A DNA stretch of 64,000 nucleotides, from positions 35,351 to 99,350 of the IMG/VR virus record IMGVR_UViG_3300048995_000010; one strand, written 5' to 3'. Below, one piece after another: positions 1 to 64,000 of the stretch. Every line of letters begins with the position of its first letter. Position 1 is the first letter of the stretch. The position numbers and the translations under genes were made by a program. This DNA is from a virus (taxonomy: Duplodnaviria; Caudoviricetes). A model generated the notes under the pieces. That model was given only the letters and a program-made list of their open reading frames with translations, did not search any database and was not told the DNA's origin.

Positions 1-77
1 GGTACCGTACTCTCAGGTTGTTCATGAGGTCGGGTATTAGATGAGAGTCCTTTGTTGAATTTCTTCATGGGTATAAA

Positions 78-842
78 TTAAATTCTACCGGTGAACATGG
101 AATAGTAGTAGTTGTCATTTGGGAGAAGCTGTATGAGTTGTTGTGTAGTGGCTTCTATCTTCTCTACAGATGGCATGGTGATACTCTCTGCAGCTCTTCC
201 GGCAAACCTTTCGAACATCTGATCCATCTGGGCTCCAGTATATCCATGGGTGGGATATCCTCTTCCATCCAGACGAGCTAGCAAGAACCAGGTGATAGCT
301 TCCTTATAGGGGCCATTATTGGGGATCATCAAAAATCCATCCCTGTCTACTGGTACTTTTCCAAAGAACACAGTTACTGAGCCCTCTGAAAAAGAAGTCA
401 AAATGTAAGGTCCTTCCTCTTTATACCATTCACCACAATGCCAATCCATCTGAGTTACCTTCTGAAACTCACTGGTATAAAGGAAATTCCCGGAAGGGGT
501 ATTCTCTTTGGTAGTAGAGGATACAAAAACAGCATCAAATACATCATGAGAAACAGAGGGGATCCAGGGTACTCTGGGATCTCTTACCGTATTGTTTTGT
601 CCCAACCGGTAACCACAGTACTCTATAGCGTAGACCTCTGCACATCCACAAGGTTTTTTGGCTTTATGGAATCGAGAGTCTATAGTTTCGAATGTATGTT
701 CCAGTGTAAGTGTCATCTGCATGAGCTCCATGGCTTCTGCAGTCCACTCATTGAGATCAGGGATTAAGCTGGTATCCTTTAATCCGTTACGACGTAATGC
801 ACGTCCTATAACCTGTCCCATACTAGTCCAAGAGGAGCTCAT
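78..842 (-). CDS. crAss-like tail ring/adaptor (tail tubular-like) protein
   Basis: ORF 78..965, likely start MSSSWTS at 842; lies after the IHF-like gene in the crAss structural block; DLNEWTAEAM and VDRDGFLMIP motifs resemble crAss ring proteins. Confidence 0.6.
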   Translation of the reverse strand: MSSSWTSMGQVIGRALRRNGLKDTSLIPDLNEWTAEAMELMQMTLTLEHTFETIDSRFHKAKKPCGCAEVYAIEYCGYRLGQNNTVRDPRVPWIPSVSHDVFDAVFVSSTTKENTPSGNFLYTSEFQKVTQMDWHCGEWYKEEGPYILTSFSEGSVTVFFGKVPVDRDGFLMIPNNGPYKEAITWFLLARLDGRGYPTHGYTGAQMDQMFERFAGRAAESITMPSVEKIEATTQQLIQLLPNDNYYYSMFTGRI

Positions 843-1410
843 GTGTGAATTGTTTATAACGTGTTTCCAATAGTGGATCTGCTCTAAGTGCAGCTTTGAA
901 TTCCTGTTTGAACCCCCCGCGACTATTAGTACCCTGAGAAGGAATGAACTTATATATCCTCTCATTGGGGAGTTGTCTGGCTTTCTCCCAGGCTATCCTG
1001 GAGTAGGTATCAGAGTTAAAGTATATGACCCTTTCTCTCTTCATCTTTCCGGTGACCGGGTCTTCTATAAGCGGTTGCTTCTTTGTCTCATGGAAGTTTA
1101 CCTGTTTGTTTTTGAAATTCCTGGCAACTGTTCTGGCTCTTAAGGATCCTAGTCTGTGTCCCAGCTTGAGTGTCTCCCCCTGTATCACATGTCTTCTGGC
1201 TAGTAGATAATACATCTTTACAATCTTTGCCCACCTGTCCAGACTGATCACCTCTATTACTGTTTTGTTTTTGCCTAACCTACAGATAGAACCCATCTTG
1301 TGCTTTTTCCTTCGATCATACTTTGCCCAGTAGCCTTCATACTGCAAGAGTTTTCTAGCATAACTTTCGTAGACATCTTTTGAATTGTGTGTAGCTGTTG
1401 ATTTATTCAT
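823..1410 (-). CDS. IHF/HU-like DNA-binding protein (crAss tail-module type)
   Basis: Basic 195-aa protein with GETLKLGHRLGSLRART, an HU/IHF arm-like motif; matches crAss gene order. Confidence 0.6.
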   Translation of the reverse strand: MNKSTATHNSKDVYESYARKLLQYEGYWAKYDRRKKHKMGSICRLGKNKTVIEVISLDRWAKIVKMYYLLARRHVIQGETLKLGHRLGSLRARTVARNFKNKQVNFHETKKQPLIEDPVTGKMKRERVIYFNSDTYSRIAWEKARQLPNERIYKFIPSQGTNSRGGFKQEFKAALRADPLLETRYKQFTHELLLD

Positions 1411-1418
1411 AGTAATTG

Positions 1419-2042
1419 TTATTCATCCTGATCCTGATGGGTTGGCAAAGTCTCTTTTGGTTGGCCAAGTTCTTGCCATAGAGATGTTTTTACCATCTGA
1501 GCAATATCTCCGGTGATTGGATATTCTGCATTCCACCAATCACATCCTGTCTGTGTGTTTTTGCACTGCCACTCCATTACCTTTTCAGGTTCATCAAAAA
1601 TTCCAGCACCAGTCACAGATCCTATCCTCTCACCAGGGATGATCAGTACGTTATTGTCCAGACGGTAGTTGATAAACAAGTGAGCTGTCATACCCTCCTT
1701 GATCCAAGGTTCAGTACCAATATCTGTATGACGATAAGGAGAGCTGGCATCGCCAGCCCCCAGGTATTCAAAAGGAGTATCTCCTATTCTGAGAAGTTTT
1801 GGGAGAGGTTGAGAGTAGGATCCTTGACACTGGAAACTCCCACAGGAGTAGTCACCGTAGCTTAGTGGGATATAGATCTTCTGCAGGAACTGACTCTTCT
1901 CGTTAGGATGCTTCTCCAGGGAGTTCCTGATGAGCCGGGAACGCCATTGATTGATCTGAGGTACCAAACCCTGTCGGTACTGCATGTCTAGTTCCTTACC
2001 GAATCGCTGGGCTATCTCTGTGGTGAATTCATTGAGTGTCAT
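1419..2042 (-). CDS. crAss-like virion ring protein
   Basis: MTLNEF start; GIFDEP and C-terminal EYPI..DI motifs typical of crAss ring proteins; synteny. Confidence 0.55.
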   Translation of the reverse strand: MTLNEFTTEIAQRFGKELDMQYRQGLVPQINQWRSRLIRNSLEKHPNEKSQFLQKIYIPLSYGDYSCGSFQCQGSYSQPLPKLLRIGDTPFEYLGAGDASSPYRHTDIGTEPWIKEGMTAHLFINYRLDNNVLIIPGERIGSVTGAGIFDEPEKVMEWQCKNTQTGCDWWNAEYPITGDIAQMVKTSLWQELGQPKETLPTHQDQDE

Positions 2043-2067
2043 AAGGTACAATTCTACTGTAAATTAA

Positions 2068-2097
2068 GAAAGGAGTAGGATTTCTCCCACTCCTTTC
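2068..2097 (-). terminator. Intrinsic terminator after the 414-aa structural gene
   Basis: GAAAGGAGTGGGA-GAAA-TCCTACTCCTTTC hairpin followed by TTAATTT on the minus strand. Confidence 0.7.
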
Positions 2098-2120
2098 GGT
2101 TGAATGACTGATATGATCTA

Positions 2121-3365
2121 TTAAAGCCCGAGAATAGTGTCAATTGATGAACTTGGGTTAGTACCATTTGAAGGTACTGCAACGCTGAAAAACGTTGTAC
2201 CTGGTGTCCAGGTATTATGTGGTGTACGAGAGGCTTCTACCGGTATTTTTGTCCATTGATACATGTTGTAGGTATTAGCTGCCAGTACAAGAGAAGCTGG
2301 TTTACCGAATTCCTCTGGAGTAGCATGATTCTCTGGATAGTTGGTAGTTACACCTGCAAATATATCGCCGGCCTGTTCCAGCATTTGAACTTGTTGATAG
2401 TAACCAGAACCAATCTTAGCCTTGATAGCATCTACTACTGTAGCAATCTCTCCTAATTTCTCACGAATTAGGACTTTGAAGAAAGTACCATAATTCTTTG
2501 CTTTGAGATTGAGTTTGTCATCACTGGTTGCTGTAGCATCTACAATCAGATCTCTATCCCGGTTAGCGAAGGAAGTAGTACTATTTACGAGTGCGGCCAG
2601 TGCTGCATTAACTGTAATGAGTGTATCACCCGCTTTTGCCACGTATTCATACATGCAAGTTGGAAAGGGTTGAGCTCCTGTAGTCAGGTCTATGATCTCC
2701 AGTTGATAAATATTACCAACTGCAGGAGCTGTACCTTCTGCACCACCTGCCAAGCTTGCTACTGAAGCAGCAGCCTGTACAGTTGACATGGTACCAGTAC
2801 CATCTACAGTTACCAGAGCCATGGCTGCAGCAGAAGCTCTGAGAGCAGCCAGTACCTGAGCACCGGTTGAGGTAGGAGCTGAAGCACCATCTGTAGCCAG
2901 GTTCACTGTGATTGCAAGACTTGATACACCAATCGACAGGGCTACGTTGTTACTGGCTGAGTCAACTACAGTTATAGTGATTGAGTTACCAGCTGTACCA
3001 CCTGTACGGGCAGTATATACGATGTTACCGACTGTCAGAGTAGCACGGGTACCATAGGCTATATCACTTTCAGCTTTCACAGGAGCTGAATAAGCTGTTT
3101 TTGTTTTAGTTACCTCACCCCCCAGAGAAGGAGTAGTCTTCATTATACGGCCATCGCGTTTAAGAGCCGCAAAAAATTTGGTAGTTGAGCCAATAGCTCC
3201 AGTGATAACAGCACCAGTAGCTGCATTGAAAAAACCAATCTCACCTTCAACTGCCTCTGTAAGGAAGCCTTCATAGGTGGTAGAGTCTGTGTAAGCTACT
3301 GCAGATCCTACCAGGACCTGTATTCTTTTTTGTCCAAGGGTTTTCCAGAAATCATTACCGAACAT
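2121..3365 (-). CDS. Major virion structural protein (auxiliary capsid-like) with Ala/Thr/Gly-rich beta insertion
   Basis: 414 aa, downstream of MCP, own terminator; TARTGGTAGNSITITVV...LAGG insertion. Confidence 0.55.
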   Translation of the reverse strand: MFGNDFWKTLGQKRIQVLVGSAVAYTDSTTYEGFLTEAVEGEIGFFNAATGAVITGAIGSTTKFFAALKRDGRIMKTTPSLGGEVTKTKTAYSAPVKAESDIAYGTRATLTVGNIVYTARTGGTAGNSITITVVDSASNNVALSIGVSSLAITVNLATDGASAPTSTGAQVLAALRASAAAMALVTVDGTGTMSTVQAAASVASLAGGAEGTAPAVGNIYQLEIIDLTTGAQPFPTCMYEYVAKAGDTLITVNAALAALVNSTTSFANRDRDLIVDATATSDDKLNLKAKNYGTFFKVLIREKLGEIATVVDAIKAKIGSGYYQQVQMLEQAGDIFAGVTTNYPENHATPEEFGKPASLVLAANTYNMYQWTKIPVEASRTPHNTWTPGTTFFSVAVPSNGTNPSSSIDTILGL

Positions 3366-3376
3366 AGAGTGTTAGA

Positions 3377-4426
3377 TTATTGTGAGTTGATCGTGTTTTG
3401 TTGAGTTACATCTTTCCAGCTCTCATCCTTAATCAGGTTCAGTATCATCTCTACAGTTTTATTACACAGCTGTTGATGAATACTGGAAGATAAAGAGCAG
3501 TTTGTCCCCAAACTTAATGAGATAGTTGGCGGTTTCCTAATGTAGTTTATGAGTGTCTCATATACTATGAAGCTATTATCCACAGTTGTATTGATAATTC
3601 CAGCCTTCTGAGAGGTGATGGGAGAGATATAGGAAGTCTTGGAATAGGGTGTAGTACCTGTACTAAACTCCTTATCATGGGTGATCATGGTGTTTGGAGA
3701 AAGTATTGTACTACGACTGCTACTATGAACCTCTTGCGTAAGATCCTCTACAATTCCCGGATAGGACTGTCCATCCAGGGTGAGTTCTATTGGGACTTCC
3801 TGACTGGCATTTACAAAAACAAAGTGATATGGATACTCCAGGTTGTTGAACTTCTCCCAGTATACCTGCAAACCCTTTTTGGAAAGCTCCTCTATAATAA
3901 GATCTTTTATGTAGAAGTGAGCATCGCTTGAGGGAAATCCATCCCAGGCTTTCTGCCGGTTTGTAAGCAGGGTGTTCAGATTGAAAATACTGGAATTATT
4001 GTAGGCTATATCTACATTCCCATAGCATTCGATGGATAATGGAGATAGTGGAAACGGTACTCGTGTTATCTTAAGGATAGTGTGATTCACTGTTTTTGTA
4101 TCTCCTGTGCATAGTTGAGCTACTCTTGAAGCATCATCGAGTAAATACCAAAAATCACAGGGAAGGAAAGATACATATTGATCCGTGATCCAGCCAGCTT
4201 TCAGAGATTTTCTATTGACGATAAGAGAGGATATCCAATCTTGCTTTTTCTCTTTGATCTGATATCTCCCTGATCCTTGTATAGGAGTAACTGCTGATTC
4301 TACCATCAGCTGCTGCCCCCTGGTCAAAGCCCAATCTAACTGGTTTGGCTGAAATTTCCTGGATCGGTTGGCAGAGAGTTGCTGTACCTGGTCAATAACA
4401 TCGAGGTGCATTTCCTTTACAGTCAT
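3377..4426 (-). CDS. crAss-like virion ring/neck protein
   Basis: MTVKEMH start; C-terminal YIRKP...CSL...HQQLCNKTV pattern characteristic of crAss ring proteins. Confidence 0.65.
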   Translation of the reverse strand: MTVKEMHLDVIDQVQQLSANRSRKFQPNQLDWALTRGQQLMVESAVTPIQGSGRYQIKEKKQDWISSLIVNRKSLKAGWITDQYVSFLPCDFWYLLDDASRVAQLCTGDTKTVNHTILKITRVPFPLSPLSIECYGNVDIAYNNSSIFNLNTLLTNRQKAWDGFPSSDAHFYIKDLIIEELSKKGLQVYWEKFNNLEYPYHFVFVNASQEVPIELTLDGQSYPGIVEDLTQEVHSSSRSTILSPNTMITHDKEFSTGTTPYSKTSYISPITSQKAGIINTTVDNSFIVYETLINYIRKPPTISLSLGTNCSLSSSIHQQLCNKTVEMILNLIKDESWKDVTQQNTINSQ

Positions 4427-4430
4427 AGCG

Positions 4431-5369
4431 TTAAACTTTTGGTTTATCTCTAGTCGCTCTTGCTTTTTTCATAATATCCTGTGTTGTCCCTTTGAGGTAA
4501 TCCACAGTATCTGAATTCTCCTTGTTCTCCAGGTAGAGTAATGCCTCTAATTCAGAGGATCCCATTTTTGTTTTTGTCTCTCTCACGACAAAACTGGTAC
4601 CAACAGGTTCTACTACTCTGGCTTGGATCATAGCCTTTAACCAGTAACGAAGTTCAAATCTATCTTCCTGATATACTTTCAGGAAATCAGTAGCATTCTT
4701 TCTCACTATATCTCCCAGAGCAGTTTGCTTACGTTGTTCTTCGTTACGTCCCAGGAAGTCACGGGAATCTTTACCCAGCATAGTAAGGAGCATATTGACC
4801 TTACTTGGTTGTCCTTTGATTTTTAACCAGATTGCTTCAGCTTTATCCTGTACAACTATCCGATCATTATTGAGTTTATCTGCTTGTTCTGAATCGTAAA
4901 TGTAGAAGTACTTTAGTTGATTTCCATCGGCACCAATCTTATCAGAAGCTACCCATGGATGGCTTTTGGCATGTCTGTAGCGAATGAAGTCTTCTATCTT
5001 GATAGGGAGATTCTCAGTACTGAGTGGTTCTTCATTACTTTTCTCAAGTCCAATCTCCAGGTCTTTACCGGTACCATATGGGACTTTTGTCTTCAGGTTA
5101 TTGAAGAAGTCATAGACTTTTGAGCGGAACTCCTTTTCATCAGATTCTACATTAATGATATAAGGCATCAACAGCTTCTCTTCTGCTCTACTTAAACCAC
5201 TCCCTATCAGGCGGTTCGAAAAAGACTCAAAATAGGGACCTATCCCTATCTCTGTCATAGACATATAGCTACTGATCTGTTCATTTTCTGTGGGATTCTG
5301 TGCTCGTTGTATGAAGTTATCAGCACGAAATAATGTGATCTTACGACTGTTTGCATGAGTACTGGACAT
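4431..5369 (-). CDS. Conserved crAss protein directly downstream of MCP (gene-75-like)
   Basis: 312 aa; PIKIEDFIRYRHAKSHPWVA motif; synteny with MCP. Confidence 0.6.
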   Translation of the reverse strand: MSSTHANSRKITLFRADNFIQRAQNPTENEQISSYMSMTEIGIGPYFESFSNRLIGSGLSRAEEKLLMPYIINVESDEKEFRSKVYDFFNNLKTKVPYGTGKDLEIGLEKSNEEPLSTENLPIKIEDFIRYRHAKSHPWVASDKIGADGNQLKYFYIYDSEQADKLNNDRIVVQDKAEAIWLKIKGQPSKVNMLLTMLGKDSRDFLGRNEEQRKQTALGDIVRKNATDFLKVYQEDRFELRYWLKAMIQARVVEPVGTSFVVRETKTKMGSSELEALLYLENKENSDTVDYLKGTTQDIMKKARATRDKPKV

Positions 5370-5391
5370 GTGGTATAGTGTTGTTTTGTAA

Positions 5392-5399
5392 CAAATATA
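5392..5399 (-). promoter_or_regulatory. Bacteroidota sigma -7 promoter element TATATTTG
   Basis: Matches TAnnTTTG, directly after the MCP terminator and about 22 nt upstream of the ATG at 5369. Confidence 0.6.
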
Positions 5400-5420
5400 A
5401 GCATCTGTGTCTAAATGAAG

Positions 5421-5445
5421 AAAGTCTCCCTGGTGAGGGAGACTC
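5421..5445 (-). terminator. Terminator after MCP
   Basis: AGTCTCCCT-CACC-AGGGAGACT followed by TTCTT. Confidence 0.7.
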
Positions 5446-5469
5446 TACGAACAAATAACAACAGCTATA

Positions 5470-7005
5470 CTATCCAGCCGTACAGATCAGGTCAAAGCAC
5501 CTGTTTGCACGAAGAATTTGAATACCCTGTGAACGGAAGCGGGTGTACGAAGCCTGGTCAACATCTGTTGCAAGCATGTTCGATACGTTTGTACCATTGC
5601 CCAGTAACAGTTCCAGTGATCTCGGCATGTCTGTCAGACCTTTCACTACACCATGTAGATAAGCACGTTTCTTCTGACATACGTGTTGGATATTTGGCTG
5701 ACCGTCGTAATCACTTGAGTCAATGAAGCTCATCCGGTAAGATTCCAGGGGGAAGCCAGTTTCTGGATGAACTACACCACCGGCCTGCTGGTTTACAGCT
5801 ACACGGCCGTGATCATAAACAGGGTTGTATTTTACACGGATGGTATATCCGTCAATGTGATAGAAACCAGAGAAGAAACCACCCAGCATCAGGTCATGCT
5901 GACGGCCACCAGTACCAGATACGAATTTATCTGATACCATACCCCAATCGCTGAGGAAACCTTTTCCTTCTGTTTTCATAGCACGATCCATTTCTCTGAG
6001 ACCACCTTTACCGGTCCACAGGTCAATGACCATGTTATCAGTATCTGACTGACCATACAGGGAATCTCCTACGAAATTCATCAGGTTGTTGTAGGTCAGG
6101 GAAGCGTAAGAAGATTTGTTCTGGATCTGTTCTAGTACACCAGAAGCAGTAGGAATCACTTTACCAGTGATCAGATCTTTCAAAGGAATAGTACCATCAG
6201 CACGACGGTTGTAGCGGCTATACCAGTAGGCATTTTCACAGATATCCAACCACTCCTGTTCGAACTGGTACATGAACCAGTCCATCCACATTTCAGTCTC
6301 TACACCATTATTGGACTTCAGCTTAAACTTCATCACCTTGTTGGCAGAGTTACCAGCCCATGACATACCATGACGATGGAAACCCATTTGGTTTTTCCAC
6401 AGACCTGGCATCACCATGTTTGAGTCAGTAGAACGAGACTGACTTTCAGGTACGTTGGTGGTCATACCGATCCAGGTAGCCCCATAATCCAACTCTGTGA
6501 AAGGACAGTAGTCAGTATCTGCAGCAGGGTTTAATTGACACTTGTACTTAAAGGTACCATCGGGCTGACGCTCGGGATCTTCCAGTACGTAGGCAGTGAT
6601 GCCACGGGCAGACTGAATTGTCCAGTACCTTTTAATCCAGTTGTCAAAGAAGTAGAGGAAAAACTCAGTGTGACCTATACCGGCTTTATCAATAGAAGTA
6701 TAGTCAGTTTTTGCAACCTGTGAAGGCTTGAACCGGCGACCCATTACCGGGTAGGTAAACTGAACATCATCCAACTCTTTAGCAGAGGATTCGAAGTTGT
6801 CCTTATTATAACCAATACCACCCAGTGTCATGGTAGACAAGGGATATTGTTTATTCATGTCACCCAACATATAGGTGAGCTTACGAGTGAGTTCAGAAGG
6901 TGCGCCTTGACGCTGATGGTAGAAGTTGTTTTCATCCAGGAGACTCACAGCATCATAGATCATCTCTTGGACCTGATATTTTAATGCGGGTTGAAATTGG
7001 CTCAT
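5470..7005 (-). CDS. Major capsid protein (crAss-like)
   Basis: 511 aa; order TerL-portal-scaffold-MCP; SGVLEQI, TGKGG and HPETGFPLESYRM motifs typical of crAss MCP. Confidence 0.9.
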   Translation of the reverse strand: MSQFQPALKYQVQEMIYDAVSLLDENNFYHQRQGAPSELTRKLTYMLGDMNKQYPLSTMTLGGIGYNKDNFESSAKELDDVQFTYPVMGRRFKPSQVAKTDYTSIDKAGIGHTEFFLYFFDNWIKRYWTIQSARGITAYVLEDPERQPDGTFKYKCQLNPAADTDYCPFTELDYGATWIGMTTNVPESQSRSTDSNMVMPGLWKNQMGFHRHGMSWAGNSANKVMKFKLKSNNGVETEMWMDWFMYQFEQEWLDICENAYWYSRYNRRADGTIPLKDLITGKVIPTASGVLEQIQNKSSYASLTYNNLMNFVGDSLYGQSDTDNMVIDLWTGKGGLREMDRAMKTEGKGFLSDWGMVSDKFVSGTGGRQHDLMLGGFFSGFYHIDGYTIRVKYNPVYDHGRVAVNQQAGGVVHPETGFPLESYRMSFIDSSDYDGQPNIQHVCQKKRAYLHGVVKGLTDMPRSLELLLGNGTNVSNMLATDVDQASYTRFRSQGIQILRANRCFDLICTAG

Positions 7006-7022
7006 ACAGGTACGTTTATAAG

Positions 7023-8096
7023 TTATAATTCAGATACAGCTGGGTGAATGCCAGTCTTGTTATTTCTTTGTTGATTAGGATCTTCTGATGTTTTTGGTTT
7101 CTTCTTCTCAGTACCCATTTGAAACTTCAACCGTTTCACCACACCTTCATTCACTTTGTTTTTAATGATGTCTGAGAGATTACCATTTACATTCAAATAG
7201 TATAATGACTCTATCAAGTTTCCCATATTGGTGTCATTGACTTCCTGATTGACATACCAGCGGCCGGTTTCCCGGTCCAGTACCATCATACTACTAACGA
7301 ACTGCAAAAATTCAGCACGACGAGCATCTGGAATGGTAATCCCAAGATTCTTATTCTCCAGGATTCTTTCCCTGAGCGTTACACTCATTTTGTTGATGGT
7401 CTGTTCTTCCCTTTTTTGACGCTGTGCATCAAGTTCCAGCAGATCTTCCATCTGCTTCTTCTCCTTGAACTGTCGATCCTTATATTCAGTTTCAACCAGC
7501 CCTGGAAGTTTGTTCTTTTCGATTGCGTCCTTTATAATAAGGTCAGCCTGATCGGGAAGTATACCTTTGCTTGTCAGAGATCTTTTATAAAATGCTTGTT
7601 GTAAATCTACAGACTCTTTAAGGACTTCCCACTCTGGAAGAACCTCACTTTTGTTCTTAAAAAAGTCTTCATCTGAGCCCCCGTTAGCCCTATGCAACAT
7701 GTACGAGTACGCTCGTGGGTCACCTTCCTGAATATCTTTCTCAAATTTGTCTATTGCATGATCCTCTATCTGTTGCATAGCTGAGTGCAAACCAGCAGGA
7801 GTAGTAGGATCAATGCCTTCACCAAACTTGAATTGGAAGTCATCCCCACGAAGTCTGGACACTTCCTTGTAGATTTCAATGGGATCTGCTTCTGTTTCTT
7901 CTACTGAAGTTTCGTTTGTCTGTTCTTCAGTTCCTTCTCCCTCTTGTTTCTGCTCTTCTCCTTCAGTCTCTTCAGTTTTCTCTTCTATAGTTTCCTCAGT
8001 AGGAGTGGCTTGTTGTTGTTGTTGAACAGGGGGTTTATCCAGATCAGCTAGTGATGGCAGGATTCCTGGTTTTTGCTGTTGTTGATTTGTGTCCAT
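7023..8096 (-). CDS. Putative capsid scaffolding/assembly protein
   Basis: Acidic Q/E-rich N-terminus and coiled coil; located between portal and MCP. Confidence 0.65.
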   Translation of the reverse strand: MDTNQQQQKPGILPSLADLDKPPVQQQQQATPTEETIEEKTEETEGEEQKQEGEGTEEQTNETSVEETEADPIEIYKEVSRLRGDDFQFKFGEGIDPTTPAGLHSAMQQIEDHAIDKFEKDIQEGDPRAYSYMLHRANGGSDEDFFKNKSEVLPEWEVLKESVDLQQAFYKRSLTSKGILPDQADLIIKDAIEKNKLPGLVETEYKDRQFKEKKQMEDLLELDAQRQKREEQTINKMSVTLRERILENKNLGITIPDARRAEFLQFVSSMMVLDRETGRWYVNQEVNDTNMGNLIESLYYLNVNGNLSDIIKNKVNEGVVKRLKFQMGTEKKKPKTSEDPNQQRNNKTGIHPAVSEL

Positions 8097-8117
8097 ATGT
8101 TTGATTTATGAATGTGA

Positions 8118-10505
8118 TTATTTTTCGCCTACTACTTTATTTCGCAAGGCTACCTTGGCCTTCTTATCCTCTATACGTTCCTTACTCTTCATCTCCTTAT
8201 TTCTCTGTGTCAATTCACGTAGCTGCATTCTATCCTGTTGGGCCATTTCCATTGTCTTTAGTCTACTCTGTTGAGTTAGTTCCAGTGTTTTCATGTATTT
8301 ATCATAGATGGCTGAAGCATCTGGGACATCACTTACAGTTTCATCTCTTGAAAGTAGAGCAGCCGAATCCATATCCATCTGTCCTTCCAGTAGAGCAAGT
8401 CTTTCTTTCCACTGGTATTCATGTTCCTGTAACTGAATCTTCAGGTCGGTCTTCATAGCCTCGATAGCTGCTAGTCTTTTATCAGCATGTTCCTCAGCCT
8501 GTGCTTCAGACTCTTGTTGTTGTTGGGCCTGACGGGCCTGTATATCTTCTAATTTCAGAAGTTTCGAGCGAATCTCTGCCATGTTCGAGGCTTCGATGAT
8601 TTCTACTGTCATAGAAGGGCTGAGACCATTCTGTACCATAGGCTGTAGTAACTGCTTGAGGGTATTTACCTTGTCCTGTTCCTGAGGGGACCTGGACAGT
8701 AGAATACCCATGTCAGCATTACAATAAGCTACCGGGTCAATATCCAGGAGCTCATGGTCGTAAGTCGAGCCGTTGTATAAACCTTTCACTCCATCTACAT
8801 TAAGAAACTTAGACAGGTCAATGAGCCCCTGCATGTCAGTTTCCAGAAAGTCTTCAAATCCCAAGAACACAAGGTCAGTAACCAGGTTAGACTGGAAGAT
8901 GGCTTGTGATGTGGCCCCAGGCTGTGAACTGGCTGAGGTTTCTCCCCTTCTCTGTGGAGTAAAACCGGTAGTAAGATCCCACTGCTGTCTGCAGTAGTCT
9001 AATATCTCAATGAGTTCTTTGATATCTTTGAAAGTGGACATATCCAGTACTGTATACTGGTTCCAGGATTTATCTACGCCAGCCTGGTTTCTATTTAGCA
9101 GACCATATCCTTGGGCCTCAGCGTAGTAGAAGAACTTCTCTTCATCCCAGCCCTTAGAGTTGGGAATAGCATTCTTATCAATCAGGAGTATCTTTCCTTT
9201 ATTTTTGGCGATGGTCTTCTCTAGTTGGTAATTGACGATCATGAACAAGGTCTGGAATGGTACACCTTGTTTTAGCAGAGAGAATATATGGTTGGATGTA
9301 GGAGAGAACTTAGCACCATTGTAAGACAGCTTACAGGAAGAGAAGTTGTTCATGGCATTTCTCTGTACCGGTACAGCTCTTGGATTTACATAGATGTCAT
9401 TGCCTATCCTCCAGACTTCATATGACTCATTACCCCAAAATGTCTCTGACTTTTCTCCTTCCTGTACTACATAATCCTCATCTACCTGTTCTTCTGATAG
9501 ATCTCCATTCTCATCAACAGACATAATTGTCTTCATCTTCTTTCTGGCCTTGAACTGGCAATGATAGACAGGAATCTTCCCTTGAGTGACATCACCATAC
9601 ACAGTATTAAGGTGAGCTCCGAAGGTATCTGCAGAATACATGAGAGGACGTTTGTCCATATCCAGGAGATCCTGTGTCTTAATATCCTCATAGAACTTAT
9701 CTACTATGTCTGACATTGTATACCACTGACGACGGACTATCCACTCTCCATCTTCAATAAATTCTATATGAGGACTCTTATCATAGCGGATCTCTCTTGG
9801 GTCTACTCTCTCATAAACCAGGTCTCCATGTTCAATATTTTTGTAGGAGAATACACCCCCAGCAACCAGCCAGTCCAAAAACATGATCCTACGCTTACGA
9901 TGTATCCGGTATTCATCCAATGCCCGATTAAGCCATTTCTGCCCATCAACTGCCAAGGAATCTTTGTAAGAAAGTTTGTGCTTCTCCTGCACTTCCCATG
10001 GCATCTCAATCTCTTCTGGTTGAGGGATTTCATTCATAGGAATCCCTTTTTCCAGCGCACTCTGCTGGATCATTTGAATGAAATGCTCTGTCATATTCTG
10101 AGCAAGTTTCTCCTGCAGTTGTGAAGTATACCGGATGTATCCGTCTTCTCCTCTATTGACTACCTGATAGATAAAGGGCCGGCGATAGTATTCTCCTACC
10201 AACTGATCAATATTGGTCCTGAGAATGTTGGTAGCTCTGATCTTTGCCGGGAATCGTTTGTGCTGTGGATTCTTTGCAGCCAGGGGATTGGTTATGTGAC
10301 TAAACCAGCTGGATGGAAATTCATTGTTGTAGATATCATAGAGTTGATTCAATTCTCCATCCGGTTCATTTGTATACCGGAATAGACCAGACTGTGAAAT
10401 ATAGTAATCAGCAGTTCTTTTGAACCACTCATAATTCTTGGCAATCTTCTCACTCCAGGATACTTGTTGTAAGGGACGATTGAACGTGTTTACGTATGAA
10501 CTCAT
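8118..10505 (-). CDS. Portal protein
   Basis: 795 aa directly after TerL; long C-terminal coiled coil; GFTPQRRG motif typical of crAss portals. Confidence 0.9.
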   Translation of the reverse strand: MSSYVNTFNRPLQQVSWSEKIAKNYEWFKRTADYYISQSGLFRYTNEPDGELNQLYDIYNNEFPSSWFSHITNPLAAKNPQHKRFPAKIRATNILRTNIDQLVGEYYRRPFIYQVVNRGEDGYIRYTSQLQEKLAQNMTEHFIQMIQQSALEKGIPMNEIPQPEEIEMPWEVQEKHKLSYKDSLAVDGQKWLNRALDEYRIHRKRRIMFLDWLVAGGVFSYKNIEHGDLVYERVDPREIRYDKSPHIEFIEDGEWIVRRQWYTMSDIVDKFYEDIKTQDLLDMDKRPLMYSADTFGAHLNTVYGDVTQGKIPVYHCQFKARKKMKTIMSVDENGDLSEEQVDEDYVVQEGEKSETFWGNESYEVWRIGNDIYVNPRAVPVQRNAMNNFSSCKLSYNGAKFSPTSNHIFSLLKQGVPFQTLFMIVNYQLEKTIAKNKGKILLIDKNAIPNSKGWDEEKFFYYAEAQGYGLLNRNQAGVDKSWNQYTVLDMSTFKDIKELIEILDYCRQQWDLTTGFTPQRRGETSASSQPGATSQAIFQSNLVTDLVFLGFEDFLETDMQGLIDLSKFLNVDGVKGLYNGSTYDHELLDIDPVAYCNADMGILLSRSPQEQDKVNTLKQLLQPMVQNGLSPSMTVEIIEASNMAEIRSKLLKLEDIQARQAQQQQESEAQAEEHADKRLAAIEAMKTDLKIQLQEHEYQWKERLALLEGQMDMDSAALLSRDETVSDVPDASAIYDKYMKTLELTQQSRLKTMEMAQQDRMQLRELTQRNKEMKSKERIEDKKAKVALRNKVVGEK

Positions 10506-10525
10506 AGGGACTGTGTTTTCAGGTA

Positions 10526-12646
10526 CTACCCCAAACTTACGACTTCTTCCTCGCTTTGCTCATGCTCGTCATAGAAGTCCCTGTTGAAGTAGTCATCCTT
10601 GTTCTCTGAATCTCCACCCCCTGTAGACTCCTGGAAGGCATTTTCCTTTAGCATGATAACCCCAATAATCAGACAGGATAATGTATCAGCATTTCTCTTT
10701 CCATTATACTTGGCCAGCTCCATCATGCCCACTATGTCATACCATCGGTGGAGTCTCATCACTTTTTCTCCAGTTTCAGTAATAGCCCGGGTTTCCTGGT
10801 GCCAATCTCTCACGTAGGTAATACCTATACGTTTTTTCTCTGTAGGCATGGCCATGAGGTAAGATCCTACTCTGCCTTTAGACATGTACTCCTTATTATG
10901 TGCCATCTCAGGTTCTTTTTCCAACAGGTGTAATTTATGCGCTGCCCTGGCATAGTTTACCAGGGTTTGACCCCCACCCCCAATTTCCCCTTGGATAGTG
11001 GTGTTATACATCTCCGCAAGCATGATATTGATCTCATGGATATCATCCAGGTTATCACGGCGCCCACGGAACCAGGCTACTGGTAATCCTTCATTGATGG
11101 TATCGATATTATTGTAGTTCTTTAGGACCTGAATAGAGTATAGGGACTCATTGGTACCACTCTCTTCTTTCTCTGAAGTTTGCTCAATGGCAAAGGCATC
11201 AAAAATCACCTGGTATAACTTATAAGGTACCTGTCCCCGTTCATTCTTGTAAGGTTCTTCTACTATTGTAACACATCCTTCCAGGTTATCTCCTCTCTTG
11301 TGTGGGTAGGACTCTATCGGTCGGGCTTCAGCTTTTGTTTGTATGATAAATTTGGGATGACCAGTCTTACGGTCCCGCTCCAGGTATCCATGTCTAAGCA
11401 GAGACTGGATCATGGGGGAATTTTTAACAAACCTGATCTGCTTGTTAAGTTCTGAAACCTTGAATGGGTTGTTATTGATCCGCTTGAGTGCTTCCTGAGG
11501 AGTCCAGGGATACTCGGCAATATAGTCGTCATAATCCTTGGGATCCTTGGACTTCTTCTTTCTTGCCCGGGCCTTCTTTTCCAGTTCTATTGCTAACTCT
11601 ACATCCGCATTACCATCAGCATCTATGGCAGCATTGTTCACCCGATAAGCAGGACAGAAGTACCCACAGGTTGTTTCTGCCAGTTCTCCTTCTTCCAGAG
11701 CATTAGGGAACTCCAGCATGTCAAAAACTTCAGGAGAATCAAAAACATCCTCAAGACCCTCGATACCAGGACCTTCTTCACCACCAGTTCCCAGTACTGT
11801 CTGCTGTCCTACGTAGATGTCACCATCCTTAATAGAACCCAGAGAAATATTGAGAGCCTTCTTCAGATCCTTAAATGATCCCCCTTCTTCGAAAAGAATC
11901 TTACGACCACGTTTACCCCGGGTCTTGTTGGGGTCATTTACAATTACCCCTATAATCTCCGACATGTCTCCCTGCTCTACACCGAAAGCATCATAGTAGG
12001 ATGCCTTCCTGTGCATGTCAGTATTATGTCTTTGCCGGTTCTGCTTCCATTCCTGAGAGTGCTGGTTAATCCAGTCCAGCATCGGTTGTACCTTATTAAG
12101 TACACCATCAGTAGTAAGATACTCTTCAATGCCCGCAAAGTAATAAGATTTGGAACCGGGAATGAAGTTATAGTTATATACACCATCCCACGCTTCCATG
12201 TACGAGAATCCACCCCCACGAGCCTTGAGACATCCAATGTGCTTACCCCCAGGTGAGTTAATTCCCATGAATGTCCCGCCATGCCAGGCAATATGCTTGA
12301 ACATGAACCACTCATACTGTATCTCCCAGAACCTGGGAAACTCGAATGTCTTCTCAGCTGTTTTTATAGAGATACGGCCTTTACCATCTTTTCTTTCATT
12401 ATAAGCTTTAAGAGCAATGTCATCTGGTACCTTCCACATCACAGAGTGATTCAGGTATCCGTAGTACCTACCAGGGATCCAGAGTCCCGCTACTGTATAA
12501 CCTTCTCTACATCTACGTTCTTCTTCTTCCCAAAAATCAATGTATTCCCGGGAACCTACAGGCGCCTTGGTGTACTGTCCCCCATTCTTTAAGAAATCTC
12601 TGGCGGTATAGGAGAACTGAGCTGTATTGGTGAGATTATGAAACAT
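10526..12646 (-). CDS. terL: Terminase large subunit
   Basis: KARGGGFSY Walker A-like, ILFEEGG Walker B, GTGG coupling motif, C-terminal RNase H-like nuclease. Confidence 0.92.
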   Translation of the reverse strand: MFHNLTNTAQFSYTARDFLKNGGQYTKAPVGSREYIDFWEEEERRCREGYTVAGLWIPGRYYGYLNHSVMWKVPDDIALKAYNERKDGKGRISIKTAEKTFEFPRFWEIQYEWFMFKHIAWHGGTFMGINSPGGKHIGCLKARGGGFSYMEAWDGVYNYNFIPGSKSYYFAGIEEYLTTDGVLNKVQPMLDWINQHSQEWKQNRQRHNTDMHRKASYYDAFGVEQGDMSEIIGVIVNDPNKTRGKRGRKILFEEGGSFKDLKKALNISLGSIKDGDIYVGQQTVLGTGGEEGPGIEGLEDVFDSPEVFDMLEFPNALEEGELAETTCGYFCPAYRVNNAAIDADGNADVELAIELEKKARARKKKSKDPKDYDDYIAEYPWTPQEALKRINNNPFKVSELNKQIRFVKNSPMIQSLLRHGYLERDRKTGHPKFIIQTKAEARPIESYPHKRGDNLEGCVTIVEEPYKNERGQVPYKLYQVIFDAFAIEQTSEKEESGTNESLYSIQVLKNYNNIDTINEGLPVAWFRGRRDNLDDIHEINIMLAEMYNTTIQGEIGGGGQTLVNYARAAHKLHLLEKEPEMAHNKEYMSKGRVGSYLMAMPTEKKRIGITYVRDWHQETRAITETGEKVMRLHRWYDIVGMMELAKYNGKRNADTLSCLIIGVIMLKENAFQESTGGGDSENKDDYFNRDFYDEHEQSEEEVVSLG

Positions 12647-13392
12647 TAGTCTTCTTCCTCCTCACTGGTAAGTTTTTTCAAATATGCTCCCATCTTCCTG
12701 AAGTCTACTTTATCTTCTACAAGGACTATATTCTCATCTTCTAATGCTTCATCAATTGAGTTCTGTACCTCAGTCGAAACAGGACCAGTACCTTCCATCC
12801 AATCTTTCTTTCGTTTACCTTCTTTAGCCCCCAGAGTAGCTGTACCACGGATAGTATTTCCACCTTCCTGCTTGAGTGATTCCATTACCCGGCGCTCCAT
12901 AGTATTGATCGCATCATAAGCCGCATTGATGTTCTTGGCATACATGGTAATGGAATTGGGAGTATACTTTGGTTTACCTTGTTTGTCTGCTTCATTAAAA
13001 TTTATTGTCTCCAGAAACTCATTCATCTTATCCATGGCGGCATATAATCCCCGGAGAGCTTTGAGTGCCGGTACACTCTCATGTTGCATTTCCTCATACT
13101 TTTTGATAGCATCCTGTACTTTCTGTTCCTGGATATCTCCTTCTTTAAGCTGCATAGCCTTCAAGGCTTCATTATGCCGGGCTTCTTTTGTCCAGGTAAA
13201 GTGTGGAGAAGCAAAGTCTGTAGTGAGATAGATGTATCCAAAAATTCTGTGCTGCATCAGTTTCTTTCTGCCATCAGCGTCTCCTTCACACTTCCATACT
13301 CTATGAAGGATCAATGAAAACTCAGGGATGAGGTGAAGCCATTCTTTATTAAGGTCAATCTCATTATTGACCATCACAAATAGTCTTTTCAT
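12646..13392 (-). CDS. Conserved crAss protein upstream of TerL (small terminase candidate)
   Basis: Helical 248 aa, translationally coupled to terL. Confidence 0.5.
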   Translation of the reverse strand: MKRLFVMVNNEIDLNKEWLHLIPEFSLILHRVWKCEGDADGRKKLMQHRIFGYIYLTTDFASPHFTWTKEARHNEALKAMQLKEGDIQEQKVQDAIKKYEEMQHESVPALKALRGLYAAMDKMNEFLETINFNEADKQGKPKYTPNSITMYAKNINAAYDAINTMERRVMESLKQEGGNTIRGTATLGAKEGKRKKDWMEGTGPVSTEVQNSIDEALEDENIVLVEDKVDFRKMGAYLKKLTSEEEED

Positions 13393-13640
13393 GTGGTAGG
13401 TTTTTGAGGTTTAACCACCTTGGTCTTTGGTGAAGATTTACCATAGGTTTCATATTTCAACTTCTTTAGGTTCACCTTAAAAATCCCCAGTAGTGGTATT
13501 CTCACGTTTTCCAGTCTTCCACTCTCTATTGTCTGGTCAATGTACTGCTCGTAATGGTTGATAGTTTGAGACACCGTGAAATAACTTTCTCCGGTCATCT
13601 GTGCTACAAGTTTGATCAGTTCTTTCTCCATAGGGTACAA
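13389..13640 (-). CDS. HU/IHF-like DNA-binding protein
   Basis: ELIKLVAQMTG...VRIPLLGIFKV pattern of the HU fold. Confidence 0.7.
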   Translation of the reverse strand: MYPMEKELIKLVAQMTGESYFTVSQTINHYEQYIDQTIESGRLENVRIPLLGIFKVNLKKLKYETYGKSSPKTKVVKPQKPTT

Positions 13641-13752
13641 ATTAAGAAGGCCCCCAAAGTGGGAGCCCCTTACTTTTTAAAATCAGGTCTCATAGGCGGA
13701 ATGGATCTTCATAGGGGCCTACTTAGAGGCTGTTGTTATATGTGCGGATGGG

Positions 13753-14034
13753 TTAGTCCTGGAAATGTGCTGTCAATCCTTTAATAGTAAAGACACATGC
13801 TTTCTCTAAAGCAGCTTGAGCTACTGCAAATTCTCTGGCAGTTCTGTTCTTCCAATCAGTGTCTTTTTCAATTCTGGCGAGTTCCTTGTTCTTGAGAAGT
13901 TCTATTTGATCCCACATATCTGCATATCGTTGCTTGGCCTCATCTACCATTGGATCTTTGCTAGGATTGAAACTTGCTCGCATTACTTTCTGACCATTTG
14001 AGAGAACTGGCTTTGTTTGTATACTGGCTTCCAT
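13753..14034 (-). CDS. Acb2/Tad1-like helical-hairpin protein (putative nucleotide-signal sponge)
   Basis: FNPS..VDEAKQ...REFAVAQAALEKACVFTIKGLT resembles the Acb2/Tad1 hairpin family; own promoter TATATTCG at 14052-14059. Confidence 0.6.
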   Translation of the reverse strand: MEASIQTKPVLSNGQKVMRASFNPSKDPMVDEAKQRYADMWDQIELLKNKELARIEKDTDWKNRTAREFAVAQAALEKACVFTIKGLTAHFQD

Positions 14035-14130
14035 AATAGCTGTTGTTTTAACGAATATAGGGTGTTTGTACATACTAACAAAAATCCCAGTGTGAAAACA
14101 CCGGGATTTCTATGAAAACTAATAGTCGTA

Positions 14131-14547
14131 CTACTTGCAGAACAGATATATGAATGATGTGATTATTGATAGATGCTTCAGTACTGCGCTCAGTAGTCTT
14201 GGTTCTATATGCAGTATGCCGGCCACTTTACGCTGCAGTATATCCCACTGAGCTGTAAATCCAATGTAGAACCACTCCCGTTTTAGTACCCAGGTGTTAA
14301 CTGCTCCATCCAGAAAGTACCAGATGAGTGCCCAAGTGAGCAGGCCGTAAGCAGCTCCCCACAACAGTGAAATGGACACTCCCATCCATATGTGTATGAA
14401 ACCCCCAGCCGCGTGCCACCATTTCTTCTGCAAATTGTCCTGCACAGTATTGTTTGGCGTAATTGTGTCCTTTAGGAAGAATACCATCTGTAAGATAAGT
14501 GAAGCCACTCCTGTAAGTATCCACAGGAAGATGAGAATTTCTTTCAT
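14131..14547 (-). CDS. Multi-pass membrane protein (lysis region)
   Basis: Several hydrophobic helices; likely start MKEILIF. Confidence 0.6.
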   Translation of the reverse strand: MKEILIFLWILTGVASLILQMVFFLKDTITPNNTVQDNLQKKWWHAAGGFIHIWMGVSISLLWGAAYGLLTWALIWYFLDGAVNTWVLKREWFYIGFTAQWDILQRKVAGILHIEPRLLSAVLKHLSIITSFIYLFCK

Positions 14548-14935
14548 AAGAAGATTTTTTAGGTAGGGTAGCACCCCCGTCAGATTTAGCTTCTGTACCC
14601 CTGAGCCATGGAAGACATAACACAGTAATAGCCAAAGCTACAAATAGAATACTCAGGCCTAACTCCCCTCTCCAGTTTTTACCAAACCAGGCGCCAGTTT
14701 CGTTGACATAAGCCAGGAGCAAAAACAAGAGACAAAGGATGATCCCTACCCATACCAGGAGCCAGAAGTGAGGTACAAGCGCTACTGCTTCCCAGCCGGT
14801 AATGGTATACGTTTTAGTGTAAGAGGAGTAGGTACTTGAGGTGTTCAGGAATCGGTTTGCTGCATAGATTAGCATCGCCAGGATTACTGGAAGTAATAGC
14901 CAGGCCGGATTGATCTTTTTGCTTTTTGTTGTCAT
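14297..14935 (-). CDS. Membrane protein with 3 TM segments; C-terminal extension doubtful
   Basis: N-terminal ~125 aa hydrophobic; about 250-nt overlap with the next gene suggests a frameshift at the A6 run near 14556. Confidence 0.5.
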   Translation of the reverse strand: MTTKSKKINPAWLLLPVILAMLIYAANRFLNTSSTYSSYTKTYTITGWEAVALVPHFWLLVWVGIILCLLFLLLAYVNETGAWFGKNWRGELGLSILFVALAITVLCLPWLRGTEAKSDGGATLPKKSSYERNSHLPVDTYRSGFTYLTDGILPKGHNYAKQYCAGQFAEEMVARGWGFHTHMDGSVHFTVVGSCLRPAHLGTHLVLSGWSS

Positions 14936-14957
14936 GCTGTTGATTTTTGATGATAAA

Positions 14958-15584
14958 TTATTTGATTCTCCAGAGTGGTTGATAGAATGTTACCCCTTTA
15001 TGCCACTGCCCATTCATACGAAGAATGTCTACTTTAAAGTGTTGTCCCTTCCTGTTAATGTATCCCAGGTCCAGGTGTCCCCCTGAGAACAGGATAGTCT
15101 TGGAATTATAGAATCCACCACCAAAGTAGACCATGGCAGGTGCTACTGTTTTTGTAACAGTCTCACTATAAACCTGTACATCCCATTGCCTGCCTATAAT
15201 GTCATTATTATATACAGAGTCTGTCAAATTAATTCTAGCCCCCCGGGTAATGAAACTGTCCTTCTTTATTCTCAGGGAGTAGTAATCCCGGATAATAGCC
15301 TCTGTATCCACTTTGACTGGGATATCCTTGACTGTTTCCCACTTACTCCCATCTACCTCAAAAGCCTTGGGTAAGTCTGGATAGATGACTGCACCAGGCC
15401 TGTATACTGTATCTGTTCCCGGGTGAGTTACTACCTGATACTTCTTTAGAATAGCCTGGGTATCTACACTCAATACTGCTGGATTGTCTGATTGCTTTGG
15501 TTGTTTGGTGCACTGCTGCAAGTAGAGAATGTAGATAACCAAGCCTACGATGATAGCACCTGCTGTTGGTATTTTGTAATTCAT
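14958..15584 (-). CDS. Putative spanin-like protein
   Basis: N-terminal TM ending in QQC, C-terminal amphipathic beta strands; adjacent to holin-like genes. Confidence 0.45.
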   Translation of the reverse strand: MNYKIPTAGAIIVGLVIYILYLQQCTKQPKQSDNPAVLSVDTQAILKKYQVVTHPGTDTVYRPGAVIYPDLPKAFEVDGSKWETVKDIPVKVDTEAIIRDYYSLRIKKDSFITRGARINLTDSVYNNDIIGRQWDVQVYSETVTKTVAPAMVYFGGGFYNSKTILFSGGHLDLGYINRKGQHFKVDILRMNGQWHKGVTFYQPLWRIK

Positions 15585-15964
15585 AGATCTGTTTCCTGTT
15601 TTCCGTCTGCAATATTAGTTTTCTTGTCGACGATATGGAGTATTGCCTTACGATACTTACTGAGCCTGGTAGCAATACCAGATCCAATGAATCCTACTCC
15701 ACAGGCTCCCCATCTGATCTTTTCAATCCAGGTAGGTTTCCAGTTAAGTATCTCTGGAAGTCCTATCAGAATGATAATACCAATGAGTTGTACTGTAATA
15801 AAGATGTTCCAGTCCCGATTCCACCATCTTCTTAAGGAGAAATCTTCATTGGATTTTTGATAGAGTTCTCTGAGGGCAGGTACATCAATGGCAAAGAAAC
15901 ATACTGCTTGTCCTAGTAAAAACATGAGGACAATCCAAATGTAAAGTTCTGTTGTAATTGTCAT
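15581..15964 (-). CDS. Putative holin
   Basis: Three TM helices and a basic C-terminus. Confidence 0.5.
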   Translation of the reverse strand: MTITTELYIWIVLMFLLGQAVCFFAIDVPALRELYQKSNEDFSLRRWWNRDWNIFITVQLIGIIILIGLPEILNWKPTWIEKIRWGACGVGFIGSGIATRLSKYRKAILHIVDKKTNIADGKQETDL

Positions 15965-15969
15965 AGGGA

Positions 15970-16278
15970 TTATTTTGAGAGTGATTGATCTAATTTTTGT
16001 TGAGCTTCTATCCTAATGGTTCTTTCTCTAACATCTCTCATATCCAGTTGTATCTGGTTTATATAGAGTTTGTTGTCATTCATATAATTCGTCTGTTGTA
16101 GGTCATGTTCCTGGAGTTTAGTAACATCATTATTGATCTTGAAGAGGAATCCAGCACAGGCGATTATTCCCCCGGAAGCTATTGATAGTAGAAAGCTATG
16201 CCAGTCTATCCTCTTTGTTTCCTGTGATGATCCGTTTGCTGATGCCATGAGTGCGATTTTTGGTTGTGTTGATTGCAT
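15970..16278 (-). CDS. Single-TM coiled-coil protein (holin/antiholin-like)
   Basis: One TM followed by a coiled coil; lysis cluster. Confidence 0.45.
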   Translation of the reverse strand: MQSTQPKIALMASANGSSQETKRIDWHSFLLSIASGGIIACAGFLFKINNDVTKLQEHDLQQTNYMNDNKLYINQIQLDMRDVRERTIRIEAQQKLDQSLSK

Positions 16279-16298
16279 ATGACGATTTAGGTTTTAGC

Positions 16299-19200
16299 TC
16301 AACGAACTCTACGGGCTCTTATAGAACCAACGAACTGTGGATTTCCTACAGTAAATGACGACTGTGTATTCAGGTAGTACGTAGTCGTACCACTTAATGA
16401 AACTCTATAAGATGGTATTGCATCAGAAAATTTCGATGTACCCAGTAAGGCCGCTTGTGGAACATAACTTATATTCTGACCTTCAGTAGCACCTGACGCA
16501 CTTGCAGTCGTTGTACTTACAACAAAGATGGCATTTGAAGCTGCTGTTATTGTCGCTGAATTTGAATTGTAAGTAAAGAATGCAGACAGATCCCAATCAC
16601 CAGCTGTCAGTGTGATGGATGTTATGTTCTGATACGTAGCAGTTGTAGTGTAGTTGGTATATGTACTGATAGTGGAATTTACTTCTTCCCCAATGTTTCC
16701 TACTACTGCATTGTTATTGGTTGCTGTTCCTACAATTGAATTAGTGGTTCCGAATGTTGCATTACCATTCCCGTCTAAGGTCATTATAGTAGCTAAAGAC
16801 CCACTGTTTACTCCTGTGATATAGAATTGAGAAGTCCTGGTAGCATGTGTAGCATCAGTCCATTTCCATATTAACTGACCAGCAGTAGGTGTAAAATGAC
16901 CATCATCTTCTATTACTAAATCAAGTGATCCACCAATACCATTCGCAGCAGTACCCGTACTAGATCTATCTAGCTGTAATACTTCCTGAATAGTATTTGT
17001 TGATGAGGGTGTTGAATATATCTTTGCCCCTCTCATACTATTACTGCTTATTACTGCCCCTTCACTGTTTTGCCCTGTGGCTATTAGTCCAGTGCTTGTC
17101 CCGAATGCTCTTAGACCTATATTGGTAGATTGTGCGTCAACGCCAATTAGTGATCCAATTGAATACAACCCAGTACTGGTTGTACCACTATTGACTATAG
17201 AGACAAGTGTATCTGAATTATTAGTACCATCAAACCTGAGTGTAAATCCACCACTTGATACATTTCTATCTGCCACCAGTGTCCCATTACCATTATATAT
17301 CGTAGTGGTAGTTCCTGCTGCAACTGTGTCTCTAAGAGATAACAAACCATTTGCATCCGCAACTATCATCTTTATGGTACCGGAGGTAGTCGGTGGGGTG
17401 CTGCCGGTTGCAAGTCCGGGAATGAATATCTTTCCCAAATCTGTATTATCTATTCTGAAAGTCCTAGTGAAAGTAGTGCTATCTGTATTGTCGATGAATC
17501 CAAAATCAAAAGTTCTTCCGGTAAATCCATCCGTAAAGAATCTCAGTGCGCCTGTTCCTGACCCGGAGAAACCCATCCCAAACCTTAGATGTAAGCCCCC
17601 GCCGTCACCCCTATATATCAGCCATTTCTGATCATCAATCACATTATCTCCTTTTATAGTAAGGCCACTGTTCATCGAGACAGTATTATTAAAATCAGAC
17701 GTAGGCGTCACTTTTAAATGTGTTAATATCTCCGTATTTATATTATCAACATGAAATATATGTGTCGCTATAGTGCTATCTGAATTATCTATTTTGTCCA
17801 CAGTGAACCCGGTACCATTAAATCCATCGACAAATGCTCTTAGCGTTCCACCGCTACCGTAAGTTCCCAAATCGAATCCGTAATGCTGTGTGAGTCCACC
17901 GCCACTACCTCTATACAAAGTCCATTTAAAAGGTGTAAGGTCAGCGTCTCCTCTTATTATTAACCCCTTTCGTATAGTGGTAGCATTTAAGATATCACCA
18001 ACAAGATTCAATGTCCCGCCTATATATTGTGTCCCATGAGTTGAGTCATCACCTAAGTTATCAACCCCGCGCAGATATGTTCTACCAAAGTTTGTGATTG
18101 CCTTGAACACATGCAGCACATTGGCTTTTACATACTGTACGGAATCAAGTACTGTTGAATTTAATAATCCTGTTGCTAGACTTAGTTGTCCTTTTATACT
18201 TAGATGCACACTATCATTGATTAGATTGTCATGATCCGCGTCCAGATGTGTGAAGGAATCAAAGCACTTTACTCCCTTTTCTGCACATACATGCATTGTT
18301 GCAAGTCTTAAATTTCTATCACATGCAATATTTGATGGATTGGGCGTACCGGTTAGAACAACTATTTTCTCTAAAGGATATGACCTGTTAATATGCAATG
18401 AATCTATCATCGCAATAAGGTGTGTACGCCAGGTAGTGCTATCTGTGTTGAATATTGAACATTCGTTGACTTGATAGTTACCTATAAGTAGATATCTGGT
18501 TGACTGATCATATACAGGAATAGTGGGTAGCTTGGCTTCCATTGATGAATCACATGTAAGTCCACATCCCCCATGATTGATGAGGGTGGTGCCACTTGTC
18601 GCTCTGTTGTTGTTATACAAACCCAAACTGGCAGCAACTTGTTCAACCCATATAGCCTTTTGAATAGGATCACCAGGAATAACTCCGGCATCAATACTAA
18701 CTCCAAATGTTAGCATTGATTCAGTCCACCCAACCCGGGCAGTGTCCTTATTACTGAACTGACCATTGGTAGCTAAAACATAATGACCTTGAAAGATGGT
18801 GTCATGTTTTGTCTGTACTGATCCCTGATCAAAAGTTTGCTGCAGTGTTTGACTACCCCCACTCCCGGCAGGCGTTGTAAAAGTACCATCTTCAGAAAGA
18901 TACTTTGTAGATGAGGGAGATCCGGATGCTGCAGGTACAAGTCCCTTTAAACTAGCGCCGAATGTATTAAGTTCTGCAGTCAACTGTGTAGCAGTAAGAT
19001 CAATTGCATTAGCAGTGGAACCTGTGTTATTCCCCTTGAATGTATGAGCTGCCATCTGTGCAGTCTTTGCATTAGTAACAGCATTACTACTTATGGTTGC
19101 AGCAACTGAGCCTGGCCCAGTGAATACAACATCTCCTGTTCCGGCTGTAACATAGTTACCTGTTGGTTGCTTACCATTTATCTGAGTCTGAAGTGCAGAA

Positions 19201-20300
19201 GTTACCCCTGATGAATAAGATAGTTCAGTAGCTGTTACTATAGAATGAATTGGGATACCATTGGCATCTGAAATGAGTGCCCTGGCTGCTGTGATAGCGG
19301 CAGCTTCTACAATGGCGCCACCTGAGGATTGCATCACCCTATTATTGGAAAGTGCAGTAGAAGAATTAGTACCCCCCAGAGAGATAGGTACTGTAGTAAT
19401 TGAAATAGCACCGGTAGATGAGTTATATGATATAGGAGAGATTCCCGAGAGAAGTCCTCTGGTGAATGACTGATTGAGAAACAGCGAATCTCCTGAAAAA
19501 GAAATACCACCACCTGCTTTATTAAATGTTCCCGATCCACCCCCGGAAGACGCCGGCCGTACTTCAAGCATACCTGTAGACCTGTTCAAAAACAAAGTGG
19601 AATCAGCCGTGGTAGCATTAGCTGGAATGAAGGGGAGTATCAGTTGTCTCAGTAGGATGGTATCATTGAGATCTATTGCCGGATTACCGGATACTCCTGT
19701 AGGATTGACAATCGAGATATTCGTAGAACCTGCAATGAACTGCCGGGAAGCAGTGGTACCCAGGGCAGTCCTGACTACTAAACCATTCGATCCCGGGTCA
19801 GGTAACTTGGCATTAAAAATCACCCAGTCTGCCTGTGACAGGTAACCTGAGACTGTACCGGTAGCAACTGGGATAGATATAACTCCAGTGACACCGTTAT
19901 ATAATAAAGGAGTGGATGCACTGAACTGTGATCTTACTTTGAGTCCGAAGTTGGATATAGAAGAAGTATCGAAAGTTTGAACAGAGGACTGTGCAAGAGT
20001 CTTCCATACTTGAGCTGGATTGCCAATTTCCAGTGCAAGGGAATCTGTGTTATATCTGAGGATGTACTTACTCGCAGGAACAGTGGGCCGTTGAGCGGTG
20101 GTCCCGGGTGGAGTAGTAAGGTCATACCCGGAAGTTGTGATGTTTGTAAGTGCATTGTAGATGGAATAGTTTGGGAGTTGTTTGAACCGGTAATCCTTGG
20201 AGAATACCGAATCTGTAATGACTTTTTGAAAAACTCCTATCTGAGCATGGCTGATCAAAAACAACACCATACTCAAAAGAAATAGTACGCTACGTTTCAT
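16299..20300 (-). CDS. Tail fibre/spike-like protein with SGNH esterase domain and N-terminal signal-peptide-like segment
   Basis: Likely start MKRSVLFLLSMVLFLISHAQ; SGNH blocks FGVSI, NRATSGT, QVNE, DSVH; G/T/S-rich fibre segments. Confidence 0.7.
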   Translation of the reverse strand: MKRSVLFLLSMVLFLISHAQIGVFQKVITDSVFSKDYRFKQLPNYSIYNALTNITTSGYDLTTPPGTTAQRPTVPASKYILRYNTDSLALEIGNPAQVWKTLAQSSVQTFDTSSISNFGLKVRSQFSASTPLLYNGVTGVISIPVATGTVSGYLSQADWVIFNAKLPDPGSNGLVVRTALGTTASRQFIAGSTNISIVNPTGVSGNPAIDLNDTILLRQLILPFIPANATTADSTLFLNRSTGMLEVRPASSGGGSGTFNKAGGGISFSGDSLFLNQSFTRGLLSGISPISYNSSTGAISITTVPISLGGTNSSTALSNNRVMQSSGGAIVEAAAITAARALISDANGIPIHSIVTATELSYSSGVTSALQTQINGKQPTGNYVTAGTGDVVFTGPGSVAATISSNAVTNAKTAQMAAHTFKGNNTGSTANAIDLTATQLTAELNTFGASLKGLVPAASGSPSSTKYLSEDGTFTTPAGSGGSQTLQQTFDQGSVQTKHDTIFQGHYVLATNGQFSNKDTARVGWTESMLTFGVSIDAGVIPGDPIQKAIWVEQVAASLGLYNNNRATSGTTLINHGGCGLTCDSSMEAKLPTIPVYDQSTRYLLIGNYQVNECSIFNTDSTTWRTHLIAMIDSLHINRSYPLEKIVVLTGTPNPSNIACDRNLRLATMHVCAEKGVKCFDSFTHLDADHDNLINDSVHLSIKGQLSLATGLLNSTVLDSVQYVKANVLHVFKAITNFGRTYLRGVDNLGDDSTHGTQYIGGTLNLVGDILNATTIRKGLIIRGDADLTPFKWTLYRGSGGGLTQHYGFDLGTYGSGGTLRAFVDGFNGTGFTVDKIDNSDSTIATHIFHVDNINTEILTHLKVTPTSDFNNTVSMNSGLTIKGDNVIDDQKWLIYRGDGGGLHLRFGMGFSGSGTGALRFFTDGFTGRTFDFGFIDNTDSTTFTRTFRIDNTDLGKIFIPGLATGSTPPTTSGTIKMIVADANGLLSLRDTVAAGTTTTIYNGNGTLVADRNVSSGGFTLRFDGTNNSDTLVSIVNSGTTSTGLYSIGSLIGVDAQSTNIGLRAFGTSTGLIATGQNSEGAVISSNSMRGAKIYSTPSSTNTIQEVLQLDRSSTGTAANGIGGSLDLVIEDDGHFTPTAGQLIWKWTDATHATRTSQFYITGVNSGSLATIMTLDGNGNATFGTTNSIVGTATNNNAVVGNIGEEVNSTISTYTNYTTTATYQNITSITLTAGDWDLSAFFTYNSNSATITAASNAIFVVSTTTASASGATEGQNISYVPQAALLGTSKFSDAIPSYRVSLSGTTTYYLNTQSSFTVGNPQFVGSIRARRVR

Positions 20301-20412
20301 CTGGGTGAGATTTTGTTCAAATGTACCCATTATATAAAAACCCTCATACAAAGTACTGGAAATGCCGTACTAATGAATGAGGGTTGTGACGTATATATGT
20401 TCTATAGCCTTG

Positions 20413-20706
20413 TTACTGCTTCGGTTTAGTCTGACGAAGCTGACTATTCAATGTGGAATCATTTGCCTGATTGACCAGGAAGTCTGCCATCTCATTAGCA
20501 GTTTTTGCATCTACCATCTGTGTATAACGGATCAGGTATACCAGGGTGTTGAAGTTGGGAACCGGTATCCTGAGATTTACCATGGGCTGAAGTGGCTGTG
20601 CTTGAGTTGTTGGTTGAGGGATTTCCTTCTTCTCTTTGTTTTTGGTCTGAGCCTGTAGGGATAATGCAAAAACAAAGGAAAGGGATAGTACTGTGATGCG
20701 TTTCAT
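20413..20706 (-). CDS. Small secreted/tail-fibre-associated protein
   Basis: Signal peptide MKRITVLSLSFVFALSLQAQ. Confidence 0.6.
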   Translation of the reverse strand: MKRITVLSLSFVFALSLQAQTKNKEKKEIPQPTTQAQPLQPMVNLRIPVPNFNTLVYLIRYTQMVDAKTANEMADFLVNQANDSTLNSQLRQTKPKQ

Positions 20707-20728
20707 AGCTGTTGTTTTGATGAAGATA

Positions 20729-21466
20729 TTATGAATTGATCAATTGTGGTAATCCTGCCATGTATGTCTTTAGCATTCTGTGTAATTTATGATTCCATCT
20801 GGCATCAGCCAAGGCATGGTGCTCATTATCTCCAGGTACATTATCATCCTTCCATTGTTTAGTGAGAGATAGTTCATCCATCATCTGCTTGAGATCTCGG
20901 CAGTACATCGGATAACCTTTAGGGAGATCCAGCATTCTATCAAAGAGTGAACAGAATAAGACCCAGTCATAGTCTGCGTAGTAACCATAGAACACAGGAG
21001 TATCTATTGGATCAGGATTTTCCTTGAGCAGTCCTCGGAATTTAACCTGACTAGTGAAATCCTCAATTTCTTTTGCTATCTGTTTGTTGCTTTTACCAAA
21101 TTGTGCAATCAGTTGTTTCAAGTGAGAATAGGTGAATGTCTCCCAGCATGAGGTATACTCTTTCTGTGCTCCAGTGATCTGCTTTCTGAGATGTAACCAT
21201 AGGGGCTTGAGTACATTCTCCCGTAGCCAATACACTTTTACAGGAGGATCTCCCATCTCCAGTTGTGACTTCAAATCATACTTATTCCATACATGCTTCA
21301 AGTCAAACTCATTGGACACCGCGTAGTAGTCTCTACCATCTTCAGCTACGATACCAATAGAGATTAGATCAATGTAGTGTCTGGGCTTCTCCCGTTTAAA
21401 GTCAGGAATAACCAGACAACTATTTGTAAAGTCTTCAATAAATTCCGTGTCAAGATAGTAATTCAT
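20729..21466 (-). CDS. DEDDh 3'-5' exoribonuclease, Rv2179c/RNase AS-like
   Basis: YYLDTEF, LISIGIV, YADYDWV, PMYCRDLKQ and HHALADARW motifs. Confidence 0.85.
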   Translation of the reverse strand: MNYYLDTEFIEDFTNSCLVIPDFKREKPRHYIDLISIGIVAEDGRDYYAVSNEFDLKHVWNKYDLKSQLEMGDPPVKVYWLRENVLKPLWLHLRKQITGAQKEYTSCWETFTYSHLKQLIAQFGKSNKQIAKEIEDFTSQVKFRGLLKENPDPIDTPVFYGYYADYDWVLFCSLFDRMLDLPKGYPMYCRDLKQMMDELSLTKQWKDDNVPGDNEHHALADARWNHKLHRMLKTYMAGLPQLINS

Positions 21467-21785
21467 AGGGCTGTTGTTTCACCGAAGATATAGGATTGCT
21501 CTACAAAAACAAAACCCAGGGTGGATACCCCGGGTTTATACCCTTTGATATACGTTCTTATGAAACAAGAGTTAGCCCCGTTACTGCCGGGGCCTGGTGA
21601 GTTTACACCGCTGTACCCTCACCCATTATCAGTATGGTGTTTCCACCTTCTTTTTCTTGAATGTTATGGTGATGAACAACTGATAGGTTACTACCAGTAG
21701 AGTACCGAGACTCCCTGTTCCCAGTGCTTCATCAAAAATTAGAGGAGGGAGTCCACACAGTAGTGCTTGCTTCTCTCCTGGTACC

Positions 21786-22157
21786 TTATGCTTTTGGTAG
21801 AACTCCATCTTGCTTTTGTTTTTGATTGACTCTGCAGAGCCTGATGCCGGCTTCTTCTAATAAAGGAAGTAGTATATCTCTCACATAATGCCTGGAACCC
21901 CCACCGGTAAGTTCATGTTTTGCATCTGCTCGTCTTACTACCTCAGTAACGGCATCATATGTCTCAGCCTTTGAATTATCCAGAAGTTGTATAGCAGGAT
22001 CTATTCCAAGAATATGTCTAGCAGCTTTTTTACTATATTCCACTCTTTTTGGATCATTCTCTTGGAGTTGTTCATATAGTCCCTTTTCAAAGGACTTCTT
22101 TAATGCTGGGTCATTATTACCAGTAGGACCATCTGTGAGGGAGTTCCTTTTATCCAT
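21786..22157 (-). CDS. Hypothetical protein
   Basis: Start preceded by TATCTTCG promoter and AAACAACAGCT leader. Confidence 0.6.
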   Translation of the reverse strand: MDKRNSLTDGPTGNNDPALKKSFEKGLYEQLQENDPKRVEYSKKAARHILGIDPAIQLLDNSKAETYDAVTEVVRRADAKHELTGGGSRHYVRDILLPLLEEAGIRLCRVNQKQKQDGVLPKA

Positions 22158-22483
22158 AGCTGTTGTTTGTTCGAAGATACAAAAACTCCCCAAGTAGAAA
22201 CAAGGGGAGTAAATCCAATATCCTATAGTGTGATCGCTCACACTTGAAATACCGTAGAAAAACCGGGTACAAGATACAAAAACAAAGAGATCCACCAAAT
22301 TCCTGATGGATCTCCCCCTTTGCTAAAAATCTTTTATATCATCTCCCTCAAATGAGAACAAATGTGGTTGACACAAGTAAAGATACTACTGTTCTATAGC
22401 TTCTTCAAAAACAAGATAGTAGTTCTTGAGAGGCTCAAAGAAATCAGCTGCAGCAGTATGCTTGTCAATGTGTTTCAATTCCT

Positions 22484-22801
22484 CTATGGTGCGATTATAA
22501 CCTGTTTAGTCTCCAGTAATTTCTTGAACTCCTGCTTTGATACAAAAACAAAGTCAGAGGGCACAATCACCCCATTATACACCTTCTGGAATAATCTCTC
22601 CAGTTCCTGCTGTCTCAACTGCTTACGTAGTAGGTGACATGCCTCTGCAGCCTTAGCCTGACAGATCTGTCTGAACTGCTCGCGTTTTTGTTGAGCCTCA
22701 TACTCCTTCGAACCCATGTATAGAGTACGTTGGTTCCTGTCCTGTGCATACATGGAGTCTGCAGCTTCTTTCATGTTGTCTATTAGTGATGGGTTACTCA
22801 T
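22484..22801 (-). CDS. Hypothetical protein
   Basis: Coupled ORF starting MSNPSL. Confidence 0.5.
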   Translation of the reverse strand: MSNPSLIDNMKEAADSMYAQDRNQRTLYMGSKEYEAQQKREQFRQICQAKAAEACHLLRKQLRQQELERLFQKVYNGVIVPSDFVFVSKQEFKKLLETKQVIIAP

Positions 22802-22958
22802 TGTCTGTGTTTTTATTGTACCGGTTAACCATTTCATCAATGATAGGATCTGTACCTTCTTCCACCATAGTAATAAAGAATGCGGTTTTATTCCACCAAC
22901 CATCTTCAAATTTCATGGTGAAGGTTTGTCCTCCTATACCTGGTCTATCATCTTCCAT
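22794..22958 (-). CDS. Small hypothetical protein
   Basis: Starts MEDDRPG; overlaps the next start. Confidence 0.45.
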   Translation of the reverse strand: MEDDRPGIGGQTFTMKFEDGWWNKTAFFITMVEEGTDPIIDEMVNRYNKNTDNE

Positions 22959-23265
22959 GTTCTTCTGTTTTTGGTTTGATATCCTGTTCTTCCTTAAGTA
23001 TTCTGTCAAACATATCAGCAAAAGCCTCTGCTGCAGTCTTAAAAGTGGGTAGCTGTTCCATCTGTTCCCATATCCCTATTGGTATGTTTTTATCAGGTAG
23101 TGGCATGTGTCATTTTTGGTTTGATATCCCACAAAAATCCCCTCAAGGTAGGGAACATCCTGGCTATCTGTTGTAGCTGGAACTGTTCCTGCATTTTCCA
23201 CTCTACATAATCCATCCAGACTGGAGGAATCTCTTGTTCTACTGGATTACCATGTTGATCGAGTA

Positions 23266-23508
23266 TCATCCTTGAGCTCTTTTACTTGGAGGTAATGGGA
23301 CTATTGGCAATCTAATCTCTGTGCCATCTACAGAAACCATTGCCTGGTGAGTGGATACACCTACTGGTATTCCCAAAAATTGGAATGGGGTACCACACTG
23401 CTCACAAAAACACCTGACATCAGCCATATACTGATTTACCTGTCCGGTATCATTAGTAAGACGGTGAACTGTACCCTGAATTTGAAAGATCTCGTGTTGA
23501 CAATCCAT
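23266..23508 (-). CDS. Small Zn-binding protein
   Basis: CQH and CEQCG motifs; promoter and leader upstream. Confidence 0.6.
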   Translation of the reverse strand: MDCQHEIFQIQGTVHRLTNDTGQVNQYMADVRCFCEQCGTPFQFLGIPVGVSTHQAMVSVDGTEIRLPIVPLPPSKRAQG

Positions 23509-23581
23509 ACTGTTGTTATTTGTATGAAGATACAGAAATCTTACATCTCTCACTGGGGAAACGTACGTCTGTACTGGAGAT

Positions 23582-24124
23582 TTAAACACAAAGTCTTTTA
23601 TACAGTAGGTGTATCTTCTCCAGGAAATCTTCATAACTCATATCCAGTTTCATTGAATTACAGTGGGAGCAACATGGAAGACAGTTCCCAGAAAGGTAAC
23701 CCTGATCGTTGTGTTTTCTATCAAGACCACTATATTGGATAGACTCTTTCTTGGATTTAAACAGGTTAGATGGAGGCTTATCACAATAGTGACAGTTTTG
23801 TAGTACCAAGGCTGAAAACTCTTCAAGTGTAAGACTGAATTGGAGTTCTCTCCTATTAGCCTCATATCTCTTCCATACATAGAGTCTTCCTTCTATTGTT
23901 TTCATCCTCCTGCACCCACAAGACATGGGAGGATTCTTAGAACGCAGCTTATCCACCTTCAATAATATCTCTTTCCCACACTTACACCTGCATATCCATC
24001 TTGTTTTAGTATGTCCCCCGGAAGTTCTATACTCAGCCCCCTGTTTTATGATAGTGAGATCCCCTACGATCAAGCCAGTCATGTCAACTAACGGTCTTCC
24101 TAAAGTACTTATGATCTGTGTCAT
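23582..24124 (-). CDS. HNH homing endonuclease
   Basis: WICRCKCG, SCGC, CHYC and GLDRKHNDQGYLSGNCLPCCSHCN. Confidence 0.85.
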   Translation of the reverse strand: MTQIISTLGRPLVDMTGLIVGDLTIIKQGAEYRTSGGHTKTRWICRCKCGKEILLKVDKLRSKNPPMSCGCRRMKTIEGRLYVWKRYEANRRELQFSLTLEEFSALVLQNCHYCDKPPSNLFKSKKESIQYSGLDRKHNDQGYLSGNCLPCCSHCNSMKLDMSYEDFLEKIHLLYKRLCV

Positions 24125-24313
24125 GGGACGAAGATAAGGTTTAGGGGTGAAATAGCCCGGTACCCCTCGAATAAAAAGGATACCCCCCGGTAACTTCATG
24201 TGTATCAGAGGGGCCACTGCCTACCTCAGTTGACAGTCCCCGGCTATGTTTTGGGATTGAACTATCCCCGGCATTGCAATAGGGCACTGCCATACATTCA
24301 AACTAAACACAAA

Positions 24314-24928
24314 ATGTCTACAAATTCAACAACACTCGTGCTCTCTGCAGCAAAGGTTCGTTCTATCATTGCATCTCGCTCTATCGTAAAGACTGTGCAA
24401 GTTGGTGATACTGTTCGCTTTCACATTCAAGGTAATGGTGTTACCATACCTGTGAAGACTAGTGCTGGTGCTATAGTCATGGCTAATGGTACAAACATAC
24501 CACTCACCAAGACCATCTATGGTACTAAGGTCAACTCACAGGTTGCCATGATGAATGAGCGCAACAGGCAACTGTTGAAAGACGCTGTTGCAGCTGAAGC
24601 TGCTGGTGCTGATGACTTCGAGGTTACCAAAGCGTTCAACACCTATCTGAATAAGATTCAGGTGTCGTTCAGCATCCTTCACAATCCTGGTCGTAAGATC
24701 GAGACTTTCTACAACAAGCAACTTGTTGAAGCTGAAGTCGAGCTGATCACTACGGATAATGGACAACTTCTGACGTTCACCAACGTTAGACCTGTGAAGA
24801 CCGAGAAGCTGGGATCTACACCAGAGTTCACACTGGAAGATCTCATGGGATTATCTGCTGATGGTCCTAAAGCCGAGGATGTGTTTACACCTGCTGAGGG
24901 TGTAGAGGCTGATGCTGAGAAAGCATAA
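24314..24928 (+). CDS. First rightward gene, hypothetical (beta-rich with acidic tail, possibly nucleic-acid binding)
   Basis: Starts MSTNST; host-like codon usage; acidic C-terminus. Confidence 0.6.
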   Translation: MSTNSTTLVLSAAKVRSIIASRSIVKTVQVGDTVRFHIQGNGVTIPVKTSAGAIVMANGTNIPLTKTIYGTKVNSQVAMMNERNRQLLKDAVAAEAAGADDFEVTKAFNTYLNKIQVSFSILHNPGRKIETFYNKQLVEAEVELITTDNGQLLTFTNVRPVKTEKLGSTPEFTLEDLMGLSADGPKAEDVFTPAEGVEADAEKA

Positions 24929-24942
24929 GTACAACACATCAT

Positions 24943-25079
24943 GTGAACAAACTGTAGAGGCCGTAACTCCAGCGGAGGTGTGAAAGTCACTTCATCAGTG
25001 GTATTCTGCATAAGTGTGGAATACTGGGATGAGAAGCAATACACGCACGGCACAACAAGAATGGAGAACTACAGCTCAC
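24943..25079 (+). ncRNA. Pseudoknotted structured RNA candidate
   Basis: CTGTAG/CTACAG closing stem; GCCGT..GCG/CGCACGGC helix; CTCCA/TGGAG pseudoknot; two inner hairpins. Confidence 0.5.
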
Positions 25080-25084
25080 TCATG

Positions 25085-25117
25085 CCAACTCAGGGGTAAC
25101 ACCTTGAGTTGGTTTTT
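25085..25117 (+). terminator. Intrinsic terminator
   Basis: CCAACTCAGGG..CCTTGAGTTGG followed by TTTTT. Confidence 0.75.
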
Positions 25118-25143
25118 AATTCATCACCTTTCAACTCATTCAT

Positions 25144-25254
25144 ATGCATCATAACAACTATGATCAAGAGACTATCTGGGATCACCTCATGCCTTACCTG
25201 GTCATCGGTGGTCTGATTGGGTTGGTTGCCATATTTGCAGCCAACTTGGGATAA
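25144..25254 (+). CDS. 36-aa single-TM peptide
   Basis: MHHNNYDQETIWDHLMPYLVIGGLIGLVAIFAANLG, read directly; below the ORF track cutoff. Confidence 0.5.
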   Translation: MHHNNYDQETIWDHLMPYLVIGGLIGLVAIFAANLG

Positions 25255-25479
25255 CTCATTATTGGGACAGGTTCATTGGTCAGCATCTCCATGGGGAGTG
25301 CTGGCCTCTTTTTGGCGGGCACAGTTTGCCAGTAGCTAAATTCCTGTTACCTTCAAGACGCTGGAAACAGCATTCTTTCACATACAATAGAGCGACCCGC
25401 TGTGTCTACAGTGGGTCTATTCTTTCAAGCTCACAGTTCGTGAGTAGCTAACATTCACTAACACTCTAAACTCACAGTC

Positions 25480-25674
25480 ATGGATACACAAATGATAGCT
25501 GCAGTCAATGCAGCACTGGAGGCAGTAGCCCATAAACTCAGGCACTATCATCCAGATGTACTCACCAAGTTCCAGGAGGAAGTCAACAAACTCGTGGATG
25601 CAATGAAGGTAGAGCGCATAGCAGGAGAAAATGTCGATAGAATTATCTCACAAGTGGTTGATAATCAAGGTTGA
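25480..25674 (+). CDS. Early hypothetical protein
   Basis: ORF with A-rich leader. Confidence 0.55.
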   Translation: MDTQMIAAVNAALEAVAHKLRHYHPDVLTKFQEEVNKLVDAMKVERIAGENVDRIISQVVDNQG

Positions 25675-25842
25675 TGGAGCGGTGCTCCTGTCACCCCCTG
25701 TTCCTCTTTTCCCTATTTCCCTTGTTCCACATTATGTCCATCTTGTCCCACATATAAGCTATACGACCTGTATTCCCCCCTATATGTCCTACAACCCTTG
25801 TATTTTCAACCCATTTTGTATCTTCCAGCCTACATTCACCAC

Positions 25843-28715
25843 ATGAACAAGAACATCAATTCTACATCCAAACCATCTTCAAGAGCTACTTGGAATAGGC
25901 TCATAGCCATCCATTATAACACTTCTCTTGACCATCAGACTCGTGTTCAAGCTCATGTATTGCTCAACCAACTCAATACAGCTGGAGGTAAAGAACTCAT
26001 GGAACACGAAGCCATTTCATTCTGTAATAGAATAGAACAAACCTTCCAACCTACATTATGACACACTCAGAACACACCAATTCTACATGGCAACTACTCT
26101 CTACAGCACCCCTCGATGGTACTATCATACGTGGCAAGTGGGCTAACCAAGAGACTGAACTCGTCAGATATTCTCAAAAGAGATACACCTGGGATATAGC
26201 TGCACCAACTGAGTTCATATCTATGGGACCTGGATGGGTATCAGCTAATCCAAACTACAAGGATGCATGTATTGATCCACCACACGAGTGGAAACCACTA
26301 TAAACTCAGTCACATGCCACTATTACTACATCTGAAGAAGATCATCGGTTACCTATGGTGCGTATTCATCCATCAATGGGGTTGGTGGAAAATGAAAGAA
26401 CCGTATGGTCCCTATCATTGCAACAAATGTGGCAGAGTCCACAAATGGTTGGATAGTCACTTCAAATAACGAAAAGCCACTGTCACACGGTGGATAAACT
26501 ATGTGAACACTATGTCTATCACAGCTGGTACTACAACTGAGAAGGATTTACATCCAAATACTGGCAAGGATCAGCCAGCCAAGCCATTTGATTTTGCCAA
26601 GACTATTCAGTACTCACAGCCAAAGCGATCTTCTATGCAGAGTGAGCATACTATCCTCTTCAACAAAGGAAGATACTTTGAGACCTCTATCTATAGTCCC
26701 CAGATATTAACCGAGTTGTGTGAGCTTACTGGCTTCAAGCACCAGGATTCTAATATGATAGTACAACCATGGACAGACCTGGAAGACTTTGTAATAGCCA
26801 TGAACATCCTTGGTATCTACGTTGACATCACAGTAGATTGGATATAAAAACATTGTGACTACTCAGCTCTGTATATAAACACCTCAAAACTCACCGCTTA
26901 AAAGTGGGAATATTACGGTTGAGTACAGAGCTGAGTAGTCTAATTTCATTGCTAATCAAAAACATCACCACATGATCATACAATTACGTGATGGCGAGAC
27001 TTTACGAGCCACACAAATTCTGTTTAATTCCGGAGAAGACTTTATCAGTCACATCAATGAGGGACCAGAGTCATACACTACAGATATTGAAGACATATAC
27101 AGTGTATCAGATAACCCTGTACCCACGTCTGTTAACCTCTACCAACAGGTTAAGAACTACATACTCTCAAGCTGGTCTAAGCATTGTATTACCAGGGATG
27201 ATGGAGTACGACTGGAAGCAACCAATGGGAATAGAGCGATAATTTTCCTTCGACATTATGGAAGTACACCATTTCTATGGATTACTTCTAAAGGTAGTGT
27301 ACTTAGATTCAAGGGGTATATCCGTAACATAGAGGACTTCAAGCTATTATTTGAACTAACCAGTACACTGACTCCTTTTTAAAGCAACACTATGAACTGT
27401 ATGAAGAAGTGCTTTGATAGTAAAGAGCTTGCACTCAGTGCAATGAACTATCATAATGCTCAGGCTGATAAACACGGTTGGAAGATTATGAAATCAGTAT
27501 ACTTCTGCCCTAACCACCAGGCATGGCATCTCACTGCTATGAGTGATGGAGATGTCCGTAATGTACTGAGATTCGAAAAGAGTTTAGAGAAAAGTGGGAG
27601 TAAGATTCTACAGCGTATACAGGCACGATTTGATCACCACATGGAGATCTGCAAAAACAAACTCCTGTTGCCTGATGGTACTTACAGACAACCGGACGCC
27701 GAGAGTCATAAAGAACTCATGATTTCTCTGGTAGGCTTTAAGAAATGGCCAGTCAAATTCAAGTACGTAGAAATGTGGTGGTCGAGATTACCAGAACATC
27801 AAAAACACAAACCAAGTGAAACAACAACCATTACTCACACATGACCAGTTAGTTGACTGGCTCATCTACCACTGTCCTTTAAAGGATAGCAATATATCAT
27901 ATGTCCCATTTCTGGTAGAGTACTTCTCACCTGACACCTTGATTACTGTAAGAAACTCTGGGGATATTCCTTCACAAACATATAATCAGGTTGCTCTCGA
28001 AATACAGAGGTACTACAAAATACACCGGGAGATCACTGACCTATATTGGTACTGGACAATTTAAACTCATCATCATCATGACAAAAACAGAATACAAAAA
28101 CTTGAACACGGAGTTTACAGGATATACTGGAAAGAAGAAGATAATTTCACCGTGGGAGCTATCGGTAGTCTCTCAAACGGAGACAGATGGATCATGTCAG
28201 CGAACTGGATAAATACCAGTGTAGCAGGCCCTGAGAGTTCTGTCTGGGAGCTAATAGAAAGGATGGAACTTATTGAAAAGATGGACTATTATCAGAAACC
28301 GGAAGGAGAACATACTGCTCCACTTCTTCCCTACAGAATACAGATTAAAGATCAGCAGTTAGCAATCTCAAAGAGACCTAGTATTGTGATAACTGAATGG
28401 GGTGTAAGAATGTCTCTTCCTCACCTACTTGCTGCTCTTAAAGAGCGTGGCTACCAGATTACTGAGCCACCATCTAAAGCATTTACTGAAGTGAAAGAGT
28501 TCCTGGATACCCATGACTATTTTTCACGGGTTGACAGTATTGGTGATAGTATCTTCATCTATACTCACAGTGTGAAGGAAAGAAAGATATCTATATCCAG
28601 AACAGACTCACGGACTCAGATATCAGTTTTCATAAGGAACACTAATGATCCTGTTTTTGTAGGTCATGTAGAGTCTTTGAAAGAATTCGAACTGATCTGG
28701 AACCGTATTATATAA
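25843..28715 (+). CDS. Cluster of small early hypothetical genes (25843-26061, 26058-26303, 26314-26469, 26512-26847, 26972-27382, 27392-27844, 27816-28064, 28194-28715)
   Basis: Tightly packed co-oriented ORFs with A/C-rich Bacteroidota-type leaders; no recognisable domains. Confidence 0.55.
26468..26506 (+). promoter_or_regulatory. Leader H-type pseudoknot motif, copy 1
   Basis: AACGAAAAG-CCACTG-TCACA-CGGTGG-ATAAACTA-TGTGA; covaries with copy 2. Confidence 0.55.
26857..26940 (+). ncRNA. Intergenic element closed by a perfect 17-bp inverted repeat
   Basis: GACTACTCAGCTCTGTA / TACAGAGCTGAGTAGTC. Confidence 0.55.
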
Positions 28716-28731
28716 CTCTTAACTCATCACC

Positions 28732-29181
28732 ATGTACACACCTACAAAAAAGCAGTGGAATACTGTGATTGACAATCTCTACAAAATATTACCCCTCACA
28801 TTTGAAGCCGGTATAGGCCACCTGAATATGTCAGAAGGAAGTGTAAACGACGAACATACATGTGGCACTGTACACTGTCTGGGAGGTTGGTATGCCATAG
28901 CAGTATTCGATACAGACAGACGCAAGGTAACCTTTAGAGAGGGTGCCAATAAAATGGCCGAGGCTCTTGGGTTTAACCGTTACACTGATCTGGATCGATG
29001 GGCAGCATTACATCCCCATATTTGGGGGAATGGACATGGGCTCCACATGTTCTGTAGTAGGAATGCTTACGATTATGCTGAATCTATCTCCGACATCATT
29101 GTGTTTTTGGAGAAAGTGAGAGACCGGTCACCTGATGGTCCTGCACCATATCATCGTAATCCAGACAACTGGTTAGATTAA
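28732..29181 (+). CDS. Hypothetical protein with CGTxxCxxGW metal-binding motif
   Basis: HTCGTVHCLGGW. Confidence 0.65.
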   Translation: MYTPTKKQWNTVIDNLYKILPLTFEAGIGHLNMSEGSVNDEHTCGTVHCLGGWYAIAVFDTDRRKVTFREGANKMAEALGFNRYTDLDRWAALHPHIWGNGHGLHMFCSRNAYDYAESISDIIVFLEKVRDRSPDGPAPYHRNPDNWLD

Positions 29182-29188
29182 ACTTCTT

Positions 29189-29816
29189 GAGGACATCCTG
29201 TGGGAGAGATGGTAGTGTAATATCATCCTGCAGGGCTGATTGAGAATTAAATGACCTCAATCTGTAACGCGGATAAGTCATAAGCTGTGCCTACATCTGT
29301 ACTGCTTAGGGCGAATTTCAGGTTCGACTCCAGGTGTCCTTACAAGCATTGACTACTAAAAGCTGTGGTATCTCCCACGAGAGACATCGCGACACCCGAC
29401 CAGCTAAGGGTGACAGTTTAATGGTGGTGTAGTCAGTGCCACTCATTACCTTATGGGTTGAGGTACCCATATATAATTTGTGGCCACAGAGAATATGGGA
29501 ATAGGTAACGCCTTGTGGAGGGTTCGAATCCCTCTACTTCAACAAAGGCTGATGTGTCGTCTAACTGGCTAGGACGCCGGCAGGTATGTGGGTTCAAATC
29601 CCATCACATCAGCAAAGCTGATCATGTCATCACACTTGAATTGCTGTGTACGAGGGTTATATGAGCTAGTGTACTAAATTCCAGCCTGTATCATATAGCC
29701 ATGTGGTATTGATCAGCACAATAGAAGTGGTAAACCGGCTTCCCTACACGCGAGATCCAAGGGAATAATTAAGGCAATGTTCTGCGTATCATTGATCTAA
29801 CCGGAGCCACTTCTCA
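29189..29816 (+). ncRNA. Array of six end-paired structured RNAs, three with T-loops (tRNA-like)
   Basis: Terminal stems at 29189-29341, 29346-29439, 29457-29543, 29548-29613, 29617-29717 and 29723-29814; mostly short A-rich spacers; no plus-strand ORF. Confidence 0.75.
29548..29614 (+). tRNA. tRNA-like RNA lacking an anticodon arm
   Basis: 9-bp acceptor GCTGATGTG/CACATCAGC; D-arm CGTC-TAACTGGCTAG-GACG; T-arm GTGGG-TTCAAAT-CCCAT; only CCGGCAGG where the anticodon arm should be. Confidence 0.7.
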
Positions 29817-29822
29817 TTTTTA

Positions 29823-29855
29823 AACGAAAAGCCACTGGCACGTGGTAAACTGCCA
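29823..29855 (+). promoter_or_regulatory. Leader H-type pseudoknot motif, copy 2
   Basis: AACGAAAAG-CCAC-TGGCAC-GTGG-TAAAC-TGCCA just before the ATG at 29863. Confidence 0.55.
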
Positions 29856-29862
29856 AAAACAA

Positions 29863-32435
29863 ATGACAATTACATTCACTCATGGAGCTGTACTTGTAGC
29901 CAAGTCAGCCCATATTCTCACAACTCCTATTGACGGATTAGCTGTTGATCCTATAGATGATAAGCCAGATCTGTACTACTTAATTGATATCAAGTCGATT
30001 CTGCCTACTACAAAACAAAAGGCGCCTACAGATCTACAGACACAATTTACCCGGCACTTACAGGATCGAGATTATGTGTGGGATAAGAAACATTCTACAG
30101 CTGCTGCCGGTGTTATACTCAAGAGACAATCAGATGGTGACTTCTGGCTCTTTGGGCTGGACGGTGAGATCATGCACAATCCTGAAGCATTACTAACTGT
30201 TCAACTATAAAAGAATCATCATGAAATACCATATATGGTCTGAAGGTTTTGCAACTACTGGACAATCGGGACAAGCTATGTGTCATACAGATAAACCTAT
30301 AGAAGCTGAATCCTTTAACGAAGCTGTTAGGATCTTTGCAGATGCTAATCCAGACTTTGATGAAAGTCTTGTACGTCATAAAGATGGTCGATGGACATAC
30401 TGGGGCTGTAACTTATTCGATAATGAGACAGATGCCCGTAAATCATTTGGATAACTTCTTTTCGTTTACTCCAATATCCCTAGCGGTGAGGAGTAAACAT
30501 TATTTCAAAAACAAAAGCAATGACAAATCCCTGGATACGGATCATAGAGACTCCACCACCCCAGAATCAAGTAGTCGAAACCAAAGTAGATGACCTGGAG
30601 GGTCTCAGGAATCTACAGAATCTGAAATTGGTAGATAAACTCTGGTTCTTAGCTGATGGTAGTATGTATGTCTATTATACACCAACGCATTGGCGTCTAA
30701 ACCCATAATTCATGTCAGATATCAAAGTATATAGAACAGAGAAGAACTTCCCCAACAGTAAAATACCTGAGGGCTTTGAATCTTTCAAGTCCAACCTAAA
30801 GGAGATCCATATGATCAATAGTAGAAAGAAGAATCCTTCACTGGTATTTATTACTGAGGATCAAAAAGGCCACTTTGGTATACAGAACCGGATAGAAGTG
30901 TCCTTTGAGGATTTGAACAAGGCCCTGGCCGAACTGGGCTATACACTCTATCAACCTTAAAACATGAAGACAATCATTGAATACCAGTGTGAGATCTGTC
31001 AAAGAACATATTCATCTGAGAAGCAAGCCTTTCAGTGTGAAGCTCGCGGGGTATTTACTGGAGAAAACTATCCTGTAGGTCTAATGTACAGTTACAGTCA
31101 TAATGGATTTGTTGGAATTTTTGCTATAGCACCTTCTACATTTGAACGTATGGGAGATCATTTTGCTAAAATGGTATCCTGGGCTTGTAGAGCACCTGGA
31201 TGCCCTGACAGCTTAGGAAGTGAGGTGTGTTCTGCTGGTAACACTATAGACAATTCTCCAGTAGCCTTCAGAAATTGGATATCAGTCAGTTATATTCCGG
31301 CTGACCGGGTTGATGGCCCGGAGTTTGCCCGCATGGTTCAATTTTTGAAAAGCCGGGGCCTTATACCCAGGTACTACGATCACAATCTAAAACGCATAGA
31401 ATTATGACACAGCAAAAACAAAGGCAACCAGGACAGTACTGGGTGAAATTCCTGGAGTTTTCCAACACCTGGATAGTAGCTTCCTGGAAAGATAATGCCT
31501 GGGAACTCCCCACTATACCCTCAACATATGGGGATCATATGATGTTGGAGATCGATGAGACTCCAGTCACCCGGGAACCAAAAACAGAACCTAAAAAGTC
31601 TATACTGGCTAATTTAGAGTATACCTGGCCTGATGGAAGTATGATCCAGACAGCAATGGAGATGATACAACTCAATATGGGGTGGATCATTCGCGATCTT
31701 TCTGTTCAGGTAGAGCGTATAGCACTGGCTCAGGAGCCTCAAAGAGAAGCTACACTCCAGCTCTCCTACCAGGTGGAACGTATTGCCAATGCTCTTGAGA
31801 GCAAAAATGAGCCTCTCAAACTAAAGAAGAAACTGTCCTATCAAGAAGTTCTTGATGTAGCCAAGAAGCTCTCTGAGGATAACCAAGAAGAACAACAGGA
31901 AGGAGTGACTGGTCCAGCCCTTGAGCTGGCTAAGAAGCTGGTGGAGTCCTGGAACAAACCTCATAGCAATCCACCGGTGATAGACCTGCCAAAGCTGTGG
32001 AAAGAGTGTGGAGAGGATAAATGGAAGTTTGGAGATCATATATGTACTCTCATGAATCAGGGTTCTGTTTTTGGTCATATCAAGCCCAAAGAAGGTGGGT
32101 ATAGACCTGCAGGACCTGGAGTAACCTTGGAACCTTCAGCCTACGACAAGAATCATCCTGATTACAAAGGGGATCTGGGAGCTGTACAAAAACAGAACCC
32201 AACTACCTGGATACAGTGGCAGTTTTTAATTGAAACACCTTATTCGAAACTCTCACATGAATATCCATTCTATCAGGTAGCTGCCGGTTCTACTGTGGTA
32301 AAGTATAAAGTATGGCTCCCAAAAGGGGTATCTGTGGGACGATGGTATCATGCATATAATGTTAAATTCATTTCGGAAGCCTCTCAGCCAATTTTTGGCC
32401 CTGATTTCCCGAGACCGGACTGGTGGGAAGGATAG
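29863..32435 (+). CDS. Cluster of hypothetical genes (29863-30210, 30221-30454, 30520-30708, 30712-30960, 30964-31407, 31404-32435)
   Basis: Co-oriented abutting ORFs; 30964 has an N-terminal CEIC Zn-finger-like motif. Confidence 0.6.
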
Positions 32436-32575
32436 TCTCTGTCTATAAGAGATAGAAATGAAACCCGCCATGGGTGTGGGTTCTATAGGGTATAAGGGGT
32501 AGTTTTCTACACCTTTTTTGATCGAAAGGGTAAAAAACTGCCCTTTTTTCGACCAAAAGTATGTAAATTCATCCC

Positions 32576-33139
32576 ATGAACAAACCCGAGAAACTTCCGG
32601 CCCGTGAGATGCTACTGGCATTTGCAGAACAGCTTGAGGGTTGTTCCTATCAACGTGAGATAGTCAAGGAAAATTACTCTCTAAGGGCTTATAAACGAGA
32701 GGGTTTAGGAGCCCGATCTATTGCTGTAGATTTACAGTTTTCTCAAATTGCAATGGATTGGCTTCAACACCTTTCAAAAACTGCTCAAATATTCATTGTC
32801 AGTTACCTACTCCCAAATATCAAGATGTATAACCTATTATGGCATTTTCCTACTCCAACAAAGAAGACTGAGAAGATTGCTATTAAGGAGTTGGTCGATA
32901 AGCACATAATTTTCCGAACTGAGGTTCCCTCTATCTACCTGATCAATCCTACCAAGCTGTGGCGGGGGACAATTTTTGGTGCAATAGAAGCCACCAGAAG
33001 ACTCCTCTTTGAACACAGGCGTCCTTCTTTGGAGATAATTATTGATCTCAAGGCTCCACGTAGTAGTCAACGAACTGGAGAGGACGAGATGATACTCATG
33101 AATAGTAATGGAATGACTCCGAAATTGTTAGATTTATAA
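32576..33139 (+). CDS. RepL-like winged-helix DNA-binding protein
   Basis: AIKELVDKHIIFRT...YLINPTKLWRG matches the RepL-family C-terminal pattern. Confidence 0.6.
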   Translation: MNKPEKLPAREMLLAFAEQLEGCSYQREIVKENYSLRAYKREGLGARSIAVDLQFSQIAMDWLQHLSKTAQIFIVSYLLPNIKMYNLLWHFPTPTKKTEKIAIKELVDKHIIFRTEVPSIYLINPTKLWRGTIFGAIEATRRLLFEHRRPSLEIIIDLKAPRSSQRTGEDEMILMNSNGMTPKLLDL

Positions 33140-33158
33140 ACTCAAAAATCATCACCAT

Positions 33159-33734
33159 ATGAACAGACCTAAATTATACCACCGTACAGTGGGTATTCTG
33201 TACAACGCTTATTTCAAGGATACACTCCAACATGGAGACTGTTGTGCCTGTGCTGTAGGCAATATTGTCGCATCGAACATGAATTACAAGATCATTTTTT
33301 CAGAGAAAGGTTATCGCCGGGGTACTTGGATGAATCAAAAAGGGGAAGAACTGGACTATCCTGGGGTAGCCATCTATAAGGATGTACCCTTTGGGCCAAT
33401 CCCAAGAACTTACAATGGTTGGGGAGCTTTTGTTGCTACTAGTGCAGGCACTCAGGGGATAGATTGGGAGTGTCTAAATGAACCTAAGGTTGCTGAACAG
33501 GTTAAGGCTACCGGTTATACCCCTCATGAGATTATCCTTATTGAAGCTGCTTTCGAATCTGCCAGAGGTTATGGATTCGAAGCTAGAATGTTCGATGGTC
33601 TATGTAAAGTGCTTGATGCACTCGAAGCAATCCATAAAGTACACCATCAGGAGACTATCGATCAGAAGAAACATTTTTCTGGACACTATCAAACCCGGGT
33701 GTATGCAGGGAAATCCACCGTTTGTAGTAGGTGA
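33159..33734 (+). CDS. Hypothetical protein with CCACAVG motif
   Basis: 191-aa ORF with a good leader. Confidence 0.6.
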   Translation: MNRPKLYHRTVGILYNAYFKDTLQHGDCCACAVGNIVASNMNYKIIFSEKGYRRGTWMNQKGEELDYPGVAIYKDVPFGPIPRTYNGWGAFVATSAGTQGIDWECLNEPKVAEQVKATGYTPHEIILIEAAFESARGYGFEARMFDGLCKVLDALEAIHKVHHQETIDQKKHFSGHYQTRVYAGKSTVCSR

Positions 33735-34023
33735 TAAAGTAATCAGAATAGGTGCAAGTTACCCTGAGTGGAACATGTACAAGGGTGGAGAGTATGTTAT
33801 TGACAGTATATTCTGGTGTTGTGACCATTATGGATGGAAAGTAGTAATTCTTGGTACAGAGCATCCAAACTGTGTTAGCTCGAAGTGTGAACATTGTCGC
33901 CAGAATAATCCAGTTGCTACCTGGTTAGCCAAACTGTTTGTCAAAGCAGATGAAGGTTCTGAATATACAGTAGAATCTCTGCTGGAAGAACTCTCTGAAG
34001 TCAAAGAACCAGTCCTTGTCTGA
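33703..34023 (+). CDS. Small Cys-rich SH3-like hypothetical protein
   Basis: FVVGDKV start; CC and CEHC motifs. Confidence 0.5.
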   Translation: MQGNPPFVVGDKVIRIGASYPEWNMYKGGEYVIDSIFWCCDHYGWKVVILGTEHPNCVSSKCEHCRQNNPVATWLAKLFVKADEGSEYTVESLLEELSEVKEPVLV

Positions 34024-34066
34024 TTTTTGAATCCCCTTATTTAATAACACACATACAAAAACAATC

Positions 34067-35080
34067 ATGAAAAAATTGACTTTAATCCTGTCCCTGTTTC
34101 TATTATCAGTGACGGGATGGGCTCAGTGTACTATCACTCAGCCCACTATTATGAATCCCTCTTATAGCGGGAGTATCTTTCATTTCTCACTGAACTTTAA
34201 GCACGAACGTAATGCCGGTAATAAGTGGGTGACTATCCACATGTGGAAAAGTGGTCAGTATCCCGGATATGACTACGATAATCCACCTACTACAACCAGG
34301 CTTGGGGGTATATCAAAAAGACCACTTGGAACTATAGTGATCAACAACACAAATGTGTCTGGTAGTGGTACTTATACTGCCGGGCAGGCTTTCTCAGCTA
34401 CCTACCAGAATGATGGAGCATTTGTTATGATCAATACCAGCTCCAGTACTTTGGTGTACAACAAAAACACAGATAGTTACACTCTGAATAATCTGCAGTT
34501 ATCATTGCCAACAGGTACTAGTGTACTAAAGTTTGATACCTGGTCATCTCAGAGCTCTGGCAACCAGAATGTACACTGCTATTGTAGTGGGGGTTCTATT
34601 CTCGTACCCAGTACATTGGGAGTTACAGGACTGGAAACTTTTAAGGGAGTCAAGAATGGTACTAATATAGTGTTTACCTGGACCACCCAGATGGAAGCAA
34701 ATAACTCCCATTTTATGCTCCGTAAACTCCTGGATGGAGAGTGGACTGATATGGCCATGATAGTATCTCAGCATGAGGATGGTAATAGTGTGATGCCCAC
34801 CAGTTATAGCTTTGAGTTTAATACCAAGGATAAACAACGCTCAGGTGAGAGAACAGTAGCCATACTTGCTATAGCATTACTGGCTGCAGTTTCCATGAGG
34901 AATCTGGTGCCAGCCAGATTGACTATGCTCATTTGTATTATGGGAGTCACATTCAATAATGTAGCATGCAAACAAGAGAATCCTGGAGAATCTCTCGAAG
35001 TAGATGGTCAGTATCAACTCAAACAGGTAGATAAGAATGGTGCTACTGCCTATAGTAGAACTGTGACGATCTATCCATAA
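34067..35080 (+). CDS. Exported protein with Bacteroidota T9SS-substrate-type Ig-like domain
   Basis: Signal peptide; LGVTGLETF..FTWTTQMEANNSHF..YQLKQVDKNG..YS pattern; TM hairpin inserted. Confidence 0.7.
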   Translation: MKKLTLILSLFLLSVTGWAQCTITQPTIMNPSYSGSIFHFSLNFKHERNAGNKWVTIHMWKSGQYPGYDYDNPPTTTRLGGISKRPLGTIVINNTNVSGSGTYTAGQAFSATYQNDGAFVMINTSSSTLVYNKNTDSYTLNNLQLSLPTGTSVLKFDTWSSQSSGNQNVHCYCSGGSILVPSTLGVTGLETFKGVKNGTNIVFTWTTQMEANNSHFMLRKLLDGEWTDMAMIVSQHEDGNSVMPTSYSFEFNTKDKQRSGERTVAILAIALLAAVSMRNLVPARLTMLICIMGVTFNNVACKQENPGESLEVDGQYQLKQVDKNGATAYSRTVTIYP

Positions 35081-35181
35081 GTTCTCATGTACCAGGAAGC
35101 GGCCGGCCAGGGAGTATTGTCTTTGCAGACTCCTACTCTCCTGGCTTCGGGCCGATTTTCATCACCACCAAACTGATTTCT

Positions 35182-36412
35182 ATGCATCCCGACAAACTTA
35201 AGACATCATTTCAAAAACAATGGCAGAACATATCCTTATGGTTCAAGTACCTACTGATCTCTATGCTCTGCATGTGGTTATGTATGGTGTTGATAACCGT
35301 ATGGCTTGTCATCCATATTATCAAAGACCATGACACAAACACCATTAAAAATCAAAAAGCTGTCCACTGTGGAGACAGTACGTTATCTGGGACCTACTTC
35401 ACTGGGAGAACATGGCGTCTACCTGATAAATCTGATAGATAGTGACAGCCAGACAACTGTAAAGATGGAATTCAGTCTGGAAGCTCTGTCTCAACTCAAG
35501 ACTCGTATTGAAGCAGCCTTTGAACATATGAAATCACATTAACTCATCGTGGTGATGAAACGAGGCTGGTCATCGCAAGGTGGCTGGCCTTTGTTTTTGA
35601 ATCTCACCAAAAATCCCTCTATGAACTGGAAAGCTATAGGATTCTCTCTTGTATATCTCACTGCCCTGGCTATAGTACTCTACTGGATTTATGCCAGGTC
35701 CATTACTGCTACCAAGCGTCAGATGGGTAATATCACTTATCTGATCTTTGAGAGAGGTAATAACTTATCTGTAGTCAACTACACCTCTGACTCGATGGAA
35801 TGGGAATTCCTTCATCAACCTACAAAAACACAATCAAATGAACCAGACAGCTTCTTCCCTGATCACAGTGAGCTTAAGCAAGTTCAACAACCAGAGTAGA
35901 CAGTATGGAGAGTACCGGAAGATCCAGGTACCAAAAGCTGATGCCAGGATTGCCACTCAGGCTATAAAGGCCATGGGACTTCGGAAGGTGGAAACTTTCT
36001 TTCTGTATAACTGGGAGATAGACGGCCAGAGACATGAATTGTATGCACTATCTCCTTTTGTTTTTGATCACATTGAATCACGACAAATCCATATGACATG
36101 AACGAAGAAAGAATACCCACAGCTGAAAGGTTAATAACTAAAGAGGTCAAAAGGGACATTGGAGACCTAAAGGCATATTTACTCACTACAGAGAGGGTGA
36201 TTACCCTTATGCAAGAGTTTGCCAAGCTCCATGTAGCCGCTGCACTCAAGGCACAAGCTGCTCAGGTCATCAAATGTTGGGAGATTCTCCCAGGAGGTAA
36301 GTCGTATCCAGGTCCCATTATTGCCCATTGGCTGAAGGATACCATGAAGCCTCTAATTGATAGCCTCAGAGAAGGAACTGTACCAGCTCATTCACTAGAA
36401 AACATTAAGTAG
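35182..36412 (+). CDS. Small hypothetical genes (35182-35442 TM, 35330-35542, 35621-35899 TM, 35838-36101, 36098-36412)
   Basis: Overlapping or abutting co-oriented ORFs. Confidence 0.5.
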
Positions 36413-45694: not shown

Positions 45695-46841
45695 ATGAAA
45701 AGTCTTGTCATCACCACCTACCATGTTCAGAAATCAGAAGGGTACAGTATCCCCAACAACCCAGTAGCAATTGCATTTCAACTAGAGAACCCTGATATGT
45801 ATAATGTCAAAGTCATCAATAACCGGCTGAGTGCTATCCGTGAAGGTTATCCAGTTCGTTTTCAAGTGATTGGATATACACCAAAAGATCATTTGGATCT
45901 GGTGCATGAACGACGCCAGACGGTAACTTGTCTATTGCGGGTACTAGCTGTCCAGGCTACTGAAATGGTATAAATTCGCTTTGGAAGATACTGCCAAGGG
46001 TGGTATCTTCCCTTCTTTTCAAAAACAACAGCTATGACATCTAACACACAACAGGGGCTAAAAGATTTCCTGAATTTATCGGCCGACAATGAAGTCGCAA
46101 TGTTCATTGTAGGTACTAAAAAGAAGACCAGCAAGATGCGCTATGATGAATTCGTCAAGTATAGTTTACCTCCGCTTAATGATCAGATCAAAAAGTACCT
46201 GGATTCAGTAGATATATTGATGCGGGAATGTGGTACTATTAAGAAAATTGAAGAGCTACACCTACCTAGTCTTCCGGAAGAAATCCGACTATGGATTGCA
46301 AATCATATCGATAAGCAGAAAGGAACTCTTGTAGAAAAGACATATCTCTGCCTGGATTTGATTCGTGCAGCCAGTAATACTATTGGTACTAACTGTGGTA
46401 AGATGGCGATGCACTATGGTAGAGCACTTCAAATGGCTCCAAAAATTGTAGGACTCGATGGACAATCTCTCTAACCAATTAAAGGATAGGTTGAATTTCA
46501 AGAGTCTTCTTATACCCTCTTGGTTTGGAATTAGATCAGAAGATTGGATTAGGGTTATGGACTCCATAGAGAAAGTCATTTGTGAAACAATGGCTAAGGA
46601 AGTCATTCAAAAGTTGCTGGAGATAGAAAACTCTCCTGAGTACTGGATGGACTGTGTTTCATGGCCCCATCCAGATCAGAAGTATCTCAAAGGACTTGCC
46701 TATCTCATTGACCTGGAGGCACCTGAAGACTGGCCAATTGAAATGAAAACTTTTGTTTTTGCCTATACCTTACAACAGATGCGTATGATCGCTCCTAAGT
46801 TACTAATGGAAGTGTACAAAATCAACCAACAAAAACAGTGA
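45695..46841 (+). CDS. Three hypothetical genes (45695-45973, 46034-46474, 46458-46841)
   Basis: Co-oriented ORFs with typical leaders. Confidence 0.55.
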
Positions 46842-46844
46842 ACT

Positions 46845-47696
46845 ATGGATATGGATGAACAACTAGGGGACTGGTATCCCCTACTTTCTCATGTCTTTAA
46901 GGAGCCATGGATGCAAAAACTTGGTAGAAGATTAGCCGCTGCAAAGTGGTTACAACCAAAGCTCGAAGATGTGTTCCGGGCATTCCGGTTATGTTCTCCT
47001 GAGTCACTCAGAGTGGTAATCATTGGACAGGATCCTTATATAAAAGGTGAGGCTGATGGACTGGCCTTCTCTTCCGGGGATAGGATGACACCATCTCTTC
47101 AGGTTGTTTTTGAAGAGATCAATCGTACTCATGAGTGTAAACGAACAGTTACTTGTCTGGATGACTGGGCAGAGCAGGGAGTACTGCTTCTTAACTCTGT
47201 ACTCACTACAGAAATGGAAGTGTCCCGGGCGCATGCCGGCTGGGGATGGGAATTGTTTGTACAGGAAGTTCTTCAAGTTCTCAGGAGTATGGATGAAAAT
47301 TTCGTGTTCATGACCTGGGGAAGAGATGCACAGAATGTCTTGAAGTCTTTTAGGCCAAAGACATTTTCAAACTATAGCGCATGGAGAATTTTGAATGCAC
47401 ATCATCCACAAGCACAGAACTACAATCCTGATAATAAGTTCGTAGGATGTAATCATTTCATCGAAGCGAATCTCCATCTGTTGAAACATGAACAGTATCC
47501 GATCTGGTGGTCCGACTCAAAATATCTGTCAGATCCAGAGAACTACAGGAAATATTGTGAAACCCTTCTAAAACAGATTCCCAATGCTACAACTCGTTTC
47601 GCTGAAGTCTTGCGTAGCAATGCTACAGTACCGGACACACCACGAACTTTCAATAAGGGATTGGAATCCGGATACGTTGATGATCTCCCATTTTAG
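46845..47696 (+). CDS. ung: Uracil-DNA glycosylase, family 1
   Basis: VVIIGQDPY, GLAFS, WAEQGVLLLNS and HHP motifs. Confidence 0.92.
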   Translation: MDMDEQLGDWYPLLSHVFKEPWMQKLGRRLAAAKWLQPKLEDVFRAFRLCSPESLRVVIIGQDPYIKGEADGLAFSSGDRMTPSLQVVFEEINRTHECKRTVTCLDDWAEQGVLLLNSVLTTEMEVSRAHAGWGWELFVQEVLQVLRSMDENFVFMTWGRDAQNVLKSFRPKTFSNYSAWRILNAHHPQAQNYNPDNKFVGCNHFIEANLHLLKHEQYPIWWSDSKYLSDPENYRKYCETLLKQIPNATTRFAEVLRSNATVPDTPRTFNKGLESGYVDDLPF

Positions 47697-47700
47697 GTAT

Positions 47701-47964
47701 ATGAAGTGTACTGTTCCAGCTATTTATGGTGGAAGTATTGGTATGCTGGAGTATCTGTTAGGGGAGAGACCAAAAGCCAGGATCGTTCATATTCTGTCAC
47801 ATGATAAAAAGCCAGGTGGACTACAGATTCTAGAAGAAGATGGAACTCTCTTCCAGGATGACTTTGGTTTACATGTGTTTTTGCACAGAGAGATAGACTG
47901 GTTTGGCACTATGACTGATCTGGATGAACGATTTGAAGATACCAACCTTTTGCCATTTGAGTAA
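47701..47964 (+). CDS. Hypothetical protein
   Basis: ORF between ung and polA. Confidence 0.45.
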   Translation: MKCTVPAIYGGSIGMLEYLLGERPKARIVHILSHDKKPGGLQILEEDGTLFQDDFGLHVFLHREIDWFGTMTDLDERFEDTNLLPFE

Positions 47965-47982
47965 CAACCAAAAACAAATCCA

Positions 47983-50241
47983 ATGGACCCACTAAACTAC
48001 ATACCAAGATCGTATCCACTTCATATGAATTACGTGGGACTTCTAGATGATCAGGAACGCCTATTTCAGCCAGAGTTTGAAGAGTTTGTAAAGTGGGCAA
48101 ATGACCAATACTGCCTGCAGGTCGATTTTGAAACCAATGTTGCCAGTGTTAGGGAAAGAAAGATCATTACAGTTCAATTTGGGGATCTATATGGAGACCA
48201 GCAATGGGGATTTCAGTGGTCTTATCTTAGTAAAGATCAACAGAACTTCATATTTCATTTACTGGAATCTACCAGATGGATGAAAATTATCCAGAATGCT
48301 GCTTATGAACTTATGGTGGCCTTGAATTATGGTGTCAGGATCAGAAACATCTATGATACCATGCTCATTGAACGTGTTCTTTGGTGTGGATATGAAGGTG
48401 TTCATAAGGTCTCAGCTGCACTGGAGGAAATCGTGAAACGCCGTTTAAATTTTGAGATGATCAAGGATGAAGGTGCCAACTTCGGAGATAACATCATCAC
48501 AGTGTCTAAGGTCAGGTATATGTGCAGAGATGTACAATTTCTTGGTCTGATCATGAAGCAACAGATGTTGGAGCTACACTTACATGATCTGGAGTATGTA
48601 GCTGCACTGGAGAATGAATCAGTGATAGGTTTTGCTCAAATGACATGGGAAGGAATGGAACTTAACCGGGAAGAATGGTTGGCCAATCTGGACTGGGCTA
48701 TGCCTCTGGTAGAAGACGCAGAGCAAAAACTCAATGAGTGGTTAAATGTAGAACCCTTTAGAAGACAGGCTATCAGGCTGAAATATATCAATGAAGAAGA
48801 TCAGATCCTCATTAACTGGAATAGTAATCCTCAGCGCAACTTGATAGCACAGAGGATGTTTCCTGGGTGTGGAAGTGCTACGAAACCTATGATCACTAAA
48901 TGGATCGTGAGTGCTCAAGGAATATACTCTACTGATCTCATGGAGATGGCTTATGAATTCATGGATCGTAAAGCAAGTCAGAGTCTTCTACTCGATGAGA
49001 TGTTACAGAACCATAAGGCATGGCTGATTCAGAACGAACTACTACGGCCGGCAGGTACCTGTATCATCAACTGGAATAGTGTGGATCAAGTACTCCCACT
49101 CATTAAGATTGTCAATCCCCGGATGGAGAATATGAATACCGATAGCATGGGAAAGTTCTCTCATCCTATTGGTATCGATATCGAGGAGTACAAGGAAAGG
49201 CTGAAGCTACTCAGTACTTATGGTGAGGAATTCCTACGCCATATCAATCCTGATGGTCGTGTACATACAAACTTCAATCAGATCATGAGTACTGGCCGGG
49301 TGAGTTGTAATAACCCAGGTATGCAGCAGATCCCTGCCAAGGAGTTGACTGGCATGAAGTATCGGAACTGTTTTAAACCCCCTGCAGGTCACAAGTTTGT
49401 ATCCTCCGATTATGTCTCTCAGGAGTTGGTGATCATTGCCTACATCACTGGAGATAAGAACTGGCAGGAAGCACTCAGGAAGAAACAGGATCTCCATTCG
49501 ATGGCTTCTGAACTTGTTTTTGCATCAGAAAAGAATCCTTTTCACCGGTCCTGGAAGCAAGCAGCTGAGGCTGACTGTGCTTACTATAAACAGGTGCGCG
49601 ATGAAAAGGGAAGACTAGAGCTTGCCAAACAGAAATGTAAGTGTCCAAAGCATAAGGTCATGCGAGATGCTTGTAAATCAATAAATTTTGGGCTTGCCTA
49701 TGGCATGACAGAGTATAGACTAGCAGCACTTCTTCGCATTAGTTTAAATGAGGCAAGAACGCTGATCCGGGATTATTTCATTGCAATGCCTGCTATCGGA
49801 AAGGTGATGAACTATCTGGGTCGATTTGGTATGCGTAATGGATACATACAGACGCTGGCACCGTTCTTTAGAAAACGATGGTTTCCGGAATGGCAATATC
49901 GTAAACAGTTTCTGGATGAGCATCTTGCTGGTATCCGTAATGACAAGTATCTTGGCAAGATTGATAAAGCTGCCAAAAACCAACCCATTCAGGGTACATC
50001 TGCTGACTGTACCAAGGTAGCTATCTGCATGGTGATGTGGGAACTGGATGAAAAGAAGATGCATGACACCGTGAAACTTGTTCTGCAGGTACATGATCAA
50101 TTAGACACCGTATGTCGTGATGATTATGCGGAAACCTGGAAACCACGGCTAACGGAAATCATGGAAGAAGCTGCTCTGGTAGTTATTCCTAATGGTTTAC
50201 TGAAGGCTGAAACAACCATAACCTCAGTTTGGAGCAAATAA
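47983..50241 (+). CDS. polA: DNA polymerase family A with 3'-5' exonuclease
   Basis: ExoI DFET; motif A SSDYVSQEL; motif B RDACKSINFGLAYG; motif C QVHDQL. Confidence 0.93.
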   Translation: MDPLNYIPRSYPLHMNYVGLLDDQERLFQPEFEEFVKWANDQYCLQVDFETNVASVRERKIITVQFGDLYGDQQWGFQWSYLSKDQQNFIFHLLESTRWMKIIQNAAYELMVALNYGVRIRNIYDTMLIERVLWCGYEGVHKVSAALEEIVKRRLNFEMIKDEGANFGDNIITVSKVRYMCRDVQFLGLIMKQQMLELHLHDLEYVAALENESVIGFAQMTWEGMELNREEWLANLDWAMPLVEDAEQKLNEWLNVEPFRRQAIRLKYINEEDQILINWNSNPQRNLIAQRMFPGCGSATKPMITKWIVSAQGIYSTDLMEMAYEFMDRKASQSLLLDEMLQNHKAWLIQNELLRPAGTCIINWNSVDQVLPLIKIVNPRMENMNTDSMGKFSHPIGIDIEEYKERLKLLSTYGEEFLRHINPDGRVHTNFNQIMSTGRVSCNNPGMQQIPAKELTGMKYRNCFKPPAGHKFVSSDYVSQELVIIAYITGDKNWQEALRKKQDLHSMASELVFASEKNPFHRSWKQAAEADCAYYKQVRDEKGRLELAKQKCKCPKHKVMRDACKSINFGLAYGMTEYRLAALLRISLNEARTLIRDYFIAMPAIGKVMNYLGRFGMRNGYIQTLAPFFRKRWFPEWQYRKQFLDEHLAGIRNDKYLGKIDKAAKNQPIQGTSADCTKVAICMVMWELDEKKMHDTVKLVLQVHDQLDTVCRDDYAETWKPRLTEIMEEAALVVIPNGLLKAETTITSVWSK

Positions 50242-50258
50242 CATCTAAATCCTATCAA

Positions 50259-50750
50259 ATGAAACACACAAATCTCAGTATAATAACCCCACTAACAGAG
50301 AATCGGGTAGGCTACATGACTATCCCTGGTATATCCATAGAATTCACATCTAAAGAGATTAAGTGGTTTAAGTTTCTTCCGATTGAAGAAAAGTACCGAA
50401 TGGTCTCTACAGCAGTTTGTGAAGTCATCTTGTTTAGAAAACAGGTTCTTGACCCTCCCAGACTCCTCAGTAAAGACAGATATGACACACTTCCAATAGC
50501 CAGATATTTTTGCATGTACTATCTGTATACTATAGGGGGTGCCAGTCTGAATGAAATAGCAAGGTTGTTAAGGCCCGAAGGAAAGAAACCAATGAACCAT
50601 ACGTCTGTAATTCATGGACGAGAGCAGATTAAGAATGCACTGAAGCCTACCAATAGAGATCCTTTTTCAGAACAGCTTAGAGAGTATAATGAGCAAATCA
50701 TTCCAAAAATCAAACAACGCATCAATGAAAGTAGTAGCACTCACGGGTAG
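50259..50750 (+). CDS. DnaA C-terminal (domain IV)-like HTH protein
   Basis: ARYFCMYYL..ASLNEIARLL..NHTSVIHG. Confidence 0.75.
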   Translation: MKHTNLSIITPLTENRVGYMTIPGISIEFTSKEIKWFKFLPIEEKYRMVSTAVCEVILFRKQVLDPPRLLSKDRYDTLPIARYFCMYYLYTIGGASLNEIARLLRPEGKKPMNHTSVIHGREQIKNALKPTNRDPFSEQLREYNEQIIPKIKQRINESSSTHG

Positions 50751-51441
50751 AGCAGGTAGTGGTAAGGATACTGCTGCCTTGGGAATTCGAATGTTAACCG
50801 GATCTCTTGATCCTAGCTGGCTAATGTCTATGGAAGGATGTCCCATATCTGGTCCCAATCGACATGTAGTAGATCTTAAAGAGTTCTTTGATACATCTTG
50901 GCCTAATGACTCTACCAATCCTAACCGTAGGTGGAAGATGTGGAAATTTTCTTATCCTGTCTATCAAATTGCAGCTGTTCTTACTGGTCATGATCCTGAT
51001 AAAGCTGAAGATCTGATGACTAGTGCATTTAAAGACAGTTATTGGAAAATTGGTCTTGATGATGTAGAGATGACCGGCCGGGAAATTCTTCAAAAAATAG
51101 GAGATGAAGGGGGTCGGCAAGTTTTTGGAGAGACTGTTTGGCTTCATAGAATGGATCAAAAACTGAAGGAACTGGCTAAAGATCATGAAGGAGTTATTAT
51201 CACTGATTGCAGATATCCAAATGAAGGTCACTTTTTAGAAGAAAGGTGGGGAGCTACAATCATTGGAATGAAAGGAAGAGATAGTGGAGTAAGTCAAAGT
51301 CATTCTTCTGAGAATCAGGTAGCTCATGTTCGAACTCACTGGATAGCAGATAATAGTCGTAGTTATACTCATCTTATGGTTCAACTACAGTATTTCTGCA
51401 CTGAACTAAAAATTTCAAACCATACATACACATGGAAATGA
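50725..51441 (+). CDS. Deoxynucleoside monophosphate kinase
   Basis: VVALTGRAGSGKDT, REILQKIG, ITDCRYPNE and HSSE. Confidence 0.88.
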   Translation: MKVVALTGRAGSGKDTAALGIRMLTGSLDPSWLMSMEGCPISGPNRHVVDLKEFFDTSWPNDSTNPNRRWKMWKFSYPVYQIAAVLTGHDPDKAEDLMTSAFKDSYWKIGLDDVEMTGREILQKIGDEGGRQVFGETVWLHRMDQKLKELAKDHEGVIITDCRYPNEGHFLEERWGATIIGMKGRDSGVSQSHSSENQVAHVRTHWIADNSRSYTHLMVQLQYFCTELKISNHTYTWK

Positions 51442-52964
51442 ACGAACAACACAAGCAGTATCCGTTGACTCCTTCAGAAGCTGTCGAATTATCGAAGCCT
51501 GTACTAAATGAAGGACAACAACATGCACATGACCGTACCGTAGCTTATGTCACCGGAGAAGGTGAGAACCTGCCCAGAATTATTTTGATCCGTGGTTATG
51601 CCGGTACTGGTAAGACCTTTACTGTCAACCGGATCATTGAAACCCTAAAATCCTGGTCTAATAAACAGAAGGACTACACCAAGAAGTTGTCTATTGCCGC
51701 TACGGCACCTACTCACAAAGCTGTACGGGTTATGAGAAAGAACGCAGAGCTGGGGAGTAGTGTGAACTACGCTACTCTTCACAGTCTACTGAAACTCAAG
51801 CCAAAGAATGATGAGAAGACTGGTAAGAAAATCTTCGTTCGGTCTACTGATCCCAATGATGGCAGAGGTGATGCCAATGTAATCTTTGTGGATGAAGTAT
51901 CCATGCTGGGAGATAAATCTAATGGCAAACATAGCGATGAAGAAATTGGCCTCTGGACTGCTCTGCAGGATTTACTAGATGACTATCCTCATATCAAACT
52001 TATTCTCCTGGGGGATCCTGTCCAAATTCCCCCAGTCAATGAAGTTGATTCTCCTGTGTTTTTGCAACCAGAGAAGTATGGTATCGAAGTACTGGAGCTT
52101 ACCCAAAGTATGCGTCAGGCTGGAGATAATCCCATTCTGGATTATGCTACTGATATCCGTAATACCTACAAAAACAGAGAGATTAATAGAGAGCCTTATG
52201 CCAGAATAATCAATGAGACTGGTATCACTTTATTTCCACTTACTGATGGGGCAAAAATTGATGAAGTTCTAGAGAGTCAATTTGGTTCTCCAGAGTTCAA
52301 GGCTGATGCAGACCATATGAAGGTAATAGCATGGACAAATAATACGGTGAATGCTTTCAATAACAAGATTCGTAGAATGCTCTATGCCATACCAGAAGGT
52401 ATGCTTGCACTTCCTCTACTGGTGAATGGTGAAAAGATAATCATGGATGACCGATATGTGGTACCAGGTACCAATGGGTTTGCTCTACCTACCAACGAGG
52501 AGTTGGAAGTAGTCTCCTATGAAGTCCTCAAGAAGGCTGTACCCTATAAGCTCTATACACCAATGGGATATGTGAACAAGTCCATCAATCCCCAGGTGTA
52601 TCAGACAAAGGCCCGCTTCCGTACTATTAAAGGAGACTGGAAAGAGGTGGAGATGGTCATTGCTCATGAACGGGCTGCAGCAGAAATCAAGGACATGATG
52701 GAGAAGGTAAAGAAGTCTTGTTTTGCTGCTCCATTTGGTTCAGAACGCTCTGACATGTGGAAGCACTTCTTTTTCCTTGAGGGGATTTTTGCAAAGGTGA
52801 AGTACAACTATGCTGTCACTGCACACAAGTCTCAGGGTTCTACTTACACCAACTGTATGCTGGCTATGTGGGATATCGTGAAGAATCCCCGGCTGGAAGA
52901 ACGTAACCGGATCATCTATGTTGGCGCCACCAGGGCCAGAAAGATGCTCTACATTATCAACTGA
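51432..52964 (+). CDS. SF1 helicase (Dda/RecD-like)
   Basis: GYAGTGKT, APTHKA, VDEVSM, GDPVQIPPV, YAVTAHKSQGST and YVGATRA. Confidence 0.9.
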   Translation: MEMNEQHKQYPLTPSEAVELSKPVLNEGQQHAHDRTVAYVTGEGENLPRIILIRGYAGTGKTFTVNRIIETLKSWSNKQKDYTKKLSIAATAPTHKAVRVMRKNAELGSSVNYATLHSLLKLKPKNDEKTGKKIFVRSTDPNDGRGDANVIFVDEVSMLGDKSNGKHSDEEIGLWTALQDLLDDYPHIKLILLGDPVQIPPVNEVDSPVFLQPEKYGIEVLELTQSMRQAGDNPILDYATDIRNTYKNREINREPYARIINETGITLFPLTDGAKIDEVLESQFGSPEFKADADHMKVIAWTNNTVNAFNNKIRRMLYAIPEGMLALPLLVNGEKIIMDDRYVVPGTNGFALPTNEELEVVSYEVLKKAVPYKLYTPMGYVNKSINPQVYQTKARFRTIKGDWKEVEMVIAHERAAAEIKDMMEKVKKSCFAAPFGSERSDMWKHFFFLEGIFAKVKYNYAVTAHKSQGSTYTNCMLAMWDIVKNPRLEERNRIIYVGATRARKMLYIIN

Positions 52965-52977
52965 TCAATTCAAAAAC

Positions 52978-54216
52978 ATGACAAAAACACCTGAGGAGGT
53001 ATCACAGATTAAAAGTGCTATCCAGGATATGGCCTACACCGCTTGGGTGAACTCTGGTAAGAAATCTACGATTGTAGCCGCTACCGGTGTAGGCAAGAGT
53101 CGGATCGCAGTTAGACGCTGCGAAGAAATCTGGAGTGATACCAGTGCTCTTGATCTACCCATAGGTAGAGAAGATGATATACGATCTATACTTCTGGTTA
53201 CACGTACTGAAAAACTCCGAGATATCAACTGGCCAGATGAGTTTAAAAAGTGGCATGCTGAAGAGTCCCTGGTCTTGGTCAAACGTATCTGCTATTCCTC
53301 TCTTAATAAGGAGAAGGGTAACAAGTATAGACTAGTCATTCTGGATGAAGTTCACCGGTTAACCCAGAGAAATGCTGAAGGCTTCCAGGAAGATAACCTG
53401 TTATCTGTGTTCTTCGCAGAGAATATGGCTGATGAAGTCATGGGACTTACAGCTACAGAACCGGACCCTAAGAGGGATCTAATCAAGTCTCAGATTTTTG
53501 AACAGATCTCACCAGTATGCTTTCGGTATACTCTGGATCAAGGGATCAAGGACGGTATTGTACCAAATTCCAGAATCAAGATCATTCAGATCCCTCTGGA
53601 GAGAGTAGTAAAGAATATTCCTGCTGGTACAAAGAAAGCTCCTTTTCTTGCTACTGAACAGAGTGCTTATGAGTACATGAACAAGCAGGTAGGGAAAGCT
53701 CAGGCTGCAGCTTCCAAGGATCCAAAGAAGGCTGGCTGGGCTCAGTCACTGTATGGTGCTAGGAAGAGATTCATTTCAAATCTTCCTTCCAAAAACAGAG
53801 TAGCTAAGAAAATCATCGAGAAAGTTCTCCCTGGTAACCGGGTACTGATCTTCTGTGGGAGTGTTGACCAATCCAGAGAGTTGTGTGGAGAAAATGTACA
53901 CAACTATAAGGACCAGAAATCTGGTATGCTGGAGAAGTTCAAGGCTGAGGAGATAGACTATCTGGGTGCCATCGATGGTGTCAATGAAGGAGAGAATATT
54001 CCCAATCTGGATCACCTCATTATTGTTCAGATGAATAGTAATGAACGTGATGCTATCCAGCGGATGGGAAGGCTCCGCTACAAGGAGAATCATATTCCTA
54101 CCGTCTACATTCTTGTGTCTCAGGGCACAAAAGATGAGGACTGGGTACGCAAAGCTATGATCAATATTGACAGGGAGAGAATCACATATGAATCCTACCT
54201 GGAATACCTGAAATAA
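52978..54216 (+). CDS. SF2 DExH helicase
   Basis: ATGVGKS, LDEVH, GLTAT and QRMGR. Confidence 0.88.
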   Translation: MTKTPEEVSQIKSAIQDMAYTAWVNSGKKSTIVAATGVGKSRIAVRRCEEIWSDTSALDLPIGREDDIRSILLVTRTEKLRDINWPDEFKKWHAEESLVLVKRICYSSLNKEKGNKYRLVILDEVHRLTQRNAEGFQEDNLLSVFFAENMADEVMGLTATEPDPKRDLIKSQIFEQISPVCFRYTLDQGIKDGIVPNSRIKIIQIPLERVVKNIPAGTKKAPFLATEQSAYEYMNKQVGKAQAAASKDPKKAGWAQSLYGARKRFISNLPSKNRVAKKIIEKVLPGNRVLIFCGSVDQSRELCGENVHNYKDQKSGMLEKFKAEEIDYLGAIDGVNEGENIPNLDHLIIVQMNSNERDAIQRMGRLRYKENHIPTVYILVSQGTKDEDWVRKAMINIDRERITYESYLEYLK

Positions 54217-54240
54217 TTGGTCACAAGGTTAGGAAGTTAC

Positions 54241-54273
54241 CGGGGGGTTTAGTACTTTAGACCTCCCGCTTTT
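54241..54273 (+). terminator. Terminator-like hairpin
   Basis: CGGGGGGTTTA..TAGACCTCCCG followed by CTTTT. Confidence 0.55.
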
Positions 54274-54294
54274 AGAATCCCAAAAACAAGTCAG

Positions 54295-54795
54295 ATGGAT
54301 GAACAGTCTAAGGCTGCACTGGAACTCCTGGTGCAGAATGGCTATCTAGAGATAGTCAAGGAGAAGTATCGTGCTACAGCGAAGCTCAACAAGGTTGAAG
54401 TAGAGTCTCTACAGATACAGACTTTGGTGGGTATAGCTACTATGTCCTGGGAAGATCTCTATGTGAAATTCATCCAGGACTGTACGATTCCTAAATGGGG
54501 AGAAAGCGGGAATGGTGATCTGTATGAGTTGAACAAGTATAGTGCTGATGCCATGAAAGTCTTTCGTAAGATGATTGAGAAAGATGGTATCAAGTATGAT
54601 TTACTTGTGAAGGTGACAATAGCCTATTACAAAAGTGGAAACCGGTTTCGAAAGAAGATTGGGAACTATATCACTGAAGGTCTCTGGCGCCTGGATTACA
54701 TGACACTAAAAGATCAACCTTTAGAGAAACAACAGCAAACACTCAACAACCAAATTAATGACGCCAAACCATTTACAAGGGATCGTATTGGCTGA
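54295..54795 (+). CDS. Hypothetical replication protein (possible helicase loader)
   Basis: Directly upstream of and overlapping the DnaB-like gene. Confidence 0.45.
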   Translation: MDEQSKAALELLVQNGYLEIVKEKYRATAKLNKVEVESLQIQTLVGIATMSWEDLYVKFIQDCTIPKWGESGNGDLYELNKYSADAMKVFRKMIEKDGIKYDLLVKVTIAYYKSGNRFRKKIGNYITEGLWRLDYMTLKDQPLEKQQQTLNNQINDAKPFTRDRIG

Positions 54796-55921
54796 TAATG
54801 ACTGGGATAAGAAGCCTGATTCATTCACAAAAGCGGTAGATAGAGGAAGACAAGGGTTGTCCATGGGATTTGATAACGGGGGCACTCGTATCAATGAGTA
54901 TTTGTATGGAACTCACCGTGGACGTTACTATCTTATAGGTGCCGATTCAGGGGTAGGTAAGACTACTCTCGCTGACTTTATGTTTGTCATAAAACTGTGG
55001 CTGGATTGTAAACGAAAAGGGGTATCTATCAGGATAGTGTACTTATCCTTTGAGCTATCCAAAGCAGCGAAGATCGCTCGCTGGGTATCCCTTTTCATCA
55101 AGTTTTTGTACAACCTGGAGATTCCCAGTGATTATATCATGGGGAGAATTCCAGGTCTCCTGCTCTCAGATGATCACATGGAGATGGTGAAAGTAGCCAA
55201 GGGATATGTTGATCTATTTTTGAAAGATTGTGAGGTCATTGAGGCAGGTGTACACCCTACCTGGATCCTGAATCATATGGTAGAACTCTATGAACAGCTT
55301 GGGACTATCAACCGGGCGCCTCATCCAAAAGATCCAAAGAAGAAGGGTTTCATTAGTGGGTATACTCCCAAGGATCCTAACCAGGTGACTATGCTTGTAT
55401 GTGATCACTTGGCACTGGCACATGGAGAAAAGGATGCTACTTCACTTAAAGCCATCATTGACAAAATCAGTAACTATGCTGTCTTCCTTCGGAACACTTT
55501 TGATACCATCATTGTGTTTTTGCAGCAATTCTCAACTGACCTGGTTAGTACTCACCGGGCAAGTAAGAAAGGTGACAGTTACATTGTACCTCAACGGATT
55601 GATTTCGGTGACAGTAAGTATACCTACCGAGATGCTGATGTTGTATTTGGTTTGGTGTCTCCAATGGGTTTTGATGAAAAGAAGTACAAAGGCTATGATA
55701 TCGAGCGTTTACTGAACTACTTCCTTGCTCTGCACTTAATGAAGAATCGACACGGCCCCGCCAGTCGTATGATGCCATTATTCATGAATCCTGCTGCCGG
55801 CACTTTCCATGAGCTCCCAAAAGATCCCCTCAACGAACTTGAGATGGAGCCATGGTATGCAGAAGTTGACCGGTTGGAGCAAGTGGGTTCATTATTTATT
55901 CCGAAACAATTAAACAGTTGA
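54758..55921 (+). CDS. dnaB: DnaB-like replicative helicase
   Basis: GADSGVGKTT, YLSFEL, CDHL, RDADVV and KNRHG. Confidence 0.85.
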   Translation: MTPNHLQGIVLADNDWDKKPDSFTKAVDRGRQGLSMGFDNGGTRINEYLYGTHRGRYYLIGADSGVGKTTLADFMFVIKLWLDCKRKGVSIRIVYLSFELSKAAKIARWVSLFIKFLYNLEIPSDYIMGRIPGLLLSDDHMEMVKVAKGYVDLFLKDCEVIEAGVHPTWILNHMVELYEQLGTINRAPHPKDPKKKGFISGYTPKDPNQVTMLVCDHLALAHGEKDATSLKAIIDKISNYAVFLRNTFDTIIVFLQQFSTDLVSTHRASKKGDSYIVPQRIDFGDSKYTYRDADVVFGLVSPMGFDEKKYKGYDIERLLNYFLALHLMKNRHGPASRMMPLFMNPAAGTFHELPKDPLNELEMEPWYAEVDRLEQVGSLFIPKQLNS

Positions 55922-55925
55922 CAAT

Positions 55926-56732
55926 ATGGGTATAGTACTGCCTACAGAGCCTGTAAAGGCTACACGAATTGACCCTGCCATTCTTATTCTCTATGGGGCT
56001 AAGAAGGTAGGTAAAACAGAGCTACTTCGTCAATTACCCAACTGTCTTATACTAGATGGTGAAAAGGGTACTGAGGAAATTGACGCTTTAAAAGTTCAAT
56101 TTAGCACTCTTGCTAATTTGAAAGAGATCCGAAATAGTATAAGGGATCAGGGAACTGAACGAATGAAGCTCAATAAAGCAGCTGTAGCTGCTGGTAAACC
56201 TGAACCTTATCCTGGTGACTCTATCTTTCCATACCGGTATCTTGCCCTGGATACTATTGACTCTGTAGAACCAATGGTCATCTCTAGTGAAACTGTTCGC
56301 TTTAAGAAGACTACTAAGGGAAAAGACTTCGATGGAGATAGTGTATTAGAGCTTGATTTTGGTCTGGGATATCACTTTCAGAGGGAGGGGGTTAAAGATG
56401 TGATCTATGATCTGGCCTCAGTTTGTAGAACTCTCATTATTATCTCTCACCTTGATGAGAAAATAAGGAATAAAGGAGGTATGGATGTTACTTCTCAAGA
56501 TATCTCCCTGAGTGGTAAACTTGGGGGTATCGTATGTGCTATGGCATCTGCAATTGGATATATCTCACGTAAACCCTCAAACAAAGAGGGTGTTATTGAT
56601 CCGGTAACTGTTAGTTTTAGAACTACAGATGGGATCACCATGGGGGCTCGTACAAAACATTTGAGAGGAAAGACCTTTGAATTCTCCTGGGATAAGATCT
56701 TTATTGAAGATCCTGCTCTGAAAACAATGTAA
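55926..56732 (+). CDS. AAA ATPase (Sak4/AAA_24-like)
   Basis: LYGAKKVGKT, ILDGEKG, ALDTI and ISH. Confidence 0.8.
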   Translation: MGIVLPTEPVKATRIDPAILILYGAKKVGKTELLRQLPNCLILDGEKGTEEIDALKVQFSTLANLKEIRNSIRDQGTERMKLNKAAVAAGKPEPYPGDSIFPYRYLALDTIDSVEPMVISSETVRFKKTTKGKDFDGDSVLELDFGLGYHFQREGVKDVIYDLASVCRTLIIISHLDEKIRNKGGMDVTSQDISLSGKLGGIVCAMASAIGYISRKPSNKEGVIDPVTVSFRTTDGITMGARTKHLRGKTFEFSWDKIFIEDPALKTM

Positions 56733-56764
56733 TAATTCAATCATTCATAAACAAAAACAGTACA

Positions 56765-57574
56765 ATGTCAAAACTCGCATTTCTAACAGCTATCAGTGTT
56801 ATCGCACAAGACGAACCCAAAAAGAAAAGTGGAGGTGGTGGTGCCCGTAAAGAATGGAATCCTGCATCTGGTCTTACAGTACGCGTATGGAAAGATGGTT
56901 CTGTGTTTCCTTCACAGGATCTGGTAAACTTCTTTGACTTGGCTTACAAAAATCAACCAACTGAAGATGAAATAGCTGCAGCAAAAGAAGCTGGAACTGT
57001 AATTCCAATGGGTTTTGGTTTTGATGTAGCCGATTCTCAGGAGTTCTCTGGTATCCAGGTTCCTCAGCGTTTGCTTATCATCTCTCCTGTAGCTCGTACA
57101 GAAGGTAAAGTTGATCTGTTCGGTAGTGTTACCTACAATAAGATCGACAACACTCCACTGTGCACAGTAATGAACCAGGGTGCTGCTACATTTGGTGAAT
57201 CCTTCCTGGTACCAAAAATCGAAGAGATCTATGGTATCAAGTTTGGTAAGCCTGCCGTAGAAGCTCAGGAAGCTGTTCCTGAAGAAAAGGATGCAGATGG
57301 TAAAGTGACTATTAAAGCCAAACCTGCAGTTGAAGCTCAGGAAGGTGTTGAAGGCCCTGAGTATGTAGACATGGTTCTGTTAGGTCAAGAGGGTGAAGGT
57401 GCAGCTCCATGGACTTTACCTATTGGTAAGACGATTGCTTTCTTCCCTAAGAGATTCACCAAAGGTGAGAAAAGAGGAGAGATGACTATTGCTCGCCGGG
57501 AGAACCCACTGATGTACATCTTCTATCCAAAATCTTTGATAGAAGAAACTGAAGCACCTGCGCCTTCCAACTAA
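56765..57574 (+). CDS. Hypothetical protein with KPAVEAQE internal repeat
   Basis: 269-aa ORF in the replication block. Confidence 0.65.
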   Translation: MSKLAFLTAISVIAQDEPKKKSGGGGARKEWNPASGLTVRVWKDGSVFPSQDLVNFFDLAYKNQPTEDEIAAAKEAGTVIPMGFGFDVADSQEFSGIQVPQRLLIISPVARTEGKVDLFGSVTYNKIDNTPLCTVMNQGAATFGESFLVPKIEEIYGIKFGKPAVEAQEAVPEEKDADGKVTIKAKPAVEAQEGVEGPEYVDMVLLGQEGEGAAPWTLPIGKTIAFFPKRFTKGEKRGEMTIARRENPLMYIFYPKSLIEETEAPAPSN

Positions 57575-57634
57575 GTTGGTATCCTGAATTTTTGATCCGT
57601 TCCTTAATCCCTCAACGTTATAAACAGCACAGTT

Positions 57635-58354
57635 ATGAAGATTCAAGTTGGTATTCATGAAAATGTCATTATCGAGAAAGCTGCCATCAATGACAAAGGT
57701 CGGTTAGTTGTTACACTCAAGCAGAAAGGAGAATCTGAAACGAAAGTGGATGATGATCCTTTTGCACAGATGAATGCATCTGAGGTAATCGAGAAAGAGT
57801 CTGGTAGTGGTATTATCTTCTGGCCATTCAAGGCGCCTGAAGCTAAGAACAAAGAAGGTGTAGAACTCTCAGATCAACAGCGTGGTGAAAGTGCTAATGG
57901 TGATGTTATGCAGTTAAAAAACCAGTTGCAACAGATCCTGGAGCAGTATACTACCAAGGATAATATCAAGTGGTCCCTGTTCGATGGAACTGGTATGACA
58001 AAAGAAACTTACTACCAGGACCTGGCTTCCCAAACAACTCTGGATGTTATCTACCGTAACCTGTGTGAGCAATTTATCGGTACTATGACTCCTTTTTTAA
58101 ACGATGAGAAGTTCGCTGTAAGGTTTAAACTGGTGCGTCAATCCAAAGAGAAACATTACTCTCGTGTCCCAGGTATGTTTATTAAGGACAATCCATTTAT
58201 TGAGTCTATGGATGTTCCAAAAGAGCAGTCCAGGGTTAAATGGACAGACTATGAACTAAAGCAAGGTCTTAATGATGGTACTCCGGTAAGCCGTAACACA
58301 GCGGACCAGGAAGAAGAACCTGCAGAAGGAGATAATGTATTTGGTGGAAGATAA
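57635..58354 (+). CDS. Putative ssDNA-binding protein (crAss-type)
   Basis: GIHENV start; acidic C-terminus; located between ATPase and primase. Confidence 0.55.
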   Translation: MKIQVGIHENVIIEKAAINDKGRLVVTLKQKGESETKVDDDPFAQMNASEVIEKESGSGIIFWPFKAPEAKNKEGVELSDQQRGESANGDVMQLKNQLQQILEQYTTKDNIKWSLFDGTGMTKETYYQDLASQTTLDVIYRNLCEQFIGTMTPFLNDEKFAVRFKLVRQSKEKHYSRVPGMFIKDNPFIESMDVPKEQSRVKWTDYELKQGLNDGTPVSRNTADQEEEPAEGDNVFGGR

Positions 58355-58370
58355 ACTCTGATTTAAGCCT

Positions 58371-59639
58371 ATGGAAGATAACATGTTCTTAATGGGCGAG
58401 AATGAACTATTAGAGGAGGTCGATGAGTACCTCCTCTATTGTTTTTATCTTGGGTTCAACCCAGAATTGAGGGTACGATACAAGTCACCGGCCAGAGATC
58501 CAAGCAATGCAGATGAAAACGCTTCCTGGTCACTCTTCACAAATACGAGTCGCCTCAACAGGGAGTATGCTTGGAAAGACAGTGGGACCGGTGAGTTTGG
58601 AGACATATTCAAGCTGGTCATGATCGTGCTAAACTGCAAAAACAAGGCCACAGCACTAGAGAGGATTAAACAGGACTTCATTTTTGGTAACGGAGTAGAG
58701 ATTGCCAGACAAGGTATATCTGCCCCCAAAGATAAGGATCCTGCCAGAATTCGCCTGAAATCCAGAGCTTTCGATCACCAGGACAAGCAATGGTGGTTGG
58801 AGAGAACAGGTGCAGATGAAGAAATTTTGAATTTTTTCAATGTGAAACGTGTTAAGTATTACTGGATGTATGACAAGCAGAATACCCCCAGCTTTCCCGG
58901 AGATGGAGTATATGCCTATCGGATATATTCTCATTACCAACTTTACTTCCCTCATAGGGATAGAGACTTTAGATTTCGTAATGACTTTTCAGATGACCAC
59001 CTATTAGGATTCGCTCAACTCAAATTTCAGAGTGACACACTTATCATCACCAAGAGCATGAAAGATATTATCACTCTGTATGGTTTGGGATTTGAGGCAG
59101 TTTCTCCACGAGGTGAGCATACACCAATTCCACAGAAGTTTCTGGAGTTCCTGTCAAGTAAGTACAAGAGAATCTTTACTCTATTTGATAATGACGGTAA
59201 GCACCGGGCCTGGGACTATAAGTATCCCTCAATTGAACTGCCCACACCAACCAAAGTTGCAAAAGATCCCAGTGACCATTATCATGTTTTTGGTCCGCAA
59301 GAGACCCAAAATGTAATCAGTCACCTCATTCAAACTCATCCCATGAATGATTTTTCCCATCTCGATTTGAAGAAACCCCGATCTCGTCTGGAGATTGAAG
59401 AACTACTGGACCAGATCTATCTGGGTAAGGTAATCAAGATCCAATATGTAGGTCGTAAGGTAACACAGGTCTGTGGAAAGATCCATAGAATTGCCATGGA
59501 CTTTGATAGTAATGGTGAAGCAATCTGTATCGCTATGATCGAAGACAAGCGGTATGAATTTGCTCTTGCCTATTTCATTCAAAAAGCTCTAATACAACAG
59601 CAAGATGGCTATACACGAAGTACAGGTGACCCAGATTGA
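58371..59639 (+). CDS. DNA primase (TOPRIM) with C-terminal extension
   Basis: SP.RD..S, KDSGTG..GDIF, IITKSMKD, FDND and KDPSD. Confidence 0.85.
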   Translation: MEDNMFLMGENELLEEVDEYLLYCFYLGFNPELRVRYKSPARDPSNADENASWSLFTNTSRLNREYAWKDSGTGEFGDIFKLVMIVLNCKNKATALERIKQDFIFGNGVEIARQGISAPKDKDPARIRLKSRAFDHQDKQWWLERTGADEEILNFFNVKRVKYYWMYDKQNTPSFPGDGVYAYRIYSHYQLYFPHRDRDFRFRNDFSDDHLLGFAQLKFQSDTLIITKSMKDIITLYGLGFEAVSPRGEHTPIPQKFLEFLSSKYKRIFTLFDNDGKHRAWDYKYPSIELPTPTKVAKDPSDHYHVFGPQETQNVISHLIQTHPMNDFSHLDLKKPRSRLEIEELLDQIYLGKVIKIQYVGRKVTQVCGKIHRIAMDFDSNGEAICIAMIEDKRYEFALAYFIQKALIQQQDGYTRSTGDPD

Positions 59640-62394
59640 AGGAGGGTTTACCAAGAAAATTGATAAGGATTCTGAACGGATGATCTTTGATAACCTTCAG
59701 AAAACTCAGTACTCACACCCGGAGAAATCAACAGTCCGGGAACTTGCTTCTAATGGTATCGATGCTATCAGAGAGCGCGATATTGCCAAAAGTATTCTCA
59801 CAGGAAAATCTAAGATAGAAGATCACTTTGTCCAAAGAGAAGGTAGTGAATACTCAAATAGCCAGTTTGATCCAGTCTACTATGATCTCAAATGGCTCAG
59901 TGATGAACCTAGAGTCTTCATCCGGTATATTGAAGGAAGTGCCCTGGAAAAAGACAAGGTTATAATCTCTGACTATGGGGTAGGCCTATATGGCCGGCGC
60001 CTCTCAGGGTACTTTAACCTGGGATTTTCAACTAAGAGACTCTCCCGGTTCGGTCTGGGAAAGTATGGTATAGGGGCTAAGGCAGCTCTCTCTACTGGTG
60101 TTCCTTTCTATACTGTGAGGAACTACTATAATGGTACAGAGAGCCATTTCAATGTATATAACAACCAGGTGGTACCAATTATTCCAAAGTTCAATCTGGA
60201 AACCGGACAGGAGAATCCCTGTTTTGAACTAGAGGGAATTACCTGTCACTACAAAAACACAACCAGGCTCAATGGCCTAGAGGTAGAGCTGGAGGTGAAG
60301 AAGCACCATAAACAGAAGTACATCGATGCTGTAAAGTCACAGCTTCTTTACTTTGACAATGTGGTATTCCAAGTAGAAGCTCACAATGGGACCATGGAGA
60401 CTATACAGGTGAGAGCCAGTATTCTTTATGAAGATGACATCATGATTCTCTCAGATAATCAGATGTATTCTAAACCCCACATTCTGATCAACCGGGTGAA
60501 TTACGGTAATGTGGACTTCCTGGAGCTGGAACTGGAAGACAAGACTGGTAATATCTCTATCAAGTTCAAACCTGAAGAGGTAGACGTTAATCCTTCCAGA
60601 GAACATGTGATGTGGGGGGATCTTACCAGAGAGTCTATCAAAAAGAGATTCCAGGAGGTACAGAAGTCTGCTGAAATTATGCTCCAGAAGGAGCTGCAGG
60701 AAACTGACTTTATGAAGTGGCTGAGAGCCTGTATTGCAGTCAAAAACAAACTGGGTACTGAACAGACTAATACATTAGTTGGACGTCTATCCAAGTTAGT
60801 AGATCTTTCCAACTACTCTCCAAAGTACAAACCAGATCCTCAGTTCATATTGAATGGAATGTTGTTTGCCGGAGTAGCTGTAAGAAAGGTCACTGGGAAA
60901 ATAGAGCGCCGAGGAAGTATGCGTATAATGAGAGTAGACAGGTCCGTAGCTGGATTAACTGATCTGGTGAGTGGTGATATCCCTGTTTTTGTACAGCTGG
61001 GTAATACCAATGTACTGCGGGATCGTTACCTGCTGGAAGATGTTCACCAAGCTGGCTTTGTTACTATCTGGCTCAATGAGACAGAAGTAGAGCAACCTGT
61101 AATCCCGGAAGGTGTTACTGATGAGCAACGACAGGAAATAGAGAAGTCGTATATCCGTAAAAAGGATATGCTTCACAGGCAGGCTCTGGAAGCTGCTTTT
61201 GAACTGAAACTCGTACTTCGAGGGGATTTTATTCCAAGAAAGATTGAAGAGTCTTTTGTGGAAATGATTCTGGAAAGGTGGAGGAAACTCAATTACTATA
61301 TCCTAACCTCAGAAGGTATCAGAATGTACGATGATATTGAAGTGCCGGAAGTCTTCAAGGAAAGAAATAACGGTAAAGAGGAAGATGGTACTATTAGCCG
61401 AGAAGAGGAAGTACAGTCAGAGGAAGCTAAGGTAAGTGCTGAAGCTCGTCGTAAACTTGAGGGTAAGACTATTCTGTTTACACCCCGAATATCTTCCGAT
61501 AAAGATCAGCTTTATGATTGGCATAAGCTGGAAATTCCTGTTGGTAATATTGACAACTGGAATAATTCTGAAGTGTATTACTCCTCGGATGATGACTCTT
61601 CTTTGCTACAACTGGCAGCTTTTATAACGCGTCCTGCAGAAAATATAGCATCGCGTGTACGATATAAAAATGAGGAACTTGTTGCCAGCCCAGAGGGTAA
61701 AGAGATGTACGATTATGACGCTAATGACCGTACTGTAACTATTTCCAAACTTACTGCCTTTGAAGGTCCTATAGAGGTGAAGCTTATTAAGGTAGCCAGA
61801 GACCGGGTGAAGTACTACCGGGATTTCAAACATATTCGTAACTTTTTTGCAGAAGTCACCAAAAACAAAGTGATTACAATGAGCTCAAAGTTGATCAAAT
61901 GGAATACGGCAAGGTATATCTATCAGCATATTGAGAAGCTTGCATTTCTCTCTAATTTCTCTCAGTTCCATGCTGAAAACCATCAAACTTATCACCAGCT
62001 CTACAAGTATATGGTTGACCATTACAGATCTGTTGGTGATTACAAAAACAAGTTCAAGGAGTTGGAGGGAGAAGAATATGATGATATGATCAAGCACATG
62101 GATAAAGTCTCTGAGCTCCAAATCTTTGTTAGTGAAAACAAAGGAGATGCAGAAGCTATTACCAAGGTAGTACAGGAACTTTTTGGTACTGGAACAGAGA
62201 ATCTTATCTCAGATGGTTGTGCACTGGATATGAATATCAGGAACATGCTTCATCAACTCCTGGAGTATGCCGAACCTCTAAGTACAATGTTGAATGAGAT
62301 GCAGGTTCTTACAGCACATCCAACAGGTAATATCGATGAAGATCTGGAAACTGAAATTCGTAACTTCATTGCCTTCAAACAAGCTGGTCACTAA
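59605..62394 (+). CDS. rIIA: rIIA-like GHKL ATPase protein
   Basis: VRELASNGIDA, DYGVG, STKR, GKYGIG and PSRE. Confidence 0.75.
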   Translation: MAIHEVQVTQIEGGFTKKIDKDSERMIFDNLQKTQYSHPEKSTVRELASNGIDAIRERDIAKSILTGKSKIEDHFVQREGSEYSNSQFDPVYYDLKWLSDEPRVFIRYIEGSALEKDKVIISDYGVGLYGRRLSGYFNLGFSTKRLSRFGLGKYGIGAKAALSTGVPFYTVRNYYNGTESHFNVYNNQVVPIIPKFNLETGQENPCFELEGITCHYKNTTRLNGLEVELEVKKHHKQKYIDAVKSQLLYFDNVVFQVEAHNGTMETIQVRASILYEDDIMILSDNQMYSKPHILINRVNYGNVDFLELELEDKTGNISIKFKPEEVDVNPSREHVMWGDLTRESIKKRFQEVQKSAEIMLQKELQETDFMKWLRACIAVKNKLGTEQTNTLVGRLSKLVDLSNYSPKYKPDPQFILNGMLFAGVAVRKVTGKIERRGSMRIMRVDRSVAGLTDLVSGDIPVFVQLGNTNVLRDRYLLEDVHQAGFVTIWLNETEVEQPVIPEGVTDEQRQEIEKSYIRKKDMLHRQALEAAFELKLVLRGDFIPRKIEESFVEMILERWRKLNYYILTSEGIRMYDDIEVPEVFKERNNGKEEDGTISREEEVQSEEAKVSAEARRKLEGKTILFTPRISSDKDQLYDWHKLEIPVGNIDNWNNSEVYYSSDDDSSLLQLAAFITRPAENIASRVRYKNEELVASPEGKEMYDYDANDRTVTISKLTAFEGPIEVKLIKVARDRVKYYRDFKHIRNFFAEVTKNKVITMSSKLIKWNTARYIYQHIEKLAFLSNFSQFHAENHQTYHQLYKYMVDHYRSVGDYKNKFKELEGEEYDDMIKHMDKVSELQIFVSENKGDAEAITKVVQELFGTGTENLISDGCALDMNIRNMLHQLLEYAEPLSTMLNEMQVLTAHPTGNIDEDLETEIRNFIAFKQAGH

Positions 62395-62420
62395 ATTCTT
62401 TAAACACATAAAACAACAGT

Positions 62421-63611
62421 ATGATCCAAATTAGTCGTGTTGGTGACATCATCACCGGTACTGCAAATGGTAAATCCTTCAGTGTAACATACACACAGCA
62501 GAAGTGGGATGCCATGCAGGATATCAAAAGAAGAGCTGGAGAACTCTCTACAATGGCTGAACTCCGTACTCTACTGGAACAGGAATTTGAACCCCTGATG
62601 CATGAGAGTTATAAGGATGTGATTCAATCTCAATCTCCTTATTTACATGTAAACCCTCTGAGCAATCGCTTCTACTTGAAGTATGGCCAGGAAGTATCCA
62701 AAGAACCTCTTCCACAAGTTTTTGTAGATCGTATTCTGGAGTCTACCGAGAAGAACATTGATCCCCGCCCTGTAGTTAAGTGTTGGGCCAGGTTCCTTAG
62801 GAATCCGAACTACTCTACCAGGAAAGCTGAATTGTTCGCGTACTATATCAACCAGAAGTATACTGACGCCAAGCGCCGTGACCAGTATATCAAGGATGGT
62901 ATGAGTTATGAAAGAGCAAATGAACTGGCTACTGGTTACCAGACCCCTATCACTGATGAAGGTCTTATCTGTACTTATAAGGTCTCAGAAGAGATCACTA
63001 AGAAGTATATTGCCGATCCCAATAACGAGGATGAAGTTAAACAGGTAGGCCGCTATCAGATGGAAGTCGATGAGTTTTCCGGTCTGAAAACTTATAAAAC
63101 TCCTGAAGATATAGAGGATCGTATCTTCCTGCCTGCAGTACAAGGTAGAGATGGTGACAAGTTTTCTCAGTCCGAGCCTGATGGTACTTTTGTAGAAGAA
63201 GGGCATCATATCCGTGTAGGTAAAGTTCATGCTCTTAAAGAGTGGAGCATGGTTGATTGTAATGATGACCATTCTTGTGTAAAGGGTCTACACTGTGGTA
63301 ATCTGGATTACATCCGTAGTTACCAGAGTAAAGGCACTGTTACTCACTATGTTTTTGTAGATCCAATGCATATCGGAGCTGTTGTACAAGATAACACTGG
63401 TGCACTGCGTGTGAAACAATATATGGTGTATGCTTCATTTGCTGGTGTTACCAGAAGTCTATATCACAGTGCCACCTATGGGAAATTGACCGATAAGGAA
63501 TATGAAGACCTGGTTCGTGATGTTGTTTCTAAAACTCGTGATGAACAGATCAGCAAACTCAACGAAGAATACAATGCTAAGGCAAGTCTCGTAGGAGATG
63601 GCGGAATATAA
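62421..63611 (+). CDS. rIIB: rIIB-like protein
   Basis: PITDEG..YKV, SCVKGLHCG and VDPMHI; follows rIIA. Confidence 0.75.
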   Translation: MIQISRVGDIITGTANGKSFSVTYTQQKWDAMQDIKRRAGELSTMAELRTLLEQEFEPLMHESYKDVIQSQSPYLHVNPLSNRFYLKYGQEVSKEPLPQVFVDRILESTEKNIDPRPVVKCWARFLRNPNYSTRKAELFAYYINQKYTDAKRRDQYIKDGMSYERANELATGYQTPITDEGLICTYKVSEEITKKYIADPNNEDEVKQVGRYQMEVDEFSGLKTYKTPEDIEDRIFLPAVQGRDGDKFSQSEPDGTFVEEGHHIRVGKVHALKEWSMVDCNDDHSCVKGLHCGNLDYIRSYQSKGTVTHYVFVDPMHIGAVVQDNTGALRVKQYMVYASFAGVTRSLYHSATYGKLTDKEYEDLVRDVVSKTRDEQISKLNEEYNAKASLVGDGGI

Positions 63612-63700
63612 TTTTCAGTGATCAGAGCGCGTATGAACAAAGTGGTGCTCCAACTTTGGGGCACCACCTATTTTGACCCACCAAAAATAGAACCAAACCT

Positions 63701-64000
63701 ATGGCAACTAACGGAAAACGCAATAGAGATGCTGGGCATCAGTACGAGAAAGATGAGGTAAAAAAACACTCTAAATTCTTCAAAAATCTAGCTACTACCA
63801 GGGCATGCAATAGAAGTAGAGATGCCTGTGGTATTGACATTTGTACACAGGATGAACTCCAGGATGGAAGATTACCCATCGATATCTCTTGTAAATCTTC
63901 TATAAGTGCTAGTATTCCTTACATCAAGTATCTGGAAAAGATGAAAACCGAGTCTCCTAGAATTGGAGTGGTACTTCATCGACGCACAAAGAAACCAGCT
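63701..64000 (+). CDS. Holliday junction resolvase-like PD-(D/E)XK nuclease (partial)
   Basis: MATNGKRNRDAGHQYE...DACGID...ISCK read directly; runs off the window. Confidence 0.6.
   Translation, partial: MATNGKRNRDAGHQYEKDEVKKHSKFFKNLATTRACNRSRDACGIDICTQDELQDGRLPIDISCKSSISASIPYIKYLEKMKTESPRIGVVLHRRTKKPA

Follow-up and report, generated by a model that had tools for sequence, protein, structure and literature searches.

A lineage-specific DNA word present about once per kilobase in a soil crAss-like phage

An 8-letter DNA word, CAAAAACA, recurs throughout a 64,000-nucleotide stretch of viral DNA (the window; IMGVR_UViG_3300048995_000010, positions 35351 to 99350), which forms part of the complete 99,350-bp genome of a soil crAss-like phage. 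Two questions arise: is this abundance more than the result of base composition and coding, and, if so, what might read the word? A sequence-only reading of the window had proposed an orientation-independent octamer, enriched about 20-fold and selected as a double-stranded DNA site for a protein that coats, organizes, protects, or translocates the genome.

Abundance and placement of the word

An exact search of the window found 76 copies, 47 as CAAAAACA and 29 as TGTTTTTG, lying between positions 524 and 63357. The manual count of the sequence-only reading was 74 (45 plus 29), two short. Dinucleotide-preserving shuffles gave 3.5 ± 1.7 copies, with a maximum of 8. The word was the commonest 8-mer by a wide margin, the next one, which overlaps it, having 40 copies. 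The complete genome contained 103 copies (58 on the + strand and 45 on the − strand; 1.04 per kb), about 20 times the number expected from composition, while all 24 single-letter variants had 22 copies or fewer, and CGAAAACA and CAAAAAAA had none. The copies in the window were as follows (CDS, coding sequence; sense and antisense are relative to the gene; leader, just before a start codon).

524..531 (+), copy of CAAAAACA in CDS, antisense to gene
1107..1114 (−), CDS sense
1266..1273 (−), intergenic, sense
1556..1563 (−), CDS sense
3096..3103 (−), CDS sense
3814..3821 (+), CDS antisense
4091..4098 (−), CDS sense
4569..4576 (−), CDS sense
7089..7096 (−), CDS sense
9876..9883 (+), CDS antisense (portal)
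11740..11747 (+), CDS antisense (large terminase)
14720..14727 (+), CDS antisense
15147..15154 (−), CDS sense
19587..19594 (+), CDS antisense (fiber-like gene)
20256..20263 (+), CDS antisense (fiber-like gene)
20637..20644 (−), CDS sense; inverted pair with 20667
20667..20674 (+), CDS antisense
21504..21511 (+), intergenic antisense
21817..21824 (−), sense, ends 4-12 nt before a start codon
22277..22284 (+), antisense; part of the densest cluster (7 copies in 21504-23412)
22406..22413 (+), intergenic antisense
22543..22550 (+), CDS antisense
22966..22973 (−), CDS sense
23405..23412 (+), CDS antisense
26957..26964 (+), leader
27652..27659 (+), CDS sense
27800..27807 (+), leader of next gene
28082..28089 (+), intergenic sense
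28652..28659 (−), CDS antisense
29102..29109 (−), CDS antisense
29854..29861 (+), CDS sense
30506..30513 (+), CDS sense
31413..31420 (+), CDS sense
31579..31586 (+), CDS sense
32066..32073 (−), CDS antisense
32187..32194 (+), CDS sense
34056..34063 (+), leader
34462..34469 (+), CDS sense
35212..35219 (+), CDS sense
35592..35599 (−), CDS antisense
35823..35830 (+), CDS sense
36059..36066 (−), intergenic antisense
36631..36638 (+), CDS sense
37447..37454 (+), CDS sense
38522..38529 (+), leader of thymidylate-synthase-like gene
39522..39529 (−), CDS antisense
39874..39881 (+), leader of ORF 39893-40552
40374..40381 (−), CDS antisense
41394..41401 (+), intergenic sense
42316..42323 (+), CDS sense
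42732..42739 (−), CDS antisense
43218..43225 (+), CDS sense
43302..43309 (−), CDS antisense
46020..46027 (+), leader
46754..46761 (−), CDS antisense
46830..46837 (+), leader of UDG-family gene
47105..47112 (−), CDS antisense
47876..47883 (−), intergenic antisense
47969..47976 (+), leader of DNA polymerase gene
49515..49522 (−), CDS antisense (DNA polymerase)
52057..52064 (−), CDS antisense
52169..52176 (+), CDS sense
52971..52978 (+), CDS sense; direct pair with 52982 (11 bp apart)
52982..52989 (+), CDS sense
53790..53797 (+), CDS sense
54281..54288 (+), leader
55515..55522 (−), CDS antisense
56752..56759 (+), leader
58637..58644 (+), CDS sense (primase-like gene)
59285..59292 (−), CDS antisense (primase-like gene)
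60252..60259 (+), CDS sense
60741..60748 (+), CDS sense
60984..60991 (−), CDS antisense
61860..61867 (+), CDS sense
62043..62050 (+), CDS sense
63350..63357 (−), CDS antisense

Two outcomes had been set beforehand as refuting the enrichment, namely its loss under a codon-preserving shuffle and an equal frequency of sibling 8-mers, and neither was observed. A synonymous shuffle that keeps every protein and each gene's codon usage reduced the whole-genome count from 103 to 31 ± 3.6, a difference of about 20 standard deviations. Of these 31 copies, 15 were intergenic and untouched by the shuffle, leaving about 15 coding copies against 88 observed. A codon-order shuffle gave 21 copies. The siblings CAAAAATA and GAAAAACA occurred only 9 and 4 times in the genome. 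The observation of the sequence-only reading is therefore confirmed.

Of the 103 copies, 88 (85%) lay in coding sequence, 52 sense and 36 antisense, and 15 were intergenic. All three frames were used in the sense orientation, whereas antisense copies were almost all in two frames (24, 11, and 1). Against the synonymous shuffle, the antisense orientation (36 observed, 3.6 shuffled) was at least as enriched as the sense orientation (52 observed, 11.8 shuffled), and both orientations were enriched in both gene blocks. The raw sense bias is explained by the A-rich coding strand, and no polarity was found beyond what coding explains. Spacing was close to random (coefficient of variation 0.90), and the maximum gap of 4.4 kb is what random placement gives, so nothing points to a structural lattice.

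The scarcities that had been pointed out in the structural genes and noncoding RNA loci also held, with 0 copies in the major capsid gene, 1 in the portal gene, 1 in the large terminase gene, 2 within 4 kb in the spike or fiber-like gene, and none between 43309 and 46020 or between 29109 and 29854 (the noncoding RNA loci). In contrast, 13 of the 63 sense copies in the genome ended 4 to 12 nt before a start codon, against about 2 expected. Leaders in this phage are A/C-rich, and the leader copies were not conserved at the same leaders in relatives and look opportunistic.

Distribution among relatives and bacterial genomes

To find out how widely the word is shared, independently assembled genomes and loci from other samples (designated here by L numbers) were examined. 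Relatives with capsid identity of 77% or more carry the core CAAAAAC at 6-7 times expectation, while those with capsid identity of 66% or less show no enrichment. The observed/expected counts of CAAAAAC were as follows.

L003, capsid identity 96%: 28/5.7
L006 + L134, capsid identity 86%: 79/12
L131, capsid identity 84%: 36/6.5
L129, capsid identity 77%: 35/6.0
L130, L136, L001, and L002, capsid identity 58-66%: 9/10.7
L137, polymerase identity 55%: 3/2.8
L138, polymerase identity 48%: 1/5.2

One sublineage, represented by the L007 + L135 genome, uses a relaxed form, C[A/G/T]AAAAC, with CAAAAAC at 31/10.8, CGAAAAC at 28/4.9, and CTAAAAC at 15/3.0. CGAAAAC in the window's genome was at 1/5.4. 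T at position −2 and the absence of G at position +8 recurred in every word-bearing lineage, giving the wider form T-N-C-A-A-A-A-A-C followed by A, T, or C but not G.

Individual sites were conserved 2-6 times more often than other 8-mers. Between this phage and L006, 6 of 15 sites were conserved, against 7-9% for other 8-mers, and between this phage and L003, 9 of 15, against 21-25%. The sites also turn over, as there were many lineage-specific gains and one relocation of a site by 6 bp.

None of 406 Bacteroidota genomes showed comparable enrichment. The density in these genomes was at most about 0.33 per kb, and the ratio to a reversed control word was 1.0-2.1. Across the phylum there was a modest excess of 1.5-2-fold over the reversed control, although the true host may not be among the genomes sampled.

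Possible readers of the word

We then considered which phage proteins might read the word. The following were assessed.

50229..50750 (+), DnaA-domain-IV-like protein
13389..13640 (−), HU/IHF-like protein
58371..59639 (+), DnaG-type primase-like protein (Toprim)
39893..40552 (+), ORF of unknown function
43201..43413 (+), 70-residue ORF of unknown function

The sequence-only reading had named two HU/IHF-like proteins, a RepL-like winged-helix protein, and the DnaA-domain-IV protein as candidates, and none of these was supported. The DnaA-like protein (window 50229-50747; Pfam PF08299, E value of 7e-5, below the cut-off) aligned to domain IV of Aquifex DnaA, but it was also present in the word-free relatives L136 and L137, and its recognition helix was NHTSVIHG in this phage and DHSLVSKS in L134, although both carry the identical word. 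It therefore does not track the word. A six-frame Pfam search of the whole genome found no RepL-like protein. Only one HU-like protein was found, a weak match (PF00216, E value of 1.6e-4) at about or below the cut-off, and an ortholog was also present in the word-free L130; this candidate is neither supported nor excluded. Among the stretches compared, the N-terminal 70 residues of the ORF at 39893-40552 were found only in word-bearing genomes, and the ORF at 43201-43413 had the same presence pattern. Both are weak candidates. The pattern could simply reflect closer kinship, and the AlphaFold2 model of the former was unusable (pLDDT of 37). Thus, no reader was identified, as every named candidate either failed to track the word or could not be assessed.

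Our preferred explanation, held tentatively and at somewhat less than even confidence, is that CAAAAACA is a recognition word on double-stranded DNA that natural selection has spread through the whole genome of one clade of soil crAss-like phages. The analysis itself establishes that the enrichment survives controls preserving codons and proteins, that both orientations are enriched, that individual sites are conserved beyond background yet are also gained and lost, that the word was acquired at one node of the phage tree, and that one sublineage has shifted to a relaxed dialect. What we infer from this is that the word is read by a sequence-specific protein, probably a monomer because the word is asymmetric, and that this protein is most likely encoded by the phage lineage and co-evolves with the word. 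We also infer that the benefit depends on the density of sites across the genome and not on any single site; the word would load or concentrate the reader on phage DNA and so mark it against host DNA, which carries it 3-10 times less densely. Binding is inferred from sequence alone, and the reader might serve DNA architecture, replication and recombination, or protection. In this view, copies accumulate wherever the sequence tolerates them, which would explain why the A/C-rich translation leaders hold more than their share and the capsid, portal, and terminase genes few. The enrichment alone, however, cannot separate selection for binding from a sequence-biased repair or conversion process, and a host-encoded reader with few sites in the host genome is not excluded.

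The interpretation of the sequence-only reading is thus partly supported. Retention by selection rather than codon or amino acid bias, independence of orientation (which argues against an mRNA signal or a simple polar Chi/KOPS-type signal), and a sequence-specific reader (to which the dialects point) are supported, while the proposed reader proteins are not.

Among the alternatives, the one that survives best, though we consider it unlikely, is that the phage's DnaG-type primase or the replisome recognizes the word on single-stranded template and starts lagging-strand primers there, both orientations being needed because forks cross each locus in both directions, as in recombination-dependent or concatemer replication. 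The density of about one per kb matches the usual Okazaki fragment length, and the phage encodes its own primase-like protein (a weak Toprim hit with the conserved DxD motif) next to a DnaB-like helicase. The primase-like protein was the best-conserved replication protein between the two genomes with the identical word (72% identity), dropped more than its neighbors in the dialect genome (54%; neighbors 53-69%), and was 40% identical in a word-free genome. However, known DnaG- and T7-type primases read 3-5 nucleotides, not 7-8 (for T7, PMC2910064), word-free relatives keep an orthologous primase (L136, 40%; L138, 36%), and the zinc-binding region, which sets specificity in T7, is nearly the same in the dialect genome. 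In addition, each strand alone has gaps of up to about 8 kb, and spacing is no more even than random.

Slightly less likely is a host protein as reader, for example the host's RecBCD/AddAB nuclease with the word as its Chi-type site, or a host nucleoid protein, which the phage would tame or recruit by loading its genome with sites; the dialect would then reflect a change of host. Chi words are asymmetric 5-8-mers, the word exceeds its reversed control across Bacteroidota, and the dialect lineage differs in G+C content (48-50% against 42-44%), which fits a different host. However, L129 has 47% G+C and keeps the strict word, none of the 406 genomes approaches the phage's density, and Chi acts in one direction. 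The phage also carries a domain like the T7 gp5.9 RecBCD inhibitor (window 43783-44277, E value of 1.7e-13), which makes a Chi strategy redundant.

It is also possible, but doubtful, that the word has no function and is the by-product of a lineage-specific enzyme that converts near-matches into it, like very-short-patch repair or the process thought to lie behind cyanobacterial HIP1. Hyper-abundant words linked to repair or methylation exist, a change in enzyme specificity would also produce a dialect, and copies are fewer in the most constrained genes (0.6 against 1.0 per kb), as expected if a drive is opposed by protein-level selection. The correlation between protein conservation and word density was not significant, however (rho of −0.07). 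No DNA methyltransferase of the N6/N4 or D12 classes was found in a six-frame search limited to PF01555 and PF02086, and no repair system is known to have an asymmetric 7-8-bp context.

Less likely again is a covalent transaction, with the word as the target of a phage-encoded base modification or of site-specific single-strand nicks, as in phage T5. The word is asymmetric and strictly defined, like the targets of many modification and nicking enzymes, and most ORFs in the early and replication block have no known family. However, no recognizable methyltransferase was found in the above search, modification targets are not normally enriched, T5-type nicks are confined to one strand whereas this word is on both, and the nucleotide metabolism genes (thymidylate-synthase-like, UDG, and dNMP kinase) also occur in word-free relatives.

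Selection of the A5 tract for bending or a narrow minor groove, to help packaging or a nonspecific architectural protein without a base-specific reader, is similarly improbable. C-A5-C and C-A5-T account for the whole excess of A5 runs (212 of 330), A6 and longer runs are rare, and C-A(5-6)-T is the classic bent-DNA element of kinetoplast DNA. However, the flanking bases are sharply specified (C-A5-C, 136; T-A5-C, 21; G-A5-C, 14), the A/T content is at background (0.53-0.60) beyond about 5 nt from the word, unlike an array of A-tracts phased at about 10.5 bp, and the dialect changes one defined position only. Finally, a signal in the mRNA, such as an A-rich translation enhancer suited to Bacteroidota ribosomes, which make little use of Shine-Dalgarno pairing, is largely refuted by the antisense enrichment (40 antisense copies in the genome against about 2.5 expected from composition), and 50 sense copies lie away from any start codon, 47 of them 57 nt or more before the next one.

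Comparison with known dispersed words

SPO1 TF1 is a phage-encoded HU-family protein that binds phage DNA preferentially, and this phage likewise encodes an HU-like protein. However, the preference of TF1 depends on hydroxymethyluracil DNA, and nothing links the HU-like protein found here to the word. The start-associated sequences of cluster K mycobacteriophages (PMC3203893) resemble the 13 copies just upstream of start codons, but they are 13-bp elements confined to gene starts, whereas leader copies are a minority here.

HIP1 and other highly iterated palindromes of cyanobacteria are also hyper-abundant 8-mers of unknown reader, written into genes through synonymous and nonsynonymous choices and lineage specific, with alternative words in other lineages. 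HIP1, however, is a palindrome in cellular genomes and is linked to methyltransferases, while this word is asymmetric and sits in a phage. Chi sites are likewise asymmetric, over-represented, and tolerated inside genes, but they are polar, co-oriented with replication, and enriched in the host chromosome.

The DNA uptake sequences of Neisseriaceae (DUS) and Pasteurellaceae (USS) belong to cellular genomes and are read by the competence machinery during DNA uptake, whereas the carrier here is a lytic-type phage and the sampled genomes of the presumed host phylum lack the enrichment. As here, they are short asymmetric words at about one per kb, in either orientation, inside genes and at a cost to coding. 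They have lineage dialects and serve as a density-dependent self tag.

The stoperators of cluster A mycobacteriophages (L5 gp71-type repressor sites; PMC9283540, PMC6550527) are 13-mers with 20-odd copies, mostly in short intergenic gaps, whose orientation follows transcription and is required for function, whereas the present word is 7-8 bp and lies mostly inside genes in both orientations. No lysogeny genes and no repressor-like family were found among the ORFs scanned, most small ORFs having no family at all. Both, however, are asymmetric words dispersed through a phage genome in many copies. Stoperators are read by a monomeric phage protein, and, in our reading of PMC6550527, site and protein diverge together between lineages, which the dialects seen here resemble.

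Abundance, orientation and placement of the word

The genome from which the window (bases 35351-99350) was taken is a single contig of 99,350 bp that CheckV rates as complete. The window encodes a crAss-type major capsid protein, portal and large terminase, together with a family-A DNA polymerase, a Dda-like helicase and an RIIA-like protein, and the relatives of the capsid gene carry Pfam Crass_capsid. Genes run on the minus strand from about genome 3.7 kb to 59.5 kb (structural genes and giant virion proteins) and elsewhere on the plus strand (small early ORFs and replication genes). The only public run found to hold the sequence is a soil metagenome, and no RNA dataset containing it is listed among public runs.

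The sequence-only reading had reported an octamer enriched throughout this DNA in both orientations, and this observation held. The word CAAAAACA occurs 76 times in the window (47 on the plus strand and 29 on the minus strand), whereas dinucleotide-preserving shuffles gave 3.5 +/- 1.7 copies, and it is by far the commonest 8-mer. The whole genome has 103 copies, no single-letter variant exceeds 22 copies, and CGAAAACA and CAAAAAAA have none. Low-order Markov models expected 5-14 copies, and only models of order 5-6, which already contain the word's own 6- and 7-mers, came close. Shuffling synonymous codons within each gene, which keeps every protein and each gene's codon usage, gave 31 +/- 3.6 copies, 15 of which are untouched intergenic copies, while shuffling codon order gave 21. 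The excess of A5 runs was wholly due to C-A5-C (136) and C-A5-T (76), with other flank combinations at 9-28.

Of the coding copies, 52 are in the sense orientation and 36 are antisense, and 15 copies are intergenic. All three frames are used in the sense orientation, whereas antisense copies are almost all in two frames (24, 11 and 1). Against the synonymous shuffle, sense copies numbered 52 against 11.8 and antisense copies 36 against 3.6, and the result was alike in both gene blocks. The coding strand is A-rich (AT skew +0.05 to +0.10 in the plus block and negative throughout the minus block), which explains the raw preference for the A-rich orientation in the sense strand. The signal therefore lies on the duplex, or equally on both strands, and not in the mRNA.

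Thirteen sense copies end 4-12 nt before a start codon, against about 2 expected. Leaders in this phage are generally A/C-rich and mostly lack Shine-Dalgarno sequences, although four neighbouring genes in window 39663-43413 (starts 39663, 39893, 40913 and 43201) have a clear GGAGG 6-9 nt before the start codon, which is unusual for a phage of Bacteroidota. The orthologous leaders in relatives do not keep the word, and we read these copies as opportunistic placement in permissive sequence rather than as a separate function.

Spacing of the copies is near random (CV 0.90), with a maximum gap as random placement gives, and coding density is 1.2 per kb in the plus block and 0.8 per kb in the minus block. 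No significant relation was found between protein conservation and word density. The densest stretch is window 21504-23412, with 7 copies in 1.9 kb (and 11 in 20256-23412). It lies next to the divergent switch between the two gene blocks and could mark an origin or a control region, but by Poisson statistics the excess is only marginal. Outside the window, at genome 1032-1047 (locus L132), two copies abut head to head and form a perfect 16-bp palindrome, TGTTTTTGCAAAAACA, inside the 5'-3' exonuclease gene. T at -2 and the absence of G at +8 recur in every word-bearing lineage, and CA at +12 is enriched in this genome (27 of 103 against 7.4 expected), suggesting a footprint somewhat longer than 8 bp.

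A second over-represented word in the whole genome is the palindrome GGCGCC, with 18 sites against about 4 expected, often as AGGCGCCT and in all three frames (in the window, for example, at 11059, 12561, 14690, 19314, 30021, 38805, 52923, 54686, 55315, 57832 and 59996). The palindromes GGGCCC, GCGCGC, CCGCGG and CGCGCG are entirely absent. GGCGCC or TGGCGCCA is also enriched in relatives, including L130, a relative that lacks CAAAAACA, suggesting restriction-site avoidance plus a separate conserved palindromic word.

Distribution among relatives, dialects and turnover of sites

A protein search with the capsid returned a graded series of relatives, and IMG/VR had only two distant relatives. 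Stretches of about 20 kb around the capsid gene and around the DNA polymerase gene were compared, and the resulting genomes or loci are designated by L numbers. The core CAAAAAC was counted in each.

Occurrence of CAAAAAC in relatives of this phage (genome or locus; identity to this phage; observed/expected)
L003; capsid 96%; 28/5.7
L006 + L134; capsid 86%; 79/12
L131; capsid 84%; 36/6.5
L129; capsid 77%; 35/6.0
L130, L136, L001, L002; capsid 58-66%; 9/10.7
L137; polymerase 55%; 3/2.8
L138; polymerase 48%; 1/5.2

These relatives come from other samples and assemblers, so an assembly artefact is excluded, and the word was gained at one node of this phage tree. The word-free relative L001 (from IMG/VR, capsid identity 59%) instead shows about a 2-fold excess of the palindrome AGTACT (78 against 39.6, counting both strands). 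The relatives also differ in their mobile elements. L131 has a large terminase expanded to 1047 residues with a LAGLIDADG signal, probably an intein (L131:3331-6474), and L003 and L134 have free-standing GIY-YIG genes that this genome lacks (L003:8113-8859; L134:8197-8916). The polymerase of the L131 contig is recorded as a 574-residue piece.

The L007 + L135 genome (capsid 79%, G+C 48-50%) was found to have CAAAAAC at 31/10.8, CGAAAAC at 28/4.9 and CTAAAAC at 15/3.0, with CCAAAAC at expectation (9/9.3). All other positions showed at most about a two-fold excess, against five- to six-fold for CGAAAAC and CTAAAAC. Only position 2 has relaxed, giving C[A/G/T]AAAAC, whereas in the window's genome CGAAAAC is nearly absent (1/5.4). 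At orthologous positions L007 shows CGAAAACA or CGAAAACC where L006 has CAAAAACA. The last position varies too, CAAAAAT being enriched in this genome, L003, L131 and L006 but not in L129 or L007. A change confined to defined positions is what a change in a reader's specificity would produce, whereas neutral decay or a general DNA-shape requirement would not produce it.

To assess selection on individual sites, a 5-way alignment of the capsid region was examined. Six of this genome's 15 sites are identical in L006, at 66% nucleotide identity, whereas any 8-mer is identical 6.7% of the time and A/T-rich 8-mers 8.7%. In L003, 9 of 15 sites are identical, against 21-25%. Many sites are lineage-specific gains, some requiring amino-acid changes (for example CGGGAACA against CAAAAACA), and one site has moved by 6 bp. 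Conservation together with turnover is the signature of selection on density, not on particular positions.

Host genomes and candidate readers

Next, we considered whether the word is a host-wide signal. In 5 and then 401 Bacteroidota species genomes the word reached at most about 0.33 per kb, and 1.0-2.1 times a reversed control word, whereas the phage has 1.04 per kb. In that sample, which may not include the true host, there is therefore no host-wide word of the uptake-sequence type, although a modest Chi-like host enrichment cannot be excluded. The phage carries a domain like the T7 gp5.9 RecBCD inhibitor, which makes a Chi strategy less necessary.

To find a protein that may read the word, about 77 ORFs were scanned against Pfam and PHROG, and most had no family. 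The features named in this section are as follows (window coordinates).

50229-50747, DnaA-domain-IV-like protein
58371-59639 (+), primase-like protein of 422 residues
39893-40552, ORF whose N-terminal 70 residues are clade-restricted in the stretches compared
43201-43413, 70-residue ORF that is clade-restricted in the same stretches
40913-41383, highly conserved 156-residue ORF
43783-44280 (+), 165-residue protein combining a RyR domain (E 9e-11) with a C-terminal domain like the T7 gp5.9 RecBCD inhibitor (E 1.7e-13), conserved in L134 and with partial matches in L130 and L002

The interpretation of the sequence-only reading, a selected site on double-stranded DNA for which two HU/IHF-like proteins, a RepL-like wHTH and a DnaA-domain-IV protein were the candidate readers, was only partly supported, since selection and a duplex signal were borne out but the candidates were not. 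The DnaA-domain-IV-like protein aligns to Aquifex DnaA domain IV, including the DHTTV-type helix, and lies just after the polymerase gene in all relatives. However, it is also present in word-free L136 and L137, and its recognition helix differs between this genome and L134, which share the same word, making it a poor candidate. Only one HU-like protein was detectable, at about the Pfam cut-off, and a word-free relative has it too. No RepL-like protein was found, and no methyltransferases of the N6/N4 or D12 classes were found.

The primase-like protein showed a suggestive pattern of identity (72%, 54% and 40% for the same-word, dialect and word-free genomes), but it has orthologs in word-free genomes and a conserved N-terminal region. 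It keeps the Toprim DxD motif, and its N-terminal region resembles a CHC2 zinc finger that has lost all its cysteine ligands, a feature conserved in relatives. Its C-terminal domain looked clade-specific, but in word-free L136 it is a separate ORF (30% identity). The thymidylate-synthase-like, UDG and dNMP-kinase genes were considered as correlates of a base modification, but they also occur in word-free L137 or L138.

In the polymerase stretches, only two ORFs are shared by all three word-bearing genomes and missing from all three word-free ones, namely the N-terminal 70 residues of ORF 39893-40552 and the 70-residue ORF 43201-43413. Closer kin share more genes anyway, so this is weak evidence. 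An AlphaFold2 model of ORF 39893-40552 from a 3-sequence alignment had a pLDDT of 37 and was unusable, and sequence searches of the PDB for this ORF and for ORF 46034 gave only chance-level hits. The 156-residue ORF is 77% identical in the L006 genome, but an Atlas look-up gave no usable match, and it is absent from the syntenic stretch of the dialect genome.

Interpretation and comparison with known systems

The finding is real and statistically overwhelming, and our data show that the word is maintained by selection and restricted to one clade, with dialects. That a protein reads it is inferred from sequence alone, as are the probable phage origin of that protein and its action through genome-wide density. 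We tentatively favor a duplex-DNA word for a co-evolving, probably phage-encoded, protein acting through genome-wide density. In this view, the ortholog of the reader in the L007 lineage would accept CGAAAACA and CTAAAACA. Less likely readings are, in decreasing order, a priming word, a host-factor word, a by-product of biased repair and a site of covalent marking, followed by DNA shape alone. An RNA-level reading is the least likely, given that the signal does not lie in the mRNA.

A further possibility, which we regard as doubtful, is that crAss-like phages, and probably other phages, can evolve a private genome-wide self tag, a short asymmetric word with lineage dialects that is read by a co-evolving phage protein. 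Such a protein would tell phage DNA from host DNA and direct replication, recombination, protection or packaging-related functions to it. This would be the viral counterpart of bacterial uptake sequences, and no such system has been described. Comparable lineage-specific octamers reported in other phages, one of them a Bacteroidota phage with CCCGGATG, are leads and not evidence, but they suggest that the phenomenon is general.

Hyper-abundant genomic words (DUS/USS, Chi, KOPS and HIP1) have each led to a piece of DNA-handling machinery. In the papers searched, we found no account of an orientation-independent word at about one per kb in a crAss-like phage, nor this octamer in any relevant context. 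The phi14:2 study reports no common motif upstream of the early transcripts made by the virion RNA polymerase, and its middle and late promoters resemble sigma-70 -35/-10 promoters and are unlike this word. The present case comes with a clear evolutionary frame, comprising one node where the word was gained, strict and relaxed dialects, and word-free sister clades. That frame turns the search for the reader into a tractable comparison and gives ready-made specificity controls (CAAAAACA, CGAAAACA and word-free DNA). If the reader is phage-encoded, it would be a new handle on how the replication or genome organization of crAss-like phages tells phage DNA from host DNA. The word is also a practical marker for assigning metagenomic contigs to this clade.

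When compared with known systems, the word did not fit Chi, on account of polarity, or HIP1, on account of the palindrome and the methyltransferase, and it also failed the tests for phased A-tracts and for DnaA boxes. The closest working analogy is the stoperator array of cluster A mycobacteriophages, in which a monomeric phage protein reads an asymmetric site present in many copies. Those sites are 13-mers with 20-odd copies, mostly intergenic and dependent on orientation, so this word is not a member. In density, independence of orientation, cost to coding and dialects, the word behaves most like bacterial uptake sequences, although it sits in a phage and the sampled host phylum lacks it.

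Follow-up and report, generated by a model that had tools for sequence, protein, structure and literature searches.

Phage tRNA genes are now mainly read as countermeasures to tRNA-cleaving defences. RNAs that have the shape of a tRNA and do not decode fit poorly into this picture, and they are usually dismissed as pseudogenes. The locus described here raises the question of whether a row of such RNAs is the debris of a tRNA array or a set of selected molecules and, in the second case, what these molecules might do. It is located in a 64-kb stretch of DNA, referred to below as the window, which forms the right-hand part of a 99,350-bp IMG/VR virus record. An earlier, sequence-only reading of the window had proposed an array of six different RNAs with pairing ends, packaged like tRNAs and possibly serving counter-defence.

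Genomic setting of the array

The major capsid protein of the phage matches the crAss-type head protein (PHROG 11589, 1.4e-65), a feature of Crassvirales, and is ~31% identical to the capsid proteins of crAssphage, crAss002 and Flavobacterium crAss-like phages over almost its full length (95-97% for crAssphage and crAss002). Among sequencing runs, the only one containing the DNA of window positions 27000-32000 is a soil metagenome (DNA), which may be the source sample, and none with RNA is listed. The structural genes occupy the minus strand up to ~24 kb and are followed by many small plus-strand genes without known families. The array is placed among these early-type genes, between genes of 149 and 115 amino acids:

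28732..29181, plus strand: upstream early gene, 149 aa, no family, with its stop codon 7 nt before unit 1
29818..29862, plus strand: conserved leader of the downstream gene, composed of AAACGAAAAGCC, a hairpin CCAC..GUGG and then UAAACUGCC
29863..30210, plus strand: downstream early gene, 115 aa, no family, with its ATG at 29863; the array site precedes its leader

The array shares the strand of the early genes, and its last unit is followed by a U tract in the window or, in the related locus L025, by a standard hairpin-U terminator. A scan for sigma-70-type promoters and terminators was of no use for a Bacteroidota phage, and the array has no evident promoter. Identity of the leader is 93-96% in L017, L018 and L025, and L027, L032 and L035 carry it as well; the window holds a second copy at positions 26468-26500. 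The downstream 115-aa protein has no family match in Pfam or PHROGs. Its AlphaFold model is good (pLDDT 88), and the fold matches of this model are only weak Sm/SH3-like barrels (YaeO, Z = 5.6; Hfq, Z = 3.4-3.9), below the level that exceeds a common arrangement. Searches of the phage genes for TROVE, a CCA-adding enzyme and an RNA ligase found none encoded, and the only tRNA calls made by ARAGORN in the window are at 43.5 kb.

Six units with pairing ends tile the intergenic stretch

The six units, all on the plus strand, are as follows:

29189..29342, plus strand: unit 1, an expanded non-decoding cloverleaf with homologs in L017, L025, L026 and L033
29346..29439, plus strand: unit 2, a closed-stem RNA with an 11-bp terminal stem, two inner hairpins and no T arm (z -2.5)
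29457..29543, plus strand: unit 3, a tRNA-like four-way junction; the acceptor has 7+2 bp, one arm is long, AGG-UAACG-CCU forms a mini-hairpin, and the loop of the T arm is UUCGAAU
29548..29613, plus strand: unit 4, a tRNA without an anticodon arm, whose 9-bp terminal stem consists of a 7-bp acceptor and 2 leader/trailer pairs
29617..29717, plus strand: unit 5, a candidate closed-stem RNA with an 8-bp terminal stem GCUGAUCA/UGAUCAGC (z -2.05)
29723..29814, plus strand: unit 6, a candidate closed-stem RNA with a 9-bp terminal stem, followed by CAUUUUU (z -2.5)

The tiling of positions 29189-29814 by units with pairing ends, on which the sequence-only reading was built, is borne out. All six pairings are found at their positions, and four of the five spacers are short, as had been noted (CAA, 17 nt, AAAG, AAA and ACAAT, that is 3, 17, 4, 3 and 5 nt). 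The units cover 595 of 636 nt, compared with a maximum of five units and 560 nt among 300 dinucleotide shuffles, and across the phage genome 1975 sliding windows all stay below 590 nt tiled. The tiling as a whole is unusual. Single stems of at least 8 bp in the span range arise by chance ~8-10 times per 636 nt, so that the pairings of unit 5 (8 bp) and unit 6 (9 bp) are not significant individually, and the end pairing of units 2, 5 and 6 is, unit by unit, near chance level. Folding z-scores lie between -2 and -3 for all six units, values that are biased, the unit ends having been selected for pairing; for units 3 (z -2.9) and 6, none of 200 shuffles folds as well. The absence of a plus-strand ORF has to be qualified: a 49-aa ORF with a GTG start (29515-29664, plus strand) overlaps units 3-5, but it is without support as a gene and we regard it as spurious.

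Packaging in the manner of a tRNA is found in part of the array. In units 1, 3 and 4, the three units for which T-loops had been claimed, the acceptor has 7 bp and stacks on a 5-bp T stem that bears a T loop (UUCRANY). This combination is not found in units 2, 5 and 6; for the latter, which have neither a T arm nor homologs, the description as tRNA-like packages fails. Compared with canonical tRNA (RF00005), units 1, 3 and 4 share the acceptor stem, T arm and T loop, and unit 4 also the D arm. The difference is that an anticodon stem with a 7-nt loop is absent from every unit: units 1 and 3 have long arms without such a loop, and no usable anticodon loop exists in units 1, 3 and 4. That none of the units is a decoding tRNA, as had been proposed, agrees with the tRNA finders, from which no calls, or only pseudo calls, had been expected. 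ARAGORN calls nothing in the array, and Rfam gives no match in the window at its gathering thresholds. A sensitive Rfam search of positions 28900-30100 gave a single real match, unit 4 as tRNA (36.5 bits over 29550-29612, against a gathering cut-off of 29 bits and with permissive filters only), in which 15 anticodon-arm positions of the model are replaced by 5 nt; units 1 and 3 gave no tRNA match.

Unit 1 is a tRNA body with variable cargo

The acceptor stem of unit 1 has 7 bp (GAGGACA/UGUCCUU) and is followed by the discriminator A and then by CAA. From the 5' side, the acceptor leads through U8 into a D-like arm (P2) with an inner hairpin, an arm P4, a linker and a T arm with a UUCGACU loop, ahead of the discriminator. 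P4 takes the position of the anticodon arm, is closed by GCU.../...AGU and carries the cargo; the arm measures 31, 60, 87, 28 and 30 nt in the five phages and shows no sequence relationship outside its closing pairs. The linker reads AACGYGGYAAUUC across the homologs and AACGCGG..AAUUUC in the window, where it contains an extra hairpin.

The five unit 1 homologs align at both ends, and RNAalifold recovers from them the acceptor, P2 and the T arm; in 9 of the 32 predicted pairs both partners have changed and pairing is retained. Acceptor pair 1-72 occurs as G.U, G-C or U-A, pair 2-71 as A-U or G-C, and T-stem pair 51-63 as U-A, A-U or C-G. Independent MFE folds of the RNAs from L017, L025 and L033 give the same four-way cloverleaf. 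Two defects are present, an A.A mismatch in the T stem of the window copy and a C.A mismatch in the acceptor of L017. A covariance model, R1, scores the five RNAs at 93-145 bits, and a search with this model of all related-locus sequences gathered returned no members beyond these five. A G3.U70 pair occurs among the homologs only in L033.

Unit 1 is a tRNA body with variable cargo and resembles a natural tRNA scaffold. In the engineered scaffold for recombinant RNA (Ponchon and Dardel, 2007), the anticodon arm is reportedly replaced by the insert, and the tRNA body is said to provide processing and stability. Unit 1 shares this design; it differs in being natural, in its expanded D-like arm and 13-nt linker, and in that its processing is only putative.

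Units 3 and 4 retain the acceptor and T-arm half

The fold of unit 3 has a canonical T arm, no D arm and no anticodon loop. Its sole homolog, in L018, is 90.5% identical, and the changes between the two keep or improve pairing (an acceptor G.U becomes G-C, and an A-U of the T stem becomes G.U). Unit 4 has an intact D arm, CCGGCAGG in place of the anticodon arm, and a T arm with a UUCAAAU loop. Homologs of unit 4 occur in L017, L018 and L025, the last of which has two copies, 4a and 4b. Copy 4b keeps an anticodon arm with a 6- or 8-nt loop and reaches a tRNA score of 44.3 bits. Unit 4 is a tRNA descendant that arose by deletion, since L025 has this armed copy beside an armless one and since, in the alignment, unit 4 corresponds to 4b without 9 nt that make up the 5' strand and the loop of the arm. 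The armless copy 4a has lost the T-loop sequence (UGAAAGU), but its T stem and a 13-bp terminal stem are kept by compensated changes.

Across the unit 4 family, 94% of cells are paired and both partners have changed in five pairs, compared with a mean of 1.7 in shuffles. The observed number of two-sided changes is reached by 3 of 500 shuffles, and slid registers drop to 29-49% pairing. The terminal stem of 9 bp in the window is extended to 11 bp in L017 and L018, with the outer pair changed from G-C to A-U. The terminal stems of units 3 and 4 thus span 9-11 bp, leader positions -1 and -2 pairing with 73 and 74, and the -2:74 pair covaries. Canonical RNase P cleavage at +1 would be disfavoured by extended stems of this kind, and units 3 and 4 are, judged by their pairing, probably not ideal substrates. 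Either the precursor of unit 4 may be held closed, or the mature RNA may retain a stem longer than that of a tRNA.

The array site carries a variable set of RNA modules

Relatives of the locus were obtained through the flanking proteins in a large protein collection, which yielded 18 + 12 homolog clusters, mostly on soil and environmental contigs of up to 110 kb. Seven genomes, the window included, have a gene-free structured stretch upstream of the 115-aa gene, directly before its leader. The order of the units in these genomes is:

window: 1-2-3-4-5-6
L017: X-1-4
L018: Y-3-4
L025: 4a-4b-C-1, then terminator
L026: 1-Z-Z2'
L024: Z-Z2
L033: 1-T

More distant homologs of the 115-aa gene (L027, L032, L034, L035) have no array upstream. 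Arrays come next after homologs of the upstream gene at 68-73% amino acid identity (L017, L018), and no array comes after those at 54-59% (L019, L021). As the unit sets differ among genomes and distant homologs are without an array, the site is a hot spot with a variable set of RNA modules, which are gained and lost.

Compared with L017 and L018, nucleotide identity is 94% for unit 4, 90.5% for unit 3 and 96% each for the 5' domain of unit 1 and the leader; among the flanking genes it is 73-76% for the upstream and 66-68% for the downstream one. These values argue against pseudogenes, which would be the least conserved sequence and not the most, and units 1, 3 and 4, all three of tRNA ancestry, are real, selected RNAs. 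The identity of the units could be inflated in part by recent cassette recombination instead of purifying selection. Even if cassette exchange raised it, the compensated stem changes show selection on the fold, within unit families of 2-5 sequences each; the alignments comprise 4-5 sequences, and their covariation statistics are thin. Decay without compensation would have spoken against the sequence-only reading; the stems of units 1, 3 and 4 instead keep their pairing through compensatory changes. The region is better described as a series of distinct structured RNAs on the plus strand, three of which recur in relatives and covary, than as decayed tRNA genes.

A further element shows that modules move:

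26857..26941, plus strand: Z2 element, a separate closed-stem RNA with an ~18-bp terminal stem and a conserved interior, between two other early genes

Z2 is intergenic in the window and also in L018, where it is again found between two other genes, but within the array in L024. In the families Z (L024, L026) and Z2 (window, L018, L024), the interiors are ~85-90% identical, and the terminal stems of 10-18 bp are replaced wholesale and still pair, with eight (Z) and seven (Z2) pairs changed on both sides. A conserved interior enclosed by a terminal stem that is free to change as long as it pairs suggests insulated modules whose interior is read by something, and not simple nuclease sites.

Units 2, 5 and 6 have no homologs in any related locus or collection searched and therefore rest on a single sequence; unit 5 is the weakest member of the array, and unit 6 may also mark where the transcription unit ends. 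In wider searches, blastn, as well as tblastn with both flanking proteins, found no homologs among INPHARED phages, and an IMG/VR search with the upstream protein gave no match. IMG/VR pattern scans for unit 4, the leader and the unit 1 motif found nothing related, the unit 1 motif matching one unrelated ordinary tRNA. The unit 1 and unit 4 motifs were not found in GTDB genomes, and in a metagenome scan the leader matched only one unrelated contig, in which the 21-mer occurs by chance. Two phages with related capsids, G001 and G002 (58-59% identical), do not share the array neighbourhood. G001 has 21 canonical tRNAs, mostly without an encoded CCA, so that reliance on CCA addition by the host is normal in this group.

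A proposed role as non-decoding tRNA mimics

The reading that we favour, and put forward tentatively, is that the array is a cassette array of small RNAs behind an early gene, the tRNA-derived units 1, 3 and 4 of which are transcribed, processed and act as non-decoding mimics. Transcription of the upstream gene would read through into the array and make it the 3' portion of an early transcript, as suggested by the position of the array on the same strand 7 nt past the stop codon, by the lack of an evident promoter and by the U tract or terminator at its end. Each unit would fold independently. The tRNA-like units might then be freed by host RNase P at the 5' end and by RNase Z or exonucleases at the 3' end, after which CCA would be added, and the closed terminal stems would give all units resistance to nucleases. 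RNase P, RNase Z and the CCA-adding enzyme recognise a tRNA by its acceptor/T-arm half, and it is this half that units 1, 3 and 4 retain.

Once released, the RNAs would act in trans, as stable non-decoding tRNA mimics or as aptamer-like modules that titrate an RNA-binding factor of the host or the phage. The non-decoding shape, the early accessory location and the turnover of cassettes would fit a titration of tRNA-binding factors. Units 1, 3 and 4 are better conserved than their neighbours, have compensated folds and turn over as cassettes in an early accessory region, which may point to RNA effectors and not to translation aids. Among possible targets, defence enzymes that are directed at tRNAs and recognise the acceptor stem, T arm and CCA tail would be the likeliest, and the RNAs might then serve as decoys in counter-defence. 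A Bacteroidetes enzyme of this type, Cas12a3, from the phylum of the putative host, cuts the CCA tails of tRNAs and relies on the acceptor stem and T arm, the anticodon arm being dispensable and other arms removable (PMC12851939). By analogy, Cas12a3-type enzymes could be one target class for the array RNAs.

A wider version of the proposal, which we consider doubtful, is that of an exchangeable arsenal of RNAs. Aptamer-like modules that are closed by a stem or built on a tRNA scaffold would be shuffled between intergenic sites and matured by host tRNA enzymes, each neutralising a different host factor, such as a defence nuclease that recognises the acceptor stem, T arm and CCA tail, in a counter-defence system with swappable cargo in unit 1. 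Shuffling between intergenic sites in the manner of accessory protein genes belongs to this wider version.

Alternative explanations

The strongest rival, which we judge unlikely, is that the units are cis-acting punctuation for the processing and stability of an early polycistronic transcript, the excised RNAs being by-products. The tRNA-like units would serve RNase P and RNase Z and the long-stem units RNase III, leaving protective structures at the mRNA ends, as RNase III sites do in phage T7. The position of the array exactly between a stop codon and the leader of the next gene agrees with this explanation, as do the U tract or terminator after the last unit, the occurrence of Z2 as a single element between two other genes, and the terminal stems of 13-18 bp in relatives, which are enough for RNase III. 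Plant mitochondrial t-elements, tRNA-like structures in transcripts that are cut by RNase P and RNase Z and define mRNA ends, are an established case (PMC1920247). These are single cis signals, however, whereas the array is a tandem of different conserved RNAs, and where one signal would do there are six different ones in a row. Moreover, the interiors are 85-96% conserved, including loops that are irrelevant to RNase recognition, while the terminal stems vary, and close relatives manage without most of the units.

It is distinctly less probable that the units are ligands or sponges of a phage-encoded RNA-binding protein, recognised through a motif common to the leader, in an autoregulatory circuit that has nothing to do with counter-defence. 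The arrays are ~4-fold enriched in the sequence GGUAA, which often takes the form GUGGUAA(A/G)C and is also found in the leader hairpin; the leader itself is strongly conserved, and the arrays are always just upstream of it. The motif is short, however, and its counts are small and not independent, as they come from homologous loci. Units 3 and 4 do not contain the full motif, and no RNA-binding protein was identified, the downstream protein having only the weak fold matches given above.

Decay of a tRNA array into drifting pseudogenes and chance hairpins, in a phage that would no longer need the tRNAs, is very unlikely and is already disfavoured for units 1, 3 and 4 by the conservation described above. 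A full tRNA array does exist in G001, whose capsid protein is 59% identical, but the array of the window is not syntenic with it. Unit 4 clearly derives from a tRNA by deletion, the T stem of unit 1 in the window has a mismatch, and units 5 and 6 are without support. Against this, the units are far better conserved than the adjacent coding DNA, compensatory changes hold the stems even after loss of the T-loop sequence, and the non-tRNA domains of unit 1 are conserved in five phages. Least probable of all is a working role in translation, for example as charged carriers outside decoding or in ribosome rescue, for which the acceptor/T-arm half is intact and unit 1 of L033 has G3.U70, but in no unit is there a 7-nt anticodon loop, a conserved triplet, a tag reading frame or a pseudoknot, acceptor identity elements are not conserved among the unit 1 homologs, and ARAGORN finds no tmRNA.

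Comparison with known RNAs

The T4 RNAs RNAC and RNAD are matured together with the tRNAs of that phage. As small non-tRNA RNAs of a phage tRNA region, they are probably the closest precedent for the array, in a comparison of genomic layout only and not of sequence or fold. T4 has two such RNAs among eight decoding tRNAs, whereas the array has six units with no decoding tRNA beside them, belongs to a crAss-like phage and gains and loses cassettes. To call the array an undescribed system, as the sequence-only reading did, is nevertheless an overstatement, since non-tRNA stable RNAs of a phage tRNA cluster have long been known from T4 (PMC3014915), where RNAC and RNAD (species 1 and 2) are small stable RNAs from the tRNA region whose roles are still unknown (PMC3014915, PMC9697503). 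If the units were processed and acted in trans, they would offer a comparative handle on this 50-year-old puzzle, the engineered tRNA scaffold would have an equivalent in nature, and the few known RNA-based anti-defence tools would be extended by tRNA look-alikes.

The TMERs of MHV68 form an array of tRNA look-alikes that are not aminoacylated and that serve as handles for host tRNA-processing enzymes, which release the attached small RNAs. They come from a eukaryotic herpesvirus, are products of RNA polymerase III and have miRNAs as cargo. Both are viral arrays of tRNA look-alikes, with processing putative in the case described here, and there is no homology between them; viral tRNA-like RNAs provide a wider context (PMC12680231). 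Miniature or armless tRNA shapes have also been described as Lak-type inserts nested in the anticodon loop of phage tRNA genes (PMC6784885). Unit 4 has the shape and size of such an insert; the array units are instead arranged in tandem, and their flanks form no split tRNA. A nested tRNA-shaped intron of the Lak type was rejected, as the units are flanked by the complete ends of their neighbours, by the stop codon or by the leader. In the literature on tRNA-like RNA arrays in Crassvirales we found no description, and one preprint merely lists low-scoring "tRNA-like" pseudogenes.

Several other identities were considered. For tmRNA (RF00023), which has a cut-off of 47 bits, matches are confined to the T arms (13.3 and 6.6 bits), and ARAGORN makes no tmRNA call. 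In YrlA-type Y RNAs, the ends form a stem that binds Ro/Rsr, on the anticodon side of a tRNA-like domain, and the partner is a TROVE protein. The ends of the array units form an acceptor stem beside the T arm, the opposite topology; there is no Rfam match, and the phage has no TROVE gene. A host Rsr may be a partner of the array RNAs. HDV-like ribozymes fold into a nested double pseudoknot; their P1 joins the 5' end to an interior strand, and their P2 is closed by the 3' end. Units 2, 5 and 6 are each closed by one contiguous helix of the 5' and 3' ends, and neither the HDV-like theta ribozymes, which are reported at the 3' ends of phage tRNAs (PMC10879173), nor any other self-cleaving ribozyme family was matched at E up to 10 in the sensitive Rfam search. 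MITEs, attC-like DNA repeats and small ORFs were considered and dropped. Such RNAs also call for caution in annotation: gene callers lay false protein starts over them, as in L017.

A further conserved RNA of closed-stem form

Separate from the six end-paired units of the array, a closed-stem RNA family (Z2) lies between two early genes of the window, and two homologs occur at loci of related phages, the second of them within an array.

Window 26857-26941: Z2, conserved RNA with a terminal stem of ~18 bp
L018, about 558-642: Z2 homolog
L024, 885-964: Z2 homolog, within the L024 array

The interior of Z2 is conserved and contains the hairpin CUCAC..GUGGG, while the terminal stem is wholly exchanged between the window, L018 and L024 with its pairing kept.

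tRNA-like genes and arrays of the clade

In all tRNA-like genes seen in the clade (window, L033 and L025), the anticodon loop is abnormal, and the phage may be devoid of any normally decoding tRNA.

Window 43502-43577: tRNA-like gene, anticodon loop GUAGACA
Window 43686-43757: tRNA-like gene, anticodon loop GCGUUUA
L033, 4323-4397: tRNA-like gene, anticodon loop of 9 nt
L025, 2587-2657: tRNA-like gene, anticodon loop of 6 or 8 nt
L025, 2935-2962: terminator 3' of the array, loop GUGUCUAC

In the relative G001, a soil crAss-like phage with 59% identity in the capsid protein, a single array (L015, G001 40000-47053) contains 21 canonical tRNAs, and only four of these tRNAs have an encoded CCA. 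This locus also holds several gaps of 200-560 nt without genes, and three weak tRNA-like matches (26-29 bits).

The motif GGTAA, frequently extended to GTGGTAA(A/G)C, was counted in the arrays of the window, L017, L018, L024, L025, L026 and L033, leaders included. It is found 15 times in these 2.6 kb, as compared with ~1.3-1.6 per kb elsewhere, and may represent a protein-binding motif common to the arrays.

Conserved leader and the downstream gene

Two copies of a conserved leader are present, each of which precedes an early gene.

Window 26468-26500: leader copy
Window 29818-29862: leader copy
Window 29863-30210 (+): downstream early gene, 115 aa

The leader consists of AACGAAAAGCC, followed by a CCAC..GUGG hairpin and UAAAC. 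Its identity among relatives is 93-96%, in contrast to only 66-78% for their genes. The metagenome contig L031, which is unrelated, has an identical leader 21-mer ahead of a start codon, at 185-205 on the minus strand. The leader might act as a phage promoter or as a translational operator.

The C-terminal half of the 115-aa protein is strongly conserved (YxWDKxHS..DGDFW..GEIMHNPE), and AlphaFold models the protein with confidence (pLDDT 88). In this model, residues 1-50 show a weak similarity to Sm/SH3-like barrels, with Z = 5.6 for YaeO/Rof and Z = 3.4-3.9 for Hfq, which is too weak to assign a fold name. At the related locus L017, the deposited call for this protein (3679-4101) begins at an ATG in the T arm of unit 4, adding a 25-aa N-terminal extension. 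As this extension starts inside unit 4 and is common to no homolog, the annotated start is a false one that masks the unit 4 RNA.
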